IMG/VR virus record: IMGVR_UViG_3300033388_002987
Span: 32,001-96,000 of that record
Length of the DNA: 64,000 nucleotides
Direction: 5' to 3' (one strand)
Origin: a virus
Shown: piece by piece, positions 1 through 64,000 of the stretch
How the letters are laid out: every line of letters begins with the position of its first letter
Numbering within the stretch: the stretch's first letter is position 1
Position numbers and translations under genes: made by a program
Notes under the pieces: generated by a model
The model's input: only the letters and a program-made list of their open reading frames with translations
Told to the model about the DNA's origin: nothing
Database searches by the model: none

Positions 1-23
1 TTGCAGACCAACCAGATGATTAT

Positions 24-1262
24 TTGAACATAGATGGTTTTATTTCAGAACATCAATCTACTACTAAAAACTCAGTAAAACCAGTAAAGTTACCTGCAGC
101 TCCAATTGTAAAATGGAGAAACCCTTCACCAAAAATAAAAAATACATTATCTCTTGATGTAGGGGATAAAGTGTTAATAACAGGTATGACACTACCCTCT
201 ATAATACAGTCAGTAGATGCCACCACTATAAAAATTAAAGGCTCAAAACGTAGCTTCTTAAAAACTAAAGTGTACCCTTTATTGTCACACTCGATAGATA
301 ATATAAGAGTTGGGGATATTATAAATGTTTACCACACACCTTCCAAAACCTTAATCTATGATCAAGTAGTCGAGATTAATAATGATCAGCTAACTACCAT
401 TACATCATTATATAGCATTTTTGATGTACATCGAGTACACTCAAATAGACTTTTACCAGGCACAGTTACTAAATATAAGTGTGATACTTTAGTATTCAAT
501 AGTAAAAAATATGCTAGCCTAGCCACTTTACAAAGAGCTAATCCTACATTCGATATGGAAATAGTACCCTCTGTAATAACATATGACCATTCTAAGATAA
601 CTACACATTATAATGTTACTGAAGACCAATTAATCGCAAAAGATATCACTATAGACCAGGAGTTAAATACAGCACTAGATCACCCATTAAACGCTGAAGC
701 TAAAGAATGGGCGCTACTAGTAGGTGCATCTGGTACAGGTAAAACTGAAGCATGTATTAAATACGCTGCTTCTATAAAACGTCCTTATGTAAAACTACAA
801 GGTAGTGCTCAGCTAACAGTAGATGATCTACAAGGTTATAAATCTATCACTACAGGTACATACTTCCCATCTCTACTACGTGACGCAGTAGAGACTGGTA
901 AGCTATTTATTCTAGACGAAATCGATGCTTGTAACCCTAACACCTTACTATCCTTAAATGGCCTAAAACAATCACACTACCAGTTTCCAGATAAACTAGT
1001 AGCGGTTCACCCTGACTTTAGGTTTGTTGCTACAGCAAATACATTAGAGTACAATGAAGTCTACAATGCTCGTAATCCAATGGATAAAGCAACTATTGCT
1101 AGATTCAAGGTTATTAAGTACGAGATGGAACCACATCAATTAGCACTACGTTACGGATTAAAATATATAAAAAGTATAGCAGGTATCGAAAAACTAACAG
1201 CTAGAGAAGTTGCTAGAGAAGTAACTGGCTTAAAAATTAAAGAAATGAAGGAAACTAAATAA
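24..1262 (+). CDS. MoxR/CbbQ-type AAA+ ATPase with a long N-terminal extension
   Basis: Walker A GASGTGKT, Walker B LFILDEIDA, sensor-like FRFVATAN and DKATIARF. The TTG start is uncertain. Confidence 0.85.
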   Translation: MNIDGFISEHQSTTKNSVKPVKLPAAPIVKWRNPSPKIKNTLSLDVGDKVLITGMTLPSIIQSVDATTIKIKGSKRSFLKTKVYPLLSHSIDNIRVGDIINVYHTPSKTLIYDQVVEINNDQLTTITSLYSIFDVHRVHSNRLLPGTVTKYKCDTLVFNSKKYASLATLQRANPTFDMEIVPSVITYDHSKITTHYNVTEDQLIAKDITIDQELNTALDHPLNAEAKEWALLVGASGTGKTEACIKYAASIKRPYVKLQGSAQLTVDDLQGYKSITTGTYFPSLLRDAVETGKLFILDEIDACNPNTLLSLNGLKQSHYQFPDKLVAVHPDFRFVATANTLEYNEVYNARNPMDKATIARFKVIKYEMEPHQLALRYGLKYIKSIAGIEKLTAREVAREVTGLKIKEMKETK

Positions 1263-2086
1263 TGCAAGAATTAAACTTTAACAAATGTGAGGTACCCTAC
1301 ACTATAAAAGGGTGCACAGATACAGATTTTGGCGAGACTATATACAACCATTTTGAAAATCCTATTGATTTTATGAACGCAGTTGTAGCATGTAAAGACC
1401 ATACAAGTACATCACTCAAAACAAAAACATACATAGAAGAAGGTATTGAAAAATACTCTCAAATAGATTCAAAAGATACATCATATGACAAACTATTCGA
1501 GGATGTTAGTGTAACAGTTAAATCAAAGCTTTTAGCTAGAGGTTTTACAACAGCTATGCTGTACTCGTCGGTTAACTTTACAACTATTAATACAGGCCTC
1601 ATGTCAAAACAACGTGCTATGCTAGGACGCAGAGACTGTTATTATGAGAATGCCTCAATAGGTGATGGAAAATTATTTCACGACATGTACATCAATATGT
1701 CTTACAGCGCTAGAATTGACGACAAAGTAATCACTAAAAACTCTTATGCCTTATACGCCTTAACTAGAGAACTTGCTAAAGTTATACCTATGCGTATTAT
1801 TATAGTTAATCATGTAGGCACAGATATCCCTACATGCTACTCATACGTCCTTAAACGTTTTGGATTACCAATCAAACCAAAAAAATTTCTTTTCTTCACA
1901 AGTGATAGTAAAAGAACATTCGGCTGGGCTACATACGATTTATTAAATAATGGTAAATCTAACAGGTCTACAGTAGGATACCCTGATAACTCAGTCAGCA
2001 TAGCTGCCTTCAATTTAGATAAAGAAATAGACACTATATTTGAAAAAATTAAATTAGTATCTCCTGACTTATTTAAACAGAAGTAG
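1262..2086 (+). CDS. Putative degenerate VWA-like partner of the upstream AAA+ ATPase
   Basis: Translationally coupled (TAATG) to the AAA+ gene. HDMYINMSYSARI...RIIIV resembles degenerate VWA beta-alpha elements; no canonical DxSxS. Confidence 0.4.
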   Translation: MQELNFNKCEVPYTIKGCTDTDFGETIYNHFENPIDFMNAVVACKDHTSTSLKTKTYIEEGIEKYSQIDSKDTSYDKLFEDVSVTVKSKLLARGFTTAMLYSSVNFTTINTGLMSKQRAMLGRRDCYYENASIGDGKLFHDMYINMSYSARIDDKVITKNSYALYALTRELAKVIPMRIIIVNHVGTDIPTCYSYVLKRFGLPIKPKKFLFFTSDSKRTFGWATYDLLNNGKSNRSTVGYPDNSVSIAAFNLDKEIDTIFEKIKLVSPDLFKQK

Positions 2087-2092
2087 TATAAA

Positions 2093-2749
2093 ATGGCTTA
2101 TATATATAAAGATATCAAAGATGTTAAGCCTGGTGATGTACTAGAAGCAGCAGTTAATTCAGATACTATTACTAAAGGAAAACTATACTATGTGCTCAAA
2201 GATGGCTCTCCAGCTGGAATGACTTATTGCAGAGACGATGGTGAGATATCTGAAGGATTTAACCCTAGTCCAGATTACTGGAAGCTGATAAAAACATCCC
2301 CTGGTAATGTCGCTGCAATAGGTGATAAAGTTTTTTGCTACACCTACAACAACGCACATAGTGGTGCAAACTGGGTAACTGGTACGATATATACAATTGA
2401 GAGATGGTCTAGTGATTATAACACTGCTAAAGCTTTTGGAAATAATTGGAATAACCCTTCAACTTTTATAACACTTCATACAGTCCAAATTAAATTCAAT
2501 AAAAGTATATTAGAATACGATATACCAGTAAATTGTACTACAAACGAACAGGCAGTAGCACTCACAACATGGGCACACAATAATGGTAAAAAATGGGCTA
2601 GTGGAAAGTCCTATAAAGATTGCACCGATTGGGAGGATTATAACACTGCCACTGTTTATCTAGTTAATAAGGGTACACACAGTGGTATATCTACTCACAA
2701 CCACCATAATGAAAACATTTGGTCTTACCAAGACGCGTTAAAGGAATAA
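2093..2749 (+). CDS. Hypothetical protein, paralog of 7864-8625
   Basis: Shares MAYxYxxIKxxxPGDVxE and WKLxKTxPGxxAxxGD motifs with 7864-8625. Confidence 0.7.
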   Translation: MAYIYKDIKDVKPGDVLEAAVNSDTITKGKLYYVLKDGSPAGMTYCRDDGEISEGFNPSPDYWKLIKTSPGNVAAIGDKVFCYTYNNAHSGANWVTGTIYTIERWSSDYNTAKAFGNNWNNPSTFITLHTVQIKFNKSILEYDIPVNCTTNEQAVALTTWAHNNGKKWASGKSYKDCTDWEDYNTATVYLVNKGTHSGISTHNHHNENIWSYQDALKE

Positions 2750-2750
2750 C

Positions 2751-3260
2751 ATGAACATAGTAACACTTTCACTGAGACTACAATACGACGATGCAATCGC
2801 TGTATTGCAACTACTAAAAGATAAGGGCTTAAACGCTCATATCTCTCCTGTAGAGCCTAAAGAACCAAAAGGGGATGTAGTACCTACCAACCAAGTAGAA
2901 GACGTCAGAGAGTCTCTAGTAGAGCCTGCAGTAATACCTCATCACGCTCACCAGGACGCAGCTGTAACAACTGCACCAACCGCTGGTAAAACTGTAAAGA
3001 TGCCTGGATTCATGCGCACTCAAACACAAATAGACAACTACACTTCTAGCGAAGCTAGTCGTGTAGAAGCTCTAGATGAAGAAGCAGAACTACGTGAACA
3101 ACGACGCCAAGAGCGTTTAGCTAAAAAAGAAGAAAAAGATGCCGAAGCCTTAGAGAAAAAAGAAACTAAAGCAAAAGCAGACAACGAAGTTGCCGCAATC
3201 AAAGAAGCAACTTTAACTACTACAGCCCAAACTTCCATAGTGAAACCGTGGGAACTATAA
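2751..3260 (+). CDS. Hypothetical protein with a charged coiled-coil C-terminal half
   Basis: AAGGA RBS upstream; E/K/R-rich helical stretch. Confidence 0.7.
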   Translation: MNIVTLSLRLQYDDAIAVLQLLKDKGLNAHISPVEPKEPKGDVVPTNQVEDVRESLVEPAVIPHHAHQDAAVTTAPTAGKTVKMPGFMRTQTQIDNYTSSEASRVEALDEEAELREQRRQERLAKKEEKDAEALEKKETKAKADNEVAAIKEATLTTTAQTSIVKPWEL

Positions 3261-3506
3261 ATGTATGTTACTAAAATGAAACCTATTATTATAGAAGCTA
3301 TGAAATACACACTTGTTAATATCGAAACCAAAACAGGTTACGATAAAGACGATGTACTACTAATAACTTTTAAAGACATAGGTGTAGCAATAAAAATAAG
3401 AGACTACGCTAGAGGCCTTGGTGCAGAAGCAACAGTTAAACAAGAAACATCTCAACTAGTCTGTGTATTTATACATACTACTGATGTGTACAAATTAAAG
3501 GGTTAA
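3261..3506 (+). CDS. Hypothetical protein
   Basis: ORF abuts the previous stop; codon usage like its neighbours. Confidence 0.55.
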   Translation: MYVTKMKPIIIEAMKYTLVNIETKTGYDKDDVLLITFKDIGVAIKIRDYARGLGAEATVKQETSQLVCVFIHTTDVYKLKG

Positions 3507-3507
3507 T

Positions 3508-3705
3508 ATGATTTACAGTGAAAATCCCGTCATAGACACACTTATAGCAGCCCATTCTTCAAAGGACTTTAAAAATAAGTATTTCGTAGAAATGGCTTCA
3601 TATGGTAACTACCTACTAAGAGACTTAACTGGTGAACTCATATCAACTCACAGCAGTCAGGACGAGGCCTTCGCAGCTAAAAAGGAGCTAGAATGCAAGA
3701 AATAA
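3508..3705 (+). CDS. Hypothetical protein
   Basis: AAGGG RBS; tightly packed ORF. Confidence 0.55.
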   Translation: MIYSENPVIDTLIAAHSSKDFKNKYFVEMASYGNYLLRDLTGELISTHSSQDEAFAAKKELECKK

Positions 3706-4079
3706 ATGAACCTATAAATACACCCTTATTCTGGAGAATTTTCTATAAATGCCAGCAAGATGTACTAAAAAAGTACCCTGCAGCTACATTTGTAGAAATA
3801 ACTAATAAAGCTACTAAAATGGCAATGGAGGAACATAATGAATACGTACAAAGTCACGCTTAACGGGTACAAATTAAATATAATACAAGCTGTTAACTAC
3901 GATAAGGCATTACAAAAAGCCATATACCTATATGGCTTAGAAGTAGATATTGAGAAAATATAATGTCTGTAACTAAGTGGCTTATTATTAATACCTTCAT
4001 CTGTGAATGGTTTATTATATTAAATGCAATGAACAACTTCGGTTGGATAAATTTATAGGGAAATCCCTAAGGAGAAACA

Positions 4080-4643
4080 ATGACAAAAATAGACCTAGAA
4101 TTAGAGAAACACTTTAAAACAGTAGGCAGTAGACCTCAACGTAAAAACGAAGAAACACTTACTTCATTTGATCGCGACATATTTTGGTATGACAAAGACA
4201 CTAAACATCGCCAAACACCTTCTACCACCAAAGTCACTTACGAACATCATCGTAAAGCAATAGAAACAGCCGTTAACTTTATGCGTAAAGATACACAACA
4301 TACTATTGCTATGTGTATATTAACACATCGCCACTTCGAAGACTATCGAAACTCAGTCTTCTCAGGAGAAGGCAACTTCACAGCAGACTATTCTTTTATT
4401 GTGAAGAAAGTGCATATGTTATTCAACCCTACAACAAGTAGAATAACTACTTCTAGTATCAGTACTAAACTTAAAGAGTTTACAACACCTACCTTAGTAC
4501 AAGTAAACCACGTAGTCGGCGAAGTAACTCCAGTAACAGTACCTGATACTGGAGAAACACTTAATGAATGGGCAATCAAGTTTAACGAGAATGCCAACGA
4601 GACAACTACATATCACGTAGCTGGCCTTAAAATAGGTGCCTAA
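4080..4643 (+). CDS. Hypothetical protein
   Basis: Strong AAGGAG RBS, preceded by a small AGGG-AAAT-CCCT hairpin. Confidence 0.7.
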   Translation: MTKIDLELEKHFKTVGSRPQRKNEETLTSFDRDIFWYDKDTKHRQTPSTTKVTYEHHRKAIETAVNFMRKDTQHTIAMCILTHRHFEDYRNSVFSGEGNFTADYSFIVKKVHMLFNPTTSRITTSSISTKLKEFTTPTLVQVNHVVGEVTPVTVPDTGETLNEWAIKFNENANETTTYHVAGLKIGA

Positions 4644-4884
4644 ATCAAGCCCTTGGTACCCCAATAGAGAACTGACCTATGGTCAGATCTACCACTTCAT
4701 ACGTGCCAAGACCTACAACTTATCACCATTCGACAAAGACTCAATCCAAGAAGCTAAAAAGCTAACACTAATGGAAGCACGTGATGCTTCTCCAAACTAC
4801 AAGATGTTCCTTAAAGCCGCTGTACTTGCTACAGGGCTTAGTGAGAGAACTATAAAAGGGATTTTATATAGTTCTGGGCAATAA
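4636..4884 (+). CDS. Hypothetical protein
   Basis: GTG start overlapping the previous gene. Confidence 0.5.
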   Translation: MPKSSPWYPNRELTYGQIYHFIRAKTYNLSPFDKDSIQEAKKLTLMEARDASPNYKMFLKAAVLATGLSERTIKGILYSSGQ

Positions 4885-5147
4885 ATTGCACATAAATCAC
4901 AAAGTCAAAATCCTCTATTAGAGGTAGGCTAATTAGCCACTATAAAGATAAAGAATTTGATACAATTTATACTTTAAAGTTTAAGTCTAAAGCAGATATA
5001 GATGTAATGGAGGTATACTTCATTAATAAGTTACAACCAGTTCATAACAAAGACAGTAATAGTAGCACCACATTAACAGTGGAAATAGCTAACATGGGTG
5101 AAGTCATCATCTCAACATTAATACACACTAAATCAAAGGATACATAG
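4862..5147 (+). pseudogene. Probable degenerate GIY-YIG endonuclease fragment, absent from the ORF track
   Basis: Open frame 4896-5147 reads KSKSSIRGRLISHY...EVYFINKLQPVHN, like a GIY-YIG Arg helix and Glu/Asn motif. It has no in-frame start; FYIVLGNKLHI lies upstream in another frame. Confidence 0.35.
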
Positions 5148-5148
5148 A

Positions 5149-5964
5149 ATGGAAAATAACCAAACAGAAACTGGAGTAGTACTTCCGGAGGATAATATAA
5201 TAGATACTAATTGGGCAAGAGAACAATTAGCCAGAGTCGACGTTTTTTCGCAAGAACTCCTTAACTATGGACGTGGTGAGATCATGTTCATGCTTCAAAC
5301 AAACCTCTCAGCCCAAGGCTATGAACAGTCAATCAACGACTTAGGATACACGGTAGAAACTTCTACTACGTACATCAACTATCTCCAAAAGAGAACGGTA
5401 CTAGAAGCCATAAAGGCTAAATACTACGTAGCACTCTCACTAAGCGCAGCTGAGTACATCCCTGATAACATCGAAGATGCTACTGCATTGATAGATATCT
5501 GTCTTGCTAAATTTGGACGTCCCACAGCAGACAACCTTAAAAAAGCGGCTGAGACTAGCGGTGTACTCCCTAAGAAGATGTCTGAAGCCGCTATAGGGGT
5601 AGAAGCTCTTAAAAAGAAAGCACTTAACGATTGGTTAAGTAAAGAACACTCTATGTCAGAATCTGATATCATAGATGCTCAGAAACTTCATCCAGAAGGT
5701 CTTAAAGAGTTCACGGAAAAAATGGCTCAAGCCTACTTCCTACTAGAAGACTGGAAAGACTTCTACAGCATCATCGCTAAACCAGTACATGACTCTGAAA
5801 ACGCTAAAGCACTACGTTTCTTAGCCGACATTCAAGACGCGTCAGCGTCTATTGAGGAATACCTCTCAGCAGAGTCTGCTAATAAGAAACTCAATAGCCT
5901 TAAAGATCTGTTTGAAAACGAGGTGTACCCTGAACTAAGCTTCTCTAAGGAAACATTAAGTTAA
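5149..5964 (+). CDS. Hypothetical protein
   Basis: 271-aa ORF with AAAGGA RBS. Confidence 0.75.
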   Translation: MENNQTETGVVLPEDNIIDTNWAREQLARVDVFSQELLNYGRGEIMFMLQTNLSAQGYEQSINDLGYTVETSTTYINYLQKRTVLEAIKAKYYVALSLSAAEYIPDNIEDATALIDICLAKFGRPTADNLKKAAETSGVLPKKMSEAAIGVEALKKKALNDWLSKEHSMSESDIIDAQKLHPEGLKEFTEKMAQAYFLLEDWKDFYSIIAKPVHDSENAKALRFLADIQDASASIEEYLSAESANKKLNSLKDLFENEVYPELSFSKETLS

Positions 5965-5997
5965 ATTTGCATATAATACTGTATTAAAAGGACTTAC

Positions 5998-6912
5998 ATG
6001 CATAAATCAACTATAAAAGCTAAGGCAAATTTTCCATTCAAAGCAGGTGTACTTCATAAGTATAAGTATGACTACACTAACACTACTTACACAGGAAACC
6101 AGCATAAAATTGATATAAATTGTCTAGTACATGGAGTGTTTAGTACAACACCTCAACAGCATTTACAAGATAAATCTGGATGCCCGCAGTGCAATATGTA
6201 TAATAAAAAGTGCACCACTGCTGAATTTAAAAAAGTTGTTAACACTGTTAATGGGTACGAATTAATTAGCACTTACACCAACGCATTAACTAAGGTAGAA
6301 ATTAAACATCTGCATTGTGGTAATTCGTGGTATATAACACCGAACAAGTTTAAACTAGGTAGACGGTGTCCAGTTTGTGCTACAACAAATTATCCTAAAA
6401 CTACCAGTGAATATATTAGGGAATTATTTTTAACTACTAATGGGGACTTAATCTGTAACTCTCCATATATTAAAAGCCATGTAAAACTATCCCACACTCA
6501 CTCATGTGGCCATACATGGGATATAACTCCAGCCAATGTGTTAAATGGACAAAGCTGTCCAAAGTGCAGAAGTACTTCTGATAATGACATATTATATATT
6601 TGGAATGTCCCACATACTTCTATATACAAAATAGGAGTCACATCAGAGAGACTTGGGTTAAAGAGACTATTAGAAGTCCATAATAGGGTAACAGTTGATA
6701 CACTTTTATCATTAGTGGCCTATACCCCAACATTTAATGCTTCTAAATTAGAAAGGTACCTACTTCGTACATATACTAGTACCCCATCATGGGACTACAC
6801 AGGTGACGGTATGACTGAATTTAGAGTGTTAAGTAGCGTAGATTTAGTAAATATACTAAAAATAATAAATGTATTAAAGGAACCCCATGAAGAAATTAAA
6901 AAGAGTGTATAA
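5998..6912 (+). CDS. Free-standing putative homing endonuclease: zinc-ribbon repeats plus a GIY-YIG-like C-terminal domain
   Basis: Repeated C/H-x-H/CG...CPxC modules (CLVHG..GCPQC, HLHCG..RCPVC, HSCG..SCPKC), then ILYIW..IYKIGVT..LE. Own TATAAT at 5972. Confidence 0.7.
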   Translation: MHKSTIKAKANFPFKAGVLHKYKYDYTNTTYTGNQHKIDINCLVHGVFSTTPQQHLQDKSGCPQCNMYNKKCTTAEFKKVVNTVNGYELISTYTNALTKVEIKHLHCGNSWYITPNKFKLGRRCPVCATTNYPKTTSEYIRELFLTTNGDLICNSPYIKSHVKLSHTHSCGHTWDITPANVLNGQSCPKCRSTSDNDILYIWNVPHTSIYKIGVTSERLGLKRLLEVHNRVTVDTLLSLVAYTPTFNASKLERYLLRTYTSTPSWDYTGDGMTEFRVLSSVDLVNILKIINVLKEPHEEIKKSV

Positions 6913-7193
6913 TGTACACTAAAACAGCCTTACAAGACACATGTAACTCCGTTCCATGCCCCTCTCCTGTAGAGCCAACTATTTGCCTTTTAGGTAAACA
7001 GTTCTCATTAGACAATGACTGGAGACATTCTCTCAGATACTTTAACAACTCACATCTACTTCAAATAGTGGAAGACTCACTCAAAGGTAAAGCCTTTGAA
7101 CTTGAGTTCAGTCAAACTGACAGCGACGGCAACGTAACTATCAAAGGTATGGACATAACAATCCCCCTCATGATCTTAAAGGAAGTTAAATGA
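6912..7193 (+). CDS. Hypothetical protein
   Basis: Coupled ORF (TAATG). Confidence 0.55.
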   Translation: MYTKTALQDTCNSVPCPSPVEPTICLLGKQFSLDNDWRHSLRYFNNSHLLQIVEDSLKGKAFELEFSQTDSDGNVTIKGMDITIPLMILKEVK

Positions 7194-7864
7194 CAGTTAA
7201 ACTACTACATCACACACCTCTATGGGTATCCTCCACGGCGATACGCAAATGCTGGGCATCAGAAGGTAAGAGTGATACTAGAGAATACCAAAATACATTA
7301 AATACCGATGCTATCTTAGAAGATAACTACGGCTTTGATGCTAGTAAACTAACAGGCCCTAAAGACAAAGAACTTATTCACCGCATCGGTAATAAGTTCA
7401 AACACGCCTCTACCTTAGAACACCTTACTTATAACTTCGACATAGACGGCATAAGCCGTGCATGTCTACAAGAACTAGCTAGGCATCGTATAGCAAGTAT
7501 CTCGGTTAAGTCATCACGTTACACTCTTAAAGAACTTAAAGCAACTGAAACTCTGGAAGAGCTAAAACAATTCCTGGTAACAACTAAGGATGCACTAGTA
7601 GATGACATCTGTCTAGGAAACCTTCACGGTGTACGCAAGGCCTTACAAGCAGGCAAGTCAAATGACATTGCCAAATACTGCCTACCAGAAGCTTACAAAA
7701 CCTCCCTAGTGTGGTCAGTAAACGCTAGGTCTCTTCAGAACTTCTTATCACTACGTACGGACAAGGCAGCCCTTTGGGAAATCAGAGACCTAGCTAATGA
7801 AATCCACAACCAACTTCCAGAGGAACATAAATACCTCTTCACGGAATTCATAAAGGAGCCTTAA
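7190..7864 (+). CDS. thyX: Flavin-dependent thymidylate synthase
   Basis: ThyX signature RHRIASISVKSSRY, HASTLEH and NARSLQNFLSLR. The N-terminus LLHHTPL resembles Campylobacterota ThyX. Confidence 0.95.
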   Translation: MTVKLLHHTPLWVSSTAIRKCWASEGKSDTREYQNTLNTDAILEDNYGFDASKLTGPKDKELIHRIGNKFKHASTLEHLTYNFDIDGISRACLQELARHRIASISVKSSRYTLKELKATETLEELKQFLVTTKDALVDDICLGNLHGVRKALQAGKSNDIAKYCLPEAYKTSLVWSVNARSLQNFLSLRTDKAALWEIRDLANEIHNQLPEEHKYLFTEFIKEP

Positions 7865-8625
7865 TGGCATATCAATATAGACCAATCAAACAGGCGCAGC
7901 CTGGAGATGTAATAGAGTATCAAAGAACTAGCAATTATCCTTTAGATAATGCTGATAGAGTTGGTAAAAACTGTCTAGTACCACTTATCAGGGTGGAAGA
8001 GTATAATAAACTATACTTTACTAATCGGAGGGGTAACGAAGATTGGATGGCAGGACATGGTACATGGAAACTCCTTAAAACCAAACCTGGCTCAGAAGCC
8101 AAGGTAGGAGATACTATTATATGTATTGAATGGAGTGGTAGTAGCCACCATGTAGGAGAAACTTTAGTAGTAACTCCTGTGAATCTATATGCTACAATAA
8201 CAGCAGGCAAATGGCTAGTCCTCTGCGAAGCAGATGGTATACTAACATCCACTGGGGCAACTGCCTCTTATACACATGATGATATGCCAGACTCATTCTG
8301 CTATTTAGCACTAGAACCAGACATAAAACTAACAAACCAAAAGGAAACAACAATGAACTCAGATAAATTAGCAAAAGCTATTATAGATGTATGTACACCA
8401 GAAGTAAAAACAGTTAAGGTCAAAACAGACCTTCAAAAACGTAAGAAATTCTCAGGAGTTATTTATACAACAAGTGGTAAATATAACACTACAGTATACT
8501 CTAACAGTGAAAAGAAACTACGCAAACTAATGCAACTCCCTCACAACCTTGGTATGACTATGGTTACTCATGAGGCTAAATCAGTTATCACTACTAATAT
8601 ACCGGTAGTTACTACTAAAGCCTAG
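7864..8625 (+). CDS. Hypothetical protein, paralog of 2093-2749; possibly a fusion of two genes
   Basis: Shared motifs with 2093-2749. Internal AAGGAAACAACA-ATG at 8341-8355. Confidence 0.7.
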   Translation: MAYQYRPIKQAQPGDVIEYQRTSNYPLDNADRVGKNCLVPLIRVEEYNKLYFTNRRGNEDWMAGHGTWKLLKTKPGSEAKVGDTIICIEWSGSSHHVGETLVVTPVNLYATITAGKWLVLCEADGILTSTGATASYTHDDMPDSFCYLALEPDIKLTNQKETTMNSDKLAKAIIDVCTPEVKTVKVKTDLQKRKKFSGVIYTTSGKYNTTVYSNSEKKLRKLMQLPHNLGMTMVTHEAKSVITTNIPVVTTKA

Positions 8626-8830
8626 TAATCTAGGCTACCCCACTAAGGATACTAATGAACTCACAAGAACTGCAAGAGCTAGTATCTTATATCAGGGAAT
8701 CACTTCGATACTCTGTTATAGGATTAAATATTCAAGAAATACAACAACTAAATCAACGACTAGACTCAGACGCTTATCAAGCTGCCTTAGCAGTTGAAGA
8801 GTTCTTTGAAATGAAACGCCAGGAGCAATC

Positions 8831-9034
8831 ATGATTGATATCGAATATCAAGCAACACAGCTAGTAGAAGAAGTACTAGAATTCCTAGAGGACTCTCCAG
8901 TAAAACTTACAGAGCTTCTATACCATGACACGCTCTACGAGCGTTGCTACCAAGAAATAATCGACCGCTTAGCGGACGAGTGCGAAGCACGAGCTGACGA
9001 AGAAAAACTAAAGGACTACAATGAGTGCAATTGA
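8831..9034 (+). CDS. Small acidic hypothetical protein
   Basis: AGGAG RBS; D/E-rich. Confidence 0.6.
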   Translation: MIDIEYQATQLVEEVLEFLEDSPVKLTELLYHDTLYERCYQEIIDRLADECEARADEEKLKDYNECN

Positions 9035-9341
9035 AAAACTATACGCTGAGATAAACAAAATAGAAGAAGAGGCTGGTCAACTAGACCCAACAGACTACGA
9101 GGCTTTATATAAGCTTTTAGCAAGTGCTTACTTTAAATCTAAGGACATCAACGAGTACTACTACGGTGGCAACGAACAAGTGCAAACTCCTCCAGATGAC
9201 TCTGAGGTTGTAGCCTTAAAAGAACAAGTACGTGTCTTAGAGGCTTATAAGGATGGTGCTGAACTATCTGAAGTAGAACATAAAAAAGTTATCTTAGAAC
9301 TATCTGCTAAATTAAATCAAGTCCTTAAGGTAGTATCATGA
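9021..9341 (+). CDS. Hypothetical coiled-coil protein
   Basis: AAAGGA RBS; heptad-like helices. Confidence 0.65.
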   Translation: MSAIEKLYAEINKIEEEAGQLDPTDYEALYKLLASAYFKSKDINEYYYGGNEQVQTPPDDSEVVALKEQVRVLEAYKDGAELSEVEHKKVILELSAKLNQVLKVVS

Positions 9342-9523
9342 TAGCTTATCTAGTAATATCAGTACTTATATTTACAGGATTTACCTACCTACAATATAGA
9401 GACCAAGCTCTACAAACAGAAGCTTATGGGTTATCAGCTCCTGTAATTACAATATTAGTAGCATTAGCATGGCCATTTGTACTGATACTATTATTAGCAC
9501 TATTTATTGCAAGTGAAACTTAA
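9338..9523 (+). CDS. Small membrane protein
   Basis: Two hydrophobic stretches. Confidence 0.55.
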   Translation: MIAYLVISVLIFTGFTYLQYRDQALQTEAYGLSAPVITILVALAWPFVLILLLALFIASET

Positions 9524-9532
9524 AGGTTAGTT

Positions 9533-10354
9533 ATGATACCTAAATGGCTCTGGAATAAAACAATAGCAGTATACGATCTCGAAACAGACCGTATACCAAC
9601 GACCTTAATATATATGATGGGTGTATCAGTAGTAACTATCAACGCCAGAGGCGTTGCTACCTCAACTCCTAGTAAAGTCTTCACACACACCTGGACCTCT
9701 TACTCCAACGGAAGCCTTATGCAAGGCATCTCCTTAGTAAACTCCTGTGATTTCAGAGCTGGTCACAACTCCGTCGGATTTGATGACTACGAAGTTCGAA
9801 GGTATCTTAACATCCTACTTACTAAGCCAGCTCTCGACACTATGATACTCTCCAAGATAATCTTTTCCAAAGATGATCTCTTTGCTATGGATCCTCAACT
9901 AAAGATTGATAAAGACTTATGGGGAGGCTACTCGCTCAAGGCCTTTGGTCAACGACTAGGCGACTTTAAAATCTCCTTCGATAACTTCAACAAGATGAAC
10001 GAGGAAATGGCAGTATATTGTAATCAAGATGTAAATCTCACCAGTAAACTCCTACTTTTCCTTCTAAACAAAGAGAACTTCCCACTAGAACCTGTCGTAA
10101 CAATTGAACATCAGGCTGCTGCTATAATAGCTGAACAAACTGCCTTTGGTTTCTATATTGATATAGACTTAACTAGGAAGCTTAATACTAAGCTCCTTAA
10201 AGAAAAACTAGAACTATCTACTGAGCTCTCTAAGATCTTCTCTCCTAAGTTCTTAAAAGATGGTCCAGTTAAATCATACAAGAAAACAAGCAAGGTTAAG
10301 AAGTACCTTCCTAACACTCACTACATACCACTAATAGGAACTAATTATGACTAG
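9533..10354 (+). CDS. Family A (T7-like) DNA polymerase, N-terminal half: 3'-5' exonuclease and start of thumb
   Basis: ExoI YDLETD, ExoII GHNSVGFD, ExoIII YCNQDV, YSLKAFGQRLG and EHQAAAII..Q..FGFYID. The ORF stops inside the thumb insertion. Confidence 0.9.
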   Translation: MIPKWLWNKTIAVYDLETDRIPTTLIYMMGVSVVTINARGVATSTPSKVFTHTWTSYSNGSLMQGISLVNSCDFRAGHNSVGFDDYEVRRYLNILLTKPALDTMILSKIIFSKDDLFAMDPQLKIDKDLWGGYSLKAFGQRLGDFKISFDNFNKMNEEMAVYCNQDVNLTSKLLLFLLNKENFPLEPVVTIEHQAAAIIAEQTAFGFYIDIDLTRKLNTKLLKEKLELSTELSKIFSPKFLKDGPVKSYKKTSKVKKYLPNTHYIPLIGTNYD

Positions 10355-10514
10355 AGATGAAGCTCAAGGACTATCATTCTTCACAGAAGACGATGTAACT
10401 AAAAGTCTTGATAAACTTTATGACTTTTTTGGGAGTGATATTAAGAAACTAGAACAGCAAGTAGCTTATTGGAAGCTTAGCTTCCAAAAGCAATGTGAAG
10501 CGACAAGGTAAGTA

Positions 10515-10976
10515 ATGAACCTCTCAGACGATTCCATAGATCAAATCTATGAGTCCCTAGATTTATCCTGCTACCACTTCACTTGGTCCATTATAAACAA
10601 AGGCTCCAAAGGAGACTTTGTACTAGAATACATCCACCAAGAACTACTTCAAGACAGCTCTTTAACACGCTGCCTTGCATTAGTATTATGGGATAGTATG
10701 GACTGGAATGATGCTGTAACAGCTTATAATGATGAAGATTATCTAGTATTAACTACAGAAGAAGTAGACGATGAAATGCTAGAATCTGCCCAGAGTTATT
10801 TATATGAAGTAGTACTTCCAGAAATCCCGGAGTACCTACACTATTACTTCAATGAAGATACCTATATTAAAGACTACATTAATGATACAGTTCCCGGTGA
10901 AGTTATTGCAGACCATGATGGTGCGGAGCACTCTGTAGATGTAGATGGAACAACTTATTATATTTATAGAAAATAA
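10515..10976 (+). CDS. Highly acidic hypothetical protein (DNA-mimic candidate)
   Basis: About 34 D/E versus about 6 K/R in 153 aa by hand count; YYFNEDTYIKD is loosely reminiscent of ArdA C-terminal motifs. Confidence 0.6.
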   Translation: MNLSDDSIDQIYESLDLSCYHFTWSIINKGSKGDFVLEYIHQELLQDSSLTRCLALVLWDSMDWNDAVTAYNDEDYLVLTTEEVDDEMLESAQSYLYEVVLPEIPEYLHYYFNEDTYIKDYINDTVPGEVIADHDGAEHSVDVDGTTYYIYRK

Positions 10977-12456
10977 TACGCTCGTCTCTATAAGACGTCG
11001 GGTTTGTGAAGCGAGGCTAACAAAACCAGTAAATGAAGTTTGCTGTACAAATAAGTCTTGAGATAGATAGTGACTGCCTGCTAAAGTACACGGCTATAAA
11101 ATGCAATCAACATCTACTAGTAGTGATGGAATCAGTGACACCTTAAGTGGTCTGCGGATTCGCGGTAAACTTTATTCTAGATAAAGGGTACTTGACCGCT
11201 ACTTCGGTAGTAACATATATGGTGAGTACAGTTACATGAGACATTTTGAGTCTAAGGAACTTGACATCCCAGGGTCGAAGTCCCTGGGCTACTAAAAGTC
11301 TAAACGAGACTGTAAATTGTACCGAACCCTTTAAGTAGGGCTAAATTGCAGGTTGCGGCCAACAGTCCGTACTAATAAATAGAATGATGCAGAAATGTAG
11401 AAATAGAGACTTACCTGTTCCACCACCTTATCTAAGGGCAACACCGTGAAGCCGGGGAACGACCAGTACGATTTATCGCTGACCCTAGACGGTCTTCAGC
11501 TGAAGAAAGCGTCCAGCTTCCACTCCATTTGCCTTCATTGGAGTATAACATTAAGACACCGGGATTTATACACCTTGGTTAATACAAACGTATGATATGA
11601 GCAGTAGGCTGCCTGTGTAAGTCAGGCCTGGGACACCAAAAGTCACGTAGGACCACTAGACTATAAAATCCATGGTGCTTGCTGGGATGCAAGGTGTAAA
11701 CCGTCTGACCGCTGTAGAGGACGTTAAATAGGCAGATACTAGTGAATCTAAGCAATCATTAGTAGCTAGTAACGTCAATGACAGAATAAGCTACGGCTTA
11801 GGAATCTTCGTTATGAAGGTGCCCACTACCTTAAGTGTGGGAGCTATGTTGTACCCATTCGGAGGGAACCTGACGCAGGCATAGTGAGTTCGAAACCGTC
11901 TAGTTGTGACTACTAATTAAAGTACAGACAATCCCTGTGAGCATACATAGTGGTGCAGGCCACAGCTTATTCCCTGGTTTGGGGTACAGTCCGTTCAAAT
12001 CGAGACTGGGTAAGTCCTGTTAATGTATGTTCTTAGGGGTCGTCGCAGCATGCAAGCGAATGACCGCTAATCATAAATAAACATGTACCATTATTTGTCA
12101 GTTGCGTAAATTCGAAAGAAACTGTCTGGTCAAACATATAGCTGAGGGATGTAACCTTTCAAAGTATATCTCAGCACAAACAAATAAGCTTATGGAGCTA
12201 ATAGACTAGGTAGGGAATCCTGCACTATTGGTTCTAGTAAGTTTATCGGGTCAAGCAAATGCCCCTCACAGCCCACGCCAGTATGATTGGATTCAAAGGG
12301 AGTAGTAAAATAATATGTGCCAAACAACGTGTATGAGAGTAAATACTACCGTTATTGTGATGGGTGTGCCTAGCCAGGACCTGTAGACTACCAATTCACA
12401 ATTAAAACAAAGAATAATAACGTTATGGTGCCCAGCAAACCTGGGTACTAGTAACG
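10977..12456 (+). ncRNA. Putative very large structured ncRNA, or a cluster of ncRNAs; family unassigned
   Basis: About 1.5 kb with no ORF in the track, visibly more GC-rich than the flanks, with nearly continuous hairpins. Examples: GCTAC-TTCG-GTAGT 11198-11211; CCCAGGG/CCCTGGG 11268-11288; GCTGAG/CTCAGC ~12141-12175; terminal stem 12421-12456. Confidence 0.75.
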
Positions 12457-12473
12457 ACTATTAAAGGAATTAA

Positions 12474-12851
12474 ATGAACTTCAAAATAGGTGATTCAGTA
12501 CGTATTAAAACATTAGCAAACCTAACAGAACAGTACGGAGTGTATGGCGACGGTGATATAAGGTGCTCCCCTTACTTTAAACCATCTCACAAAATATACT
12601 GTGGAAGATCTGGTACTATATCATCAATAACTGATAATGGGATTGCACTTACAGAAGCAGCTTTTGATAATAACGTATTCTCCTCGAAAGTATTAGAACG
12701 AATAGTTGAACTTACACTAGTTAAAGGGCATATACTTATATGTGATTTTGATGCATACTCAATAAACATTAATATAAATAAAGGGTACACTATACGTGAA
12801 TTTCATGATAACAAATGTATAATGGTGTATTCCCCTATAAATACTTTATAA
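12474..12851 (+). CDS. Hypothetical protein with an SH3/KOW-like start (FKIGDSVRI)
   Basis: AAAGGA RBS. Confidence 0.6.
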   Translation: MNFKIGDSVRIKTLANLTEQYGVYGDGDIRCSPYFKPSHKIYCGRSGTISSITDNGIALTEAAFDNNVFSSKVLERIVELTLVKGHILICDFDAYSINININKGYTIREFHDNKCIMVYSPINTL

Positions 12852-12859
12852 GGTAATCT

Positions 12860-13405
12860 ATGAAACAATATGGAATAATACTAGGACGCATGCAACCAAT
12901 ACATATAGGCCACCAATCACTAATAGATAAAGTCATCTCCGATGACTTTACTCCTATAGTAATTCTTGGAACAGCTCAAGAATTTGGTACTAAGAAAAAC
13001 CCTTACCACCCTCTAGAACGTATCCATATGGTAAAATTAGTCTACCCTGACATCAGAGTATACGCCATGGACGATACTGAAGACTGGGATAAGTGGTTTA
13101 CAAACTTAGTAGATATCATCAAACTAATAGCTACTACTAACCTCTCCGAGGTTACAATATACACTCACAACAAACCTGAAGACCTTATGGACTTCACGTT
13201 CAAAGGTGTTGATTACACTAACGAGTACTACAGCAAATGCTACGAAATACTTGGTATCAATACAGAAAACATCAAAACATCTCACGTCCCTATAAGAGCC
13301 TCATCAATAAGAGCGAACTTAGAAATAAACAAACAATTCCTAGACCCTAAAGTCTACAACTACATAAAGGGCTGTAATGCTAAAACCAGTAACAATAATA
13401 TCTAA
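12860..13405 (+). CDS. Nicotinamide-nucleotide adenylyltransferase (NadM-like NMNAT)
   Basis: GRMQPIHIGH (HxGH), KNPYHPLERI and IRASSIR motifs; adjacent to NAMPT. Confidence 0.85.
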   Translation: MKQYGIILGRMQPIHIGHQSLIDKVISDDFTPIVILGTAQEFGTKKNPYHPLERIHMVKLVYPDIRVYAMDDTEDWDKWFTNLVDIIKLIATTNLSEVTIYTHNKPEDLMDFTFKGVDYTNEYYSKCYEILGINTENIKTSHVPIRASSIRANLEINKQFLDPKVYNYIKGCNAKTSNNNI

Positions 13406-13958
13406 AGAAAAATTAACAAACCCTAGATTCATCAGTACCTCAGCTCTTAACATCATTAGAGACAGCCACACCATGCAATGGGAAATGATTAACTCATTAC
13501 CAACAGTTCACATACTTGTAAACAAAGTAGACTCTCAAGAAATCTTACTAGTTAAACAAGTACGCCCTCCTGTTCTCTACAACAACAATGCACCACATGG
13601 TGAGTGCATCGAGGTATGTGCTGGACTAGTAGATAAGTACAGTAGACACCATGAAGATTCTCAAACTGCTTTAGTTGCTAAAGAAGAAGTACTTGAAGAA
13701 CTAGGTTACACTACAAGTTACATCCAAAGACTACAACCTATTCTAGGTTCTGTAGGAACAGCTGGCACTAAATTACATCTATTCTACACTGAAGTAACTG
13801 ATGCCAACTTCGTTGGCCAACAATTGGAGCCAACTGAGGATATCGAAGTAGTTAAACTATCTTACGAAAATGTATTAAATTTTATTAATACAACATCAAA
13901 CACAGACTCTACAACAATTATGTTATTACAATGGTTCTTATTAAATAAAAGGAAATAA
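13377..13958 (+). CDS. Nudix hydrolase (ADP-ribose/GDP-sugar pyrophosphatase-like)
   Basis: LVKQVRPPV, Nudix box variant EVCAGLVD..AKEEVLEELGY, and EDIEV. Confidence 0.85.
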   Translation: MLKPVTIISKEKLTNPRFISTSALNIIRDSHTMQWEMINSLPTVHILVNKVDSQEILLVKQVRPPVLYNNNAPHGECIEVCAGLVDKYSRHHEDSQTALVAKEEVLEELGYTTSYIQRLQPILGSVGTAGTKLHLFYTEVTDANFVGQQLEPTEDIEVVKLSYENVLNFINTTSNTDSTTIMLLQWFLLNKRK

Positions 13959-13959
13959 A

Positions 13960-15360
13960 ATGCAATCAATACTAAGCCTTGGAGACTCTTACAAGTACTC
14001 TCACAGTTCTCAATACCCTTCCAACACAGTCTCCATGTACTCTTACATGGAATCTCGTGGAGGAAAATACGAGGCAACTGTATTCGTAGGCCTACAATAC
14101 TACTTAGTAAAGTACTTAACAATCCCTGTAACATTACAAGAACTTGAAAAGACTAAACTCAAAGCGGCTGCCCATGGCATCCCCTTCGACTACGATGGCT
14201 GGTTACACATAATAAACAACCACAACGGTCTATTACCAATAAAAATTAAAGCAGTAAAAGAAGGCTCACTAATACCTGTAAAACATGTCCTATTAACAAT
14301 TGAATCAACTGACCCAGCTGTCCCTTGGATTGCTGGCTTCGTAGAAACTCTTCTAATGAAGATATGGTACCCAACAACTATAGCAACTAAGTCTTACTAT
14401 GTAAAACAAATGCTAACTAAATATGGCTCACCTGGATGGGCTCAATTTGCATATCATAACTTCGGAGATCGTGGAGCTACATCAGTTGAAGCCGCTGCAA
14501 TAGGTGGCATGGCCCACCTAACACAATTCAGCGGAACTGACAACTTTAACGCTTTAGACCTATGCGAGGACTTCTACGAAGAACCTATGGCAGGCTATTC
14601 TGTATACGCAACTGAGCACTCTACAACTACGTCCTATGGACGTGACGGTGAAGAACAATTCGTATACAACCAACTATTAGCAAATCCTGATAAGCCTATC
14701 ATGAGCTTCGTAGCTGACTCTTACGACGTGTACAACTTCACTGAATTCTGTACGGCTCCTGGTAGTCGTATTAGAAACCTAGTTGAATCTCGTCCACACC
14801 AAAAACTAGTCTTACGTCCAGATAGTGGCAACCCTTTAGAAGTACTACCTAAAATGCTAAATATAGCATTCCACAATGGCGCCATTACTACAGGCCCTAA
14901 AGGCGCTTACATATTTACTGATTTTGCGTTTCTTTGGGGTGACGGTATTACACCTGAAACTATAGAACTAATTCTTAAAGCACTTATTGAACTTGGTTAT
15001 GCAGCTGAAAACTTCGTTTTCGGCTCTGGTGGGGACTTAATGCAAAACATCAACAGAGACACTCAACGCTTCGCGATTAAGTGCTCTAATATTACAGTAG
15101 CTAAATCCTCAGGACAAGGCTTGCAACGTACTCACTACAATGAAGACATCGACGTCTACAAAGACCCTATTACCGACCCTGGTAAAGCATCTAAACGTGG
15201 CAAAGTAACTACTTGGTATGACACCTTATCAGGTGAAATAACCCAAGGACTGGTAAACACTCCTCCAAACTTAGACTGTATTTGTTTACTACAAACTGTC
15301 TTTGAAAATGGTAAGGTAGTTAAACCCACTATATTAGCTGAAATTAGAGAGGCAATATAA
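13960..15360 (+). CDS. nadV: Nicotinamide phosphoribosyltransferase (NAMPT)
   Basis: DSYKYSH, HNFGDRG, ATEHS, VADSYD, VLRPDSG, WGDGI, FGSGG and KDPITDPGKASKRG motifs. Confidence 0.95.
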   Translation: MQSILSLGDSYKYSHSSQYPSNTVSMYSYMESRGGKYEATVFVGLQYYLVKYLTIPVTLQELEKTKLKAAAHGIPFDYDGWLHIINNHNGLLPIKIKAVKEGSLIPVKHVLLTIESTDPAVPWIAGFVETLLMKIWYPTTIATKSYYVKQMLTKYGSPGWAQFAYHNFGDRGATSVEAAAIGGMAHLTQFSGTDNFNALDLCEDFYEEPMAGYSVYATEHSTTTSYGRDGEEQFVYNQLLANPDKPIMSFVADSYDVYNFTEFCTAPGSRIRNLVESRPHQKLVLRPDSGNPLEVLPKMLNIAFHNGAITTGPKGAYIFTDFAFLWGDGITPETIELILKALIELGYAAENFVFGSGGDLMQNINRDTQRFAIKCSNITVAKSSGQGLQRTHYNEDIDVYKDPITDPGKASKRGKVTTWYDTLSGEITQGLVNTPPNLDCICLLQTVFENGKVVKPTILAEIREAI

Positions 15361-15692
15361 TGGAACTACTCTTAGTAATCTCACTACTACTAGTCATCCA
15401 CTTCGTGGCTGACTTTCTACTACAATCTAATTGGATGGCTCAAAATAAATCTAAAAACAACAAGGTATTACTATATCATGTATCAGTATACTCACTACCG
15501 TTCATGGTCATCATAAGTCCCCTATATGGACTTATTAATGGTGCCCTTCACTTTGCTGTGGACTACTACACTTCACGCTATACAAGTAAGCTATGGAACT
15601 CTGGTGAGGTACATTGGTTCTTCGTTGTAATTGGTCTTGACCAATTACTACATATACTGTCCTTAATATGGACTTACCACTTATTATTTTAA
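15360..15692 (+). CDS. DUF3307-like membrane protein
   Basis: HFVADFLLQ, LLYHV, HFAVD and GLDQLLH pattern with hydrophobic helices. Confidence 0.7.
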   Translation: MELLLVISLLLVIHFVADFLLQSNWMAQNKSKNNKVLLYHVSVYSLPFMVIISPLYGLINGALHFAVDYYTSRYTSKLWNSGEVHWFFVVIGLDQLLHILSLIWTYHLLF

Positions 15693-15701
15693 AGGATTAA
15701 T

Positions 15702-16493
15702 GTGACTAAAGAACAAGTAGAGACACATGGAGAAGTAATTAAGTGGTTTTGTGATAATGCAGATAAAGGTGCATGGATGGCACACGAAAAAGGTTCATGG
15801 TCTTTAAGAATAGAACCTACATGGGACACTAATTGTTTTTACGTTCAAAACGACCAATATGCTGTCCTTCGTAAAGCTCAAGCAGATGGTAAGGCCATAC
15901 AAATAAGACAGAATCCTCATGCTAATTGGGTGGATGGTAACACCAAAGCATTCTCTTTATTATATGAATGCTATCGTATCAAACCAGATGAACCTAAATT
16001 TAAAGACTTACTTATACTTGGTGATTACTACAAGGCAGACACAGAAGGTAATATTCACTCCAAAAGAACTGGAAAGATATTGAAACCATACCTAGAAAAG
16101 AATGGCTATCTAACAGTAACCTTGTTTCATAAAGAGCAAGGCATAAAGAAAACTAAAACAGTACATAGACTAGTTATGGAAGCTTTCAATGGAGAAAATA
16201 CACTTGATGTAAACCATATAGATGAAGACAAGACTAACAATAAGCTGTCTAATCTTGAGTGGATGACAAGAAAAGAAAATGTAAATCATGGTACTGGTAG
16301 GGCAAGACAAGTTGAAGCTAATTCAACTCGAGTAAAAGCTACCCACCTAAAGACTGGAGAAGAGTTAGAATTTATATCATGTGCTGAAGCTATTAGACTT
16401 GGTTATGCAACATTAGATGTATATGAATATCTTAAAAGCAATACAAGATTATCACACAAGGGGATGAGATGGGAACTTCAGACAGATTCGTAA
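15702..16493 (+). CDS. Hypothetical N-terminal domain fused to an HNH homing endonuclease (NUMOD4/HNH-type)
   Basis: From ~aa 100: [42 protein letters not shown], then a NUMOD1-like tail. Confidence 0.8.
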
Positions 16494-16900
16494 CAATATG
16501 TACTCAATGTAGGTTGATTGATTACAACTGTAAATGTGGGGATGAAAAAACAAGTCCTTTTAAAGTAGGAGATTGGGTAAGAGTTACTTGTGAATTTTCC
16601 ACTACAATACAAAAGATATACAATATAACTCATGCTGCAATTAATTTTGAAGAGTTTTCTACCAAGAATATTAACACTAGGAGTTTTGCACCATTAAACG
16701 ACAGAGGGTTTAAAATTGAACTATGGCAACCAACTGAAGGTGAATGGTGTGTGTTTTGGGATAGAGAAACAACGGATAGATATTCAATTAGAAAATACAG
16801 AAATAAAGTTCCACAAGGGTATTTTGATGTAACATCAAAAGTATGGACAAACATAGCCCCACTAGAATTTATACAAACACTAAAGGACACGCATGCGTAA
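16469..16900 (+). CDS. Hypothetical protein, probably the 3' half of the gene interrupted by the HNH
   Basis: FKVGDWVRV follows the second copy of TTTAAAG. Confidence 0.55.
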
Positions 16901-18023
16901 ACTTGTAACAACAAGAACAGTAGACAAGCTAATACCAATCCCTAAAGCAGACCGCATAGAAATAGCCTTAATAGGTGGCTGGTCATGTATCGTTAAAAAA
17001 GGTGAGTTCTCTGAAGGAGATCAAGGCATCTTCTTCGAAATAGATTCTTGGATTCCTGAAACAGACTCTAGATTCTCTTTCCTAGGTTCTACTAAAGACT
17101 ACCTTGGTAACCAAGGTTGGCGTATACGCACAATGAAGATGCGTGGTGTAATCTCTCAAGGATTACTACTACCACTAGCATCATTCCCTGAGTTAAACTT
17201 GTCTAACGAATCTCACGAGGACGCACTTGGCGTACTTAAATGGGAACAGCAAACTGGTGATGACTCTCGTCTTGGTATAAAAACTTCAACTAAAGTTCCA
17301 AAGTTCCCTAGCTTCATCCCTAAGACTGATCAAGAACGCATTCAAAACTTAATGCACTACTTCAACACTCACAAGGAAATGCAATTCGAAGAGACACTAA
17401 AACTAGATGGCTCATCAATGACTTGTTATAAGATTGATAAAGAGTTTACTTTACTACAAAGGCTTGCAAATAACTTCGCCCTACACTTCAGAATCAAACC
17501 ATTCTTTAAAGGTGAACACTTTGGTGTATGTAGTAGGAACTTAGAGCTTAAGTCTACTGCTAACTATGAAACAACTTATGATAACGATGGTAAAACATCA
17601 ACCCATTCTCAAGGAAACTTCTGGAGAACAGCACTCAAGTATGGTATCCACACAGCACTTCCAGTAGGCTTCGCCATACAGGGAGAGCTTATCGGACCAT
17701 CAATCCAGGGCAACCACGAAAAGGTAGAGGAACTGGAGTATCATATCTACGATGTGTTTGCTATTAAACTAGGCCGTTATCTAACTCCAGAAGAACGCGT
17801 AGCGTTCTGTAAAGTCACACTAGCAGGAGTACCTCATGTACCAATTATCGGAACTTCAAAGGTATTCTCAGATGTAAACTCATTTGATGAACTACAAGCA
17901 AGAGTAACTGGAGAATCAATTAACCCTAAAACAGTATCAGAAGGTCGTGTCTACAAATCAATATGTGGCACAACAACCTTCAAAGCTGTATCAAATCAAT
18001 ACCTCCTTAAAGGCGGTAATTAA
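16893..18023 (+). CDS. ATP-dependent RNA ligase (DRB0094-like)
   Basis: RKLVT..IPKADRIE, MRGVISQGLLLP, TDQERIQN, motif I ETLKLDGSS, QGELIGPSIQGN, EGRVYK and FKAVSN. Confidence 0.9.
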   Translation: MRKLVTTRTVDKLIPIPKADRIEIALIGGWSCIVKKGEFSEGDQGIFFEIDSWIPETDSRFSFLGSTKDYLGNQGWRIRTMKMRGVISQGLLLPLASFPELNLSNESHEDALGVLKWEQQTGDDSRLGIKTSTKVPKFPSFIPKTDQERIQNLMHYFNTHKEMQFEETLKLDGSSMTCYKIDKEFTLLQRLANNFALHFRIKPFFKGEHFGVCSRNLELKSTANYETTYDNDGKTSTHSQGNFWRTALKYGIHTALPVGFAIQGELIGPSIQGNHEKVEELEYHIYDVFAIKLGRYLTPEERVAFCKVTLAGVPHVPIIGTSKVFSDVNSFDELQARVTGESINPKTVSEGRVYKSICGTTTFKAVSNQYLLKGGN

Positions 18024-18031
18024 GGACTAAA

Positions 18032-18679
18032 ATGGAACTCTGCTGTATCAGTGACACTCACAGTAAACACGCTCAACTAGACCTCACACAATACCCAGCA
18101 GACGTCCTAGTCCACGCAGGGGACTGGACAAGAAGTAATGACCTAGAGCTATCTGAGACTATTAATTTCCTTGAATGGCTTGAGAACCAACCCTATAAGC
18201 ACAAAGTGCTTATAGCTGGTAACCATGAAGTACAAGTAGAAGCTGATATTGAAAACTTTAAAAGAGTCTTAGCTATAATAGCTCCGTCAGTGACATTCTT
18301 AAACGACTCTGCTGTAATAATATCCGGCATCAAGTTCTACGGTTCACCTTACTCTAATGAGTTTTTTAACTGGGCTTTTATGGAAGACGAGTTTTACTTA
18401 AAGCATCGCTGGGATAAAATCCCAGACGATACTCAGGTACTAATAACACATGGCCCTGCATACGGCTGTAATGACCTAGTGAAACACTATAGAGGAGCTG
18501 ACCCTCATGTAGGTAGTAAGTCTTTACACTATCGTAAACTTACTATACAAGATTCTTTAAAGTTACACATAAGTGGGCATATACATGAGGCCTACGGGGT
18601 AACTGGTAATAGTGTCTGTGCTAGTGTACTTGATGAGAAATATCAATTGGTTAATAAGCCAATAGTAATGGAGATTTAA
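18032..18679 (+). CDS. Calcineurin-like metallophosphoesterase
   Basis: SDTH, HAGD, IAGNHE, THGP and GHIHE motifs. Confidence 0.9.
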   Translation: MELCCISDTHSKHAQLDLTQYPADVLVHAGDWTRSNDLELSETINFLEWLENQPYKHKVLIAGNHEVQVEADIENFKRVLAIIAPSVTFLNDSAVIISGIKFYGSPYSNEFFNWAFMEDEFYLKHRWDKIPDDTQVLITHGPAYGCNDLVKHYRGADPHVGSKSLHYRKLTIQDSLKLHISGHIHEAYGVTGNSVCASVLDEKYQLVNKPIVMEI

Positions 18680-18888
18680 TGAAAACTACACACATGTTCC
18701 CTGATAGAATGGGTAATGATATAACTATAGGCTGCACAGTAGCCGTAGTTGTTAAACGAGGGTGGGTTGCTGCATTAGCTTATGGAGAAGTACTTTCTGT
18801 AGACTCTAAGATAAAAGTAAAAGGATTTGGAGCTAAGCGTACTTGTAAAGAAGTACTAGTTCTAAAAACATTAAATGAAAACCAATAA
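18679..18888 (+). CDS. Hypothetical protein
   Basis: Coupled ORF (TAATG). Confidence 0.55.
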   Translation: MKTTHMFPDRMGNDITIGCTVAVVVKRGWVAALAYGEVLSVDSKIKVKGFGAKRTCKEVLVLKTLNENQ

Positions 18889-18904
18889 AACAAAGGAAAA
18901 CAAC

Positions 18905-19192
18905 ATGGCAAAAACAATCAGAAACGGAAGAGCATTTCCAAAATCAGTAAAATCAGCAGTTCTAGATGAACTAAGAAACGGTGTTAAATCACAAGTATCG
19001 ATTGGAGCTGCTCACAACGTGAGTAGCGTAACAGTATCCGCATGGGGAGCAGCTGCAGGTATTGCACCAGCAATCTCACAACCAGTTCAACTAGCAGCAC
19101 ATTGTGCACGTCTTAAAACAGCAACTGCTTTCAATACTCCTATACCACAAGCTGACGGGTCAATCCTATTCAAGGGTAAGTCTTACAGATAG
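18905..19192 (+). CDS. Helix-turn-helix DNA-binding protein
   Basis: FPKSVKSAVL..SQVSIGAAHNVSSVTVSAW HTH pattern. The start is moved to 18905 because of the AAAGGA RBS. Confidence 0.6.
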   Translation: MAKTIRNGRAFPKSVKSAVLDELRNGVKSQVSIGAAHNVSSVTVSAWGAAAGIAPAISQPVQLAAHCARLKTATAFNTPIPQADGSILFKGKSYR

Positions 19193-19194
19193 TC

Positions 19195-19580
19195 AACTAG
19201 GTTACGGTATTAGGCCGTTTATAAATAGCAGGTCGCTTACCTATTACTCCTCTTATAGTAACGCTCAACTTAGGGCGGTACCTGCTTGCAGAACTGTAGT
19301 GGAGGCCAATGCGACATGCCTAATAAGTACTAGCAGTCTGTCAAGACTATAAACTTGTCTGACATAATCTCTCAGAAGTATCTCTACCCATACTAATTGA
19401 GGTAGATGCAAAAAGACACAGCAACTGTATAAGGCTAGAGCAGGGTGGATCCTGCTTACATTTAGTACTCCTAAGAGCATCAACAGCACCATGTAAGGGG
19501 TGCGTTGTAGCAGAGAAGGTTTACACCTTCTCGGTACCGAGCAGGTACATGCAACAGCTGATGTTCTAAGGAATACTAAT
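19195..19580 (+). ncRNA. Putative structured ncRNA (~390 nt); family unassigned
   Basis: Intergenic; long closing stem 19462-19482/19559-19579 enclosing three hairpins, plus several upstream hairpins. Confidence 0.65.
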
Positions 19581-19598
19581 AAATTTTAAAGGAATAAC

Positions 19599-20579
19599 AT
19601 GACAGGTTTACAAGAATTAATTAATAAGATAAAAGCTGAGGATCACTCAGCGTACTTAGCACTGCTAAATAAGATAAATGGTGAGAAAATGGACAGGTAC
19701 GCCATTGGTAAATTATTTGCAAGTGCTACATTCACAAAAATAACTAATAATCAGTTACTACTACTACGCTCTATGAGTTTTAAAGGTGGTGATACTATCT
19801 GGCTTAGCACGTATAACCGTACACTTTCAAGCTTTGAAAATAGGTTTCAGAATACGCGTGGAGACTACCAGTTGAAATATGGTATTGATTCTCTACCAAA
19901 AGTTGATACTAAATTTATAACTACCTACCACAGAACTCAATGGCGTAAAGCTAACCCGTCTACTCGTAAGAACGGTCCTGCTAAAGGTACTCAATTTACA
20001 TTTAAAATGGATATGTTCTCACTAACCATCTTTAAAAATAGTATAAAGAACGAGTTCCTCCGCACCGAGGGTAAGAACTTTATAATGAAAGTCAATAAGG
20101 CTTTCAGTGAGTCAGAAGGTAATGATTCCCATACTAAGATACGTAATAAATTTTATGCACTGATACTTGATAATACTCCAGTACATACTAAAGCTATGAT
20201 AAATGAATTAAGTCCAACTGCTTTAAAAACTAATGGTACTTACTACATACCTGATGCTGATGAAGCAATAATAGTAGGATTCCGTTGGGGAGGTGATAAC
20301 GAAGTTAGCTACGCTACATCCTATAGCATGGACACATACTCAACTGACTTACCACTAGTAACACACAACATCGGATCAGAAGATGAACGTCACAATAATA
20401 GGTTACTATCAGCCAGCTCTATGTTACTAACAGCACACGCCTCGACAGATTGTGAAGCTTATAAGTCTGCAGCTACACGTATGGTAAAACACTTACCAAG
20501 AACTATAGTCACAGCTGCTTTAGCAAAAACACAAGCCGTAGCGACACTACGCTCAATCTTAAAGGAATCAAATGAATAA
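19599..20579 (+). CDS. Hypothetical protein
   Basis: 326-aa ORF with AAAGGA RBS. Confidence 0.7.
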   Translation: MTGLQELINKIKAEDHSAYLALLNKINGEKMDRYAIGKLFASATFTKITNNQLLLLRSMSFKGGDTIWLSTYNRTLSSFENRFQNTRGDYQLKYGIDSLPKVDTKFITTYHRTQWRKANPSTRKNGPAKGTQFTFKMDMFSLTIFKNSIKNEFLRTEGKNFIMKVNKAFSESEGNDSHTKIRNKFYALILDNTPVHTKAMINELSPTALKTNGTYYIPDADEAIIVGFRWGGDNEVSYATSYSMDTYSTDLPLVTHNIGSEDERHNNRLLSASSMLLTAHASTDCEAYKSAATRMVKHLPRTIVTAALAKTQAVATLRSILKESNE

Positions 20580-20769
20580 TACAATCACAACAATACTCTC
20601 TACAAACATTAAAGGGCAATTAGCCGGAGCAGACATAGGTGGAGGTATCTGTATAGCTGGGTCACCAGGTATCGGTAAAACTCAAACTATGTACAAGATA
20701 GCTAAAGACTTAAACATGGAGATTGTGCAAGTATCAATCCCAGAAGTATCCACTGAAAACCTTTCGGGT
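20572..20769 (+). CDS. MoxR-type AAA+ ATPase (N4 gp24-like), exon 1
   Basis: Walker A GSPGIGKT; ends ENLSG immediately before the intron. Confidence 0.85.
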
Positions 20770-21851
20770 TAACAAACAATTGAACATTACACTTAAAACC
20801 TACCACGATGAGAATATAAAAATGATAATGGTAGTCTAAAGTAATAATGTTTAATTTGTTACAGCCCCTCTACACAGTAATGTGTATAGCAAATCCCTTT
20901 AATTGCTGGGAACTCTTGTAAGTTTTAATACTACAATAACCGTGAAAACAGGTTATGAATGTTTAACAAATTAAAAATAGAGACAATCAGCAGCCAAGCT
21001 CCGTATAGGAGAAGGTTCAACGACTAGTGCATTGTGCACGTACACCTAAGTAGGTGGAAATGGGGGACATCTTTAAACTAACTTTAAGAAATTTCTCGGT
21101 ATACTTACTTATCTAATTTAAGGAAGTACAATGGGAAATAAAGAAATTTTCAAACCAGTCAACTCTAAATACGGTACTCGTTACGAAGTGTCAAATCAAG
21201 GAAGACTGAGAATAACAACTAAGTGTGGAACAAAGCTCCGAACAGGTAGCTTACACCCTCAAATGCATACTACATATGTAAAAGCATCATTATCTAATAA
21301 TGGTATAAACTACACAGTACATATGCACAGACTAGTTGCCGAGGCATTCATACCGAATCCTGACAATAAACCATTCGTAAATCATAAAGATAAGGATGGT
21401 ACTAATAATAATGTATCTAATCTAGAGTGGACAACTCCCTCAGAGAATATGCAACATTCCGCTGATAATCTAGCCCTTAATAGTAAAGCTAAAAGCACAA
21501 AGAAACGTATAACTACGGTAACTCTTGACAGCTTTGAAGATTACTTAACATATATAGGCAAAGACATCGGAGGACGTACTATTATTGGTGTACAGTATAA
21601 GAAACTAACAATAGGCAATAAGCCTGTATTTAAGTGGTTTGGTGTTTATACTTGTAACAATTGTCAAGACGAAATAAGTAGCCCTTGGAATCAAACAATG
21701 AGAAGATCACTAGAAGGACGTAAGCAATTTTGCTTACAATGCTCTAGAAAGTTAAAACCTAAAGATGAAGATATAGTCTAGCCTACACAGAGATGTGTAG
21801 CTGCAGGTAATGCTGCGGACACAGCCTAACGAGCTGTGTTGAATATAAGCG
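20770..21851 (+). mobile_element. Group I self-splicing intron (1082 nt) encoding an HNH endonuclease
   Basis: P AATTGCTGGGAA 20901, Q AATCAGCAG 20985, R GTTCAACGACTA 21015, S AAGATATAGTCT 21768. The exon ends in T, the intron ends in G (21851), and removal gives the in-frame junction LSG|IPDF. Confidence 0.92.
21131..21781 (+). CDS. Intron-encoded NUMOD4-HNH homing endonuclease
   Basis: YEVSNQGR, MHRLVAEAFIPNPDNKPFVNHKDKDGTNNNVSNLEW and C-terminal CxxC pairs. The stop overlaps the S element. Confidence 0.9.
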   Translation: MGNKEIFKPVNSKYGTRYEVSNQGRLRITTKCGTKLRTGSLHPQMHTTYVKASLSNNGINYTVHMHRLVAEAFIPNPDNKPFVNHKDKDGTNNNVSNLEWTTPSENMQHSADNLALNSKAKSTKKRITTVTLDSFEDYLTYIGKDIGGRTIIGVQYKKLTIGNKPVFKWFGVYTCNNCQDEISSPWNQTMRRSLEGRKQFCLQCSRKLKPKDEDIV

Positions 21852-22853
21852 ATTCCAGACTTCCTTGACGCTCAACATATGGATGCTTACTCAGTAACTG
21901 GTACAACTGACTCACAAGCTACTAAATGGTCTGTACCTCAAATTATTGAAACAGTAAACCGCTTAGCTGCTACACCCGGCAAAGCCGGTTGTATCTTATT
22001 CATAGATGACTTGCACCGTGTAAACATGGCAGTAGCTCCCTACTTATACGGTCTCCTTGGAGAACGTAAACTAGGCTCTTATAGACTTGACGGAAAAGTG
22101 GCTATCATGGGCGCAATGAACGACTCTGACGAAGCAGGCTTCTCAGGAGTAGACAGCCCTATTAAAGATAGAATTGGTATTTTACCAGTTCCATTCGACT
22201 TTGAATACTGGTTTGATAACTTTGGTAAACACCTACACTTCTATGTAAGTTCATTCTTAAAAACTCATTCTAGCTATGTACAAGAAGATGAATCAACTAT
22301 GATTGAGCAATTTGCTACACCGCGTTCGTGGTCACACCTTGCAAATGAGTTTGAACTATACGACTTGGATTTCATCCAAGCACATACTACCTTACTTGCA
22401 AAACAAAAGGTATCTATTGCAGCTGCAAATGAACTTCAAAAACACATCGCATACGTTGAGGCAATTGACTTCACAGCTAAAATCAAAGCTAAGCAACCTA
22501 TCAATATAGCTGGACTTAAACCTATTGACCAGATCTTGTATGCATACATCATTAACTATGTTACTGATATAGAAGATGCAAAATACGTTATGAGTCTTAT
22601 TGATGGTAATATTGATTCAGCTAACTTCATTGGCTTCATAATAGGAGAGCTTTACAACAAGTTCATCGCTAAAGAAGGTGGCAAGCATATCAACGACGGC
22701 CTTACAATTATCTTAGAAAAATTGCTTAAATCAGATTACAACCCAGAATCTTATAATAAACCTATGAGTAAGGCTGTAAAAGAAACTTATGACAAGTTAT
22801 CATTCGCTGAACACGATAAGTTGTTCGCTGTAGCGTCAGAGTTTATACATTAA
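21852..22853 (+). CDS. MoxR-type AAA+ ATPase, exon 2 (spliced product ~399 aa)
   Basis: IPDF..KWSVP, Walker B ILFIDDLHR, IMGAMN, DSPIKDR and ATPRSW. Confidence 0.85.
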   Translation: MPDFLDAQHMDAYSVTGTTDSQATKWSVPQIIETVNRLAATPGKAGCILFIDDLHRVNMAVAPYLYGLLGERKLGSYRLDGKVAIMGAMNDSDEAGFSGVDSPIKDRIGILPVPFDFEYWFDNFGKHLHFYVSSFLKTHSSYVQEDESTMIEQFATPRSWSHLANEFELYDLDFIQAHTTLLAKQKVSIAAANELQKHIAYVEAIDFTAKIKAKQPINIAGLKPIDQILYAYIINYVTDIEDAKYVMSLIDGNIDSANFIGFIIGELYNKFIAKEGGKHINDGLTIILEKLLKSDYNPESYNKPMSKAVKETYDKLSFAEHDKLFAVASEFIH

Positions 22854-22855
22854 CA

Positions 22856-23928
22856 ATGGTTGGTAGAGTAGTACTTCCTGGTAGTACTTTAACACTACAG
22901 TGTATCATAGACGCTACTAGGTCAATGGACTACCCAAATTACGGTAAACTTAAACGCCAGGTAGAAAGTATTCGCAATCCAATTGAACAACTCTTTCGCC
23001 TTAAAGCCCTTATTGATAATCCTATGCTTGATATTAGTACTCGTAATGCAGCTACCTTAATACTAAAGGACTTACAAAATGGACAAATTTAAATGGAAAA
23101 TATTCATTGAAGTACTAGAAAATAGCCCTACTGAACTATCACTAGACCTCTTCGAAGAGTCCCTACTAGCTCTTCCTACGGAAGACCTAAACTCAGTTGC
23201 TGAAGCACTTAAATGCACCACATCAACACCTTCAGACGTCAAAACAGCTAAGCATGTTATAGAAATGCTGCAAATATTATGGCACTACCAGTAGCGCTAG
23301 TAAATACTTTACGTAGTGGCTCTATAGGGGTTGCAGGACTTGCATTAAAGAACTATATAATAAGTTTACAAAAGTTTGAGCAGGTATTTGTAATACAAAG
23401 TCTACTAGATAGTGATTTAAAGAAACTATGTGGTAGAAGTGGGGTATCCCTTTATGTTAAGCATATACTACTAGATCTAAGGACTAAAAATGGGTAAACA
23501 GTATAACCCTTGGGACCCATGTTATCAAATGTGGAAAAGCTTTATTAATACAACTTGCTTAGGATGCTCAAAGATGCAAATACTATTTAAAGTACAAGCC
23601 TTTAGGAATAATAAGCACCACAAATATTTAGATAACTTAGAATGTCTTGATAAAGTACTAAAAGATATTAACAATGGATAAGTTTCAACGTGAACTAATG
23701 ATAGTTACAATATGTAATACTAGCACTATTACTGAAGAGCAAGCATTAGCATTCACTACACAGCTTGACCATGAATTTAAGCATAATGCCTATACCCTTA
23801 CTTATCCTATGGTACGCCTAGCTAGACTATTAGACTACGATAAGTACCCTACTGAAGTTCATGCATTTACAACACATGTATTACTAAAAGCGGACATACA
23901 AAAATATAACAATAAAAGGGAGACTTAA
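22856..23928 (+). CDS. Run of five small overlapping hypothetical ORFs (22856-23092, 23079-23294, 23279-23497, 23490-23681, 23674-23928)
   Basis: Head-to-tail overlapping ORFs of 63-84 aa between the AAA+ and VWA genes. Confidence 0.55.
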
Positions 23929-25373
23929 TGAATACACAAGACTTTATAAAAGAAGCAGAAAACCTTATCTATAAAGAAGTAGCTAAAAATACTAACCTTA
24001 TTTTAGGTAAGGCCAAGACTGCCTCACTAAGTACAGGACTATTCCTTAAGCTTCCAATAGAGGTAGTAGTTGAAAAAACTAGCGAACCAGTACCTAAATT
24101 ATATAAAGAACTAAAGTCTTTCATAAACTACTTTGGCGCTTACGTAATGCACGGTAATAGCTCTAAAGCTTACTTCAAATTCATGTATCATGATGAGAAA
24201 GATTTAACTGTTATATCAAATCACTTACATCGTCACGGTATGTTCTTTGCTTTTGTGTACTTACACGAAATCCAACACATAATAAGAAAGCATAACACCA
24301 GCTCGTATGAAACTATGATGACCCGTATATGTGGCGACACCGCATTCCCACATGAAATAATCAACATAGCAGAAGATCATGCTATTAACTATAGCCTTAA
24401 AGATTTATTCATAGCAGCAAAACTTAATCGTCAATGGACTCCTATTGAAGAAATTGGTATGTACAATCAAACATACCACAACGACCAACTATCAGACATT
24501 GATATCCTTAAAGACCTATTAAAGAAGAACCCTCCAATTACTAAGACACAAATCTCAGACATGATGTCTAAGATAACATGTGACGGTAAGGAGTCACTCC
24601 AACCTACTGACCCAGGAGGTAGCACACCTGCTGCCTCGAATAACGGTAAAGTAGATAAAACAAGTACATCGTCTGACGACGCTGACATAGCACTTTCAGA
24701 CCTATCTGAGTCAATACAAGATATCATACGTACCAACACTAAAGGTACTACAGCTGGCGACCTCTTCGAACAACTATTTGATTCAATTAAAGTTGAAACA
24801 GGTTGGTTCAAGAAGATCAAAGCATCATTCAAACGTCAAGTCTACTATAAGACTCATGACTACACAACTAGCTGGGCTAACCTTAACAACACATTTAGAC
24901 GTATTTACAAGTCACCTAAGAAGACCTTCATTGATAACAAGATTAATATCATATTATCAGTGGACCACAGTGGCTCTATGAGCACTGAAGACCTTCAAAA
25001 GTTACTCTACCTAGTCGAGTCTGAGTCAAACCGTATAGCATCTCTAAAGGTACTTATACACGATACTCGTGTAATTAAAGAGTTCTTAATAGAAGATGAT
25101 TATGACATAGCTAACAACCCTGAATTTAAGGAAGCCCTAGCGACTCGTTACACCTCCGGTGGAACTAGTCATAAATGTGTATTTGAACATATCCAAGACT
25201 CTAAACTAGTAGACCCTAATATGGTAATCTATATGAGCTTCTCAGATAACTATTCTGACATTGAGCAATGCTTTAAGTCTTATCCAGTAATGCGAAAGCT
25301 AACTAATTACTGGATCTGTGCTGGAGCTAATAACCCTGTATCAGTTCCTGGTACTAATATAATGATGGTATAG
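23928..25373 (+). CDS. Metallopeptidase-like (HExxH) plus VWA-domain protein (N4 gp25-like), partner of the MoxR ATPase
   Basis: YLHEIQH, NIAEDHAIN, MIDAS SVDHSGSM, IHDTRV and GGTS. Confidence 0.85.
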   Translation: MNTQDFIKEAENLIYKEVAKNTNLILGKAKTASLSTGLFLKLPIEVVVEKTSEPVPKLYKELKSFINYFGAYVMHGNSSKAYFKFMYHDEKDLTVISNHLHRHGMFFAFVYLHEIQHIIRKHNTSSYETMMTRICGDTAFPHEIINIAEDHAINYSLKDLFIAAKLNRQWTPIEEIGMYNQTYHNDQLSDIDILKDLLKKNPPITKTQISDMMSKITCDGKESLQPTDPGGSTPAASNNGKVDKTSTSSDDADIALSDLSESIQDIIRTNTKGTTAGDLFEQLFDSIKVETGWFKKIKASFKRQVYYKTHDYTTSWANLNNTFRRIYKSPKKTFIDNKINIILSVDHSGSMSTEDLQKLLYLVESESNRIASLKVLIHDTRVIKEFLIEDDYDIANNPEFKEALATRYTSGGTSHKCVFEHIQDSKLVDPNMVIYMSFSDNYSDIEQCFKSYPVMRKLTNYWICAGANNPVSVPGTNIMMV

Positions 25374-25375
25374 TA

Positions 25376-25642
25376 ATGGATAAGTTTAAGCTAATTATTT
25401 TAGAAAACCTTGCTAATAATACTAATCCTACCTTTGTAGGTGTAAGTACTTGCTTAGATTATTTATTAACCAAGAAGATTTGCATATGGTCAGAGACTAT
25501 AGAATATCTCTCATTTAATAAACCTAGTGGTCGAACTAAGCGTATAGCGAAAGCTTTACATAGAAATACTAAAGGCCTTGTAGGGCATAGCCACTATTTA
25601 GTATTCTTTAAAAATCATATGGATAAATATTTCAAGGATTAA
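25376..25642 (+). CDS. Hypothetical protein
   Basis: Tightly packed ORF. Confidence 0.5.
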   Translation: MDKFKLIILENLANNTNPTFVGVSTCLDYLLTKKICIWSETIEYLSFNKPSGRTKRIAKALHRNTKGLVGHSHYLVFFKNHMDKYFKD

Positions 25643-25643
25643 C

Positions 25644-26336
25644 ATGAACCAATTCCAATACACACTAGCTATGAATAAAATACCTACACTTAAAACTCAT
25701 AAAGCGAAAGAAGAATTTGCTAGGGAGATCTACGAAGTATTAGAGCCTCATGGTAAATGCTATTCTATGGATGTTAAAGACGACAACATACAAACTATAG
25801 TAAACGGGTATAAATGCCTTTGTGTAATAATACCTTTATGTACCAGTGCTAAAGGTTTACCACAATTTATAACTACCATACATGAGAACTGTCGTATAAG
25901 TTTACTAAGACGATGCACTAATACTAATAATATTACGTACGATGAGTATATTGATATGTTTCAATATGAGACTAATGAATTAAATTTTAGTAATGGGTAC
26001 CCTAGTAGTAGACAGCCATTTATTGACTTAATTGGAACTAACATTCAACCATATAAAATAGATCTAAATTTACGTGCAACAAATCAAGGCACTTATAGTG
26101 TACCATCATTTGATTTGTATACCCACAATCAATTACTGACTCTAGAAATGTATAAAGACCTAGCACTAAAAAGTAAAGTATTAACAGTAGTAGAAGATGA
26201 GTTAAAACGCCTTTATAGTCTAGTAGCTTCCCTAGACACTGCAGCTATGTTAACTGACTTAGACGATATAACACGCTCAGCTAATCTAATAACTAGTACC
26301 ATAAAGGCTCGCAATGAACAAGTTGGCACCATATAA
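25644..26336 (+). CDS. Hypothetical protein
   Basis: AAGGA RBS; 230 aa. Confidence 0.65.
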   Translation: MNQFQYTLAMNKIPTLKTHKAKEEFAREIYEVLEPHGKCYSMDVKDDNIQTIVNGYKCLCVIIPLCTSAKGLPQFITTIHENCRISLLRRCTNTNNITYDEYIDMFQYETNELNFSNGYPSSRQPFIDLIGTNIQPYKIDLNLRATNQGTYSVPSFDLYTHNQLLTLEMYKDLALKSKVLTVVEDELKRLYSLVASLDTAAMLTDLDDITRSANLITSTIKARNEQVGTI

Positions 26337-27687
26337 GATACCATACGGACGCTACCTGAAATCAGGTGAGTACAGACCTCCAGGTAAGAAATCACTAAAG
26401 TGGTTCACAACCCCTCACAGAACTATTCACGTCACCCGTGAGGGTGACTACCAACAAGTAAAATACGAAGCCTTCAACCCTGGCTCACGCCATAACATCC
26501 GTCAATGGATGGAAGAGGACTTCGGCTATACATTCCCTTACTACACTCCCAAAGGTAACCCTAAAGTAGATGTAGATTCCCTAGAGAACATGCAACATCC
26601 TTCAGGTAAGCTCCTTAGACGTTACCTGAAGGTAACGAAAGACCAATCTCAAGTGGGAGGAGCCGACGGTTCACTAGTTAAAAACTACAATGAAACTCAG
26701 CGTACTGTAAAGTCAAGGACTGACACTAATGGAACGGTAACAGGCAGGTTCACTAGTAGCTCAATTAACTTAGCACAGATACCTGCACAACAAGAGTTCC
26801 GAGAACTTTTCAGGGCACCTCAAGGCTGGTCCTTCTTAGGAACAGACTTTAGTGGACAAGAGAACGTCAACCTAGCAGAAATGCTCTACCCATACGACGA
26901 TGGACGCCTAGCGGACATCATCGCCTCAGGTAACAAGGACGATGGTACAGACCTTCACTCCCTAAACGCTAAAGCCTGTGGCATCTCCCGTGGAGACGCT
27001 AAACCACTTTGGTTTGGATTCCTATACGGATCCTCTCCAACCTTAACAGGCTACACGTTACTAAAGCATGGCTTCTTTGCTGACTACACTCCTAAAGAGT
27101 TTACTGCTATGGAGAAGAAACTTAAACGTAGAGTAATCTCGCTAGACACTGGTGAATTCTACCCAATCAAGAAAGACGCACTAGTACCATTCAATAAACA
27201 GCTTATTATACAAGCGCTCTTTGGTGCTAAAGTACAAGCAGACCTTATTGCATCAACACATGGACTTGCAAGCCTCATTAAGAACTTAACTATGACAGCT
27301 AAGGCAAATGGGTATGTAACTATGTTTGGCGGCCGCAGGGTACCTATACGTCACGCTCACGCTACACTTAACTCACAACTACAAGGTATGGGTGCTGAAG
27401 CAATGAAGCACTACCTAGTATTCTATCACGAGGAAGCTAAGCGCCAAGGTTTACACCATGGCCAACACTTCAAACAAGAAGCTTGTATTTACGATGAGGT
27501 AGACTTAATAGTACGTGATGATAAACGCTTTGAAATAGCTGATATCCTCCAAGGTACTTACGAAAAGGTCTCCACACACTTAGGTATGAAATGTACTTAT
27601 ACAGGCGAGGTCCTCATAGGAGGTCACTCTAAAGACAAGCATGGCCCTAACGGCCTTGCTGATAACTCGTGGCAAGGATGTCACTAA
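26314..27687 (+). CDS. Family A (T7-like) DNA polymerase, C-terminal half: rest of thumb, palm and fingers
   Basis: FNPGSR, TVTGRFTSSSINLAQIP, motif A GTDFSGQE, motif B RGDAKPLWFGFLYG, LNSQLQG and motif C IYDEVD. Own AAAGG RBS at 26303. Confidence 0.92.
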   Translation: MNKLAPYKIPYGRYLKSGEYRPPGKKSLKWFTTPHRTIHVTREGDYQQVKYEAFNPGSRHNIRQWMEEDFGYTFPYYTPKGNPKVDVDSLENMQHPSGKLLRRYLKVTKDQSQVGGADGSLVKNYNETQRTVKSRTDTNGTVTGRFTSSSINLAQIPAQQEFRELFRAPQGWSFLGTDFSGQENVNLAEMLYPYDDGRLADIIASGNKDDGTDLHSLNAKACGISRGDAKPLWFGFLYGSSPTLTGYTLLKHGFFADYTPKEFTAMEKKLKRRVISLDTGEFYPIKKDALVPFNKQLIIQALFGAKVQADLIASTHGLASLIKNLTMTAKANGYVTMFGGRRVPIRHAHATLNSQLQGMGAEAMKHYLVFYHEEAKRQGLHHGQHFKQEACIYDEVDLIVRDDKRFEIADILQGTYEKVSTHLGMKCTYTGEVLIGGHSKDKHGPNGLADNSWQGCH

Positions 27688-27708
27688 CATTATTTAATAG
27701 GATATAAC

Positions 27709-28023
27709 ATGATAAGTAAAGAACTATTTAGTGCAGTAACCGGTATCCAATTAGAAAATGGTTTTGCTTATGATGGGTATAGTGATTTTCATCATATTAG
27801 TAAATGGAACATCCACGAACTTGCACACAAGTGCAAGGAGTGGGCTGCTAACAAAGGTTACTATATATCGTCATTCAGTGATTATACAGAAGACTGGTTC
27901 TGTAATATTAGATTCCCTGGTAAGGTTCCGTTTAGACAAACATTTATACATTTAAATGAGCCTGAAGCTATATTCGCAGCATGCGAATATATACTAAAGG
28001 AACAAAAAAAGGAATTACCGTGA
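27709..28023 (+). CDS. Hypothetical protein
   Basis: AGGA RBS; HELAHKCKEWA..EPEAIFAACEYIL. Confidence 0.65.
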   Translation: MISKELFSAVTGIQLENGFAYDGYSDFHHISKWNIHELAHKCKEWAANKGYYISSFSDYTEDWFCNIRFPGKVPFRQTFIHLNEPEAIFAACEYILKEQKKELP

Positions 28024-28385
28024 ACCAATTTGATTACATAGTAGCTGTCGAGAAGATGAAGTCATTAGTTACCATTAAAAGTAAATCAATCTTTATTAAG
28101 GATATAAAAATTATTTGGAGCAACGTTAAAGGCATTACACCTTATAACATCCTTCTTATGGATACAGTAATGAATGAGTTTTTACCTGAAAAGATACCAG
28201 GAGCAGCTTCCTTACGAAATGCTATAAATGAATATGCTGGAAGGCTTACAGGTGACACCTCTATTTTAGATAACATAACTAAAACACCAGTTACTGGTAG
28301 TAATGATTACCACAGCTTCATGAGTAGCCCTGGAATCCCAGCTTATTTAAAACTAGCAGTATTAAAGGCAGAACATGGCAATTGA
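28020..28385 (+). CDS. Hypothetical protein
   Basis: Likely GTG start at 28020 after AAGGA; the track begins at 27981. Confidence 0.5.
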   Translation: MNQFDYIVAVEKMKSLVTIKSKSIFIKDIKIIWSNVKGITPYNILLMDTVMNEFLPEKIPGAASLRNAINEYAGRLTGDTSILDNITKTPVTGSNDYHSFMSSPGIPAYLKLAVLKAEHGN

Positions 28386-28605
28386 TATACACTCAATGGA
28401 GCTACACGAGGTAGCTCACGAAGAAAAAGGTAATATTGAAATTACCCGCGTAGCTGGTGGGTGGCTATACTACTACTTATTTCGAAAAGAAACAATATTT
28501 GTTCCACGGCAAGATTCACAAAGCCCCATTCCCATGATCGACATCTACGGTGTGGAAAGTGTACTACGCGAAATCAAAGACATCATGTATCAAAGGACTT
28601 ACTAA
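28375..28605 (+). CDS. Hypothetical protein
   Basis: AAGG RBS; overlapping packing. Confidence 0.5.
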   Translation: MAIDIHSMELHEVAHEEKGNIEITRVAGGWLYYYLFRKETIFVPRQDSQSPIPMIDIYGVESVLREIKDIMYQRTY

Positions 28606-28760
28606 TGACACCAACTAAAACAGCTCAAGAAACCTTCGAGCAGATGACACCACAAGAGTTTATGCTAAACCCGCAACTACACGCTTGGTTCGTTGAAAAC
28701 GATGTACAAGAGTGTTTCAAAAACCATCCGTGCAACCAAGCACGTATAAAAGGAGCCTAA

Positions 28761-29717
28761 ATGGCAAAGACTAATAAGAGAACTAAAAATATACTAAATA
28801 GTAACTGGAAAGATATCCTTACACGTAAAGCTGCTGGAGAGTCAACTACTAGTATAGCACAGCTATACGGTATCTCTAAACAAGCGCTAAGTGCTAGACT
28901 TAAAAAACAAGTAGTAACTACATCAATAGCTAATCCAACTCTAAAGATACTAACACTAGATATCGAGAACGCACCAATGATGTCATATCACTGGGGCTTA
29001 TGGCAACAAAATATAGGTCAACCAATGCGTCTAGACGGAGATCGTTCTTACATGATGACTGTAGCTGCAAAGTGGCTACACGAAGACAAGGTACATTACT
29101 TTGAAACTCGTAATGAAGACGATTCCAGCATAACTGCTGAAATCTTAAAGCTAGTTGATGAAGCTGATATTATAGTAGGGCATAACGCCCAGAAGTTTGA
29201 TATGAAGAAGATTAACGCTTACGCTATTCTTAACAAAATCCCACCACCATCCCCATACCGTGTAGTAGACACTATGCTAATTGCTAAGAAGCACTTCGCA
29301 TTTGAACGCAACACTCTAGACTACTTATCACACGCATTATGTTCTGAAACTAAATCAGCACATAAAGAGTTCCACGGCTTTGAGCTATGGAAGGAATGTA
29401 TGAAGGGCAACGACGCTGCTTGGGCCGAAATGAAGCACTACAACATCCAAGACGTTAGAGTAACAGAAGAACTATACCTAATCCTTCGCCCATGGGCTAA
29501 AGGCCACCCAAGTATTGTTACTACTACAGACTCTACTGTCCACAGATGTACATCATGTGGTTCTAAGAACGTTAGTACTGACGGTTACTCTATAACAAAT
29601 GTTAGTAAGTTCCAGAAGTACAAATGTAATGACTGTGGAAGTTTCTCACGTGGACGTAAAAACCTAGTAAGCAAAGCAGCTAGAGAAAAGCTACTTACTC
29701 CTGTAGCTAATGGCTAA
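28761..29717 (+). CDS. RNase H-like (DEDD) exonuclease with an N-terminal HTH and C-terminal Zn ribbon
   Basis: TLDIENAP, VGHNAQKFD, VVDTM, YNIQDV, CTSCGS..CNDCG. Confidence 0.85.
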   Translation: MAKTNKRTKNILNSNWKDILTRKAAGESTTSIAQLYGISKQALSARLKKQVVTTSIANPTLKILTLDIENAPMMSYHWGLWQQNIGQPMRLDGDRSYMMTVAAKWLHEDKVHYFETRNEDDSSITAEILKLVDEADIIVGHNAQKFDMKKINAYAILNKIPPPSPYRVVDTMLIAKKHFAFERNTLDYLSHALCSETKSAHKEFHGFELWKECMKGNDAAWAEMKHYNIQDVRVTEELYLILRPWAKGHPSIVTTTDSTVHRCTSCGSKNVSTDGYSITNVSKFQKYKCNDCGSFSRGRKNLVSKAAREKLLTPVANG

Positions 29718-29916
29718 TTATGAAAAAGCAATTAAAGCTAGGATAAAACCTATAATCAACAAAGCTATTGAATTAATAGAACGTCAGGATGATGAGGCCT
29801 TCTTAGGAAGAATGCATATCCTTGCAGCGCAGATTCAAGGGGACGAAAGTGTTGATGCTGCAGTAGAGCTGGCTATTCTAGCACTTACCGCAGAAGAATT
29901 TGGTAAAATTAAATAA
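29710..29916 (+). CDS. Hypothetical protein
   Basis: Overlapping ORF. Confidence 0.5.
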   Translation: MANYEKAIKARIKPIINKAIELIERQDDEAFLGRMHILAAQIQGDESVDAAVELAILALTAEEFGKIK

Positions 29917-29925
29917 GGAAATAAA

Positions 29926-31332
29926 ATGCTAGACATCTACAAAGACAGTCTTGAAAAAGACGGGTGCTTCGACGTAACATACCCAAAGGTATTCGACGCA
30001 GCATCCAAGGTCATCCCTAGCAATATCCCAGAGAAAATGCGTATGTTAATGACCGCAACTGAACTAACAGTATTTGCTGGGCACTTACGTAAACCAATAA
30101 ACTGGCATGGTGCTAAGATACCAATCAACATCATAGCCTTCCTAGTAGGAGGCTCTGGTGCCGGTAAAGGCCTTTCAATTAAGAGTATCTCCTCTATCCT
30201 AGATGGAGGCAATAAGCAAATCAACACCAACAGAGAAGCCCACGCTAAACTCCTAGCAGTAGAAGACGCTGAAACTGACGGCAAGAAAGCCACTGACTGG
30301 CGTAAGTACTACTCTAAACCTCGCGACCTTAAATCAGCAATCTCTACCCTTCCAGGAACAATGAAGCATTTAGCGGCACTGGAACGTGGTAAACAAGGTG
30401 CTGGTTACATGTACGTCGATGAAATAGGTAGTGAACTTATTAGCAACAAAGACCTCTCTGAAAACATCATTGCCCTAGCCGTTGGCTACGACACTGGTGA
30501 AATAGCCCCTAAGATCCTTAAAGACGATAATAACCAAGTTGAAGGCATCAAAAACCTTCCATACTCTGCGTTAATGTTTGGTTCACCTATGAACATTATC
30601 TTTGATGAAGCTGTTAAACGCAAATTCAAAGAAGAGTTCTCAACTAAGCTATCTCGTAGATGCCATTTCTCCTTCATAACTGAAGAGACTAAAAGGCCTA
30701 CATTCAACTCAATAGAAGAGTCTCGTGAGTATGCTAAAGCAGAACGCATGCGCGTTCAGACAGCGTCAGCTGGCTTAGAGCCTTGGTTCACCGCATTAGC
30801 ATCTTCAACTACAAACATCCCTCTAGAAGTAGAAGAGGAAGTAGAAGAGTTATTCAGTGATTACCACGGCTACAATGAATGGTATGCAGATACTATCCCA
30901 AACCAATTTGCTATGACTAAACTCCACCGCTTACATTTACAATGGAAAAGCCTTAAAGTAGCGGGTGCAATAGCAATCCTAGAAGGTGTAGAAGTAATTA
31001 CTAAGCAACATCTCATCGAAGCAATACGCTTCTCTGAGATTTACGCTAATGACATTTATAACTTCGAGCAGGAACTTGAAAAGGAACCTTACGAATTATT
31101 TGCTGACTATATGATATCAATAGCTGAAAAAGGCTATGCTAATATATCCATCCATAAGCTTCGTAAAATGGGCTTTGTAAAGGGTACTGGCTCTGCTCAG
31201 AATAAGATGATTGAACTAATTGATCTTGCTAGGTCCTACGACGATCATAACAGATATCAATACGCGGAAGGCTACATCCACTTCTACGAAGAGGCATCTA
31301 TATCAGATGCTGACAGAGATGAGCTAGCATGA
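29926..31332 (+). CDS. P-loop NTPase/helicase half of an N4 gp43-like primase-helicase (DUF3987-like)
   Basis: PINIIAFLVGGSGAGKG Walker A, YVDEIGSEL Walker B, LMFGSP, KLSRRC and ELEKEPYELF. Confidence 0.7.
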   Translation: MLDIYKDSLEKDGCFDVTYPKVFDAASKVIPSNIPEKMRMLMTATELTVFAGHLRKPINWHGAKIPINIIAFLVGGSGAGKGLSIKSISSILDGGNKQINTNREAHAKLLAVEDAETDGKKATDWRKYYSKPRDLKSAISTLPGTMKHLAALERGKQGAGYMYVDEIGSELISNKDLSENIIALAVGYDTGEIAPKILKDDNNQVEGIKNLPYSALMFGSPMNIIFDEAVKRKFKEEFSTKLSRRCHFSFITEETKRPTFNSIEESREYAKAERMRVQTASAGLEPWFTALASSTTNIPLEVEEEVEELFSDYHGYNEWYADTIPNQFAMTKLHRLHLQWKSLKVAGAIAILEGVEVITKQHLIEAIRFSEIYANDIYNFEQELEKEPYELFADYMISIAEKGYANISIHKLRKMGFVKGTGSAQNKMIELIDLARSYDDHNRYQYAEGYIHFYEEASISDADRDELA

Positions 31333-31529
31333 TACAATTTAATAAACTAGTAGCATACGTTGAAAGTCGTTTGACCACTTCTGGGTTAACACTGTCAACC
31401 TATGGTAAAGGGGAAATGCTTAAACGTTTCAACAAAAAAGAATCTGAGGGTGGTTACTCTCAATACTGGAAAGAGTTATGACAGTTGCCAAGAAACCATA
31501 TACACTAATAGTTTACTAAAGGAGCCATC

Positions 31530-32423
31530 ATGCAACACGGAGTAAGCTTCTTAGAAGTAGACAACTCAGCCATTCAGCAAGCAATTGCTGATAAGGCATC
31601 AAAAGACCACATAAGTTACCTTAAGCAATCAGTTGCGTTTAATGCAGTTTATGGGTTTCAATACCAAGAAGTCAGCTTCGCAGACTTATCTAATATCCTA
31701 GATCACGACTACGGGTTTACTCCTTTCAAATATCGCTCCGTAGAAGAAGGTGCTATCTACAACGTAGAAAAGCATCCTGAAGCATGGGGACGAGTTCGTG
31801 GACGTGACAACGTTAATGACTCAGTCACATGGCTCTGCCTCGATATAGATGAGACAACAATCACTGATGAAGAGCTTCACCAAATACTGGGTAAGCTTAA
31901 CCATCATATAGCTCGTACGTCAGATAAAACAAACCCATACAAATACCGTGTACTCTTAGAACTGGACCGTCCAGTTCATATGACTCATCATACTTGGAAA
32001 CCTTTCCTACACTCAATTGGAAACCATCTAGGACTAAAGATTGATACGTTAGGACGCTCTCAATGCTTCTACGGCTATAAAGGACGTCAAGTCCACTCAG
32101 TTATAGATCAACTACCTTTAACCACATCTACCCACTTAGAAATGGCCCACATGAAGGTAGCTGAACTAGAAGAGAAACGTGCAACTGCTCTACCACCTGA
32201 AATGGTAGATGCAGCCCTCAAAAGGCCTTTCTCAACATTCGAGTTTGCATATAACGCAACCTCCGGAGAAGGTACAACTAAACTACTAGCTGCAATCCAC
32301 CTCGCCAAAGAGATGGGAGCTAGTGGAGATTACATTATGGACTTAGTCCATTCTATAAACAACTTCTGGGATCATCCGATGCCAGAGCATAGACTACAAT
32401 CAACTGTAATGACAGCAATATAA
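31530..32423 (+). CDS. Primase-polymerase (AEP-like) half with a PriCT-like C-terminus
   Basis: WLCLDID, HHIARTS, KYRVLLELDRP, SQCFYG and a helical C-terminal domain; AAAGGAG RBS. Confidence 0.7.
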   Translation: MQHGVSFLEVDNSAIQQAIADKASKDHISYLKQSVAFNAVYGFQYQEVSFADLSNILDHDYGFTPFKYRSVEEGAIYNVEKHPEAWGRVRGRDNVNDSVTWLCLDIDETTITDEELHQILGKLNHHIARTSDKTNPYKYRVLLELDRPVHMTHHTWKPFLHSIGNHLGLKIDTLGRSQCFYGYKGRQVHSVIDQLPLTTSTHLEMAHMKVAELEEKRATALPPEMVDAALKRPFSTFEFAYNATSGEGTTKLLAAIHLAKEMGASGDYIMDLVHSINNFWDHPMPEHRLQSTVMTAI

Positions 32424-32433
32424 AGGAAATCTA

Positions 32434-33857
32434 ATGGAAGAACTAATACAACCCCAAATAGGAATGACCTTATATGGTTACTGCAACGGCTACTTCGGTA
32501 GAGATGGTTATGGTGACAAACGTATTGAGGTAGTTACCTTTGACTACATAGTAGTACGCACAGATAGCGACGTTGAAATACTATCTACTAAAGACTGGGA
32601 TGGTAAAATATACAAATCTTGGACAATAGACGAGGCTTATGACTAACCTACCTAAAGTAGAGTATCTCTACGGTATCAACGTAAACACTAAAGTATGGGA
32701 AACAATGCATTACAAAGAAGTACTACTTCTTAAATGTAAACTAGCTCATAACCGTATAGGAGTTATTAATGAATCTCATTATATGATAAAAGATTCTCAG
32801 AACATTAATGAGTGTGTAACAGCTATCAAGTTTAACGAGAAACTACTACTAGAACTAAAACGTAAATAAGGAGAATCAATGGAAATAGGAACTAAAATAG
32901 AAGCAACAGCTAAGTCAAAGCACGTAGGCCAGACAGGCACTGTTGTAGCAGACTACTTAAACATGTTAATGGTAAAAGCCGATGATGAATCTTACCCTCT
33001 CTCATTTAAAAACAAGATAGGTGATGGTAAGTACTTCCAAGTTGACAGCAGAGCTGTCAAAGTCTTAAAGGACTAATATGTCTGCTAAGCATTATTTATA
33101 TCGTAACTTACATACAGGTACTTTCAGCCTTAAATTTAAAGGTAAGGTAATAGCACATCCATCTATACTAATAATGCGAGATGTGTTATTCAAAGTAAGT
33201 GCCAAAGGAAGAGCAAGAGTATTAGCCTCTAAACGTAAGAATGTACATGCTACTGTAGCAGGTACTCCTTCGTTATTACCATATACCTACACGCAAGAAG
33301 AGGTTTATTACAACCCTTATAAAACAGCTACCTTTATAAATAAGGCAACAGGGATACCTGTACTAAGTGCAGACTTAGTACTATGCCAAGATAACAAAAT
33401 ATATATCCTAAAGGAACAATAATGGTAAAACTAACAACACTTAAAATAAATCAAACAATAGTACACGATCAAGGTGCATCAACATTCTTTAGTTATGACA
33501 CTCCTATCTGTACTAGAAATGCAGATGGTTCAATTACACTATATACTGACTGGGCTTATAGCCCTACAACTAGTAAGTATCGTTCTCAGTTTCTTAATGG
33601 AGAAACTACAGCACAGACAAGAGCGAAGTTATTGGTGGGTACTTACACTCTAAGGAGACCTTATGAATCCTAAATACACAGATTTACTATTTGAGTTGTT
33701 TGACTCAATTGATGGTGTAGAGGATATGGAGGCAGAGGCTGCCCTAGTATCAGACATTCTCGACGTAATAGTAAACTATACAGTAGACGAGATATCTGAT
33801 GCACAGTTAATACACCCTTCAGATATACTTGATCTAGTAAAGGAACGTTATGCCTAA
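32434..33857 (+). CDS. Run of small hypothetical ORFs (32434-32646, 32639-32869, 32879-33076, 33078-33422, 33422-33673, 33663-33857)
   Basis: Each has an AAGGA-type RBS or start/stop overlap; 33078 has a YRNLH..FS/HA pattern common in phage ORFs. Confidence 0.6.
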
Positions 33858-34494
33858 AATAAGTAAAACATCTAAGATGCAAATAACAGGTAAAAAGGTT
33901 GGCTCATGGAGCCTCCCAGCTGGCAACTCTTGCCCCGGTGCCAAAGGCGCCGAGGTCTGTGAAGGCTGCTACGCCAAAAAAGGTATGTACCGTTTTCCAG
34001 TAGTTAAGAACGTACGTGAGTACAACAAACAGGACTACCATAAGGACGACTGGGTCGACCGTATGGTTAGGGAAGTTAATAAGTTTGACTATTTCAGATG
34101 GTTTGATAGTGGGGATATTGAGACGCCTGAGCTAGCTAGAAAAATAACTAAAGTAGTTGTACTAACTAAAAAGGTAAAACATTGGATACCCACCAGATCT
34201 GATAAACTAAATAAAATAGAAGGGGCTTATAGAGAAGCTCCTGCTAATTCTTTATTTGGATTACATATGCAATTTAATGCAGTAGTACGCCCTTCAGCCG
34301 ATTTCATCGGCCTCAACAACAACGAACGCCCTGGTGTAAACTCATTCGTCATCAACAATACTACAGCCGATTTATTTGAAGCCAAGAAACAAGGCATCTA
34401 CGTATGTCCTGTAGGAATAAGTCCTAATCAGAAATCTTGTGATACTTGTACTAAGTGTTATACTGATGAAAAGGTTGCTTATGTCCTCCATTAA
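33850..34494 (+). CDS. GP88-like Fe-S/radical-SAM-related phage protein
   Basis: WSLPAGNSCPGA..CEGCYAKKG, FRWFDSGD, WIPTR and C-terminal CP..CDTCTKC. Confidence 0.7.
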   Translation: MPKISKTSKMQITGKKVGSWSLPAGNSCPGAKGAEVCEGCYAKKGMYRFPVVKNVREYNKQDYHKDDWVDRMVREVNKFDYFRWFDSGDIETPELARKITKVVVLTKKVKHWIPTRSDKLNKIEGAYREAPANSLFGLHMQFNAVVRPSADFIGLNNNERPGVNSFVINNTTADLFEAKKQGIYVCPVGISPNQKSCDTCTKCYTDEKVAYVLH

Positions 34495-34912
34495 GGATGA
34501 GTTTATTCATATAGTAATACCATGTTATTACACTCAACGCTTTAAAACTAAAGCAGATAAAACCTTCTTAGTTGGCCAAAATTGGTACAGAAACGCACAT
34601 CACTTCATTAAAAATGAAGTTAAAACGTGGTTTACTGACGACATCTTAGCTCAGTTAAAAGCTATGAATGCCCAGCCAATTAAAGGTAAGTATGAAGTAG
34701 CCTTTGAGTATTACTACAAAAATCCCTCTTCAGACTTAATGAATGTATGTGGGCTTGCCAGTAAACACGCAAACGATGCATTCGAGAAGTACGGTTTAAT
34801 AGAAAACGATAACGTTAAACATTGTGTACGTGAATGTGCACATGTTGCAGAGCAAGATAAAGAAAACCCTCGCGTAGAAATCTACGTGAGAGCAGTAAAG
34901 GAAACAGAATGA
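34481..34912 (+). CDS. RusA-like Holliday junction resolvase
   Basis: YYYKNPSSDLMNV, ANDAF..IENDN and ENPRVEI. The start is likely at 34481. Confidence 0.65.
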   Translation: MSSIKDEFIHIVIPCYYTQRFKTKADKTFLVGQNWYRNAHHFIKNEVKTWFTDDILAQLKAMNAQPIKGKYEVAFEYYYKNPSSDLMNVCGLASKHANDAFEKYGLIENDNVKHCVRECAHVAEQDKENPRVEIYVRAVKETE

Positions 34913-35171
34913 TAAACCTAGAAGCAATCCAGGAATGGATTAAAAGCATTGGTTACAAAATAGAAGTAACCTTATATAGCATCTTTCAAGATGATGGGAG
35001 AAGGTAGCCTGTTAAATAAATAACAGGAGAGACTTTACAAATACAGCCACAACTTGTGTGTATAGTGCGATATTAAGGTATTACTAAATATGATACGTGA
35101 CAATGCTAACAAGAAGAATAGCTCATACAAAGGCTGGACTTTAGAACACACTTTTAATAATAGGAGACAAA

Positions 35172-35978
35172 ATGGCAATAGCTGATTACTATGATGGACT
35201 GGACCAACTTCCAGAGGGAGCTTTTAAGATAAGCCCATCAGGTGTAGATAAATTTTTCTCAGACAAGACTACTTGGTACAGAGAAAATCTACTAGGTGAG
35301 GATAAGAAATTTACTGGTTCAACTAGTACTGTACTTGGGACAATTTGTCATCATTGTGCAGAAGTAGTTGCAAATAGTATTATGGCTAATAAGCCCCATG
35401 ATTCAGAGCAATTAAATAAAGATGTGGAAGAGTACTTACAACCTTACGACGGTAACGAAGACTACGATACTCAGAAAATAAGGGATCTCTGGCGTAACAT
35501 GTCAGAGCCTCTTATAAAAGAGTACGTACTTAACGCTAATACAATAGCAACAGAAGACTATATCTCTCATGAACTACTTCCAGACATCTGGGTAGGTGGC
35601 ACATATGATGCTATCACATCTACTGTTCCTAACGATGACTTACACAACCCTGTTGGGCAACTAACTGTACGTGACTACAAGACAGCTTCTAGTAAGCCAT
35701 CGTCATTCTCGTATGCCTACAAGCTCCAAGCCTTTACTTACGCATACATCTTACACCAAAAGGGTATTAAGGTCTCTCAAGTAGAGCTGTGCTACTCTGT
35801 ACAGCCTACTAAGACTTTACCAGTACGTAACTTTAATTTTACTGTACCGTTTGATAATCAGGCTTACAAATTCATTGAAGGTATTTTGTACCTAATAGCT
35901 GACTCAGTGCAATGCTTTAAGGCAATGCCTGAGTGGAGATACTTATTAGCGTGTGATTATCGTTTAAAGGTTACATAA
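35172..35978 (+). CDS. PD-(D/E)XK (Cas4/RecB-like) nuclease
   Basis: ISPSG, GTICH, GGTYD, VRDYKT and QAFTYAY. Confidence 0.8.
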   Translation: MAIADYYDGLDQLPEGAFKISPSGVDKFFSDKTTWYRENLLGEDKKFTGSTSTVLGTICHHCAEVVANSIMANKPHDSEQLNKDVEEYLQPYDGNEDYDTQKIRDLWRNMSEPLIKEYVLNANTIATEDYISHELLPDIWVGGTYDAITSTVPNDDLHNPVGQLTVRDYKTASSKPSSFSYAYKLQAFTYAYILHQKGIKVSQVELCYSVQPTKTLPVRNFNFTVPFDNQAYKFIEGILYLIADSVQCFKAMPEWRYLLACDYRLKVT

Positions 35979-36185
35979 TGTGCCTTTGTGGATGTAAAAC
36001 TGCAACAATAGCTAGGTTAGTTAATACATCTACAGAAACATTTGTAGCCTCATACAGATGTAGTAATTGTGGTACAGTGATGCAAACATACGCTGGTTTC
36101 CATGGGACACTTAAACCAATGACCACGACGAAGTCTTAAAACTCATTCAAATCAAACGCGGATAGTTCCCGCATAAGGAGCCAAT

Positions 36186-36848
36186 ATGGCAATAAAATTA
36201 TTAATCAGTGGTTTTGAAAACACTGGTAAATCAACAACAGCATCTAAGATTGATAATGCTATGGTTGTGAACTTTGATAGAAAAGAGTATGGCTTCGCTG
36301 TACCTCATATGAATATCACAAACTACGATGGTATCGATGGCCTTATAAGCACAATTAACGAAAAGCTAGGGGTATACCAAGAAAAAGTAGGTAAACTTCC
36401 AGAAACAGTTGTCTTAGACACTGTTACACAGTTCTACACAGCTATGCAGTCCTACAACGCTAACGCGTTTAAAGGCTTTGACATCCACTCTGCAAACGGT
36501 AAAGACACTGCTAGCCTAAACGCATACGTTGAAGACGTACTAATTGCAAACGGTGTCAACGTAGTAATCGTAGCTCACACTACTTTCGACTCTGAAACAG
36601 CTCGTCACATAATCCCGGCAAGTGGTCAATTCGGAAAATCAGGTAGTTGGTTAAGTGTAGTGAACGAGGCTGTCTTTATTGAGAAGAAGTCTGGTAAATT
36701 CATAATTCACCAACGCTCTATGAAGTTCCCTTGTCGCACAACTCTACCAGATCTTGAAGATTTAATAGATAGTGACAAGTACGATATCAACGAGCATATA
36801 GCTAAACTAACAGCTTCAAAAGTTGAAGCACAAGAGTTTATACTTTAA
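36186..36848 (+). CDS. Sak4-like AAA ATPase/recombination protein (N4 gp44-like)
   Basis: GFENTGKST, VVLDT and VIVAH; lies directly upstream of SSB as in N4-like phages. Confidence 0.75.
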   Translation: MAIKLLISGFENTGKSTTASKIDNAMVVNFDRKEYGFAVPHMNITNYDGIDGLISTINEKLGVYQEKVGKLPETVVLDTVTQFYTAMQSYNANAFKGFDIHSANGKDTASLNAYVEDVLIANGVNVVIVAHTTFDSETARHIIPASGQFGKSGSWLSVVNEAVFIEKKSGKFIIHQRSMKFPCRTTLPDLEDLIDSDKYDINEHIAKLTASKVEAQEFIL

Positions 36849-36884
36849 CAGTATATAACAAAATAAAACAACAAAGGATTAACA

Positions 36885-37556
36885 TTGGCATTTTTAATTG
36901 TTAAAGAAGAAAGCGTAAAACAAGAAGGCGGAAGCGGATACATCAACAAATCAGGTATCTTCGACTTAACACTAAAACATTGTGAGATTTCAAACACTAA
37001 AAATGGGGCAGTTCAAGCAAACTACTTCTTCGATAAGTGTATGTCTTACGGTAACAACATCATTGGTACACAAGGGCAACCAACATTTGGTTACAAAATC
37101 CTAGAGGCACTAGCCGCAGTAATCGGTGAAGAAGAACTTTCAGATCCAGAGCCAACTACAGTAACATTTAAAAAGGGTGCTAAAGAGTTATCTTGTATCC
37201 CTGAATTAAATGACATTGCTATCAAAGCATGGATCCAAGTATCTTACCGCATGTACCAAGGTGAAATTCAAGAGAACGTTTCAGTAAGACGTTTCTACCG
37301 TGCAACTGATGGTGCTTCTGGTTCAGAAGTACAATCAGGTGAAAACATCGGAGAGCGTATTGCTAAAGATGCTGACTTTGCTACTGAAATCAAGTACGAA
37401 GACGGTGTAACTGAAGAAGCAGTTGCTATCTGGAAAAAAGCTCAGCAAGGTGGTGGCAGTGCTAAACCTACTACTGGTGGGTTTTCAGGAGCTGCTAATA
37501 AACCAAGTGGTTTCCCTACGAGTGCGTCAGCAAAGTCTGGATTTCCCGGGCAATAA
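36885..37556 (+). CDS. ssb: Single-stranded DNA-binding protein
   Basis: TTG start with AAAGGA RBS, beta-rich body, low-complexity G/S/F tail ending GFPGQ, and synteny with Sak4. Confidence 0.6.
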   Translation: MAFLIVKEESVKQEGGSGYINKSGIFDLTLKHCEISNTKNGAVQANYFFDKCMSYGNNIIGTQGQPTFGYKILEALAAVIGEEELSDPEPTTVTFKKGAKELSCIPELNDIAIKAWIQVSYRMYQGEIQENVSVRRFYRATDGASGSEVQSGENIGERIAKDADFATEIKYEDGVTEEAVAIWKKAQQGGGSAKPTTGGFSGAANKPSGFPTSASAKSGFPGQ

Positions 37557-37616
37557 TTCCCAGGTTCTATTAAGGTTAATGTAGTTATACTATTACTAGT
37601 GAATTAAAGGAACCTT

Positions 37617-38264
37617 ATGAAAACATGTACAAAGTGTAATACATTAAAAGCTCTTGATGAGTATAATAACTCATCTAAAGCTAAAGATGGTAAGAAGTCT
37701 AGTTGCAGAGAGTGTGCAAAGCTATCCGAGAAATTACGTAAGCTTGCTTATGAAGTGGCTGGTAGGCCTACTACAGCTTTAAGTGGTACAAAGGTATGCA
37801 CTAACTGTATGGTAGATAAGCCATACACTGAATATTACAGACGTGGAGATGCCTCTGGTAACTACAAGTCTCAATGTAAAGTATGTGTACGTCCTATACT
37901 AAATCAGTATAAACGAAATAACCCTGCAAAACGTCAAGCTCTGAAAGTAAAACGTACTGCAGCTTTAATGAATCGTACACCAAAATGGCTTACTGCAGAT
38001 GATTACTGGCTAATGGAGCAAGCATATGAACATGCTATAACACAGTCTGAAAAGCATGGGATTAAGTTTCATGTAGACCATATTATACCTCTTAATGGTA
38101 AGTATGTTAGTGGGCTGCACTGTCCAGACAACTTGCAGGTAATACCATACTACGAAAACCTTAGTAAATCTAATAAGTTTACTAACGATGGTATTCTACT
38201 GTTTATTGAATCACTCACATCTACTCAATTAGCATTAGCTGAAGAAGCTAACATTACATTATAA
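37617..38264 (+). CDS. Free-standing HNH endonuclease with two Zn-finger repeats
   Basis: CTKC..CREC, CTNC..CKVC and FHVDHIIPLNGKYVSGLHCPDNLQVI. Confidence 0.85.
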   Translation: MKTCTKCNTLKALDEYNNSSKAKDGKKSSCRECAKLSEKLRKLAYEVAGRPTTALSGTKVCTNCMVDKPYTEYYRRGDASGNYKSQCKVCVRPILNQYKRNNPAKRQALKVKRTAALMNRTPKWLTADDYWLMEQAYEHAITQSEKHGIKFHVDHIIPLNGKYVSGLHCPDNLQVIPYYENLSKSNKFTNDGILLFIESLTSTQLALAEEANITL

Positions 38265-38430
38265 CAACTGGCATAGAGAACTACACCTTACTTATTAAGA
38301 CCAGTAATCTCTTTACCTGAGACTAAATGAGTATCTAGGATGACAGCCTGGACGTTTCCTAACAAACTACAGACAGGCACTCACAAACGATAAGCCTCTG
38401 CTCAGACGCACTATGCAGCTGAATTACGCT
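38265..38430 (+). ncRNA. Possible small structured RNA element
   Basis: Nested stems TGAGT/ACTCA (38328/38379) and GCCTG/CAGGC (38346/38374), plus upstream hairpins, in an intergenic gap. Confidence 0.35.
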
Positions 38431-38462
38431 TGTCTTTTCAATTAAAACAACAAAGGATTCCA

Positions 38463-38636
38463 ATGAATGAATTAAATACAATAAACGACTTACTAGTAGC
38501 AGCATCTAATCAGATAGCAGCATATAATGAAAAGCCAACTAAGGCTGAATCAGGACGTATTAGAAAAACTCTTGGTGAAATTAAAAAACAAGTAACAGGT
38601 GTTCGCGCTGCTTTAGTAGCTGCGGACAAAGTATAA
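38463..38636 (+). CDS. Small helical protein (Hc1/histone-like family resemblance)
   Basis: KPTKAESGRIRKTLGEIKK. The start is moved to 38463 because of the AAAGGA RBS. Confidence 0.45.
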   Translation: MNELNTINDLLVAASNQIAAYNEKPTKAESGRIRKTLGEIKKQVTGVRAALVAADKV

Positions 38637-38798
38637 TGGAAGTAAAAGAATACTTTAACGGCGGAGCTCGCTTCATAGGAGGAGTACCATTATTTCTATT
38701 AATGGTACTAGATGGCAACTCTGGTATAGACTTACTAGATGCAACAATTAACTGGGTAACTTCACTGGCAACAGTAATCCCACAGTAAAGGAATAACA

Positions 38799-39023
38799 AT
38801 GTATAAAGGAATGTCACTACCACAAATGGTTAAAGGTAAGTTAGTTACTTTTGAATTTTATCGCAAACAAGAACTTTGGTATGTCACTGACGATGGGTTT
38901 AAATTCCCAGTGCCTATAGATGACACAGGGGATGGTACATTCCTTGCATCAGATAAAGCTACCTTATTTATGAGATATATACGTAAACAATTAGAGGAAA
39001 TCTCTAACGAAACTAAGGAGTAA
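38799..39023 (+). CDS. Hypothetical protein
   Basis: AAAGGA RBS. Confidence 0.6.
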   Translation: MYKGMSLPQMVKGKLVTFEFYRKQELWYVTDDGFKFPVPIDDTGDGTFLASDKATLFMRYIRKQLEEISNETKE

Positions 39024-39025
39024 CA

Positions 39026-41188
39026 ATGGTAGAACTCGTAGACAATAGGCAACACCTCATCATTAAACGTAATGGTGAAGCCGTTCCGTATGACTATATG
39101 AAAATGTATAATGTGTTATTATGGGCCTGCGAGGATAACACTACCCTTGCAGACTCCCTAACAGATGCACTTAACATAAAAATCTATAATAGGATGCCAA
39201 TATCCGTACTAGTAGACGAAGTAATTGATACAGTATCAAATATGACATCTATGATTACACCTCAATATGACGACGTAGCTAAACGCCTTTACCTCCAAAA
39301 GATGTATAAGGAAATGTATAACATGCGACGTTGTCAGTACCCAAAGTACACTGACGTAATTGACAGCCTTATAGATAATAATAAAATAATTGATATAACA
39401 TCAATACTATCCGAAGATGAGTTAACACGTCTAGGCGATGCCATAGTCCCTGAAAGGGACTTAGCATCTACTTACCTAGGCCTTAATTTATTCTTTGACA
39501 AGTACAGCTTTAAGTTCAATGGACTACCTGTAGAACTTCTACAACACGGATTCATGAGACTTGCAATCCAAGGCTTCTTATACGAAGATGAGGCAGAACG
39601 CGTAGACCTAATAATTCAACGCTACAACGACTTATCAACATTCGTCTACACAGAAGCAACTCCAAAATGGCTTAATAGCTTAACATCTGACGCCCAGATG
39701 GCATCTTGCTGCTTACACCAAATGCCTGACAATTCTGAAGGTATTAACAAAGTAGTAGCTGATATTGGGCAATACTCTCGCCACGGTGGTGGCAACGCAG
39801 TTGACGTCAGTACACTTAGAGCTAAAGGCTCTGCAATAGGAATAGCTGGTAAGTCCTCAGGACCAATACCTTTTATCCAAAAAGTAGAGGCTTCAATTAC
39901 AGCTTATAACCAACTAGGTGCTAGACCAGGAGCATGTGTAGCAACATTTCAATGGTGGCATGCAGACGTACTTGAGCTCCTTGAGCTCAAGGACGAAGGT
40001 GGTAACGAATCTAAACGTGCTCGTAAACTTCAATACTCAATTAAACTTAACCGCATTTTTCTCCGTAGGCTACAACAAGGTGAAGACATTACCCTGTTCG
40101 ACCCTAAAGTAGCTGTCAAACTACTTACCTTATATGGAGTAGAATTTGATGAAGAATACGAACGCCTTGAAAAAGATGGTTATGGTACAACAGTAATCAC
40201 AGCCGCGGAGCTTGGCTATATTATTGCTAAAATACGTGCTGAGACTGGAAACCTTTATATCTTCTTTGATGAGAACTCTAACGAGCAATCTCCATTTAAA
40301 GAAAAGATTAACCAATCAAACTTGTGTCAAGAAATACACCTCCCTACGGTCGCTGCAGAGCACCTAGGGGACGAACTAACTCTTAACTTGAGTACTCAGT
40401 CCTATGAGACTACAACGCGCTCTAAAGCAGGTCTACTAGCTCTGTGTAACTTATCTAGTATCAATGTATCCAAATGGGCTAACATGAACTCAGATGAGCG
40501 TCATACCTCAGCTTATAACTTGCTTCGCGCAAGTGATAACCTCATAGACTGGCAATACTACCCTGTAAAAGATGGTGAGATGTTTAATCGTAACTACCGT
40601 GCAATAGGCATAGGCCAAAACAACTTGGCTTACCACTTTGCTAGTCAAGGCATTAAGTACTCTGACCCTGAAGCATTATCGGAAATGGACTTAATTAGTT
40701 CATCTATGAAAAATGTATTCACTGAAGAATCAGCTAAGCTTGCAGGAGAACGTGGAAATTTCCCGTTCTTTCACAAGACTAACCTCACTAAGCCTTCTCG
40801 CTTTAGTACATTATTTGCAATTGCACCAACTGCTACTTCTAGTATTATTATTGGAGCAACTGAAGGTATAGAGCCTGTAGCTAATTTAATTAGCGAGAAA
40901 ACAGGTACTTACTCTAACAAGCAATTAGCACCAGATTTAGTAAACTTACGTGGTGAATACGAACTAGCGTTTGATGTCCCAACTAAAGCTTTATATGATC
41001 TAGCCGCTATACGTCAAGAAGTATTACTAGACCAGGGTCAATCAATCAATACTTATGTAACAACCACTGATAGTGCTTATGAAGTACTATCAGACATTAT
41101 ATATGCTGAAAAAGTTGGCCTGAAATCCCTGTACTACCTTCAATCCAAAAACTCTGAAGTGGAGGTTTGTGAATCATGTGCGAGTTAG
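39026..41188 (+). CDS. nrdA: Class I ribonucleotide reductase alpha subunit with ATP cone
   Basis: IIKRNG ATP cone, MASCC, SNLCQEI, LCNLSSIN, AIAPTATSS, SLYYL and terminal CESCAS. Confidence 0.95.
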   Translation: MVELVDNRQHLIIKRNGEAVPYDYMKMYNVLLWACEDNTTLADSLTDALNIKIYNRMPISVLVDEVIDTVSNMTSMITPQYDDVAKRLYLQKMYKEMYNMRRCQYPKYTDVIDSLIDNNKIIDITSILSEDELTRLGDAIVPERDLASTYLGLNLFFDKYSFKFNGLPVELLQHGFMRLAIQGFLYEDEAERVDLIIQRYNDLSTFVYTEATPKWLNSLTSDAQMASCCLHQMPDNSEGINKVVADIGQYSRHGGGNAVDVSTLRAKGSAIGIAGKSSGPIPFIQKVEASITAYNQLGARPGACVATFQWWHADVLELLELKDEGGNESKRARKLQYSIKLNRIFLRRLQQGEDITLFDPKVAVKLLTLYGVEFDEEYERLEKDGYGTTVITAAELGYIIAKIRAETGNLYIFFDENSNEQSPFKEKINQSNLCQEIHLPTVAAEHLGDELTLNLSTQSYETTTRSKAGLLALCNLSSINVSKWANMNSDERHTSAYNLLRASDNLIDWQYYPVKDGEMFNRNYRAIGIGQNNLAYHFASQGIKYSDPEALSEMDLISSSMKNVFTEESAKLAGERGNFPFFHKTNLTKPSRFSTLFAIAPTATSSIIIGATEGIEPVANLISEKTGTYSNKQLAPDLVNLRGEYELAFDVPTKALYDLAAIRQEVLLDQGQSINTYVTTTDSAYEVLSDIIYAEKVGLKSLYYLQSKNSEVEVCESCAS

Positions 41189-41261
41189 CAGATAAAGCAA
41201 CAACAGTTGTTTCAACATTAAGTGACTCATATGAAGTTGCTGATACATCTAAGGAGTCTAA

Positions 41262-42320
41262 GTGAATAACAACATAATAAACATAAAAACTAAGCCAACA
41301 TCTAACCCACTATTTGGTGGACAAGAAGGTGGTATATTTCTTAGAACAGACAAAGTTGAATACCCAATATATAAAAGCCTCTATGAGGCTGCCTTTGGTA
41401 AGTTCTGGACTGTTAAAATGATTGACTTCTCAGCAGACTCTCTCGGATTCACTACACTACCGGAGGTAGCACAACGAATGTTCAAGCTTAATAATGGCTA
41501 CCAATCTCTAATGGACTCAGGTGTTGTAAACATCTATAATCTATTAGCAATGTCTACAACCAACCCTGAGCTTGCAATGATATACCAATATATTGCTCAA
41601 AACGAATCTATTCACGCCATCAGTTACTCTGAAGGGCTTATAGAAATGTTTGGTGATAAAGCTACGGAAGTTATAGACATCGTCTATAGCGACCCAGTAA
41701 TTAAAACACGCTTACAATCCGAGGTGGATTTCGCAGAGCAATTAGACCCTAAAGATATGCAAAGCATATTCAAGGTAGTAGTTGCTGCATATTTACTGGA
41801 ACACGTAAAATTCCCTTTCAGCTTCTTCGTTACATTTAGAATCAACAACGCATATAACAATGCCGTTAATGGTTTCTCTATGTTACTTAAAAAGATTGCT
41901 GAAGATGAAATGGAAATCCACTATCCTACGAATGCTAACGTCATCAAAGATATGATACGCTCTGGTCTTGTAGATAAAAAGTGGGCTCAAGAGTTCATTG
42001 CTACAGAAGCTCACAAAGTTCTCCTTGGAGAACTTGAGTGGAATAAGTACCTTCAACAAGATGGTCCTATACCAGGCTACAACGAGTCAATCGGTGATGC
42101 CTTTATACTATATCAATACAACAAAGCTATACGTGATGTTGGTATTGATGTAGAGCCTGTTCGTCCTAACGATACTATAACTTGGTTTAATCACTACCGT
42201 GATATTAGCAACCAAGTTGTTGCTCAGCAGGAAATGAAGGGTAATAGTTACCAAAAAGGAATCTTAAAGAATGACCTTAATCGTTTTACTAAAGATTTAG
42301 CAAAGGATATAAATGTCTAA
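41262..42320 (+). CDS. nrdB: Class Ia ribonucleotide reductase beta subunit
   Basis: LMDSG, QNESIHAISY (radical Tyr), LEHVKF..SF and IAEDEMEIH. Confidence 0.92.
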   Translation: MNNNIINIKTKPTSNPLFGGQEGGIFLRTDKVEYPIYKSLYEAAFGKFWTVKMIDFSADSLGFTTLPEVAQRMFKLNNGYQSLMDSGVVNIYNLLAMSTTNPELAMIYQYIAQNESIHAISYSEGLIEMFGDKATEVIDIVYSDPVIKTRLQSEVDFAEQLDPKDMQSIFKVVVAAYLLEHVKFPFSFFVTFRINNAYNNAVNGFSMLLKKIAEDEMEIHYPTNANVIKDMIRSGLVDKKWAQEFIATEAHKVLLGELEWNKYLQQDGPIPGYNESIGDAFILYQYNKAIRDVGIDVEPVRPNDTITWFNHYRDISNQVVAQQEMKGNSYQKGILKNDLNRFTKDLAKDINV

Positions 42321-42636
42321 TCATTTTAATAAGCTAACGCCAGCGGAAGCTGAGCGTTTAGCAATACTTGTAGAAGAATGTGGTGAAGTAATCCACATGT
42401 GTGGGAAAATACTACGCCATGGTTATGAGTCCTATAACCCATACGACCCTAGCTGCACAACTAACAGAACACTTCTAGCTTATGAGTTAGGTGATCTAAC
42501 CTACCATATTAAAGAAGTACGTGGCATGGATATGTACTCTAATGTGGTAGATGGCGCTGAGCAAATGCGTAATGAAAAGGTAAAGAAATTCACACACCAC
42601 CAGGAGTATTCAAATGAAACTACCAACTCTATATAA
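42313..42636 (+). CDS. MazG-like NTP pyrophosphohydrolase
   Basis: LVEECGEVI..LAYELGDL. Confidence 0.7.
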   Translation: MSNHFNKLTPAEAERLAILVEECGEVIHMCGKILRHGYESYNPYDPSCTTNRTLLAYELGDLTYHIKEVRGMDMYSNVVDGAEQMRNEKVKKFTHHQEYSNETTNSI

Positions 42637-43702
42637 AATCTCCACAACAGGTGCTACACAAATCATTGATATGGAAATTATTGATGCTGTGTACACACGT
42701 ACGTGGGGACAATTAGATGGCAAGATGCAGACTAAAGCAACTACTGCTAAAGGTAAGAACCTTGGAAAATCCAATGAATCTACACCTGCAGAGCAAGCTA
42801 TCTTAGAAGCTGAGGCAGTGTGGACTAAAAAGCAAAAGGCTAATTATTCCACATCTCAATCAGCGCCTGTAGCAGTAAACCTTCCTATGAAGGTTAAGTC
42901 ATTACTAGACCAAATCAAGAACGTTGTGTACCCATGTGTAAGTACTCCTAAGCTTAACGGTGTAAACAGTACTTATCGCTTAGTGAACAACATCCTAACT
43001 CTAACAAGTCGTGGTGGTGAAACTTACCATTCAATCCCTCACCTCGAAGACGAGGTTCGTGAAGCAATGACCCAACTACACTCAACTGAGCTAAATGGTG
43101 AACTGTACATCCACGGAGAACATCTCCAAGATATCACATCAGCAGTAAAAAAGCCTAAGGAGTTATCTAAACGTCTAACGTTTAATATCTTCGACATAGC
43201 TGACTCTACTGCTGATTATGAAACTCGTCGTGAACTTATGCTTGATGCAGAGGCTATACTACTTGAAGATTCTAAAGTTCTATACCTTACTGGCCTAGAC
43301 TGTGATTCGATGTATGACATCGAAGTGCACTACAACCAATGTATGGAAGCAGGACTTGAGGGTACTGTTGTAAAGAACCTTAACGGTCTTTATAAATACA
43401 ATACTAGAAGTACTGCTCAATTCAAGTACAAGAAAACTCAGGATGCTGAGTTCTTAGTATGTGGCTATGAGATTGACAAGAATGGACATGCTGTATTTAA
43501 GTGTGTAGTAGACTCCTTCACTTTTAAGGTAAAACTTAAAGGTACTAACGAAGAACGATTAGCAATGGCAGCTGACGCTGACAACTACATCGGGAAACAC
43601 TTAAAGGTTGAATACGAGATGCTGTCGAAAGATGGAATCCCGTTAAAACCAGTCGGTATTATTTTTAGAAAGGTAGACGAGAATGGTGAAGCAATTGAGT
43701 AA
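42614..43702 (+). CDS. ATP-dependent DNA ligase
   Basis: Motif I PKLNG, LNGELY, FNIFD, GLEGTVVK, FKYK and an OB-fold tail. Confidence 0.9.
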   Translation: MKLPTLYKISTTGATQIIDMEIIDAVYTRTWGQLDGKMQTKATTAKGKNLGKSNESTPAEQAILEAEAVWTKKQKANYSTSQSAPVAVNLPMKVKSLLDQIKNVVYPCVSTPKLNGVNSTYRLVNNILTLTSRGGETYHSIPHLEDEVREAMTQLHSTELNGELYIHGEHLQDITSAVKKPKELSKRLTFNIFDIADSTADYETRRELMLDAEAILLEDSKVLYLTGLDCDSMYDIEVHYNQCMEAGLEGTVVKNLNGLYKYNTRSTAQFKYKKTQDAEFLVCGYEIDKNGHAVFKCVVDSFTFKVKLKGTNEERLAMAADADNYIGKHLKVEYEMLSKDGIPLKPVGIIFRKVDENGEAIE

Positions 43703-44270
43703 TCCAGTACTAATCCTGACAGGCTTCTCCGGAGCCGGTAAGGATACAATAGCAGAAGCTTTGCGTGCAAAAGGTTACCACTCAGTCATACCTCACTCAA
43801 CACGCCCTATGCGTGATGGTGAGTGTGAAGGTAATCCTTACAACTTTATAACACACGATAAGTTTTATTCTATGATAGACAGTAACCAATTCGCTGAACA
43901 TAATAACTACACTACCATGTTCAATGGTGTCTCAGAACAACAGTACTATGGTACATCATACACAGCCTTAGAGGCGTTCAGTAACACTGTACTCACATGT
44001 GGTGTGCAGAGTTCTATCGCCTTGAAAGATAACCTTGAAGGTAGTGCTACACTAGTCTTTATAACAGTACCTGATGACGTGCGTGAAGAACGTGCACGTG
44101 TGAGAGGCTCATTCGACAAGGTTGAATGGGACAATCGTATGACACAAGACCGTGCCTTCCGAAAACAAACTAATATAGATGAGCTATCAGATATACAGGT
44201 TTCAAACGTTGGCATAATCGACGAGGTAGTTACAGCTATCTTAAAACAACTACCTAACAAAGGAAACTAA
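43683..44270 (+). CDS. Guanylate kinase-like nucleoside monophosphate kinase
   Basis: GFSGAGKD, HSTRPMRDGE and YYGT. Confidence 0.85.
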   Translation: MVKQLSNPVLILTGFSGAGKDTIAEALRAKGYHSVIPHSTRPMRDGECEGNPYNFITHDKFYSMIDSNQFAEHNNYTTMFNGVSEQQYYGTSYTALEAFSNTVLTCGVQSSIALKDNLEGSATLVFITVPDDVREERARVRGSFDKVEWDNRMTQDRAFRKQTNIDELSDIQVSNVGIIDEVVTAILKQLPNKGN

Positions 44271-44882
44271 ATGGAAGAAATAATGATGCCAATGGCTGGA
44301 CCAGCTAAGCACTCAGTTTGGGACAATTATGTTCCTATACTACAAAGAGATAGGCACACTGATGTGTACCTATCTGACACTATAGAAGGACCACAAGAGT
44401 ACAATCACTTATGTCACATCTTATACTCAGCGCACAAAGGTGATACAATCGCCTTACACATCAACAATGGTGGTGGCTATGTAGATGCTGGCTTCATGAT
44501 AATTGATGCTATCAAAGCCTCTAAAGCAGTCGTCACAGCTAAACTAACAGGTACTGTTGGCTCAATATCTACTATGATCACACTAGCGTGTGATGAGCTT
44601 GAGATGGCTGACAACACTGGTTGGTTATCACATAACTACTCCGGTGGAGTACAAGGTAAAGGTGGAGAAATGAAAGCCCAAATGGAATTCATGGCAGCAG
44701 AACTTGCAGCTACCTTTACTAGTATACACACAGGATTCTTCACAGACGACGAAATCAGCAACATCATCGACGATAAAGACATGTGGATGAATAAAACTGA
44801 AGTAGTCGGTCGCTGGAATGCTCGTAAGAAAAAGGACCTAAAAGCTCTAAAAGAGATTGAGGCTACCAGGAAGGCTAAATAA
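44271..44882 (+). CDS. ClpP-like serine protease
   Basis: INNGGGYV, GTVGSIST (Ser), SHNYSGG (His) and KDMWM. Confidence 0.8.
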   Translation: MEEIMMPMAGPAKHSVWDNYVPILQRDRHTDVYLSDTIEGPQEYNHLCHILYSAHKGDTIALHINNGGGYVDAGFMIIDAIKASKAVVTAKLTGTVGSISTMITLACDELEMADNTGWLSHNYSGGVQGKGGEMKAQMEFMAAELAATFTSIHTGFFTDDEISNIIDDKDMWMNKTEVVGRWNARKKKDLKALKEIEATRKAK

Positions 44883-45109
44883 TGTTTGATAATACGGAAT
44901 ATGTATTTCCTCCAAAAAGGTATATTGACCCTTCAGACCTTGTAAAGGATCTTGATACCAGTGCACAAAACTGGGCAAGAGCCTTTATGGGTACTATAGC
45001 AAGAGGTCATTTCACTCGTAATGACATAGACGAAGGTCTTATGATAAGTTGGTTTGCCAGTGCTATTGAAACTACAAAAGATGCTGTGCATAGCGAGAGG
45101 ACTAAATAG
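44882..45109 (+). CDS. Hypothetical protein
   Basis: Coupled ORF. Confidence 0.55.
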   Translation: MFDNTEYVFPPKRYIDPSDLVKDLDTSAQNWARAFMGTIARGHFTRNDIDEGLMISWFASAIETTKDAVHSERTK

Positions 45110-46486
45110 ATGCAATACCTATGTCTTGATACTAACATTCCACTATTAGATGCTAATCACATACTAGAACTAGGCTCTCAGCCAGATACTATAATAGTAC
45201 TTCCTGAAACGGTCCTAGATGAGCTAGACGCTAAGAAGTCTGGCCTAGGTGAACTTGCCTACCAGGCACGTTCCTTTGGCCGTATGATTGCTAGTTGTGA
45301 GCATCCTGAGCGTGCTAAGCACGACAACATGATAATATCTAAATTCAAGCATAATAATGTATCCATATGGATTGTTTCCCTAGATAAATATCCTGATTTC
45401 AAAGATGTGGCTTCTAACGTCCTCAACGATAGAAAGATAATAGAAGTAGCTTTGCAATTTGCTGGGCACTATCAACCTGTTACCTTTGTATCAAATGATG
45501 TAATGTGCCGTATACGTGCTGACTCTCTAGGTCTTAAAGTAACTGATTTCAAAGTAGTCGACAAGGTCGATTACGAGTTCACTAAAACCCTAGAAGTCTC
45601 CGAAGGAACCTTTAGAACCCTTCATAATAGAAGCATCTTAGAAGTAGACCCTCAGCATTTGATAGAACATTACAACTACAAGTTTACTACGCCTGCCTCC
45701 GCGCAAGTAAAACTTGCTTCGATTAATAACGATACAATAAACATCTTAGGAAAAGATTCAGAACAAGAGCTTCGTCGTCAAGACGTTAATCCCTCTAATG
45801 CTGATCAATTATTGTTGTCTCGTGCTATTCAAGATCCCACTATGGATATGATTGTATGTGAAGCCAAAGCCGGGTCAGGTAAAACTCTAGTAAGTATCTC
45901 TAATGCAATACGCCTTGTAAAGACTAATACTCCTTATAAATCAATTGTGTACGTTAGAGTATCAGTTAACGATGTTGAAAAGATCGAGGAAGTAGGATTT
46001 CTACCTGGTACAGCTGATGAGAAGAATGCTGTCTATTTCCATCCTTTATATGACTCCTTAGACTATATTGCTCGCAGTAAGTTCAAAGGCAAGTCTATGA
46101 AGTCTAAAGACTTAGACGCTAAGGTTGAAGAAGAAGTTGCAAAGCTTATTGAAGACTGTAGCATCTCAGCAATGACTGGTTTAGGTATGCGTGGACGAAC
46201 GTTCAACGACACTGTTTTCATCTTTGATGAAATAGGTAATGCCTCTAAACCATCACTTCAAAAAATCCTTACACGTATTGGTAAAAACTGTAAAGCTATT
46301 ATCATTGGGTCTAACAACCAAATAGATAATCCTAATATGACTAAGTTCACCAATGGGCTTAGCGTAATACTAAATGACTGTGCAACTCAAACTGGTGGTA
46401 TCAACAAACATGTTGTGCCATTAGAAAGAGTAGTAAGGTCGGACTTCGCAGAGTATGCGGAGAATCTATTTAGTAAGGAGGTCTAA
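45110..46486 (+). CDS. phoH: PIN-PhoH (PhoH2-like) protein
   Basis: PIN LDTNI..ELD..K..ND..SND; PhoH AKAGSGKT, FLPG, MRGRT, FDE, LTRIG and VVRS. Confidence 0.9.
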   Translation: MQYLCLDTNIPLLDANHILELGSQPDTIIVLPETVLDELDAKKSGLGELAYQARSFGRMIASCEHPERAKHDNMIISKFKHNNVSIWIVSLDKYPDFKDVASNVLNDRKIIEVALQFAGHYQPVTFVSNDVMCRIRADSLGLKVTDFKVVDKVDYEFTKTLEVSEGTFRTLHNRSILEVDPQHLIEHYNYKFTTPASAQVKLASINNDTINILGKDSEQELRRQDVNPSNADQLLLSRAIQDPTMDMIVCEAKAGSGKTLVSISNAIRLVKTNTPYKSIVYVRVSVNDVEKIEEVGFLPGTADEKNAVYFHPLYDSLDYIARSKFKGKSMKSKDLDAKVEEEVAKLIEDCSISAMTGLGMRGRTFNDTVFIFDEIGNASKPSLQKILTRIGKNCKAIIIGSNNQIDNPNMTKFTNGLSVILNDCATQTGGINKHVVPLERVVRSDFAEYAENLFSKEV

Positions 46487-46803
46487 TGGGAGTACTAGTA
46501 ATAGCACTAGGCTTTGCCGTGCTATTTCAATTCATTATTCTACGCATCAAGTGGAATAAGGGGCACTACGCAGACGTAGGTGTTGATATACTAATGCTTG
46601 CTATCTTAAATAGTGTCTTTGGTGGGTCCATACTAGGGGTTATAAGTGCTACAGCTGGATCAACGCTGATAAGCCTTTACCTAATATGGTATCCTATAAA
46701 GCTTTTCGACGATAGTCGTAAACAACAGGATGGTAGTAGTTCACCTCCTTCACAAACTCAAGCTCAGTCAATGGCTGATAAGTTTGATAGTTTGTTCAAT
46801 TAA
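46486..46803 (+). CDS. Membrane protein
   Basis: Two to three hydrophobic helices. Confidence 0.6.
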   Translation: MGVLVIALGFAVLFQFIILRIKWNKGHYADVGVDILMLAILNSVFGGSILGVISATAGSTLISLYLIWYPIKLFDDSRKQQDGSSSPPSQTQAQSMADKFDSLFN

Positions 46804-46812
46804 ATCAAAGGA

Positions 46813-47106
46813 ATGCATATGGCATTTAAAGAATACAGAAGTGACGACGTAGCAGCTTACGTAGATGCCTCAGTTTCCAGTTTACTGGAAATGTTAGAGG
46901 CTGCACTAGCTGACGATAAGCCTTCAGAAAATGTAGAGGAAACTCCTACAGTAGACCCAACATCTGATACATTAGGAAATAAGGCTAGGACACTTGTACA
47001 TAAAACACTAGACCAGCTACTTTCTGGTGATATAGTCCTGGAAAACGCACAAGAATTAATCGCTACTATACAAGCTGTACGTGATGTACAAACAGTAGGC
47101 AACTAA
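46813..47106 (+). CDS. Hypothetical protein
   Basis: AAAGGA RBS. Confidence 0.6.
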   Translation: MHMAFKEYRSDDVAAYVDASVSSLLEMLEAALADDKPSENVEETPTVDPTSDTLGNKARTLVHKTLDQLLSGDIVLENAQELIATIQAVRDVQTVGN

Positions 47107-47579
47107 TGTCTACTTTAATAGAAGACATACACACCTTCAACGAGAAAGCAGACTTATTAGGTAAAGGAATGGATTCCTTCATGGAAACAGCCTTTATCTT
47201 AGAAGAAGCAGTGGAAGGCTATGAAGACGTATTTAATATGCCTGAAGACCCTAAAGCTCCTGTAGTAACAGCTCGCTCATGGGCCCTAGGCTTCCTTAAC
47301 CAAGTTAAAGAAGCTAAAGAGTCTCGTGGGTTACCAATGCCGGCCGAAGTTGACGAAGTCGACAAGGCAATAGATGGCGTTGTTTTCAACATAGGTAAAC
47401 TAGCTAAGATGGACTTATCAGTAGACCAAATTGAACGTATGTTCAAAGTGGTCTCAGGATGTAACATGGCTAAACTAGATGGCCCTAAGGATGAGCATGG
47501 TAAACAGCTTAAACCAGAGGGTTGGACAGGCCCTGAACCAGAACTTCAAAAGATTCTGGATGAACGTAAGGACACATAA
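47106..47579 (+). CDS. MazG-superfamily pyrophosphatase (DR2231/PRA-PH-like)
   Basis: ILEEAVE, DKAID, NMAKL and GKQLKPEGW. Confidence 0.75.
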   Translation: MSTLIEDIHTFNEKADLLGKGMDSFMETAFILEEAVEGYEDVFNMPEDPKAPVVTARSWALGFLNQVKEAKESRGLPMPAEVDEVDKAIDGVVFNIGKLAKMDLSVDQIERMFKVVSGCNMAKLDGPKDEHGKQLKPEGWTGPEPELQKILDERKDT

Positions 47580-47776
47580 TGGCACCAGCCGATACAATAA
47601 TAGACGACCCCATCCTAAACGAGGAGTCTCAACCAGCTGATGCAGAACTAGCTAGAGGTCTTAAACTAACCTCCCAGGCTATGATGCGTAAGAAGGCGGA
47701 AGCAAGTGAAAAAGCATTAAAAGGCTTATACGTAGACTGGGCTTTCGATAAGCTTAATCTAACTGAATATCGTTAG
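47579..47776 (+). CDS. Hypothetical protein
   Basis: Coupled ORF followed by the hairpin GGACTCTC-ATA-GAGGGTCT. Confidence 0.55.
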   Translation: MAPADTIIDDPILNEESQPADAELARGLKLTSQAMMRKKAEASEKALKGLYVDWAFDKLNLTEYR

Positions 47777-47905
47777 GTATATAGGACTCTCATAGAGGGT
47801 CTTATTATACTTGACATAAACCTTAAGGTACGAAACTATGACTATATGTTAAGGTACTACTAAGTTACTTCCATTATAATAAGGCTTCATTCAAAGGAAG
47901 GTATT

Positions 47906-48676
47906 ATGCCAAAACTAAAAACCACAGAAGAGTTCATAGCAGATGCTATAAAAGTTCACGGAATTACCTATGACTACAGTAATGTATCTTATAGTAATTC
48001 TCATACGAAGGTTGACATTATATGTAGCATACATGGTGTATTCAGTATGAAACCGTGTAACCACACTACCTCAAAGCAAGGGTGTGCTAAGTGTGCTGGT
48101 AACATACAGCTAACTACTACTGAGTTTATTGAGAAGGCAGTTGCTGTGCACGGTAACAAGTACAGTTATGACAAAGTAGAGTATACTACTTCACATAACA
48201 CAGTGACTATAGAATGTAACGTGCATGGTGATTTTGAGCAGCAAGCGTATGTACATTTACAAGGGCATGGCTGTCACCCGTGTGGTTCTAAAGAAGCAGG
48301 TTTAAAAAATCAATATAACCCTGATATATGGACATATAGAGGGTGGGACGAGGCTGGTAGAAGTTCTAAAAACTTTACTGGGTACTCTATGTATATACTG
48401 AGATGTATTGGTAAGGATGAAGAATTTTTTAAAATTGGGAAAACATTTATGCCTTTAAATAGGCGCTTTTCTGGTCCCACTGCACTGCCTTACACGTGGA
48501 GTAGCCTACACAGTATTACAGGTGACTCCTTGTACATAAGTACACTAGAGGAGTACCTCCACCGAGAGTTACGCAATTTCAAGTATGTACCTGCAAAACC
48601 ATTTAACGGATGTAAAGAGTGTTACAATGCAGACATACTTGATAACTACATAAAATTAATTGATAAATTTAAATAA
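47906..48676 (+). CDS. Putative homing endonuclease: two DUF723-like Zn repeats plus a GIY-YIG-like domain
   Basis: YDYSNVSY..ICSIHG..GCAKC repeated, then MYILRC..FFKIGKT..LE..ECY. Confidence 0.75.
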   Translation: MPKLKTTEEFIADAIKVHGITYDYSNVSYSNSHTKVDIICSIHGVFSMKPCNHTTSKQGCAKCAGNIQLTTTEFIEKAVAVHGNKYSYDKVEYTTSHNTVTIECNVHGDFEQQAYVHLQGHGCHPCGSKEAGLKNQYNPDIWTYRGWDEAGRSSKNFTGYSMYILRCIGKDEEFFKIGKTFMPLNRRFSGPTALPYTWSSLHSITGDSLYISTLEEYLHRELRNFKYVPAKPFNGCKECYNADILDNYIKLIDKFK

Positions 48677-48685
48677 GGAACCTAT

Positions 48686-50149
48686 ATGGGGTTAACACCA
48701 CAACAACAGGAAGCAGTTGACGCTGTATGTAAGGAGGGCCCGCAGCTAGTTAAGATTAAGGCAGTGGCTGGGTCAGGTAAGACACACACATTAATTGAAA
48801 TAGCTAAAACGCTGGATCCTACTTCTGGATTATATTTGGCATATAATCGTGCAATCAGCGAGGAAGCCGCTCAAAAGTTCAAAGGTACTAAAATCAAGTG
48901 CTCAACAATACACTCCCTCGCCTACGGCTCAGTCGTACGCCAGTACGGCCTTAAAGTAGGCTTCTTTGGTGTACGTAACGTGCAACCAGCTACTGAGAGT
49001 TATCCAGTACGTAAAAAGGTCGTAGACCTTTTAGAAGTCTTTTTCCTATCAGAGTATACTGATATTGTACAGTTCTTTACTGACAAAGGTACACCTACTC
49101 ATATTCAAGATGTATGTATAGAAAACTTAAACCTAATGACTACTGGTAAGATATCATGTAGTCATAGCTTCTACCTTAAACTATTTCATATTTATATGGC
49201 AACTGGTGAGATAGAAACACCTGAAGTAGACTTACTTCTAGTAGACGAAGCAGGGGATATCACACCACTTACTTTAGATATCTTTAGACTTATTAAAGCT
49301 CCTAAAAAGGTTGCTGTTGGTGATCCTATGCAAAATATCTACAGCTTTAATAATACTATTAATGCCTTTACAGAACTTCAAGGTGAAGGTGTTGAGATTG
49401 AGTTAACTGAATCATTCAGGGTATCTCACTTAATAGCATCTAGAGTTGGGGAATTTGTTTGTAAGCACTTAGATTCTGACTTTCACTTTACTGGTCGTAT
49501 ATATCACCCACAAGCAGTGGCTGATACTAAGGCTTATATTGCTAGAAATAACTCTGGGCTACTTGAAGAGATGCTCAGACTAAAGCATGAAGATATTCCC
49601 TTTCATACAACTAGACGTATTGATACTATTCTAGAGTTGCCAATTATCTTAGCTAACCTTGGTAGTGGTAATCCTATTGAAGGTTACCAATATAAACACC
49701 TTGAAAAGTTACGTAGTGACTGGGAAAAGACTCCAATGCTACAAACTGTACATAGTACTGTGGGAAAATACGTACTTGCATCGTCTAAGGATGATGACGA
49801 TATTATGCGTGCCTTTAATGTAGTAATGCGTTATGGCCCTGGAGAGTTAAATAGACTAGTTAAGTATGCTAAGGACTGTGCTAAAAAAGAATGTTCTCTA
49901 ACACTTACCACAGCTCACTCTTCTAAAGGCCTTGAGTTTGGTGAAGTTGAGATTGCACCAGATCTTAATGAAAAGGTAGCTGACTCTTTATATAAAATTA
50001 CGTTTGAATATAAGCACTACAATGCTGTTACATCTGACGCTAAAATAGCTGAGCTTAAAGAAGAGCTGCGTTTAGGGTATGTTGCAGCAACTAGAGCCAT
50101 GATAACGCTTACTAATGCTACTTTTCTACCTCAGGGAATAATTTCTTAA
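48686..50149 (+). CDS. Superfamily 1 (UvrD/Rep-like) DNA helicase
   Basis: AVAGSGKT, LAYN, STIHSLA, VDEAGD, VGDPMQNIY, SFR, TTAHSSKGLEF and YVAATRA. Confidence 0.9.
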   Translation: MGLTPQQQEAVDAVCKEGPQLVKIKAVAGSGKTHTLIEIAKTLDPTSGLYLAYNRAISEEAAQKFKGTKIKCSTIHSLAYGSVVRQYGLKVGFFGVRNVQPATESYPVRKKVVDLLEVFFLSEYTDIVQFFTDKGTPTHIQDVCIENLNLMTTGKISCSHSFYLKLFHIYMATGEIETPEVDLLLVDEAGDITPLTLDIFRLIKAPKKVAVGDPMQNIYSFNNTINAFTELQGEGVEIELTESFRVSHLIASRVGEFVCKHLDSDFHFTGRIYHPQAVADTKAYIARNNSGLLEEMLRLKHEDIPFHTTRRIDTILELPIILANLGSGNPIEGYQYKHLEKLRSDWEKTPMLQTVHSTVGKYVLASSKDDDDIMRAFNVVMRYGPGELNRLVKYAKDCAKKECSLTLTTAHSSKGLEFGEVEIAPDLNEKVADSLYKITFEYKHYNAVTSDAKIAELKEELRLGYVAATRAMITLTNATFLPQGIIS

Positions 50150-50159
50150 TAGGTTCGGT

Positions 50160-50418
50160 ATGTGAATAGCTCTAATTAATGTGAATAAGATGTGAATAAC
50201 TTTAACTTAAAGGATTATCATGATGCCTGATAACTACGAATTATGTAGAATTATAGAAGACCTCCAAACCATATTTACGTTCGAAGAGATTATAAGTATG
50301 ATTAACGAAAGTGCAGTTGCTTAATTTTTATACAACTGACTGCCTAATTTTTATACAACTAATTGGTGTAGTATTTGCACAACTTAATGTGAATAACCAC
50401 CATACCGATGTGAATAAC
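50160..50418 (-). promoter_or_regulatory. Cluster of DnaA-box-like 9-mers
   Basis: TGTGAATAA (TTATTCACA on the minus strand) at 50180, 50191, 50388 and 50409, plus a one-mismatch copy at 50161; matches the TTWTNCACA consensus. Confidence 0.7.
50322..50360. repeat. 16-nt direct repeat TAATTTTTATACAACT, two copies
   Basis: Exact copies at 50322-50337 and 50345-50360. Confidence 0.9.
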
Positions 50419-50438
50419 TGTTCAATAAACAGGCAGTA

Positions 50439-53400
50439 CTAGCTACCTAATAAATAAGTAGTAGGTATCTCGTGCCCTGATGGGCTTACTACTTCCCACA
50501 TTCGTTCAAATACTTTGAACGGATTATAAGTATTAAGTCCTTTATCAAAGAAACTTGCATCAAGTACATCTGCAGTATCACCAGTAACGAACTGTTGGAA
50601 AGCAATATCAGCACCTACTCTAGCAGGATTCTCTTTAACAAATTTAGCAACTACTTTTTGAATTCTCACAAAGTACTTCACAAAAAACCATGTACCCATA
50701 GCATCCCCATATCTAATATGCTTCTCTAAAGGAGCTTCGTAGTTTACGTAATTATCAATAGCATTACGCATAGCCTTAGCTCTAATCTTTACATTAACAT
50801 CTTCAGGTATCTTATCTCTTACCTTCTCAGCTGCTTCGCTAGCTGATAATCCTTTATTAGCATACTTATTAACTTCCGATGCCAGCTTTTCAGTAGCATA
50901 CTTCGTTTGTTGTGCATCAATTTCATTGTAATACTGAGCATACCTAAAATAGAAGTCACTCACTTGAGTGGCTTTTAATAACATATGATAAGGCTTAGTC
51001 TTCTGTGTTAAGAACAAGTGCTGAGCAATACTATTTAATGTTTCATTAGGTATTACTTTATTACCAATTTCTTGTAACCAATTAGTAACTTTATTATTCT
51101 CATTAGCTGTACTAACATCCTCAACTATAGACTGATACAGCCCAGCATCCATCAATGGTGCTACTGTATTATTAGCTACGCTCGCTGTAAGCTCACGTAT
51201 TCTAGCGTCTACATCTCTAGCTCCACCCTTTTTAGCTCTTATTAAATTACCCAACTCTCTCTTATCAAGCTCATATGCCTTTAACTCTTTAGCTGCTGTT
51301 AGCATTAGCTTAAGCCCTTTAACCGGATGCACTCCAACATATAAAAGTATCTTAAAGTTTGACCATACATTACCAAGCAGTACTTCAGGTGTCTTAATAA
51401 CAATATTACCTTTAGCAATTTGCATTGTATCTTGCCATACACTTTCTATATGTCTTAGTTTCTTTTTATACTTTAATGGAAGGTTATCAAATACTTTAGC
51501 TTGTGATAAACTCCAGTCATCTTCTCCAAAAGCAATAGTTAATAATTTCTTATTAATAATAATCTTATCACTACCAAACTTCTTCGAAGCATAAGCTCTG
51601 GTTGCCTTAGGTAATCTAGCCCATAATTCTTCATAACCATTCTTAGGTGTTTTGATATCTATATCATAATCATCACCAGTTAAATCACTGCCTTCTATTG
51701 TAATAAACTCTTTCTTACTTTTTTCATTGTAGTTATTTTCATAATCATCAAATAATATATCAATAGTACTTTCATTATGTCTGGTAGTAGCATCTGCAGT
51801 ACCCATTGTACCCCATGACTTAGCTAGGTTTTCGGTTCCTCTAGTTTCCATGTCTAAGAATTGCTTCTTATCAGTTATACTCATAGTAACTCTAAAATCA
51901 ACCACTTCGCCTTGACTATTATAAATTGGGCTCATACCAAGAGAGTTTCTATCAGCCTTAAATTGTGCTAATGTAGCTTTAAATAATGTATTAAACTTTG
52001 CTCTCTTCTTAATTTTATCCCATTCTTTCACATCAGCGTCAGACTCTGCATGAATAATATCCATTAAACTAAGGCCTCTAGATTTCTTATCTTGTAGTCC
52101 TAGTGCTCCATTAGCTCTCTTGACAGCAGGTTCACCTGTCTTAAACATACCATAGTTACGTAAGTTGCCAGGTAAATCTTTTACCTCTTTTAATAATACA
52201 TACCCTTGCGCTTCAAGGTTAGCTTTCTGGCTCATAGGATGAAACTCAAGTACATTATCAGACTTATAAGTTTCTTTGACATAACCCTTAATACGCTTAT
52301 GCAAGTTACTTCTCATTTCTTCAGTTGATGCTACTTGTAGCCCAATAGATGAGTCAATAAACCCATTAACGCCTTTCATAACTTGCTTAGTATAAGCATC
52401 ACGACTTAACGGCTTATCTAATGTAAGTTTATACCTCTCTTTAGCCTTACCCCATAACGTTTGAGAGTAATCTATATAACTCTCTCCTGTCATAAAGTCT
52501 CTTAAGGTGTTTTTAGCACTATCTGCTGTAGCATCTAAGGCCTTATAGCTAATAAGTTGGTCTATTTGCTTAATAGTCTCGTCAGTTGCAGATTTTATAG
52601 CACCACCAAACCCATCAGCTATATTAGCTGCATTAGTAGCAGTCCCTACACCAGTTACCATATAAGCCACTTGTGACTCTATATCTGCTAACTGCTGTGG
52701 TGATAGCCCTTGGCTTAGCTCATCTATCTTAGTTTGTACCTTACTAGAATCCTTTAGAAGCTCTAGGAGCTCTTCAGCAGTTAACCCTAGGCTTTGTATG
52801 TCTGTACGTAGAACAACGTCTGTAAGTGACTCGTTGTTACCTAGATTAAGTATATCATTATTGATACCAATTCCTTCGAACCAATCTTTATCAGATTGTG
52901 CTAACACGTCTTCATACGTCTTCTCACGCATCTCATCAACTGCCTTAGTAAGTTTTAATATAGCATCAGCTAATTGATTGTAAGCCCCCTTCTGTGTTAG
53001 AAAGTCTCTACCTATACTTCTAATCATTCCTTGCTCTAATAACCCTACAGCCTCAAACATAGCGTTAGTAGTCTTAGCATATGACTCTGCTACGGCTCTA
53101 CTAGCCTTCGCACCCTTAGTCAGCTGATTCATCTTATACACAGTAGGCATTGCTAATATAATCCTCAGCATGTTATTCATAATGTCATAAACATCTTTAG
53201 ATAATACTACTGCAAAGTTTCCTGTATTAGTCTTATCATTAGCCTTACCTATTAGCTTATCCATTTTTTTCTTTAGACTAACAAACTCAGTAAGGTCTTC
53301 AGTACTTAGTACACCATTACCTTTAGACTCAATAGTCTCATCCAGTGCTCCTCCTAGAGTAATCAATGGCTTAGTAATTTGACGTAGGCTTTTATTAGAC

Positions 53401-54737
53401 ATCTCTATAACCTCTTGAGCCTTCTCCATACCTTTATTAATAGTTTCCATAGTCTGACTACCAGCAACCTTCTCAGTAGCCTGGTAGTTAGCTCGCATAA
53501 GCTTGAATACAAGGTCAGCACCTTCAGTAGTAACATCTCCACTACCTTTACGCTTAGCAAATCCCACTATTCTCTCTATTATATTAAGTAACATCTTACG
53601 TAACTTATCAATGACAGTATCACTATCTTTAACAGTATTAGTAGTAACGGCATTAATGTCTCTCATACCCTCTCTAAACATAGCATTAGTTGTAATAGCA
53701 GCCATGAACTCATGCAGTCCATTACCATGAGTGTCGTTGAATATATAATCCCACTTATCTTGTGCTTGCTTCTTCTGGTACTCAGTATAAACAACTCCAT
53801 CATTGATACCTGGTAACAATGTCTCCCAAGTAGACTCTTTAGTAGCCTTAGCATATAAGTCTTTTAGATCTCTCTTGAACGCAATAATATCAACGTCTTT
53901 AGCTATGTTTTTACTATTACTCATAACAAAGTCCATAACAGCATGTATTGACTCATGCACATACACTTCCTGATTCGTCATTGAAAAATTATTTCTAAAC
54001 TCAGCTGCAGGCCCATGTAAATCAAGTCTTACTTCAAGGCTGTCATTATTAGGGTCGTAATGCCCTTGTGCCTCAATCACACTATCCAGTGTACTCCTCT
54101 TAAGAGTTACATCTTTATCTTTAAAATCATTAACCATATTTCTAATAGTATTCAATGTAGTAGTAAGTAAGTTACTATGTGCCTCATTAAAGTTTTCACC
54201 CATATTAGCTTTATCAAGCTCTATGAATGCTTCATTAAGCTTAACAGTCTTATCAACACTACCATCAGTATCAATATAATACTCTTCAAACTCAAGGTGT
54301 GATATAGGCTCTGTAACACCTCTACTTCCAATAGTTATACGTCTAGTAAGCTTTACAAGACTCTCACCCTTAGCATTTCGATAGCCATGGGCTATCTCTG
54401 CATTAAGTAATTTAGCAAAGTTATCATTACTCTTATTATTATTGAATTGGTCAGTAAGTAGCTGTACTTCTTTACTTACTTCGATATAAGGTTGCTTATC
54501 TTTAGTAAGTGGAATAGCTTGACTGGCATTAGCTCTAATAGAGGCCGTCATGTCTTTAGCATCAAACACTTCCTGCTCTGATAAGTCTTTAGCTCTGTCT
54601 ACTACTTGCTCAGCTAGCTCGTAGGCCTTAACTTTAATAGCCGGGCCACCGAGGTCCGGGCTTGTCTTCTTTAACTCTACTATTGCTCTCTTAGCAATAT
54701 CATCTACCATTAGCTGCCTTGCTCTACACTTTGCCAT
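50439..54737 (-). CDS. Large virion protein resembling the C-terminal region of N4-type virion RNAP; zincin-like domain
   Basis: VHESIHA..LHEFMA. C-terminal YVNY..DAMGTWFFVKYFVRIQK recalls N4-like vRNAP C-termini from memory; not searched. Confidence 0.65.
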   Translation of the reverse strand: MAKCRARQLMVDDIAKRAIVELKKTSPDLGGPAIKVKAYELAEQVVDRAKDLSEQEVFDAKDMTASIRANASQAIPLTKDKQPYIEVSKEVQLLTDQFNNNKSNDNFAKLLNAEIAHGYRNAKGESLVKLTRRITIGSRGVTEPISHLEFEEYYIDTDGSVDKTVKLNEAFIELDKANMGENFNEAHSNLLTTTLNTIRNMVNDFKDKDVTLKRSTLDSVIEAQGHYDPNNDSLEVRLDLHGPAAEFRNNFSMTNQEVYVHESIHAVMDFVMSNSKNIAKDVDIIAFKRDLKDLYAKATKESTWETLLPGINDGVVYTEYQKKQAQDKWDYIFNDTHGNGLHEFMAAITTNAMFREGMRDINAVTTNTVKDSDTVIDKLRKMLLNIIERIVGFAKRKGSGDVTTEGADLVFKLMRANYQATEKVAGSQTMETINKGMEKAQEVIEMSNKSLRQITKPLITLGGALDETIESKGNGVLSTEDLTEFVSLKKKMDKLIGKANDKTNTGNFAVVLSKDVYDIMNNMLRIILAMPTVYKMNQLTKGAKASRAVAESYAKTTNAMFEAVGLLEQGMIRSIGRDFLTQKGAYNQLADAILKLTKAVDEMREKTYEDVLAQSDKDWFEGIGINNDILNLGNNESLTDVVLRTDIQSLGLTAEELLELLKDSSKVQTKIDELSQGLSPQQLADIESQVAYMVTGVGTATNAANIADGFGGAIKSATDETIKQIDQLISYKALDATADSAKNTLRDFMTGESYIDYSQTLWGKAKERYKLTLDKPLSRDAYTKQVMKGVNGFIDSSIGLQVASTEEMRSNLHKRIKGYVKETYKSDNVLEFHPMSQKANLEAQGYVLLKEVKDLPGNLRNYGMFKTGEPAVKRANGALGLQDKKSRGLSLMDIIHAESDADVKEWDKIKKRAKFNTLFKATLAQFKADRNSLGMSPIYNSQGEVVDFRVTMSITDKKQFLDMETRGTENLAKSWGTMGTADATTRHNESTIDILFDDYENNYNEKSKKEFITIEGSDLTGDDYDIDIKTPKNGYEELWARLPKATRAYASKKFGSDKIIINKKLLTIAFGEDDWSLSQAKVFDNLPLKYKKKLRHIESVWQDTMQIAKGNIVIKTPEVLLGNVWSNFKILLYVGVHPVKGLKLMLTAAKELKAYELDKRELGNLIRAKKGGARDVDARIRELTASVANNTVAPLMDAGLYQSIVEDVSTANENNKVTNWLQEIGNKVIPNETLNSIAQHLFLTQKTKPYHMLLKATQVSDFYFRYAQYYNEIDAQQTKYATEKLASEVNKYANKGLSASEAAEKVRDKIPEDVNVKIRAKAMRNAIDNYVNYEAPLEKHIRYGDAMGTWFFVKYFVRIQKVVAKFVKENPARVGADIAFQQFVTGDTADVLDASFFDKGLNTYNPFKVFERMWEVVSPSGHEIPTTYLLGS

Positions 54738-54745
54738 TGGGTTCC

Positions 54746-57700
54746 TTACTTACAGTTTTTTATTTTATTAGTTGTTCTAGCCACTTCCCCAGCTATGAAC
54801 TTATGACTAAACACGTCTGACGCTATGTCACCACTAACAACCTCTCTAACTTTATTGCCTTCAGCAATAGCTACATCCTTATCACTAACTGCTTCTAGTC
54901 TTACTTTAGGTAACGTAGGCCCATTCATCCAAGATTTTTTAAGTCTCTCAGTCCATACAATTCTAGGACCAGTGCCTGTTAATGCCTTTGCGTTGACTTG
55001 CTTAATCTCTTTAACATCTTTCTTAACCTGCTCTTGCTCTAAAACCATCGCAGTAAATGAGTCTACTAAGTAATCATGCATAGTACCTTTACGTTTACCT
55101 TGCATTCCTAACATAGTTAGTACAGTATCTATTAACACATCAAGTGCGTTAGTAAAGTATTCTTTAGGATTAGCAGGTTTTATACTGGCTAGCATTTTAA
55201 TAACTTTAGGGTTGCTCATACCTTCTGCTAAGAATTCTTCCTTACTCTGCATCCATAGTGCATCCATATCTGGGTCTGGTAACATATTAAATACTTCCCA
55301 GAATAAATCTTCAACTCTTTTAGTTAACTTGTCTTCAGGGTGTGCCTGCATATACGCAACAGACCCAGCGTGTACTAACTCATGAAATCTAACGTACTCA
55401 GCATCTTGCTCATTAATGTATTTACTTATAATCTTATAATTTTCATCTGTTAGCTCTTTAACATCAGCTACTTCTTTTGTTGTTGACGTTGGTTTCAAGT
55501 CTTTACTATAATGGCTACTAAGTGCCTCTTTTACAACTTCACCATTAAGGTCTCCAAGTACTATAGTATTAGTATCCTTAGTGTATTGTCCTAGTATAAT
55601 CTTACCTAAGTACCCTTCTGTAAACTGTCTAGTAATAAACTCAGGGTCTTCTACTATACGTGTTCCCATTACATCCATTATCTTAGCTGAGTACATATCA
55701 CTCATTTGCTTGTACTGGCCATATGCTGCAGAGTGGAAAGGGTTCCCTTTTCTAGCTAGGTCAACTGGTGATATATGAAAGTTAGTTATGTCAGATCCTT
55801 TATTATCCGACAGTATACCAGAATCCATAGCATTGTCAATTGGTGATACAAACTCGTTAGGGTATGACTCCGTTGATGACCCTACCACTGGTCTAGGTAT
55901 AGTAGTCTTTTCCTTAAGCTTAACGTTAGGCTCTTGCCTAGTGTAAGTCTCTCCCACTCTATCATAATGTGCACCTTCGTAAGCTGCATGCTCAAATCTT
56001 ATATCCTCATTTAGCAACTCAGTTCTAGCTGTCTCTGACTCATCATGCAGTTTAACTAAATCTTGTTGTATACTCTCTACAGTACTAGCTTTATCTTTAT
56101 CTGATGTACTTTCCTTAACATACTCAGCGTCAACAGCTTTAATGTCTTCTTTACTAGCAGCATTAATACTGCTGTTAACACTATTTAATATCTCAGTAAC
56201 CATACTATACTTAGTAGATACTTGTGCCGTACCTTTATTATATAATTTAGTCCCTTCAGTAACTTTATCAATAGCAAGTACATTAGCATCATGCACACCA
56301 AGCCCCTCAACCTCACTTAATACTAATGACTGTATAGAACCATCTATAAAGTGAATTGGCACAACAGCACCAGATGCAAATGATTCAACCATCTTGTATC
56401 TCTTAGCTTGCCCACTTAATCTCTTATTATCTGCAAGTCTTACATTAGCTTGGCCAGACTCTTTAACCCCTTTGAGCAAGTCATAGTTAACTGCCTCGTT
56501 ACCAAATATCATCATCTTACTTTTAGCATCACCTAATACAGTCTTAATTGCAGGCAGTGACTCTTCTAACGTCCCAATTATCTCATTAATCTCTGAGTCT
56601 TTCAAATGTCTACCAAGTTCTTTTTGTTTATTATCTACAGCTTTATCAAGCTTCTGTTTAAACAGTCTAAACATCATAGTAAATGAGTTATTTATCTTAC
56701 GCCCAGCCTCTATATAATCTCCGTATGTCTCAGTAAACGTTTCTTCTAAAGCAGTACCAACACTAGCTTTAATATTATTACGTATATTATCAGCAAGTAC
56801 CTCTGGTATTGTATACTTCTTACGTTGAGCTTCTGACATTTCTTGTACTTTCTTAGCCTCATTTAATGCTAACTGTATAGTAGCTTTACTACCATCTGCA
56901 GCTACCCATCCATCTTTAGTATTTTTCATACTGACACCGGAGTCTTTAATTATAGCTATTACTTGAGCTACATCTTGAGTACTTGAAATATTAGTATATA
57001 AACTCTCAATAGCATCATCAGCTATCGTACTTATAATCTTAGGTAGTCCAGAACCATAATTAAATACCATAAACGGGTTCTTCATAAAGTTTCTACTAAT
57101 AGTTTTTATAGCCTCATCTACACCAGTACTTAACGCTAACTCGGTAGCTCTCTTGTTGGCACGTACGTACCAACTACGTCTATCACCCTTAGGTAGGTTA
57201 TCCTCAATAGTTTTGGCAATCTTAGGCAGCTTACGCGTCATTACCTCAGCAGGTGTATTATACGCATCAGTATAGCCGGCTTGCTCAGCCTGTCTACCAT
57301 AACTAGTATTCTCATTAAAATCAAAGAATACTCCGCCTTTAGCTAGGAAGTTCTTAACATCTTTAATAATAGGCATTTGCAATATCTTAAGTATAAACCC
57401 TGACGTAACTGCATCTGTCTCAATAGGTAACTTAGACTCAAAACCAACTAATGTTTTATTCTTAGCTTCGTATTTATTAGTAGCTCTTAGCTCGGCAAGC
57501 CCACCTATAGTGTGCTCTATATCATGTGACCAGCCATTATCTTGCACCTCTATAAGTATCTCTAAGTCAGTTTTACCATCAGTAATCATCTTATCAAGTT
57601 TGGTCTTAAGTTCACTCCATTCTTTAAGTGCGTTAGCCTTTGACTTCTTATCTATATCAACACCAAACGCCATAGCTAACGCTAACCTATGATCATCCAT

Positions 57701-60574
57701 AAGCTCTTCTGTCACAGTAGCAGCCTCTATAGTAATAGCAAACCTATGTAGCTTCTTACCTTGAGGATTAAATGTATTAGAGTCTAATATGAATCTACCA
57801 TTCTTAACAAATTTGTAAGGGAAGTACATCTCTGTCACACCAGACTCCTGCATCTGCTTGTGCCAATCTTCTAAGAAATCCATATCACTTTCTATAGCAA
57901 AGTTCTTACCATTAACACTTGGCTTAATAAGGTCATGTACTGTATTAGGGTCAACCCATCCTAGTAACACTCTTAACTGTTGTTTACCTTCTTCAGTCTT
58001 TGTCATCTCAAAGTAAGAGTCCATATAACCATCAGTCCATTCCCAGCTAGTAGCCTCTTGCTTATTAACTGCTTCTACAGTCTTAGTAGCTGTATCATAA
58101 TGCTTACCAATATCTGAGGAGTTACGTACAGTACGCTCTCTCAACGGTGCAGTAGTAGAAGGATATCTCATAGAAGTCTCTGTACCAAGTACTTTATTAG
58201 CATATCTACTACCAATACTTAACAGTTTATTCTTTCTAGGATTATCAAACCAATCGTTAGCACCAGTAAACTTAAAGTGGCCAACACTCACATCAACACC
58301 TTCTTGCTCACCAAATATCTCCGATGATTTCTTAACACCTGTCTCTATTAACTTATTATCTTCCATAGCAGCAAGTGCAGTAAGTCCTAACTCAGTTTTG
58401 AACTTAGCTTCCGTAACTTCTCTATTCTCACCTTCAACATCTTTAATCTTAAGCCCAAGGTTCTTATATATAATACTACCAATACTATTAGCGGCTGTTG
58501 ATGTTAATCCATCAATATCCCCAACTCTTTCACGCTCTTCTTTAGTTAAAGAATCCTCTACATTCTTACCAAGTAATCTATTTATATCTTCATCAGTCCT
58601 TTTACTTGCTCTTAAACTTCCATAGTTAACCATCCAATCATTGATAGCTAATGCCATTGCAGTAATAACTTCCTTAGGAAGTGTATAGTTACCAGGCTCT
58701 CCTTGTAATAGTAACCTCGTAAGAGATTGGTATGCTTCGGACGGTGTATTACTTGTAACATCTAAGTCAGATATCCATCTTTGATCAAGTCCTTGTTTAA
58801 CGAATCTTCTTATGTACTTCTCAGTAGTATTAGTAAGCTTCTTAGCACCATCTAAATACTTAGCTTCTAAACCTTCTCCAACAGTTTGTTTTATAGCTTC
58901 AAAACCTTCTCCAAATATATTAGCAACAACATTTAAGTTATTGTATACCTTCTTAACAGTAAAGAAATCTGAAAGTCTTACAGCTTCAGCATCTTTCTTA
59001 AACCTTCTAGCAGGCTTATTTGCTAATAGTCTATCACCAATAGTACCTTCAAGACCTAACTCAGAAAGTACCTTATCAGCTCTCTTCTCAAGCTTAATAA
59101 TTTCTTTACTAGTTTTAATTCGCTCAGTAATAGTCTCGGTAGCTTTTGCATCTTCTAACCATTTAATATCTTCACGGATAGCAGCTAACTCTTTATTAAG
59201 CTCTGCAGTATTTATTGTTGTAGTTATAGGCTCTTTTACCTTAACTTCAGTTACTTCCTCAACAGGTGCTTGTGCTTCAGCATCTAGACGCTCTGCTTCA
59301 GCTATATCGTCAGCACTATAGTCTTCGTACTTCTCTATACCATCCTTAGTCTTAGTAATAAAAGCTTCGTCTCTAGCTTTATCCTGAGCATCTTCAGTAC
59401 CACCAATATCCGCATTATCTTTAGTAGCAGCTTTTACTTTCTCTACTTGAGTATTAGGCTTACCTAATCTGTACTTATACGTCTTACCATTTTTAAGTTC
59501 AGCTCTTACTTCGTCTAGGAACTTAGTAACTTCAGCTCTTTTCTTAGCAGTCCATGGCTTAAGCTCAGCGTGCTCTTTAGCTAATTTATTAACTTTATTT
59601 TTAACGGCAACCTTTAACTTAGAAGTATCTATACTAAAAGTATCTTTAAACTTTGATTCTTTTTTAGGTTTAGTTTTTTCAGGAGTAGTAGTATCTTTTT
59701 CTGAAATTTCAGCAACCTTTGGTGCCTGCTCGTCCAACATCTTTAAATTAGCATCTAATAGAACATCAAATAGATTATTGAGCTCTTCACCTTTAAATCC
59801 TAATATCTGTAATACATTATTAAGAACAACTTCATACATATTACTAAGTCTACTAATTGGCTTACCAGGAACTACACTCATAAGTTCTTTCATAAATTCT
59901 GGGTTTGATAACGCCTCTGCCAGAAACTCATCAACATTAGTTTCCCAATATGTGCTCTTAAACTTTAACTTATCTTTATTAGTAAGTAGGTAAGTGTAAA
60001 TATCCTCTATACGCTTAGTAGCTGGCTCGTTTGGGTTAGAGCTCATGTACTCTATAGCACCTGCGTGTACAAGCTCATGCAGCAGAAAGTGTGTCCCTCT
60101 AGCCTCTTTAATCTGGTTAAATACGTTTTCTACTTCAGCATCCAGCCTACGAGTCATATCCTCTTCAGTCTGTAACGTACCAACGCCGTCTAGTGTTCCA
60201 TCAGTAACTTGCTTATAGAAGTCAATAGCTATCTGCTTCTTAACATCCACATCAACTACACTAGCAACTTCAACGCCTTTACCAACACTAAATCTGGCAG
60301 GGCTAAATTGCTTAATACCAGTACGTATTTGGCCTAAAGTATATGCAACGCTGTCTGTGAACTTAACCCCAGTAACATCTCTTATAAGACTACCAAAGCC
60401 CTCACTAAACTCTTGTAAGCTAGTATCACTAGCAGACTTCCCTGCAGTTTTTACTACAAGCTTACCAAACAGTTTTTCAGCTACTTTAGCGTTATTAAGT
60501 ATTCTTTCAATCTTCACCCTAGCAGCGGGTGTGCCTTGTAGTAGTGCAATAGCCTCTTTTAGTTGACAAGCCAC
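54746..60574 (-). CDS. Virion-encapsidated single-subunit (T7/N4-type) RNA polymerase flanked by two zincin-like domains
   Basis: KNGR, motif A ETDAVTSG (~57400-57424), motif B RNFMKNPFMVFNYGSG (~57046-57093), motif C VHDAN (~56282-56296), and HELVH twice. GTG start. Confidence 0.85.
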   Translation of the reverse strand: MACQLKEAIALLQGTPAARVKIERILNNAKVAEKLFGKLVVKTAGKSASDTSLQEFSEGFGSLIRDVTGVKFTDSVAYTLGQIRTGIKQFSPARFSVGKGVEVASVVDVDVKKQIAIDFYKQVTDGTLDGVGTLQTEEDMTRRLDAEVENVFNQIKEARGTHFLLHELVHAGAIEYMSSNPNEPATKRIEDIYTYLLTNKDKLKFKSTYWETNVDEFLAEALSNPEFMKELMSVVPGKPISRLSNMYEVVLNNVLQILGFKGEELNNLFDVLLDANLKMLDEQAPKVAEISEKDTTTPEKTKPKKESKFKDTFSIDTSKLKVAVKNKVNKLAKEHAELKPWTAKKRAEVTKFLDEVRAELKNGKTYKYRLGKPNTQVEKVKAATKDNADIGGTEDAQDKARDEAFITKTKDGIEKYEDYSADDIAEAERLDAEAQAPVEEVTEVKVKEPITTTINTAELNKELAAIREDIKWLEDAKATETITERIKTSKEIIKLEKRADKVLSELGLEGTIGDRLLANKPARRFKKDAEAVRLSDFFTVKKVYNNLNVVANIFGEGFEAIKQTVGEGLEAKYLDGAKKLTNTTEKYIRRFVKQGLDQRWISDLDVTSNTPSEAYQSLTRLLLQGEPGNYTLPKEVITAMALAINDWMVNYGSLRASKRTDEDINRLLGKNVEDSLTKEERERVGDIDGLTSTAANSIGSIIYKNLGLKIKDVEGENREVTEAKFKTELGLTALAAMEDNKLIETGVKKSSEIFGEQEGVDVSVGHFKFTGANDWFDNPRKNKLLSIGSRYANKVLGTETSMRYPSTTAPLRERTVRNSSDIGKHYDTATKTVEAVNKQEATSWEWTDGYMDSYFEMTKTEEGKQQLRVLLGWVDPNTVHDLIKPSVNGKNFAIESDMDFLEDWHKQMQESGVTEMYFPYKFVKNGRFILDSNTFNPQGKKLHRFAITIEAATVTEELMDDHRLALAMAFGVDIDKKSKANALKEWSELKTKLDKMITDGKTDLEILIEVQDNGWSHDIEHTIGGLAELRATNKYEAKNKTLVGFESKLPIETDAVTSGFILKILQMPIIKDVKNFLAKGGVFFDFNENTSYGRQAEQAGYTDAYNTPAEVMTRKLPKIAKTIEDNLPKGDRRSWYVRANKRATELALSTGVDEAIKTISRNFMKNPFMVFNYGSGLPKIISTIADDAIESLYTNISSTQDVAQVIAIIKDSGVSMKNTKDGWVAADGSKATIQLALNEAKKVQEMSEAQRKKYTIPEVLADNIRNNIKASVGTALEETFTETYGDYIEAGRKINNSFTMMFRLFKQKLDKAVDNKQKELGRHLKDSEINEIIGTLEESLPAIKTVLGDAKSKMMIFGNEAVNYDLLKGVKESGQANVRLADNKRLSGQAKRYKMVESFASGAVVPIHFIDGSIQSLVLSEVEGLGVHDANVLAIDKVTEGTKLYNKGTAQVSTKYSMVTEILNSVNSSINAASKEDIKAVDAEYVKESTSDKDKASTVESIQQDLVKLHDESETARTELLNEDIRFEHAAYEGAHYDRVGETYTRQEPNVKLKEKTTIPRPVVGSSTESYPNEFVSPIDNAMDSGILSDNKGSDITNFHISPVDLARKGNPFHSAAYGQYKQMSDMYSAKIMDVMGTRIVEDPEFITRQFTEGYLGKIILGQYTKDTNTIVLGDLNGEVVKEALSSHYSKDLKPTSTTKEVADVKELTDENYKIISKYINEQDAEYVRFHELVHAGSVAYMQAHPEDKLTKRVEDLFWEVFNMLPDPDMDALWMQSKEEFLAEGMSNPKVIKMLASIKPANPKEYFTNALDVLIDTVLTMLGMQGKRKGTMHDYLVDSFTAMVLEQEQVKKDVKEIKQVNAKALTGTGPRIVWTERLKKSWMNGPTLPKVRLEAVSDKDVAIAEGNKVREVVSGDIASDVFSHKFIAGEVARTTNKIKNCK

Positions 60575-60762
60575 TACGAGTTACCTAACAACTTAGACAG
60601 CTCTTTCTCTGCAAGTGCTTTGATAATAGAATTGACAGGTTGTTGGACACTATCATAGGTACGGCTAGTTCCATTGTGATGCTCTTTAACTATCAATACT
60701 CTCTCTTCCAGAGGAAGAGAAGGTGAAACATATAAGTACCCAGGATTTTCTATAAATGTCAT
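60574..60762 (-). CDS. 62-aa hypothetical protein wedged between the giant virion genes
   Basis: AAGGA RBS, TAATG overlap upstream and TAGTG overlap downstream. Confidence 0.6.
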   Translation of the reverse strand: MTFIENPGYLYVSPSLPLEERVLIVKEHHNGTSRTYDSVQQPVNSIIKALAEKELSKLLGNS

Positions 60763-63700
60763 TAACAGTCCTTCATGTCTATATTATTTTTAGCTAACAG
60801 TTGCTGTAACCCTTTACTAGATTTAACTAGTAACATTACATTATCTCTAATTGTGGCATTATACTCAGATTCAGTATCTTTCGCAACACTGAGTATTTCG
60901 TTAACTGGTTTTGCTCTAGCCTTTTTCTTAGCTTTTTCTATCTTAACATCTAAAGCATCAAGCTCTTTATTAGTCTCATCCAACTCATCTTGTGTAGCAA
61001 TAGGGTCAGCCTCCACAGGAGCCTCTTTAGTCTCAACAGGAGTACTTACCTTAGAAGTTTCTTTTGGAGCCTCCCCTGGTCTAATCATATTCCTTATAGA
61101 TGTATCCTCAGCACCAGTAGGATCTTCTATAAAGTTGTCTTCAAATCCATATCTACTATATAACCGTACAAGACGACTTAAAGTACCTACCTCAGGATCT
61201 GCTGTCAAAAGTATATCACTATCACCAAAGTTCTCTATAACCTTGGAAAGCAGTTTACTTGCAAGGCCCTTACCTCTACTGTCAGCACCTACAAATAGTT
61301 TACTCAAAGTAATGTCACCATTATCGCTTTGTACGATGTGTGCTGTGGCATTACCACCTATACTGTAAATTGTAGTATCACCTTTTTTAGTGATCTTAAT
61401 AGCCTCCACAAGAGCCTTCGTATCCTCTTTAGAAGTACTTACCTCAGTATCTTCTTTTGGAGCCTTCTTGACCTCTTTCTGTGACTTTGGTGACGCAGTC
61501 TTACCATTAGCAATTCGCTCAAGTTTATCTAACTCAACTTGCTCTTTCTTCATAACCTCTGCAAGATTAGCAACTATTGCCACACCCTTATAAGGTCTAC
61601 CAGCAAGCATTACTTTAATATCATTAGAAGTATTAACAGCTACAGACCTAGCTGCAGCCTTCGTATCCTCATCCCAAGTCTTCATTATCTTTATATTAGG
61701 GTTAACATCTTTAGCACCAACAACCCAAGGCATACCTTGCTCTACATCCCACTCTTCAACTGCACTAACAAACGTAGCAATCTTACTACGCTGACTTGCA
61801 ACAAAGTTATTAATCTTTTCAGTGGCATTAGCATTAGGACCTTTAAGTAGCTGATTAGCAAACTGTAAAACCCCAAGGCCAAACCTACCACCACCAATTA
61901 GTTTCTCTCTAGTAACATCGTATAACGTACTAACAGATGTCTTCTTAAGCTCAAGTAAATCAACTTGCATCTGATTTAATTCAGCCATAGCAGCTTCATC
62001 CTCAAGCACGCTATTTATATGTTTTAACGAGGCAGACGAGCTACCTATAATCTGAGCTACTTTAGTATCTAAATCAATATCTTTACTATTAATAATACTA
62101 TCAAGCTCTTTACTACTAGTAGCAGTAGACAGTGCTGTCAACTGTCTTATCTTAGCATCCACAGCCTTAAGTCTTAGTGGGCCAGCTCCTGCATCCTTTA
62201 ACTCTTGACGCATCTCTGTCATAGCATTAATACCAGTAGCAACAGCCTCTAACATACCAGGCATATAATCAGTAGTATCACCGCCAGCTTCTCTAGCAAC
62301 AAGCTCTGCAGTGTAATCCTTTATTTGCTGTACGCCATCGGCGTGCATATTATCAAAGTCTTTACTAATAGCTTGTAAGCCTTCAAACTGCTTCTCATTA
62401 AGGCTCTCTAAGTCTTCTAAAGACTCACCTTCAACAGAGTAAGTAGCCATATCTGCTTCTTCTAAAGCAATAGCAGATGCTTTATCAACATCTTTAGGTA
62501 CAGCTCCCCCAGTAGTACTTACATCGTAAGTATCTACATTAAGGTCACCTTGATCTCTATTACGTTGCTTGTTAGCTTCATCAATACCATCTAGGTCTGG
62601 ATTAGCTTTTTTAGCAGCAGTTACTGTGTCGTGGCCTGGTCTTACAGCTTCCTTAGCTTTAGTAGCTAGGTTTTTAGCTTTGTCAACTGCAGCTTCAGTC
62701 TTACCCCCAACTATCTCAGCACCTCTACCTAGTACCTCACCACCACCTTTAAGGGCAGCACCCATACCGAATCCAATAGCAGCTTGATGTGCAGTCTCAG
62801 GATCAGTAACTATATCAAGTACAGACCTCTCACCTTCTTTTTGTGTGGCAATAGCCTCACTTACAGCTTCAGCTCCCTCTTGTAAGAACTCTCCACCACC
62901 TGATTTAGTAATTCTTTTAATAACACCACTCTTAGTGCCATCAGCAGTTTTCTTTACTATATCACTGATACCAGATTTTATCAGTAACTTCTCTGGCACT
63001 AGTACAGCTATCTCGGTAAAGAATGTCTGAGCAAGTTTACCTTTACTCATTGGTTTATTATTATTCTTTTCATACTCTTCAGCGTAGTTTGATGTTCTAG
63101 TAGCAGCAACTACTGCAGGTCCACCTGGAATACCTAGTGACAATATCTCACCAGCACTACCTGCAAGGATTCTGTCTAGTTGGCTCATACCATGTGCAAG
63201 TGACTTAATATAGTCAACAGGGTTATCTGCGTTCTTCCATAACTCAGCAGACTCTTGCATAGCAGTATTATGCTCATTAATAGTTTCTTCAGATACACCA
63301 AACTCTCTTTGAGCTGTAGTAGTATCACGAATACCTTCTATTGTTTTACGTGAATCTTCATCTATAAAAATACCTGCTTTACCATCACCACCTAATGACT
63401 TCTCAACTTCAGATGCCCAAGCATCATACTTAGCAATATTCTCTTTACCTACCAGGTTCTCTAACATATTAACAGTATCAGCACCAAATTTAGCTACAGC
63501 AGCTTGCGCTATATCAATAGTCTCACCGATTCGGCCTTCGGAATCTGACTTAATCAATGATGCATACGCTTCAGTACTTGATGCTTTTGTAGGAGTTAGC
63601 GGCATTTTACCAATACTAGTTATTCCATCTACAACTGTATCATCTGGTAGTGAGTACTTACCACCAATAGTACTTATCACACCTAAGTTTCTACCATAGT

Positions 63701-64000
63701 TATTACGTGGACTTTTATCAAAAGGATTAGGATTAACTTCTTGGTAACTCTCAACTATTGCAGGCAAGTTACTGTAGGATGTCCCAGCTCCTAATATCTC
63801 TTTAGCAGAAGCTGCTTGAGCATTACCAGCAGCAAACACATCTTGCACTGATGCAGGCCTACCCAATTCAACAGATAATAGTGCTTGTTGTTCTTGGATC
63901 CTGTTTACGTTACGTGGGTTATTGAACCAAGATTGGCCCTTTGTAGTTTCGTATGTATCTATCCCAAGAGCTCTTGTAGAGCTAGGGTCATCACGTAATG
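60762..64000 (-). CDS. Large virion (ejection-type) protein with a C-terminal GNAT acetyltransferase domain; 5' end outside the window
   Basis: The frame stays open for 44 more codons from the track's TTG at 63866 to the window edge. GNAT motifs LFV..SRGKGLASKLL and LYSRYGF; A/G-rich helical segments. Confidence 0.75.
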   Translation of the reverse strand, partial: LRDDPSSTRALGIDTYETTKGQSWFNNPRNVNRIQEQQALLSVELGRPASVQDVFAAGNAQAASAKEILGAGTSYSNLPAIVESYQEVNPNPFDKSPRNNYGRNLGVISTIGGKYSLPDDTVVDGITSIGKMPLTPTKASSTEAYASLIKSDSEGRIGETIDIAQAAVAKFGADTVNMLENLVGKENIAKYDAWASEVEKSLGGDGKAGIFIDEDSRKTIEGIRDTTTAQREFGVSEETINEHNTAMQESAELWKNADNPVDYIKSLAHGMSQLDRILAGSAGEILSLGIPGGPAVVAATRTSNYAEEYEKNNNKPMSKGKLAQTFFTEIAVLVPEKLLIKSGISDIVKKTADGTKSGVIKRITKSGGGEFLQEGAEAVSEAIATQKEGERSVLDIVTDPETAHQAAIGFGMGAALKGGGEVLGRGAEIVGGKTEAAVDKAKNLATKAKEAVRPGHDTVTAAKKANPDLDGIDEANKQRNRDQGDLNVDTYDVSTTGGAVPKDVDKASAIALEEADMATYSVEGESLEDLESLNEKQFEGLQAISKDFDNMHADGVQQIKDYTAELVAREAGGDTTDYMPGMLEAVATGINAMTEMRQELKDAGAGPLRLKAVDAKIRQLTALSTATSSKELDSIINSKDIDLDTKVAQIIGSSSASLKHINSVLEDEAAMAELNQMQVDLLELKKTSVSTLYDVTREKLIGGGRFGLGVLQFANQLLKGPNANATEKINNFVASQRSKIATFVSAVEEWDVEQGMPWVVGAKDVNPNIKIMKTWDEDTKAAARSVAVNTSNDIKVMLAGRPYKGVAIVANLAEVMKKEQVELDKLERIANGKTASPKSQKEVKKAPKEDTEVSTSKEDTKALVEAIKITKKGDTTIYSIGGNATAHIVQSDNGDITLSKLFVGADSRGKGLASKLLSKVIENFGDSDILLTADPEVGTLSRLVRLYSRYGFEDNFIEDPTGAEDTSIRNMIRPGEAPKETSKVSTPVETKEAPVEADPIATQDELDETNKELDALDVKIEKAKKKARAKPVNEILSVAKDTESEYNATIRDNVMLLVKSSKGLQQLLAKNNIDMKDC

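Follow-up and report, generated by a model that had tools for sequence, protein, structure and literature searches.

Can a replicative DNA polymerase be made from two genes that lie far apart, and do the two products work as one enzyme? The question is raised by an uncultured phage with a 117,954-bp genome, in which the T7-type DNA polymerase is encoded by two intact open reading frames (ORFs) about 16 kb apart. Both lie in the stretch of 64,000 nucleotides analysed here (the window), to which all coordinates refer.

A T7-type polymerase encoded by two intact genes

The two ORFs are the following:

9533-10354, + strand: N-terminal half of the family A DNA polymerase (PolA), 273 aa, comprising the 3'-5' exonuclease domain, polymerase-domain helices 1 and 2 (residues 186-205 and 211-235) and a basic tail that ends in IPLIGTNYD
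26314-27687, + strand: C-terminal half of PolA, 457 aa, comprising the second part of the thumb loop, the thumb helices, palm and fingers, with motifs A, B and C and the C-terminal His

The preliminary description of this DNA had reported two separate intact genes, each with a ribosome binding site and together retaining all catalytic motifs, and each of these points was borne out. The coordinates are exact, with 15,959 bp between the ORFs, and AAAGG is found 5' of the ATG of each half. In the N-half, Exo I (D15/E17), Exo II (N79...D84, NSVGFD) and Exo III (Y162...D166, YCNQD) are all present, and their residues are invariant or nearly invariant across 40 homologues (conserved in alignments A1, A2 and A4). 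The C-half carries motif A (D178...E183), motif B (R226/K230/F234/Y238), motif C (D394-E395) and the terminal residue H457, all invariant in 50 homologues; at F234, the equivalent of T7 gp5 Y526 in motif B is thus a Phe. The C-half matches Pfam PF00476 with 89.1 bits (gathering cut-off 34.3), and the two halves match different portions of the same profile, phrog_17 (positions 715-910 for the N-half, 894-1209 for the C-half).

The predicted structures agree with this assignment. Residues 11-236 of the N-half model (pLDDT 91) superpose on T7 gp5 1-261 (1sl2; best Z 19.5), and residues 52-457 of the C-half model (pLDDT 88) on gp5 332-704 (Z 31.4, rmsd 2.1 A over 336 residues) as well as on Klenow 575-928 (Z 26.5), gp5 residue 332 corresponding to Klenow 575. 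In these single-chain models confidence is low for residues 236-273 of the N-half (its tail) and residues 1-50 of the C-half (its head). T7 gp5 is the best match for both halves, in structure as well as in sequence. Taken together, the two halves have the motifs, the PF00476 match, the Exo I-III residues and the fold of a T7-like family A DNA polymerase, and a PolA search of the full genome found this split copy only.

The cut divides the polymerase domain at the thumb tip

By sequence alignment to T7 gp5, the N-half reaches approximately residue 271 and the C-half picks up at 323; by fold, the corresponding limits are 261 and 332. The cut therefore falls in the loop at the thumb tip that is equivalent to the thioredoxin-binding insertion (TBD) of T7, just ahead of FNPGSR, where the preliminary description had placed it and where both kinds of alignment agree. 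As helices 186-235 of the N-half match gp5 up to residue 261 and the C-half matches only from 332, it is the polymerase domain itself that is divided.

The loop at the cut site is basic. Fused relatives of about 700 aa show a continuous LPNxxYxxxW/..PYxxP..K.KNGK across the cut, with which the N-half tail and the C-half head are collinear, nothing being lost or duplicated. Beyond the sequence shared with the fused forms, the N-half has only about 9 extra residues and the C-half about 5. Both new termini are conserved: the N-halves end in YxPL[LI]GT[KN] directly before the stop codon, and stand-alone polymerase halves from more than 35 protein clusters begin with M..L.PY.IP. Within-clade identity amounts to 62-70% over helices 186-235, versus 38-63% over the exonuclease core.

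The split is shared by a group of related phages

Both halves are found in 7/7 independent viral genomes that are 86-100% complete, with 602, 897, 3,699, 8,098, 11,267, 12,017 and 15,959 bp between them. The flanks are syntenic with those in a genome with a fused PolA, with ThyX upstream and a primase, a nuclease, a Sak4-like protein and SSB downstream. Synteny in relatives was a check that the preliminary description had named, and it turned out in favour of the split, which recurs with conserved gene order in independent assemblies. Since the split is common to a group of related phages, it is real: this PolA is separately encoded, both halves are intact, and neither shows an intein or intron signal at its end. 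Among cultured phages, near-identical DNA was limited to 45 bp (11983-12027) shared with Pseudomonas phage HPP-Temi.

How often the gene was cut depends on the part of the C-half that is considered. A tree of the whole C-half implies at least 8 changes between split and fused forms, a count that we discount because the C-halves are mosaic. In a tree of the thumb segment, 32 of the 38 split forms group together in a single clade, and no more than 2 changes are required by well-supported branches.

The island between the halves

The genes that separate the two halves are listed below, together with other features of the island:

10355-26313, + strand: inter-half island of 15,959 bp with about 24-25 genes, every one on the + strand
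10977-12473, no strand assigned: stretch of 1.5 kb without long ORFs, of which relatives keep only patches of 33-53 nt
12860-13405, + strand: cytidylyltransferase-like / NMN adenylyltransferase-like gene
13960-15360, + strand: nicotinamide phosphoribosyltransferase (NAMPT)
15702-16493, + strand: free-standing HNH endonuclease (HNH_3 + NUMOD4)
16893-18023, + strand: ATP-dependent RNA ligase of the DRB0094 type
18032-18679, + strand: metallophosphoesterase
20572-20772, + strand: AAA ATPase exon 1 (Walker A; phrog_1297 positions 24-68)
20847-21135, + strand: group I intron core (RF00028, 50.2 bits, full model)
21131-21781, + strand: intron-associated HNH homing endonuclease, 216 aa
21879-22853, + strand: AAA ATPase exon 2 (phrog_1297 positions 74-299)
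23928-25373, + strand: conserved 481-aa protein (phrog_1314, 'HNH endonuclease')
25644-26336, + strand: conserved 230-aa ORF whose last 23 nt are shared with the beginning of the C-half

The earlier count of about 25 unrelated genes holds at about 24-25, with the correction that two of the ORFs are exons of a single ATPase gene. The island is accessory in nature, encoding NAD salvage, an RNA ligase, a phosphoesterase, two HNH endonucleases and the intron-broken ATPase, and tblastn with its ORFs of at least 50 aa found no match in the 20 kb that surround the fused PolA of relative G007, nor in G006. No Rfam family was found in 10977-12473. In relative G013 the matches to the two ATPase exons lie in the same frame and 27 nt apart, which suggests that the gene is uninterrupted there; the stretches of G003, G013 and G015 that were searched yielded no match to the HNH endonuclease at 21131-21781. 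At the 3' edge of the island, six relatives carry a homologue of the 481-aa protein 5' of the polymerase half, and in five of these it is followed by a homologue of the 230-aa ORF. PDB and NCBIfam searches with four gap proteins (23928-25373, 21879-22853, 19599-20579 and 25644-26336) gave nothing usable. Over 9000-28500, a scan for sigma-70 promoters returned fewer promoter-like sites than shuffled sequences, and a terminator scan only weak terminators on the + strand; both were uninformative.

Both HNH genes of the list (15702-16493 and 21131-21781) lie inside the gap and away from its edges. The shortest gaps, those of G006 and G017, contain small ORFs only, with no recognisable endonuclease domain, and a homing endonuclease as a possible maker of the cut finds no support in them.

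Two proteins, most likely one enzyme

From what the sequences and models retain, the two halves most likely act as a two-protein complex. A heterodimeric PolA assembled in trans had been proposed in the preliminary description, and it is the best-supported reading, resting on the kept helices, the conserved termini, the co-occurrence of the halves in 7/7 genomes and the collinear fused relatives; the assembly and joint activity themselves we infer. Helices 186-235, which a free exonuclease would not need, are nonetheless kept in the N-half, in support of a heterodimer.

Fission in the thumb loop, separate products, non-covalent reassembly and later growth of the gap would together make up the full explanation of the locus, and we think it probable. 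In an N4-like phage lineage, the gene of a T7-type family A polymerase would have been broken within the flexible, basic insertion at the thumb tip, so that the exonuclease with polymerase-domain helices 1-2 (273 aa) and the rest of the thumb with palm and fingers (457 aa) came to be synthesized separately. The halves would re-form a non-covalent enzyme equivalent to the fused polymerases of about 700 aa in relatives, with the thumb helices and the exo/pol interface presumably holding the chains together. Once cut, the space between the genes may have served as a tolerated landing site, expanding from 0.6 kb to 16 kb as genes with accessory roles accumulated, among them homing endonucleases and those for NAD salvage and RNA repair.

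A different reading takes the halves as independent proteins, the C-half being an exonuclease-less polymerase and the N-half a free 3'-5' exonuclease with another role. It draws on a further gene downstream of the C-half:

28761-29717, + strand: second DEDD exonuclease, 318 aa (phrog_403, 'DNA polymerase exonuclease subunit', full length)

This gene, full-length and with intact motifs, belongs to a widespread phage family; it is located 1.07 kb 3' of the C-half and has homologues in relatives G001 and G015. Its product, on which the preliminary description is silent, is a possible alternative proofreader, which perhaps serves the C-half in trans. Moreover, small stand-alone exonucleases of the NrnC type also resemble the exonuclease core of the N-half (Z about 15), and the 16-kb separation removes translational coupling between the halves. 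Yet the N-half includes about 85 polymerase-domain residues (two helices and the loop) that align to PolA only and not to stand-alone exonucleases, and this part is the best-conserved portion of the protein in the clade. The C-half, conversely, is without these elements, which every fused relative has. An exonuclease domain has also been reported as necessary for PolA stability (PMC10201439), and the two halves occur together in all of the near-complete genomes. We therefore regard independence of the halves as distinctly unlikely.

It is highly improbable that the halves become one chain, be it through a group I intron spliced in trans or through ligation by a split intein. The phage does have a group I intron, in the ATPase gene of the island, and relative G003 has one in its polymerase half. 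However, as the preliminary description had stated, neither end shows an intein or an intron. The roughly 9 and 5 residues past the shared sequence are far too short for intein halves and Pfam gives no Hint/intein match at E <= 10, so that a split intein is ruled out. Rfam, which misses some group I introns, gives no match at E <= 1 in 10200-12600 or 25300-26600; the flanks of the break are coding. Both ends also adjoin or overlap neighbouring ORFs, and many lineages retain the Met start as well as the stop codon and the tail before it.

There is equally little chance that the pair is an assembly artefact or consists of decaying pseudogenes in a phage using another polymerase: the genome does stem from a metagenome assembly, but misassembly is ruled out by identical architecture and synteny in independent assemblies from different samples, the catalytic residues are invariant in more than 35 clusters, and within the PolA family, the only one searched, the genome has no second polymerase.

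A broader version of the preferred reading, reassembly of the two halves in trans, is conceivable, though as a whole we find it rather doubtful. The same loop would have been cut independently in several lineages, and the palm-fingers part of the polymerase half would be swapped by recombination while its first ~120 residues, a thumb stub fitting the exonuclease subunit, stay with the backbone. The gap would be inherited as a site at which counter-defence-type genes (NAD salvage, RNA repair) can settle, and the freed basic ends of the loop may have acquired a new role, for instance in binding a processivity factor or the acidic tails of partners in the replisome. The polymerase would then be a modular enzyme of two cassettes.

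Comparison with known split polymerases

Splits of PolA are already known; a thumb-tip cut inside the polymerase domain and a spacing of up to 16 kb differ from the published family A cases, which are cut at the exo/pol boundary with genes that adjoin or are 2 kb apart. The closest of these in type are the T7-like cyanophages related to S-SBP1, with a split exo/pol PolA (PMC10201439). As here, a T7-type family A polymerase is encoded by two intact genes without intein or intron and the parts are taken to assemble in trans, in the cyanophages on the strength of an AF2 complex of exo and pol. Their cut, attributed to a 1-nt frameshift that left overlapping genes (PMC10201439), is at the exo/pol boundary (in Synechococcus phage DSL-LC07, an S-SBP1-like example, exo has 172 aa, pol 426 aa, and the overlap is 40 nt), whereas here it lies 85 residues further, at the thumb tip, with the genes 0.6-16 kb apart and up to ~24 genes between them. 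LUZ24-like Pseudomonas phages carry a 'DNA polymerase part I / part II' (PMC3890496), and they share with our phage a PolA in two genes with unrelated small ORFs in between; in UFV-P2, part I (16151-16666) and part II (18765-20405) are separated by ~10 ORFs (PMC3890496). Theirs is another PolA lineage, however, in which part I is a 171-aa exonuclease only, the cut follows the domain boundary and the gap is 2.1 kb. T7 gp5 (PDB 1T7P, 1SKS, 6P7E and others) has its insertion at the same thumb-tip site, but it is a single chain of 704 aa whose loop binds host thioredoxin, while the loop is severed here.

The preliminary description had taken gp43A/gp43B of family B as precedent, which is unnecessary given the published family A splits (PMC10201439, PMC3890496). 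These family B enzymes are nevertheless replicative phage polymerases of two polypeptides that are active as co-purifying proteins (gp43A/gp43B of Aeromonas phage 25; PMC2988022) or as a 1:1 complex (PhiKZ DNAP N + C, with a cryo-EM structure; PMC13648687). Their break points are different, and all that separates the genes in Aeromonas phages 25 and 44RR is a seg endonuclease gene or a short stretch of untranslated DNA. Another essential enzyme split by a gene (mobE) and reassembled from two proteins is NrdA-a/NrdA-b of phage Aeh1, where a homing endonuclease sits at the break (cited in PMC2988022), in contrast to the shortest gaps here. In the 'fractured genes' of split inteins (PMC2677866), an N-intein follows the N-extein and a C-intein precedes the C-extein; neither was found at our locus.

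Significance

The principle is not new, as split PolAs and split polymerases assembled in trans are already documented. What this locus adds is that a replicative family A polymerase tolerates a cut at the thumb tip, within the polymerase domain itself, and not just at the exo/pol boundary, and that the genes of the two halves can drift 16 kb apart yet stay functional over long evolutionary time. For PolA marker surveys and automated annotation, there is a risk of recording 'exonuclease-less' polymerases and 'orphan' exonucleases in a widespread clade. The cut is also a natural split site tested by evolution, and hence a candidate for engineered two-piece polymerases of the T7 type. Finally, the two halves offer a tractable protein pair in which to study how split polymerases assemble, and whether separate exo and pol genes permit their separate regulation.

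Two genes for one T7-type DNA polymerase

The family A DNA polymerase (PolA) that the preliminary description placed in two genes 16 kb apart is indeed encoded by two intact open reading frames, separated by 15,959 bp, within a parent IMG/VR virus record of 117,954 bp that carries terminal repeats and is rated complete; the window covers bases 32001-96000 of it. All genes from position 1 to about 50,000 of the window lie on the + strand.

9533-10354, + strand: PolA N-half (P0001), 273 aa
26314-27687, + strand: PolA C-half (P0002), 457 aa

AAAGG precedes the start codons of both halves, in line with the ribosome-binding sites proposed earlier; the N-half stop codon and the beginning of the following ORF overlap, as do, over 23 nt, the C-half start and the ORF before it. 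The C-half matches PF00476 with 89.1 bits (cut-off 34.3), and a whole-genome Pfam search found no second PF00476 locus, matches being confined to that of the C-half.

Together, both halves are one T7-type polymerase. They match phrog_17 end to end (N-half, positions 715-910; C-half, 894-1209) and, in a search of solved structures, the N-half aligns in sequence with T7 gp5, a single chain of 704 aa, up to residue 271 and the C-half from residue 323. In AlphaFold models of high confidence (pLDDT 91 and 88, respectively), N-half residues 11-236 superpose on gp5 1-261 (fold search, best Z 19.5), and C-half residues 52-457 on gp5 332-704 (Z 31.4, rmsd 2.1 Å over 336 residues), the latter also matching Klenow 575-928 by fold. 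As claimed from the first reading, all catalytic motifs are kept: Exo I-III of the N-half are invariant or nearly so among 40 aligned homologues, and motifs A, B and C plus the terminal His of the C-half are invariant among 50, with a Phe at the motif B position of gp5 Y526.

Position of the cut

The cut does not coincide with the exonuclease/polymerase boundary. The N-half extends into the polymerase domain, to which its modelled helices 186-205 and 211-235 belong, and ends in a basic tail of low confidence, while the C-half opens with ~50 basic residues of low model confidence followed by FNPGSR. Relatives with a fused, single-gene PolA (~690-710 aa; identity ~40% in the N-part and as high as 65% in the C-part) continue uninterrupted through this region, and in the alignment the N-half tail (...KKYLPNTHY-IPLIGTNYD) plus the C-half head (MNKLA-PYKIPYGRYLKSG...) equals the fused sequence, with neither loss nor duplication. 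This indicates a clean fission in the loop equivalent to the T7 thioredoxin-binding insertion of the thumb, just before FNPGSR, where the preliminary description had located it and where both the gp5 alignments and the fold matches place it.

Conservation and origin of the split

Related viral contigs were retrieved with each half as query and the whole records then searched. Synteny in relatives, proposed earlier as a check, upheld the split: both halves lie on one strand and in the same order in all seven genomes rated 86-100% complete, with gaps of very different length.

Gap between the two PolA halves
G017: 602 bp
G006: 897 bp
G014: 3,699 bp
G004: 8,098 bp
G015: 11,267 bp
G003: 12,017 bp (circular assembly, 127-bp overlap)
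G000 (genome of the window): 15,959 bp

A misassembly is rejected, as the split is seen in independent assemblies. Two contig fragments (G013, G016) contain the pol half, and no N-half was found in their 10.3 and 12 kb of upstream sequence, respectively; in four genomes of 66-74 kb (G007, G008, G009, G011) the gene is fused, its open frame spanning 697-715 aa. Stand-alone pol halves (~440-460 aa) form more than 35 clusters in a database of 5.8 billion proteins, with a common start M..L.PY.IP..K.YKNG, and the nearest relatives of the N-half in a set of 1.84 billion representatives are stand-alone proteins of ~250-280 aa with the same end point. The motif YxPL[LI]GT[KN] runs up to the N-half stop codon in G000, G003, G005, G014, G015 and G006, the end of G004 deviating (NNNYIPVW).

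A tree of the whole pol half needs 9 changes between split and fused forms, a count that we discount because the pol half has a mosaic make-up. Over residues 1-120, P0203-P0216 and P0180 share 70-85% identity with that of the window, and ~30% beyond, where they group with another PolA lineage; in G016 (locus L119) the pol half shares only 39% identity with that of the window, against 58-76% for the genes around it. With residues 25-125, 32 of the 38 split forms fall into one clade (SH-aLRT 90), fused P0170/P0175 and P0178 are sisters of this main clade, and no more than 2 changes are required by well-supported branches. In other split lineages (G017-like, P0188-like) the start lies a few residues further upstream, ahead of a conserved Trp. 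Given this tree and these differing starts, we read the history as probably one old fission for the clade of the window and one or more independent fissions of this loop.

Several relatives show further peculiarities. At its N-terminus the G006 pol half (…KKLTWIPDNSY…) is similar to the end of the exonuclease half of the same genome (…KSKVWLPNKDY…; L022 11699-11900), possibly a short duplication left by fission. In the more distant G010 and G012 (L026, L028) the polymerase is broken elsewhere, at residue 90-100 of the pol half, into frames of 337 aa and about 350 aa with ~0.4 kb between the pieces in G010 and ~1.5 kb in G012. The pol halves of G003 and G004 carry a 0.9-1.0-kb insert near residue 170, just before motif A, with a zinc-finger, GIY-YIG-like ORF of 238-248 aa and no Rfam match, and that of G003 an additional group I intron (297 nt, 63.6 bits) near residue 240 (interruptions at L012 2222-2518, - strand; L013 525-1500; L011 2302-3192).

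The island between the halves

7190-7864: ThyX (upstream flank)
10977-12473: ORF-free stretch, 1.5 kb
within 12860-15692: NAD-salvage genes (NMNAT-like, NAMPT)
within 16893-18679: RNA-repair-type genes (RNA ligase, metallophosphoesterase)
20572-22853: AAA ATPase gene (phrog_1297), interrupted
20847-21135: group I intron in the ATPase gene (RF00028)
21131-21781: HNH/NUMOD4 endonuclease ORF carried by this intron
elsewhere in the island: DUF3307 gene, free HNH endonuclease, conserved proteins of 481 aa and 230 aa, several small ORFs
downstream flank: primase in two ORFs, PD-(D/E)XK nuclease, Sak4-like protein, SSB

The gap appears as an insertion island formed after the cut, since its flanks are syntenic on both sides with the fused-PolA genome G007, while its ORFs of at least 50 aa have no match in the 20 kb around the G007 polymerase, nor in G006. 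Most of its genes are found again in the G003, G004 and G015 gaps and, in G013 and G016, upstream of the pol half; the 3.7-kb gap of G014 holds other genes (CCA-adding/poly(A)-polymerase-like and RlaP RNA-repair-type, L117 2543-4754), and the shortest gaps (G006, G017) contain small ORFs only, with no endonuclease domain. Judged by its gene content, the island resembles a landing pad for genes of the counter-defence type.

The ORF-free stretch contains no ORF >60 aa, tRNA or Rfam family; its conservation in relatives is limited to patches of 33-53 nt, and positions 11983-12027 match Pseudomonas phage HPP-Temi exactly over 45 bp. The two ATPase exons match G013 in one frame at a distance of 27 nt, suggesting that the gene is uninterrupted there; in G003, ~520 bp separate the exons and the intron endonuclease is unmatched. 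The DNA primase, too, is apparently in two ORFs (29926-31332 and 31530-32423, about 200 bp apart; phrog_2135 positions 26-465 and 462-705), its two parts being adjacent also in G006 and G007.

A putative heterodimer

The polymerase domain is shared out between two chains, so that neither holds the complete domain set. Within the clade, the polymerase-domain helices of the N-half are 62-70% identical, versus 38-63% for the exonuclease core. With this divided domain, these better conserved helices, the co-occurrence of the halves and the conserved new termini, the most likely working form is a non-covalent heterodimer, as the preliminary description had supposed. Published split polymerases add weight: assembly is predicted for the exonuclease and polymerase products of S-SBP1 (PMC10201439), gp43A/B of phage 25 co-purify and are active (PMC2988022), and the N and C parts of the PhiKZ polymerase form a 1:1 complex with a cryo-EM structure (PMC13648687).

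Alternatively, the N-half could be independent and a second DEDD exonuclease proofread in trans, a full-length candidate with homologues in relatives lying 1.07 kb downstream of the pol half (28761-29717; phrog_403, E 3e-97), but the polymerase helices retained on the N-half argue against its independence. The candidate (318 aa, C-terminal zinc ribbon) belongs to a 'DNA polymerase exonuclease subunit' family widespread in phiKMV-like, Xp10, ICP1, rV5-like and mycobacterial phages. The short, conserved ends, together with Pfam scans negative for intein families (E ≤ 10) and Rfam scans of 10200-12600 and 25300-26600 with no match (E ≤ 1), speak against a split intein, which is rejected, and make trans-splicing improbable, in accord with the earlier remark that neither end bears intein or intron sequence.

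Comparison with known split polymerases

Split PolAs are already known. Czernecki et al. (2023, PMC10201439) presented the exonuclease/polymerase fission of S-SBP1-like cyanophages as the first known for a PolA; annotations of LUZ24-like phages have for a long time listed a part I (171 aa) and a part II (546 aa) 2.1 kb apart (PMC3890496), and accounts of an uncultured cyanophage lineage (10.1101/325100) and of OM43 phages (PMC10580990) also refer to split PolAs. In DSL-LC07, the example that we checked (exonuclease 172 aa, polymerase 426 aa, 40-nt overlap), the cut is at the domain boundary, whereas that of the window is at the tip of the thumb, inside the polymerase domain. The PolA described here differs from these precedents in this cut site, in how far apart its genes lie (up to 16 kb) and in having gained an island in the gap.

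Follow-up and report, generated by a model that had tools for sequence, protein, structure and literature searches.

The window, by which we mean the whole stretch of 64,000 nt analyzed here, corresponds to bases 32001–96000 of a viral genome of 117,954 bp with direct terminal repeats. At window positions 10977–12473 (+ strand) lies an island of 1497 nt without any ORF of at least 60 aa, whether it is read with genetic code table 11, with table 4 or with TAG as Q. As stated in the original prediction, this is the longest gap without ORFs, and it is so for the entire genome, the runner-up having 901 nt. The G+C content of the island is 0.43 vs 0.376 in the genome, and the + strand is skewed towards G over C; both features extend across the whole gap.

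The gene preceding the island (10515–10976, 153 aa) is intact, and its homolog in the related phage locus L034 (10824–11288; relatives are denoted below by such L numbers) is 39% identical, equally long and situated in the same position. The similarity to the antirestriction protein ArdA is weak and sub-threshold (19.4 bits vs the cut-off of 27 for the L034 homolog). The gene following the island (12474–12851, 125 aa) is an orphan, for which protein relatives were sought and none found. Used as anchors, the flanking orphan proteins had no relatives in IMG/VR or in a set of 5.8 billion proteins, and the gap together with the two flanking orphan genes is unmatched in GenBank phages and IMG/VR (the gap by BLASTN against GenBank phage records). 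The NMNAT-like and NAMPT genes at 12860–15360 occupy the spot where relatives carry RNA-repair genes. Elsewhere in the window, at 20847–21135, Rfam identifies a group I intron with 50.2 bits, a score that just reaches the gathering threshold, between the ORFs 19599–20579 and 21131–21781; as the matches are stronger in relatives (L024 18460–18832, 91 bits; L002 10654–10984, 58 bits), this is probably a split gene whose intron is conserved.

The following features were delineated in the island:

10977–12473, + strand: the whole ORF-free island, flanked by the ArdA-like 153-aa gene and the orphan 125-aa gene.
10981–11069, + strand: M1, a small hairpin just past the stop codon, followed by a nested hairpin with the loop UGAAG; structure weakly supported by modeling.
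11262–11315, + strand: M2, a 7-bp GC-rich hairpin (CCCAGGG/CCCTGGG) that precedes AAAAGUC and another short hairpin; a paralog of M4.
11515–11602, + strand: M3, a two-hairpin RNA motif, in which the sequence of the second helix varies while its loop of 18 nt, ACAGACGUUAAUACAAAC, is conserved.
11597–11672, + strand: M4, a hairpin ending with CCUGGG, followed by AAAAGUC...GACU and then AUAAAAU.
11816–11849, + strand: M5, with the invariant hairpin CCCAC-loop-GUGGG and AGCUAU after it.
11849–11926, + strand: a probable decayed tRNA-like element containing GAGTTCGAAACC, the "T-loop" of the original prediction.
11926–12048, + strand: SM, an 18-bp closing helix around a variable insert of 35–150 nt.
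12173–12206, + strand: M7, a short conserved block, 85% identical to L045 11331–11363.
12409–12468, + strand: M6, a 14–15-bp hairpin (12422–12455) with the loop CAAAC, followed by CUAGUAACGACUAUUAAAGGA.

Known RNA families were sought with Rfam cmscan in the whole window at the gathering score and in the region 10500–13000 at E≤10, and inside the gap there was no match, the GOLLD and ROOL covariance models and the models of group I and group II introns included. Neither ARAGORN, with default or relaxed settings, nor the Rfam model RF00005 identified a tRNA in the gap; ARAGORN calls made at -ps80 with long introns, about 200 per genome, were discarded as noise.

The gap had been described as densely structured. 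The motifs quoted in support of this description are present, namely, a cUUCGg hairpin near 11199–11212, GTTCGAAAC at 11888 and GTTCAAATC at 11993, but thermodynamically structure beyond chance is not borne out, as most of the gap folds no better than shuffled sequences. Compared with shuffled controls, the first 1 kb of the gap has MFE z-scores of -1.22 (+ strand) and -1.11 (- strand); the mean z-score in 120-nt windows is -0.22 inside the gap vs -0.56 in the flanking coding DNA; and among nine sub-segments folded, only the 3'-end (12340–12473) reaches z = -2.4.

Contigs of relatives were found through the nearby DNA-polymerase exonuclease gene, which has about 70 homologs. In L034 the order of exonuclease gene, ArdA-like gene and gap is the same, and the gap (11289–12795) comprises 1508 nt. 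Comparable gene-free stretches are present in L040 (9250–11144) and in L024 (about 13720–15065), while the gap in L002 (4481–5509) has another gene context and is likewise the longest gap of its genome. Partial copies of the island were found at the contig ends of L026/L027 and of L031; in L003, L028, L049 and L050 a comparable gap near the exonuclease gene is absent. In a BLAST comparison with the related phage loci, the gap yielded 10 matches covering 536 nt, whereas 30 dinucleotide shuffles yielded zero to one. About eight short segments are common to the gap and the comparable gaps of the relatives: conserved modules account for about 470 of the 1497 nt, and the remaining two thirds or so have no detected homolog.

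The modules follow each other in different orders: M1-M2-M3-M4-M5-SM-M7-M6 in this genome; M3-SM-...-M4-M5-tRNA in L034; M3-SM-M5-M5-tRNA-like-SM-tRNA-SM-SM in L040; tRNA-M5-X-M6 in L002; and Y-X-M3 in L024. The distance between common modules varies up to eight-fold, M3 and M4 being about 100 nt apart here and about 800 nt apart in L034. Order and spacing that differ between genomes indicate an array of separate units and not one conserved large fold. For the same reason, the long-range pairings I6, I7 and I14 were dropped as domain closures, since in L034 the modules enclosed by them are not neighbors, and the proposed pairing of TACAGT with ACTGTA has no comparative support, the enclosed modules being far apart or reordered in relatives.

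At the level of single modules the comparison gave another picture, with covariation demonstrating predicted base-pairing on the + strand for M3, SM and M6. It should be noted that the alignments of M3, SM and the other modules are small (3–7 sequences) and were fitted to the models, so that the pair counts given below are inflated and lean towards the structures. The covariance model R1, representing M3, recognized six distinct sequences from related phages with 65–90 bits. In their alignment 84.5% of the cells are paired, G-U pairs among them, and both sides have changed in eight of 13 pairs; the covariation score was reached by none of 500 shuffles, and slid controls had 24–49% of cells paired. 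Scans for the exact M3 pattern in IMG/VR, JGI metagenomes and GTDB genomes returned only a known relative and one chance match, which lies at the end of a large sulfatase-like ORF, is recognized by neither covariance model and was rejected.

The helix of SM includes the pairing of GCATACAT with ATGTATGT, which the original prediction had listed among its long-range contacts and which proved to be real and conserved. The model R2, representing SM, found seven + strand copies in three genomes: two in this genome, one in L034 and four in L040. The second copy in this genome is located outside the window at genome position 23631–23744 (L046:232–345), in an intergenic gap of 327 nt, and scores 84 bits with R2. 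In the helix, which has the core UGAGCA/UGUUCU, a U-U mismatch and a G-U pair are fixed, while the inserts are mutually unrelated; the one in the island contains the T-loop-like sequence GUUCAAAUC. RNAalifold predicts 18 pairs with changes on both sides in seven of them. The pair cells comprise 102 Watson-Crick, 19 G-U, one A-C and four other combinations, and the excess of G-U over A-C (19 vs 1) indicates pairing in the + strand RNA. Both M3 and SM are retained, with compensatory changes, and score 65–106 bits with models that span phages (L024, L034 and L040) having exonuclease proteins only 58–66% identical to the one of this phage.

The long terminal stem of the original prediction is also real and conserved, being the hairpin of M6 (12422–12455). 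The M6 core of 53 nt is 94% identical to the relative G001 and represents the best-conserved DNA between both genomes, for which the median aligned identity is 72%. The core has three substitutions, a single one in the loop and a compensatory pair (U-A to A-U) at the paired positions 12429/12447. M6 contains G-U pairs, it lies within the 3'-segment (12340–12473) having the lowest folding z-score, and the CUAGUAACGACUAUUAAAGGA sequence following the hairpin includes the ribosome-binding site of the next gene. A reading of this 3'-block as a repeated promoter was rejected, as it is single-copy in both genomes. The arrangement of a GC-rich hairpin, (T)ACTATTAAAGGA and ATG was observed at two gene starts, at genome position 12300–12345 and at window position 12430–12473; with just these two instances found, it could be a type of phage promoter or leader.

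The other modules are shorter or less variable. M1 is 70–80% identical to L031 5315–5405 and L027 2171–2241, and RNAalifold on these three sequences gave three pairs with changes on both sides. M2 is 90% identical to L027 2791–2821, the alignment containing one compensatory change (C-G to A-U), and M4 is 77% identical to L034 12144–12212. M2 and M4 share a motif, CCTGGG-N-AAAAGTC, of which this gap has two instances and L034 one. The match of M7 is marginal (E 0.026), and its copy in L045 is situated about 175 nt downstream of a tRNA-Lys in the L045 gap. Copies of M5 with 78–94% identity are present in L002, in L034 and, twice, in L040. All are on the + strand and confined to these islands, and a scan of IMG/VR with the M5 pattern found nothing. 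As the M5 hairpin never varies, it provides no structural evidence. In L002 and L040 it directly precedes a tRNA-like element, which begins at the next base; M5 may serve the downstream unit as a signal for its start or its processing. In this genome the segment following M5 (11849–11926) aligns locally with a T-arm/acceptor element of L034 (near 11825–11870) with a score of 15, compared to 8.0 +/- 1.5 in 300 shuffles. The arm is unpaired here, the fold has a z-score of +1.4, and neither ARAGORN nor Rfam recognizes a tRNA in the segment, which is consistent with its probable status of a decayed tRNA-like element.

The islands of the relatives contain true tRNA genes. Rfam tRNAs (47–50 bits) were identified at L040 10660–10730, L034 12394–12499 and L045 11084–11155, and mildly relaxed ARAGORN recovers tRNAs of the relatives too, with 0.005 hits/kb in shuffled versions. 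Each fully sampled island of a relative has one to three tRNAs; the island of this genome has none. Four tRNA genes of the relatives (L002 4490–4647, L034 12394–12500, L040 10427–10533 and L024 about 14713–14897) have insertions of 31–90 nt, located within the anticodon loop or adjacent to it; the L002 gene encodes its CCA end, and L034 12394–12499 scores 47.5 bits with the Rfam tRNA model. Group I is the usual type of tRNA intron in bacteria and phages, and these insertions are far too short for it. M3, M4, M5 and SM are common to the island described here and the tRNA-bearing islands of L034 and L040. In this genome the only four canonical tRNA genes (Pro, Gln, Phe and Asn) are arranged head to tail on the minus strand at genome position 6819–7128; M3, M5 and SM are all absent from this cluster, which is in the second-longest gap.

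RNA-repair genes are found near the island or the exonuclease gene in L028, L030, L034 and L045: RtcB, a T4 Rnl1-type ligase, a PNK-like kinase (HD+AAA_33), a PolyA_pol/CCA-adding enzyme and RlaP. The exonuclease neighborhood in this set of loci also contains a gene resembling the anti-Pycsar protein Apyc1. TBLASTN with RtcB has no match anywhere in this genome, and given that neither a tRNA in the island nor RtcB is present, a functional link drawn from the relatives may not hold here. In L024 (13180–15206) genes beside the island are decayed: RtcB is reduced to its last 46 residues (15066–15203), and near 13400–13700 a metallophosphatase-like reading (GDNHLVMGNHE) is out of frame, an apparent frameshift as judged from the sequence.

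Taken together, the island consists of tandem short units on one strand that are homologous to units accompanying tRNAs in relatives, as described by the term "phage tRNA/small-RNA island". The reading we consider probable, with some reserve, is that the gap harbors, on the + strand, a number of short RNA modules that fold independently of each other, and that it represents the local, partly decayed form of the tRNA/small-RNA islands located next to the split DNA-polymerase exonuclease gene in related N4-like phages. Some of the modules are probably small RNAs, and others are probably start, processing or boundary signals. Collection of homologs thus supports a non-coding region with structure at the RNA level, as seen from covariation in M3 and SM and from the G-U/A-C asymmetry on the + strand, and speaks against a single collinear architecture; the evidence favors several RNAs in tandem, which the original prediction had named as its fallback.

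That prediction's first choice, one giant structured ncRNA spanning about 1.5 kb and forming a new class comparable to GOLLD and ROOL, could be justified with the uninterrupted ORF-free stretch of uniformly raised G+C, the conserved 3'-stem and the almost equal length of the syntenic gap in L034. We find it very unlikely, because a giant RNA agrees neither with the lack of Rfam matches at E≤10 and of a folding excess (z -1.2 for the first 1 kb), nor with modules that differ in order, spacing and copy number between relatives, an SM unit repeated with unrelated inserts, tRNA genes interspersed in the homologous gaps and long-range pairings that, SM excepted, are not conserved. The island might instead be a DNA-level control region, its hairpins acting as extruded DNA in a replication or recombination site or in a cluster of N4-type promoters for the phage RNA polymerases, for which a GC-rich stem of at least 4–6 bp, a loop of 3–4 nt and a G start 13–15 nt from the hairpin center have been described (PMC9163698). 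A G about 16–17 nt from the center of the M5 hairpin is indeed the first base of the tRNA-like units in L002 and L040; a gene starts shortly downstream of M6, and another one, at genome position 12325, is preceded by a similar hairpin with ACTATTAAAGGA. Compared with these promoters at the sequence level, the stems of M5, M2 and M6 are GC-rich (5–7 bp), but the loops have 5–10 nt and not 3–4 nt. Moreover, the length and complexity of SM and M3 are too great for promoters, there are no iterons and no AT-rich tract in the gap, and sigma-70-like promoters and intrinsic terminators are not enriched in it. The G-U pairs of M3 and M6 and the 19:1 ratio of G-U to A-C in SM would be mismatches on the other strand and favor + strand RNA. 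We consider the DNA-level reading improbable.

A hidden or broken protein gene, that is, a pseudogene, a recoded gene or an intron in the flanking ORFs, is suggested by the length of the gap, as RtcB has about 1.3–1.5 kb and is encoded in this neighborhood in relatives, and by the group I intron elsewhere in the window. Each version was rejected: a recoded gene, because table 4 and TAG=Q open no long frame; a pseudogene of RtcB or another protein, because TBLASTN with RtcB against the whole genome and Pfam searches with the ten longest ORF scraps of the island were negative, as was TBLASTN against the island with ORFs of at least 50 aa from six related loci; and an intron, because the gap has no match to an intron family and lies between complete genes, the upstream one ending exactly like its L034 homolog. 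This explanation is therefore extremely unlikely. A different possibility is that the island is mostly a relic, a decaying tRNA/small-RNA island that makes no trans-acting RNA and in which selection still maintains only a few cis signals, namely, the hairpin at the 3'-end together with the ribosome-binding site of the next gene, and one or two hairpins resembling promoters. This would fit an island free of tRNAs where each fully sampled relative has one to three, a segment after M5 that resembles a broken T-arm/acceptor, the two thirds of the gap without a detectable homolog, folding no better than that of shuffles and the clear gene decay beside the island of L024. It is at odds with the compensatory changes and the scores of M3 and SM across phages with such divergent exonucleases, with the second copy of SM kept elsewhere in the genome, and with the raised G+C and the G>C skew over the whole gap, so that we consider it unlikely.

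The kind of locus is a known one, and the motifs are new, matching no Rfam family. The tRNA region of T4 is a tRNA cluster with the interspersed stable species 1 and 2 RNAs. The island resembles clusters of the T4 type in being a gene-free region of a lytic phage with short tandem units on one strand, in its content varying between relatives, and in the mixture of real tRNAs with non-tRNA units seen in the relatives; it differs in being free of tRNAs, in that M3, SM and M2/M4 match no family described in Rfam, and in that co-transcription and processing are putative here. GOLLD and ROOL have been found in phages and near tRNA genes, and the island has in common with them a long non-coding stretch and raised G+C. 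Unlike them, it lacks an Rfam match at E≤10 and a conserved collinear architecture (L034, L040, L002, L024 and L027) and is composed of repeated short modules. In the N4-like Pseudomonas phage LUZ7, the intergenic region between orf69 and orf70 was shown experimentally to produce overlapping transcripts of less than 250 nt, at least one of which is processed (PMC9163698). LUZ7 is a precedent for the reading favored here; the likeness, which is drawn from the published description, consists in an N4-type phage, a non-coding intergenic region and hairpin-type promoters in the repertoire. The island differs from the LUZ7 cluster in being longer and linked to tRNAs in relatives, and its RNAs are predicted ones.

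YrlA Y RNAs, encoded in Salmonella in the rsr-yrlA-rtcBA operon, combine a stem having a GGUCCGA-like Ro-binding motif with mimicry of the D- and T-arms (PMC4201824). SM is similar in its long closing stem, in an insert with a T-loop-like element and in the presence of RtcB nearby in relatives, whereas its inserts are mutually unrelated and have no D-arm, and its conserved strand is UGAGCA. No match to Ro60/TROVE (PF05731) was found at E≤1 in the whole genome, controls giving hits, and the GGTCCGA motif is absent from the gap. The assignment of SM to YrlA or Y RNAs was rejected on these grounds and in view of the missing Rfam match.

We infer that the modular island is transcribed and processed and has a biological role. 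It would be transcribed rightwards together with the flanking genes; the M5-type hairpins would mark the starts of individual units; and the long helices, SM and the terminal hairpin of M6, could be double-stranded sites at which processing takes place or boundaries are set, so that the enclosed inserts are released or stabilized. Since the units of the relatives are tRNAs or tRNA-like RNAs beside RNA-repair genes, the role is likely related to tRNA or translation, in host takeover or in counter-defense. Given the loss of canonical tRNAs from the island and the decayed appearance of at least one unit, probably only a part of the array is still functional in this genome. A further suggestion, which we offer tentatively, is that SM and M3 may each represent a new family of small RNAs of phages. 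In this case, the helix of SM would be a conserved double-stranded platform for processing or protein binding that frames interchangeable cargo inserts, some of which are tRNA-like; the island would then be an array of modular RNA cassettes, subject to shuffling, duplication and exchange between marine N4-like phages, and would act with the RNA-repair genes of the phages against host defenses targeting tRNAs.

In summary, the call of one giant RNA is corrected to a probable series of short modules, and the length of a stretch and the density of hairpins seen in a raw read of the sequence are not evidence for one large fold. Small-RNA clusters of lytic phages are poorly catalogued, and at least two motifs that have structural support and no match in Rfam can be added from this locus. 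Across a clade of large N4-like phages, these new motifs accompany tRNA genes and genes of RNA-repair enzymes. Provided that the modules are expressed, they would help to understand how such phages manage conflict with their hosts at the level of tRNA.

Follow-up and report, generated by a model that had tools for sequence, protein, structure and literature searches.

Cysteines at the Facing Termini of a Split N4-Type Virion RNA Polymerase Suggest Head-to-Tail Disulfide Linkage

Introduction

Why would a phage that keeps its giant virion RNA polymerase nearly free of cysteine place the few remaining cysteines exactly at the ends of three separately encoded pieces? The virion RNA polymerase (vRNAP) of phage N4, gp50, is one polypeptide of about 3,500 residues. 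It is known to lack cysteine altogether, and our count agrees, with none in the 3,500 aa of gp50 and none in gp51 and gp52. Cysteine suppression in the ejection operon has already been published (PMC11445570). The locus analyzed here lies in a window (the whole stretch of DNA under study) of 64,000 nucleotides, taken from a complete 118-kb phage genome with terminal repeats. In a megablast search the locus matched no phage in GenBank. A first-pass annotation had proposed that the giant proteins encoded here are parts of a split polyprotein, stitched together by disulfides between their facing termini.

Three Colinear Pieces of an N4-Type Virion RNA Polymerase

The split vRNAP is encoded by three genes on the minus strand, p1, p2 and p3, with 1137 + 1942 + 1432 aa, 4511 aa altogether. 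Gene p1 covers 60762..64000 of the window and runs on to 64175; p2 (54746..60574) starts with GTG, and p3 (50439..54737) with ATG behind an AAGGA Shine-Dalgarno sequence. The virion RNA polymerase profile PHROG 2206 was matched by p2 at profile positions 785-2268 (E 5e-99) and by p3 at positions 2254-3379 (E 2e-109). These ranges are consecutive, and both proteins belong to the N4-type virion RNA polymerase family; p2 additionally carries precomputed PF21867 and PF21894 assignments. On the fully fused homolog P0130, p1 was mapped to residues 14-527 (BLASTP, E 5e-35), p2 to 967-1763 and p3 to 1925-3034. The PHROG ranges and the P0130 mapping together bear out the idea of a split polyprotein, with p1, p2 and p3 colinear to single-chain vRNAPs. 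Direct similarity to N4 gp50 was weak (about 22% identity only, no phmmer match, BLASTP E 6e-10 and 2e-7), and the junctions were therefore mapped through fused intermediates. In N4 gp50 disordered linkers were described at residues 907-1007 and 2102-2123, and a C1 subdomain with an HExxH motif at 2124-2375 (PMC13434306). The split points coincide with these two linkers, and the HExxH C1 domain lies just after the second one. Judged by sequence, p1, p2 and p3 are the N-terminal (NTD), RNA polymerase (RNAP) and C-terminal (CTD) pieces of an N4-type vRNAP in a distant N4-like phage, one gene for each of the globular units of gp50.

With N4 gp50 and other Schitoviridae vRNAPs, for example gp71 of Pseudomonas phage DEV, the three proteins share the order NTD-RNAP-CTD, the T7-like motifs, the HExxH C1 domain with which the CTD begins and the Cys-free interior. 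The conserved single-subunit RNAP core of p2 was located at 55859..58228 on the minus strand (about aa 783-1572), and its catalytic motifs were invariant in the p2 alignment A1: Asp1054 in motif A, R1161/K1165/Y1173 in motif B (R-x3-K-x7-Y) and H1428-D1429 in motif C. The canonical C1 subdomain was found in p3 at 53481..54248 (minus strand, aa 164-419, HExxH at 261), with H261, E262 and H265 invariant among homologs. Upstream lie two genes of small to medium size without Cys (170 and 485 aa), as in the Cys-suppressed ejection operon gp52-gp51-gp50 of N4. In contrast to N4 gp50 with its single chain, the phage, whose genome has 118 kb, uses three open reading frames with proper stops, starts and a Shine-Dalgarno sequence, cut at the two linkers, and its vRNAP carries a GNAT segment and two further HExxH domains. 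The first extra domain, similar to the N4 C1 domain, lies toward the N-terminal end of p2 (59705..60454, minus strand, aa 41-290, HELVH at 166) and was recognized as an internal duplication (26% identity, E 1e-23), in agreement with jackhmmer. The second lies near the C-terminal end of p2 (55028..55732, minus strand, aa 1615-1849, HELVH at 1731), with H1731, E1732 and H1735 invariant in A1. The GNAT acetyltransferase-like segment of p1 (61137..61364, minus strand) matched PF13673 with 23.8 bits, where the cut-off is 23.6, and the same family was found in the p1 homolog of locus L006. A phmmer search of PDB sequences with p2 and p3 yielded no match.

Position and Number of Cysteines

Only four cysteines were counted in the 4511 aa of p1-p3, of which 4452 aa lie inside the window. 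The sole Cys of p1 is its last residue (tail ..NNIDMKDC*, TGT codon at 60765-60767), p2 contains only Cys3 (TGT 60566-60568) and the penultimate Cys1941 (..KNCK*, TGT 54752-54754), and p3 only Cys4 (MAKC.., TGT 54726-54728). All four positions had been named in the first-pass annotation, and its count of exactly four, with no additional internal Cys and none at the free C-terminus of p3, was reproduced. The other free end of the chain, the N-terminus of p1, is devoid of Cys as well. Thus, unlike the Cys-free single-chain enzymes, this vRNAP has a pair of cysteines flanking each cut. The proposed MAC start of p2 reads GTG-GCT-TGT and is backed by relatives with ATG-GCA-TGT. Cys1941 of p2 was invariant in A1, and Cys4 of p3 was invariant across 20 homologs.

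The earlier picture needed correction at one point. The facing termini do carry the cysteines, but p1 and p2 are not directly adjacent, since a Cys-free open reading frame of 62 aa, missed before, lies between them (60574..60762, minus strand). It overlaps both neighbors by one base (TAATG, TAGTG) and is translationally coupled to both. No match was found for it in Pfam and PHROG; locus L013 has a 57-aa reading frame at the equivalent place whose tail has the motif L-ELxKLL in common with it.

Chance was rejected as the source of this pattern. Elsewhere in the genome cysteine makes up 1.35% of residues in plus-strand and 0.51% in other minus-strand open reading frames. From these rates 23-61 cysteines were expected in 4511 aa, with a probability of 1e-6 to 2e-21 for four or fewer, and the probability of finding every one of the four no more than 4 residues from the facing termini, also four in number, is about 1.6e-10.

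Terminal Cysteines in Split and Fused Relatives

Using the RNAP core as phmmer query, 151 of 153 proteins (P0001-P0153, including the window's own P0001) were matched. For the survey 150 representatives were used, with pairwise identities of no more than 50%. The seven fully fused vRNAPs contained no Cys. Fusions of N-terminal part and RNAP had a C-terminal Cys in 82/82 and an N-terminal Cys in 0/82 cases; for RNAP+CTD fusions the opposite was found (N-terminal 3/3, C-terminal 0/3). Middle pieces carried a C-terminal Cys in all 38 cases and an N-terminal Cys in 31. Three of the seven exceptions were inspected and showed a contig edge, a reading frame open upstream of the called start and a probable frameshift, respectively; the contig of the latter has low coverage. 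In the CTD family a single Cys at position 3-6 was found in 27/34 members and a C-terminal Cys in 0/34. In one further member, whose start was wrongly called too far upstream, Cys stands at position 10, and P0160 of L006, called as a Cys-free CTD, has Cys at position 3 after correction of its start. In homologs of p1 the only Cys lies 0-4 residues before the C-terminus. Only 3 of 178 cysteines in the 295,347 residues of the representative set were internal. The C-terminal Cys lies within 0-2 residues of the end in 121/141 proteins, the N-terminal Cys at position 3 in 50/67, and Lys, Asp or Glu often stand beside them. Altogether, across about 190 relatives terminal cysteines were present at splits and absent at fusions, apart from the 7/38 middle pieces without a called N-terminal Cys, and they were kept down to 25-30% identity. 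Mis-called starts were considered as a source of the N-terminal cysteines and rejected, as correction of starts adds Cys instead of removing it. The C-terminal cysteines are independent of gene calling.

At 21/21 junctions checked in 14 genomes, among them cultured Alteromonas phage AD45-P1, Cys was found on both sides. The pairing persists with genes between the partners, at a distance of 187 nt in the window, 611 nt in L006 and two genes in L017. It also includes an extra helicase-like piece in the chain of L008. The three-way split of the window recurs in L001-L003, L006 and L013, and a p1 tail ..KDC* was paired with a p2 start MAC[QE][LI]K.. in 5/5 cases. On a tree of 123 RNAP cores, used to count independent changes of architecture, at least 24 such changes were found. 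At the N junction 9-10 independent pairs changed in the same direction and 0 in the opposite one (sign test, p about 0.002); at the C junction 5/5 agreed. Hence, repeated independent splits or fusions co-vary with Cys on the tree.

The junction data bear on a different role of each terminal Cys, namely binding of another partner (portal, inner capsid protein, lipid or DNA end) or reflection of a nucleotide signal. This was considered as the Cys codons adjoin stop and start codons; support for it was not found. The matched pairs at all 21 junctions speak against it, as do the Cys-free free ends (0/89 N-termini of N-fused forms, 0/34 CTD C-termini), and with partners from 187 nt to two genes apart we regard it as highly improbable. 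A nucleotide-level signal in particular was rejected, as the junctions differ in spacing, in the codon used (TGT or TGC) and in intergenic sequence.

Precedents in Alteromonas Phage AD45-P1 and Cyanophage A4

A split vRNAP was reported for cultured relatives of this uncultured phage, Alteromonas phages vB_AmaP_AD45-P1 to P4 (ORF127/ORF126), where the stop codon between the genes was confirmed by PCR and separate polypeptides of 270 and 175 kDa were seen on gels of AltAD45-P1 virions (Garcia-Heredia 2013, PMC3821669). In our analysis the only cysteines of the AltAD45-P1 vRNAP are residue 2493 of 2495 and position 4 of the next piece. The junction signature (..SKHCKQ* followed by MTIC..) is the same as in the window, with one split compared to two. 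The AD45 authors read the presence of Cys as a sign of non-injection and left the terminal position and the pairing unremarked (PMC3821669). The two separate virion polypeptides also bear on protein splicing or ligation (split intein, enzymatic), of which the cysteines would be remnants next to a restored peptide bond. Cys is indeed the usual nucleophile at intein junctions. Nevertheless, cysteines 0-6 residues from the termini leave no room for intein halves, no Hint/intein match was obtained in Pfam, and this explanation has next to no probability in our view.

For the pre-ejectosome of cyanopodophage A4 (Anabaena phage A-4L) cryo-EM revealed a disulfide between two neighboring ejection proteins, gp27 Cys1715 to gp26 Cys5 (PNAS 2025, PMC12002296), the only direct observation of the chemistry proposed here. 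Like the window's proteins, gp27 has a lone C-terminal Cys (C1715 of 1717 aa) and gp26, the product of the next gene, a lone N-terminal one (C5 of 1114 aa). A4 differs as a member of the Saffermanviridae in which RNA polymerase is not involved, and BLASTP of p1-p3 against gp26/gp27 revealed no homology (best E 0.026, scattered short matches); the precedent is thus one of analogy. The bond was reported as a local stabilizer rather than as a general rule that goes with split genes (PMC12002296). The earlier statement that no description of such a mechanism exists therefore holds in part: the A4 bond, Cys suppression and the split AD45 vRNAP are published, while our literature search found no statement of a junction-Cys rule for split vRNAPs.

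The A4 bond is equally relevant for the idea that the terminal thiols share a metal ion or engage in other reversible chemistry, for instance Cys-Lys NOS bridges with neighboring lysines. One thiol per terminus, the frequent Lys, Asp or Glu beside it and HExxH domains near the junctions would fit. We nevertheless consider it quite improbable, because a normal Zn site needs more than two thiols, the tails are without a conserved second ligand and the sole solved example of the signature is a disulfide.

A Probable Disulfide-Linked Chain and Its Alternatives

Taking Cys pattern, conservation, covariation with architecture, paired junctions and the A4 structure together, head-to-tail disulfides are the best reading, and p1, p2 and p3 are likely tied end to end by inter-chain disulfides into one thread. 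The C-terminus of p1 would be bound to the N-terminus of p2, and the C-terminus of p2 to the N-terminus of p3, with disulfides at the places where the single-chain enzyme has flexible peptide linkers. The virion form would be a nearly linear covalent chain of three pieces in which the stubs at each joint have no more than a few residues. The pieces are kept Cys-free, as are all proteins of the ejection operon, apart from one Cys 0-6 residues from each terminus that a split creates. Virion assembly takes place in the reducing cytoplasm, which counts against the disulfide reading; bond formation would fall in the assembly stage or later, with oxidation after exit from the cell as the probable route. 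The bonds may allow the pieces to be packaged together and threaded through the tail in order, and would be released by reduction in the host cytoplasm. Neither thioredoxin nor glutaredoxin was found in a search of the phage genome; one for Erv1/ALR thiol oxidase gave no match, but there the control matched nowhere either. Complex prediction for p2 1600-1942 with p3 1-450 (alignments A1, A2) returned a score of 0.21, below the threshold, and counts neither for nor against the pairing. Four free thiols make wrong pairings possible, i.e., ring closure of p2, homodimers and p1 to p3. The tail motifs (..KDC* with MAC[QE][LI]K..) give only a hint that the right pairing may be enforced.

The bond might also be an assembly tether only, with no role in ejection or reductive release. 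According to work cited in PMC3821669, the N4 CTD is required for encapsidation; a split phage would therefore have to hitch NTD and RNAP to the CTD for loading into the procapsid. The pairing data agree equally well with a packaging tether and with an ejection thread. However, loading would not demand Cys at the very chain ends, and their strict placement there suggests that linear topology matters. Moreover, disulfides are hard to form in the cytoplasm at packaging time, and we consider a mere tether unlikely. More tentatively than the thread itself, terminal Cys clasps could be a general, modular way of podophages to build an injectable "protein train" from separate beads. Any bead with the right tails would join, be it NTD, RNAP, CTD or the helicase-like piece of L008, and order would be set by tail pairs (..[IL]DxKDC* with MAC[QE][LI]K.. 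versus ..C[KN]x* with M[ASGTP]C..). After entry, the reducing host cytoplasm would then act as a switch and separate the beads from each other.

Significance

If true, disulfide linkage would explain how an injected enzyme of 3500 residues can be broken into manageable genes, and cargo even be added, while the single-thread topology seemingly needed for passage through a 35-Å tail is retained. It would overturn the published view of Cys-bearing Alteromonas phage proteins as non-injected and sharpen the rule of no cysteine in ejection proteins to none except where chains must join. Furthermore, it would allow ejected cargo chains of uncultured phages to be recognized and put in order by a simple sequence signature, and it suggests a redox-controlled step of infection, directly testable in AltAD45 on Alteromonas macleodii.

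Organization and identity of the split virion RNA polymerase

The source record (117,954 bp, with direct terminal repeats), of which the window covers bases 32001-96000, is rated complete and carries three large genes in a head-to-tail array on the minus strand. These encode p1 (60762..64175, with the final 175 bases outside the window; 1137 aa), p2 (54746..60574; 1942 aa, GTG start) and p3 (50439..54737; 1432 aa, ATG start with AAGGA preceding), the N-terminal, polymerase and C-terminal (CTD) pieces of an N4-type virion RNA polymerase (vRNAP). The vRNAP profile PHROG 2206 was matched by p2 at positions 785-2268 (E 5e-99) and by p3 over the consecutive range 2254-3379 (E 2e-109). Together, p1, p2 and p3 correspond to residues 14-527, 967-1763 and 1925-3034 of P0130, a fully fused homolog, and this colinearity with fully fused homologs bears out the split polyprotein proposed in the first-pass annotation. 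T7-like motifs are kept in p2 (D1054; R1161/K1165/Y1173; H1428-D1429), and identity to known Schitoviridae is only about 22%.

N4 gp50 consists of three globular units with two disordered linkers (907-1007 and 2102-2123), and its HExxH "C1" subdomain directly follows the second linker (PMC13434306). As the HExxH domain of p3 runs from residue 164, the two gene breaks are placed at or near these linkers. This domain is usually single, at the CTD start, and its His-Glu-His residues are invariant among relatives. Three copies were found in the window, all on the minus strand: one at the start of the CTD in p3 (53481..54248) and one at each end of p2 (59705..60454 and 55028..55732; these two share 26% identity, E 1e-23). 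A GNAT acetyltransferase-like segment, shared with the L006 homolog, lies in p1 (61137..61364, minus strand; PF13673, barely above the cut-off) and represents an enzyme domain within the first-ejected piece. P0138, a fused N-terminal plus polymerase protein (L014:8534-16531), matched T6SS_VgrG3-like_C (PF21277) in its N-terminal part, which suggests that its leading piece bears a putative cell-wall-directed domain.

Between p1 and p2 lies a Cys-free ORF of 62 aa (60574..60762, minus strand), absent from the first-pass account and coupled to both neighbors by sharing one base with the stop of p1 and one with the start of p2 (TAATG, TAGTG). The relative L013 has a 57-aa ORF with an identical tail (LELNKLL) at the equivalent place, while L006 has ORFs of 132 and 74 aa there, the former ending in GIDLKDY, which copies the p1 tail (GIDIKDC) but carries Tyr where that tail has Cys. 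The ORF at this junction may be a putative tail mimic or a putative assembly factor. Directly upstream of p1, past the window end, two Cys-free genes of 485 and 170 aa (C1:96224-98196, equal to 64224..66196 in window numbering) are placed as gp51 and gp52 are in N4.

Cysteines at the facing ends of p1, p2 and p3

The first-pass annotation had claimed only four Cys, all at facing termini, and the count agreed: the final residue of p1, Cys3 and Cys1941 of p2, and Cys4 of p3, with no further Cys among 4511 residues. Cys makes up 1.35% of the residues in the plus-strand ORFs of the genome and 0.51% in its other minus-strand ORFs, and at these rates 23-61 Cys were expected in p1-p3. Four Cys would all fall at most 4 residues from the four facing termini by chance with a probability of about 1.6e-10. 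The absence of Cys claimed for N4 vRNAP was likewise found, with 0 Cys in gp50, gp51 and gp52, in agreement with the literature on N4 vRNAP and ejection proteins (PMC3821669; PMC11445570).

Cysteines in split and fused relatives

Three IMG/VR contigs with 27-29% identity contain the same three-gene set with unchanged Cys positions, and among closer metagenomic relatives both three-gene and two-gene forms are present. The p1-p2 fusions P0003-P0010 (about 2200-2700 aa) have neither an N-terminal Cys nor a Cys at the former junction; the Cys beside the CTD break is kept, and the CTD gene begins M-x-C. Using the last 1200 residues of p2 as query against 1.84 billion representatives, 624 matches were obtained, of which the best 150 were classified by local phmmer with the polymerase core and p3. 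Within these best 150, N-terminal and C-terminal Cys were found in 0 and 0 of 7 fully fused proteins, 0 and 82 of 82 N-terminal plus polymerase fusions, 3 and 0 of 3 polymerase plus CTD fusions, and 31 and 38 of 38 middle pieces, i.e., polymerase pieces split on both sides; internal Cys amounted to only 3/178 over 295,347 residues. Terminal Cys thus occur at split ends and are absent from fully fused proteins. Three of the 7 middle pieces (of 38) with no called N-terminal Cys were inspected: one lies at a contig edge, one belongs to an ORF that remains open further upstream than its called start, and the third, on a low-coverage contig, probably carries a frameshift. In the CTD family, a lone Cys occupies position 3-6 in 27/34 members and a C-terminal Cys was found in 0/34. 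In one further member the start was wrongly called too far upstream, which puts its Cys at position 10; of six Cys-free calls, three are on short contigs and one is the L006 p3, whose true start, missed by the gene caller, reads MSC. Two homologs of p1 were found; each contains a lone Cys, 1 residue from the end in one and 4 in the other.

Architecture changed at least 24 times on a FastTree of 123 polymerase cores, a quick tree with unreliable deep branches. For independent pairs differing in split state at the N junction, N-terminal Cys differed in the same direction in 9-10, in the opposite direction in 0 and not at all in 5-6, the latter being suspect truncations (sign test, p ~0.002). At the C junction all 5/5 pairs went in the same direction (p 0.0625, the lowest attainable with five pairs).

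Pairing across junctions

Cys were present on both sides of 21/21 readable junctions from 14 genomes. In 5/5 cases (window, L006, L008, L013, L014) the protein after an [IL]DxKDC tail begins MAC[QE][LI]K, and the CTD junction reads C[KN]x at the end, then M[ASGTP]C. Such tail classes could be the source of pairing specificity, although cases are few. In L008, a 1035-aa helicase-like protein (L008:6374-9481; AAA_19/AAA_30/UvrD_C matches) with its own Cys3 and penultimate Cys is located between the polymerase piece and the CTD, and looks like an additional cargo bead in the chain. For the polymerase plus CTD forms (L015:2-3510, L016:1-404, L017:5028-9977), no C-terminal Cys is encoded by the genes immediately upstream. 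The partner in L017 is an 836-aa protein with a lone penultimate Cys two genes further upstream, and an intervening 638-aa gene encodes four Cys; partners of the proposed disulfide are therefore not necessarily adjacent genes.

A nucleotide-level junction signal was also considered. The Cys codons are separated by anything from a gene overlap up to 611 nt, with two genes intervening in L017, the codons are TGT or TGC, and intergenic sequences vary. Such a signal therefore cannot explain the pattern.

Disulfide reading and proposed mechanism

Since lone thiols always co-occur at the extreme ends of otherwise Cys-purged chains, they are most simply read as forming a disulfide. In the cryo-EM structure of cyanopodophage A4, gp27 Cys1715 is disulfide-bonded to gp26 Cys5 (PMC12002296). 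In the A-4L genome the two genes are adjacent and the bonded residues are the sole Cys of both proteins (1717 and 1114 aa). These proteins resemble p1-p3 in their lone Cys at facing ends, but sequence comparison detected no homology; A4 is therefore a precedent for the mechanism, not for membership. In the cultured two-gene relative AltAD45-P1, the stop codon was PCR-confirmed and both polypeptides were seen in virion gels; its authors read the Cys as a sign of the protein not being injected (PMC3821669). In this vRNAP the first polypeptide has its sole Cys at residue 2493 of 2495, the second at residue 4. A complex prediction for the p2 tail (1600-1942) with the p3 head (1-450) scored 0.21, below the level needed for a verdict either way. 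The genome search for phage-encoded Erv1/ALR, thioredoxin or glutaredoxin found none, and the Erv1 control also matched nothing.

Earlier publications cover the vRNAP family and the Cys suppression in it, a vRNAP split into two genes, and a single head-to-tail disulfide from an unrelated phage. In the literature searched we found neither the rule of a Cys pair at every vRNAP split and none at fusions, nor any proposal that split vRNAPs are chains stitched by disulfides. According to the mechanism we propose, the pieces would be made separately and gathered through non-covalent contacts of tails and domains, and disulfides would lock them after the particle enters an oxidising medium. The joined pieces would travel as a single thread with the N-terminal piece leading, as in N4, and thioredoxin or glutathione would uncouple them in the cytoplasm.
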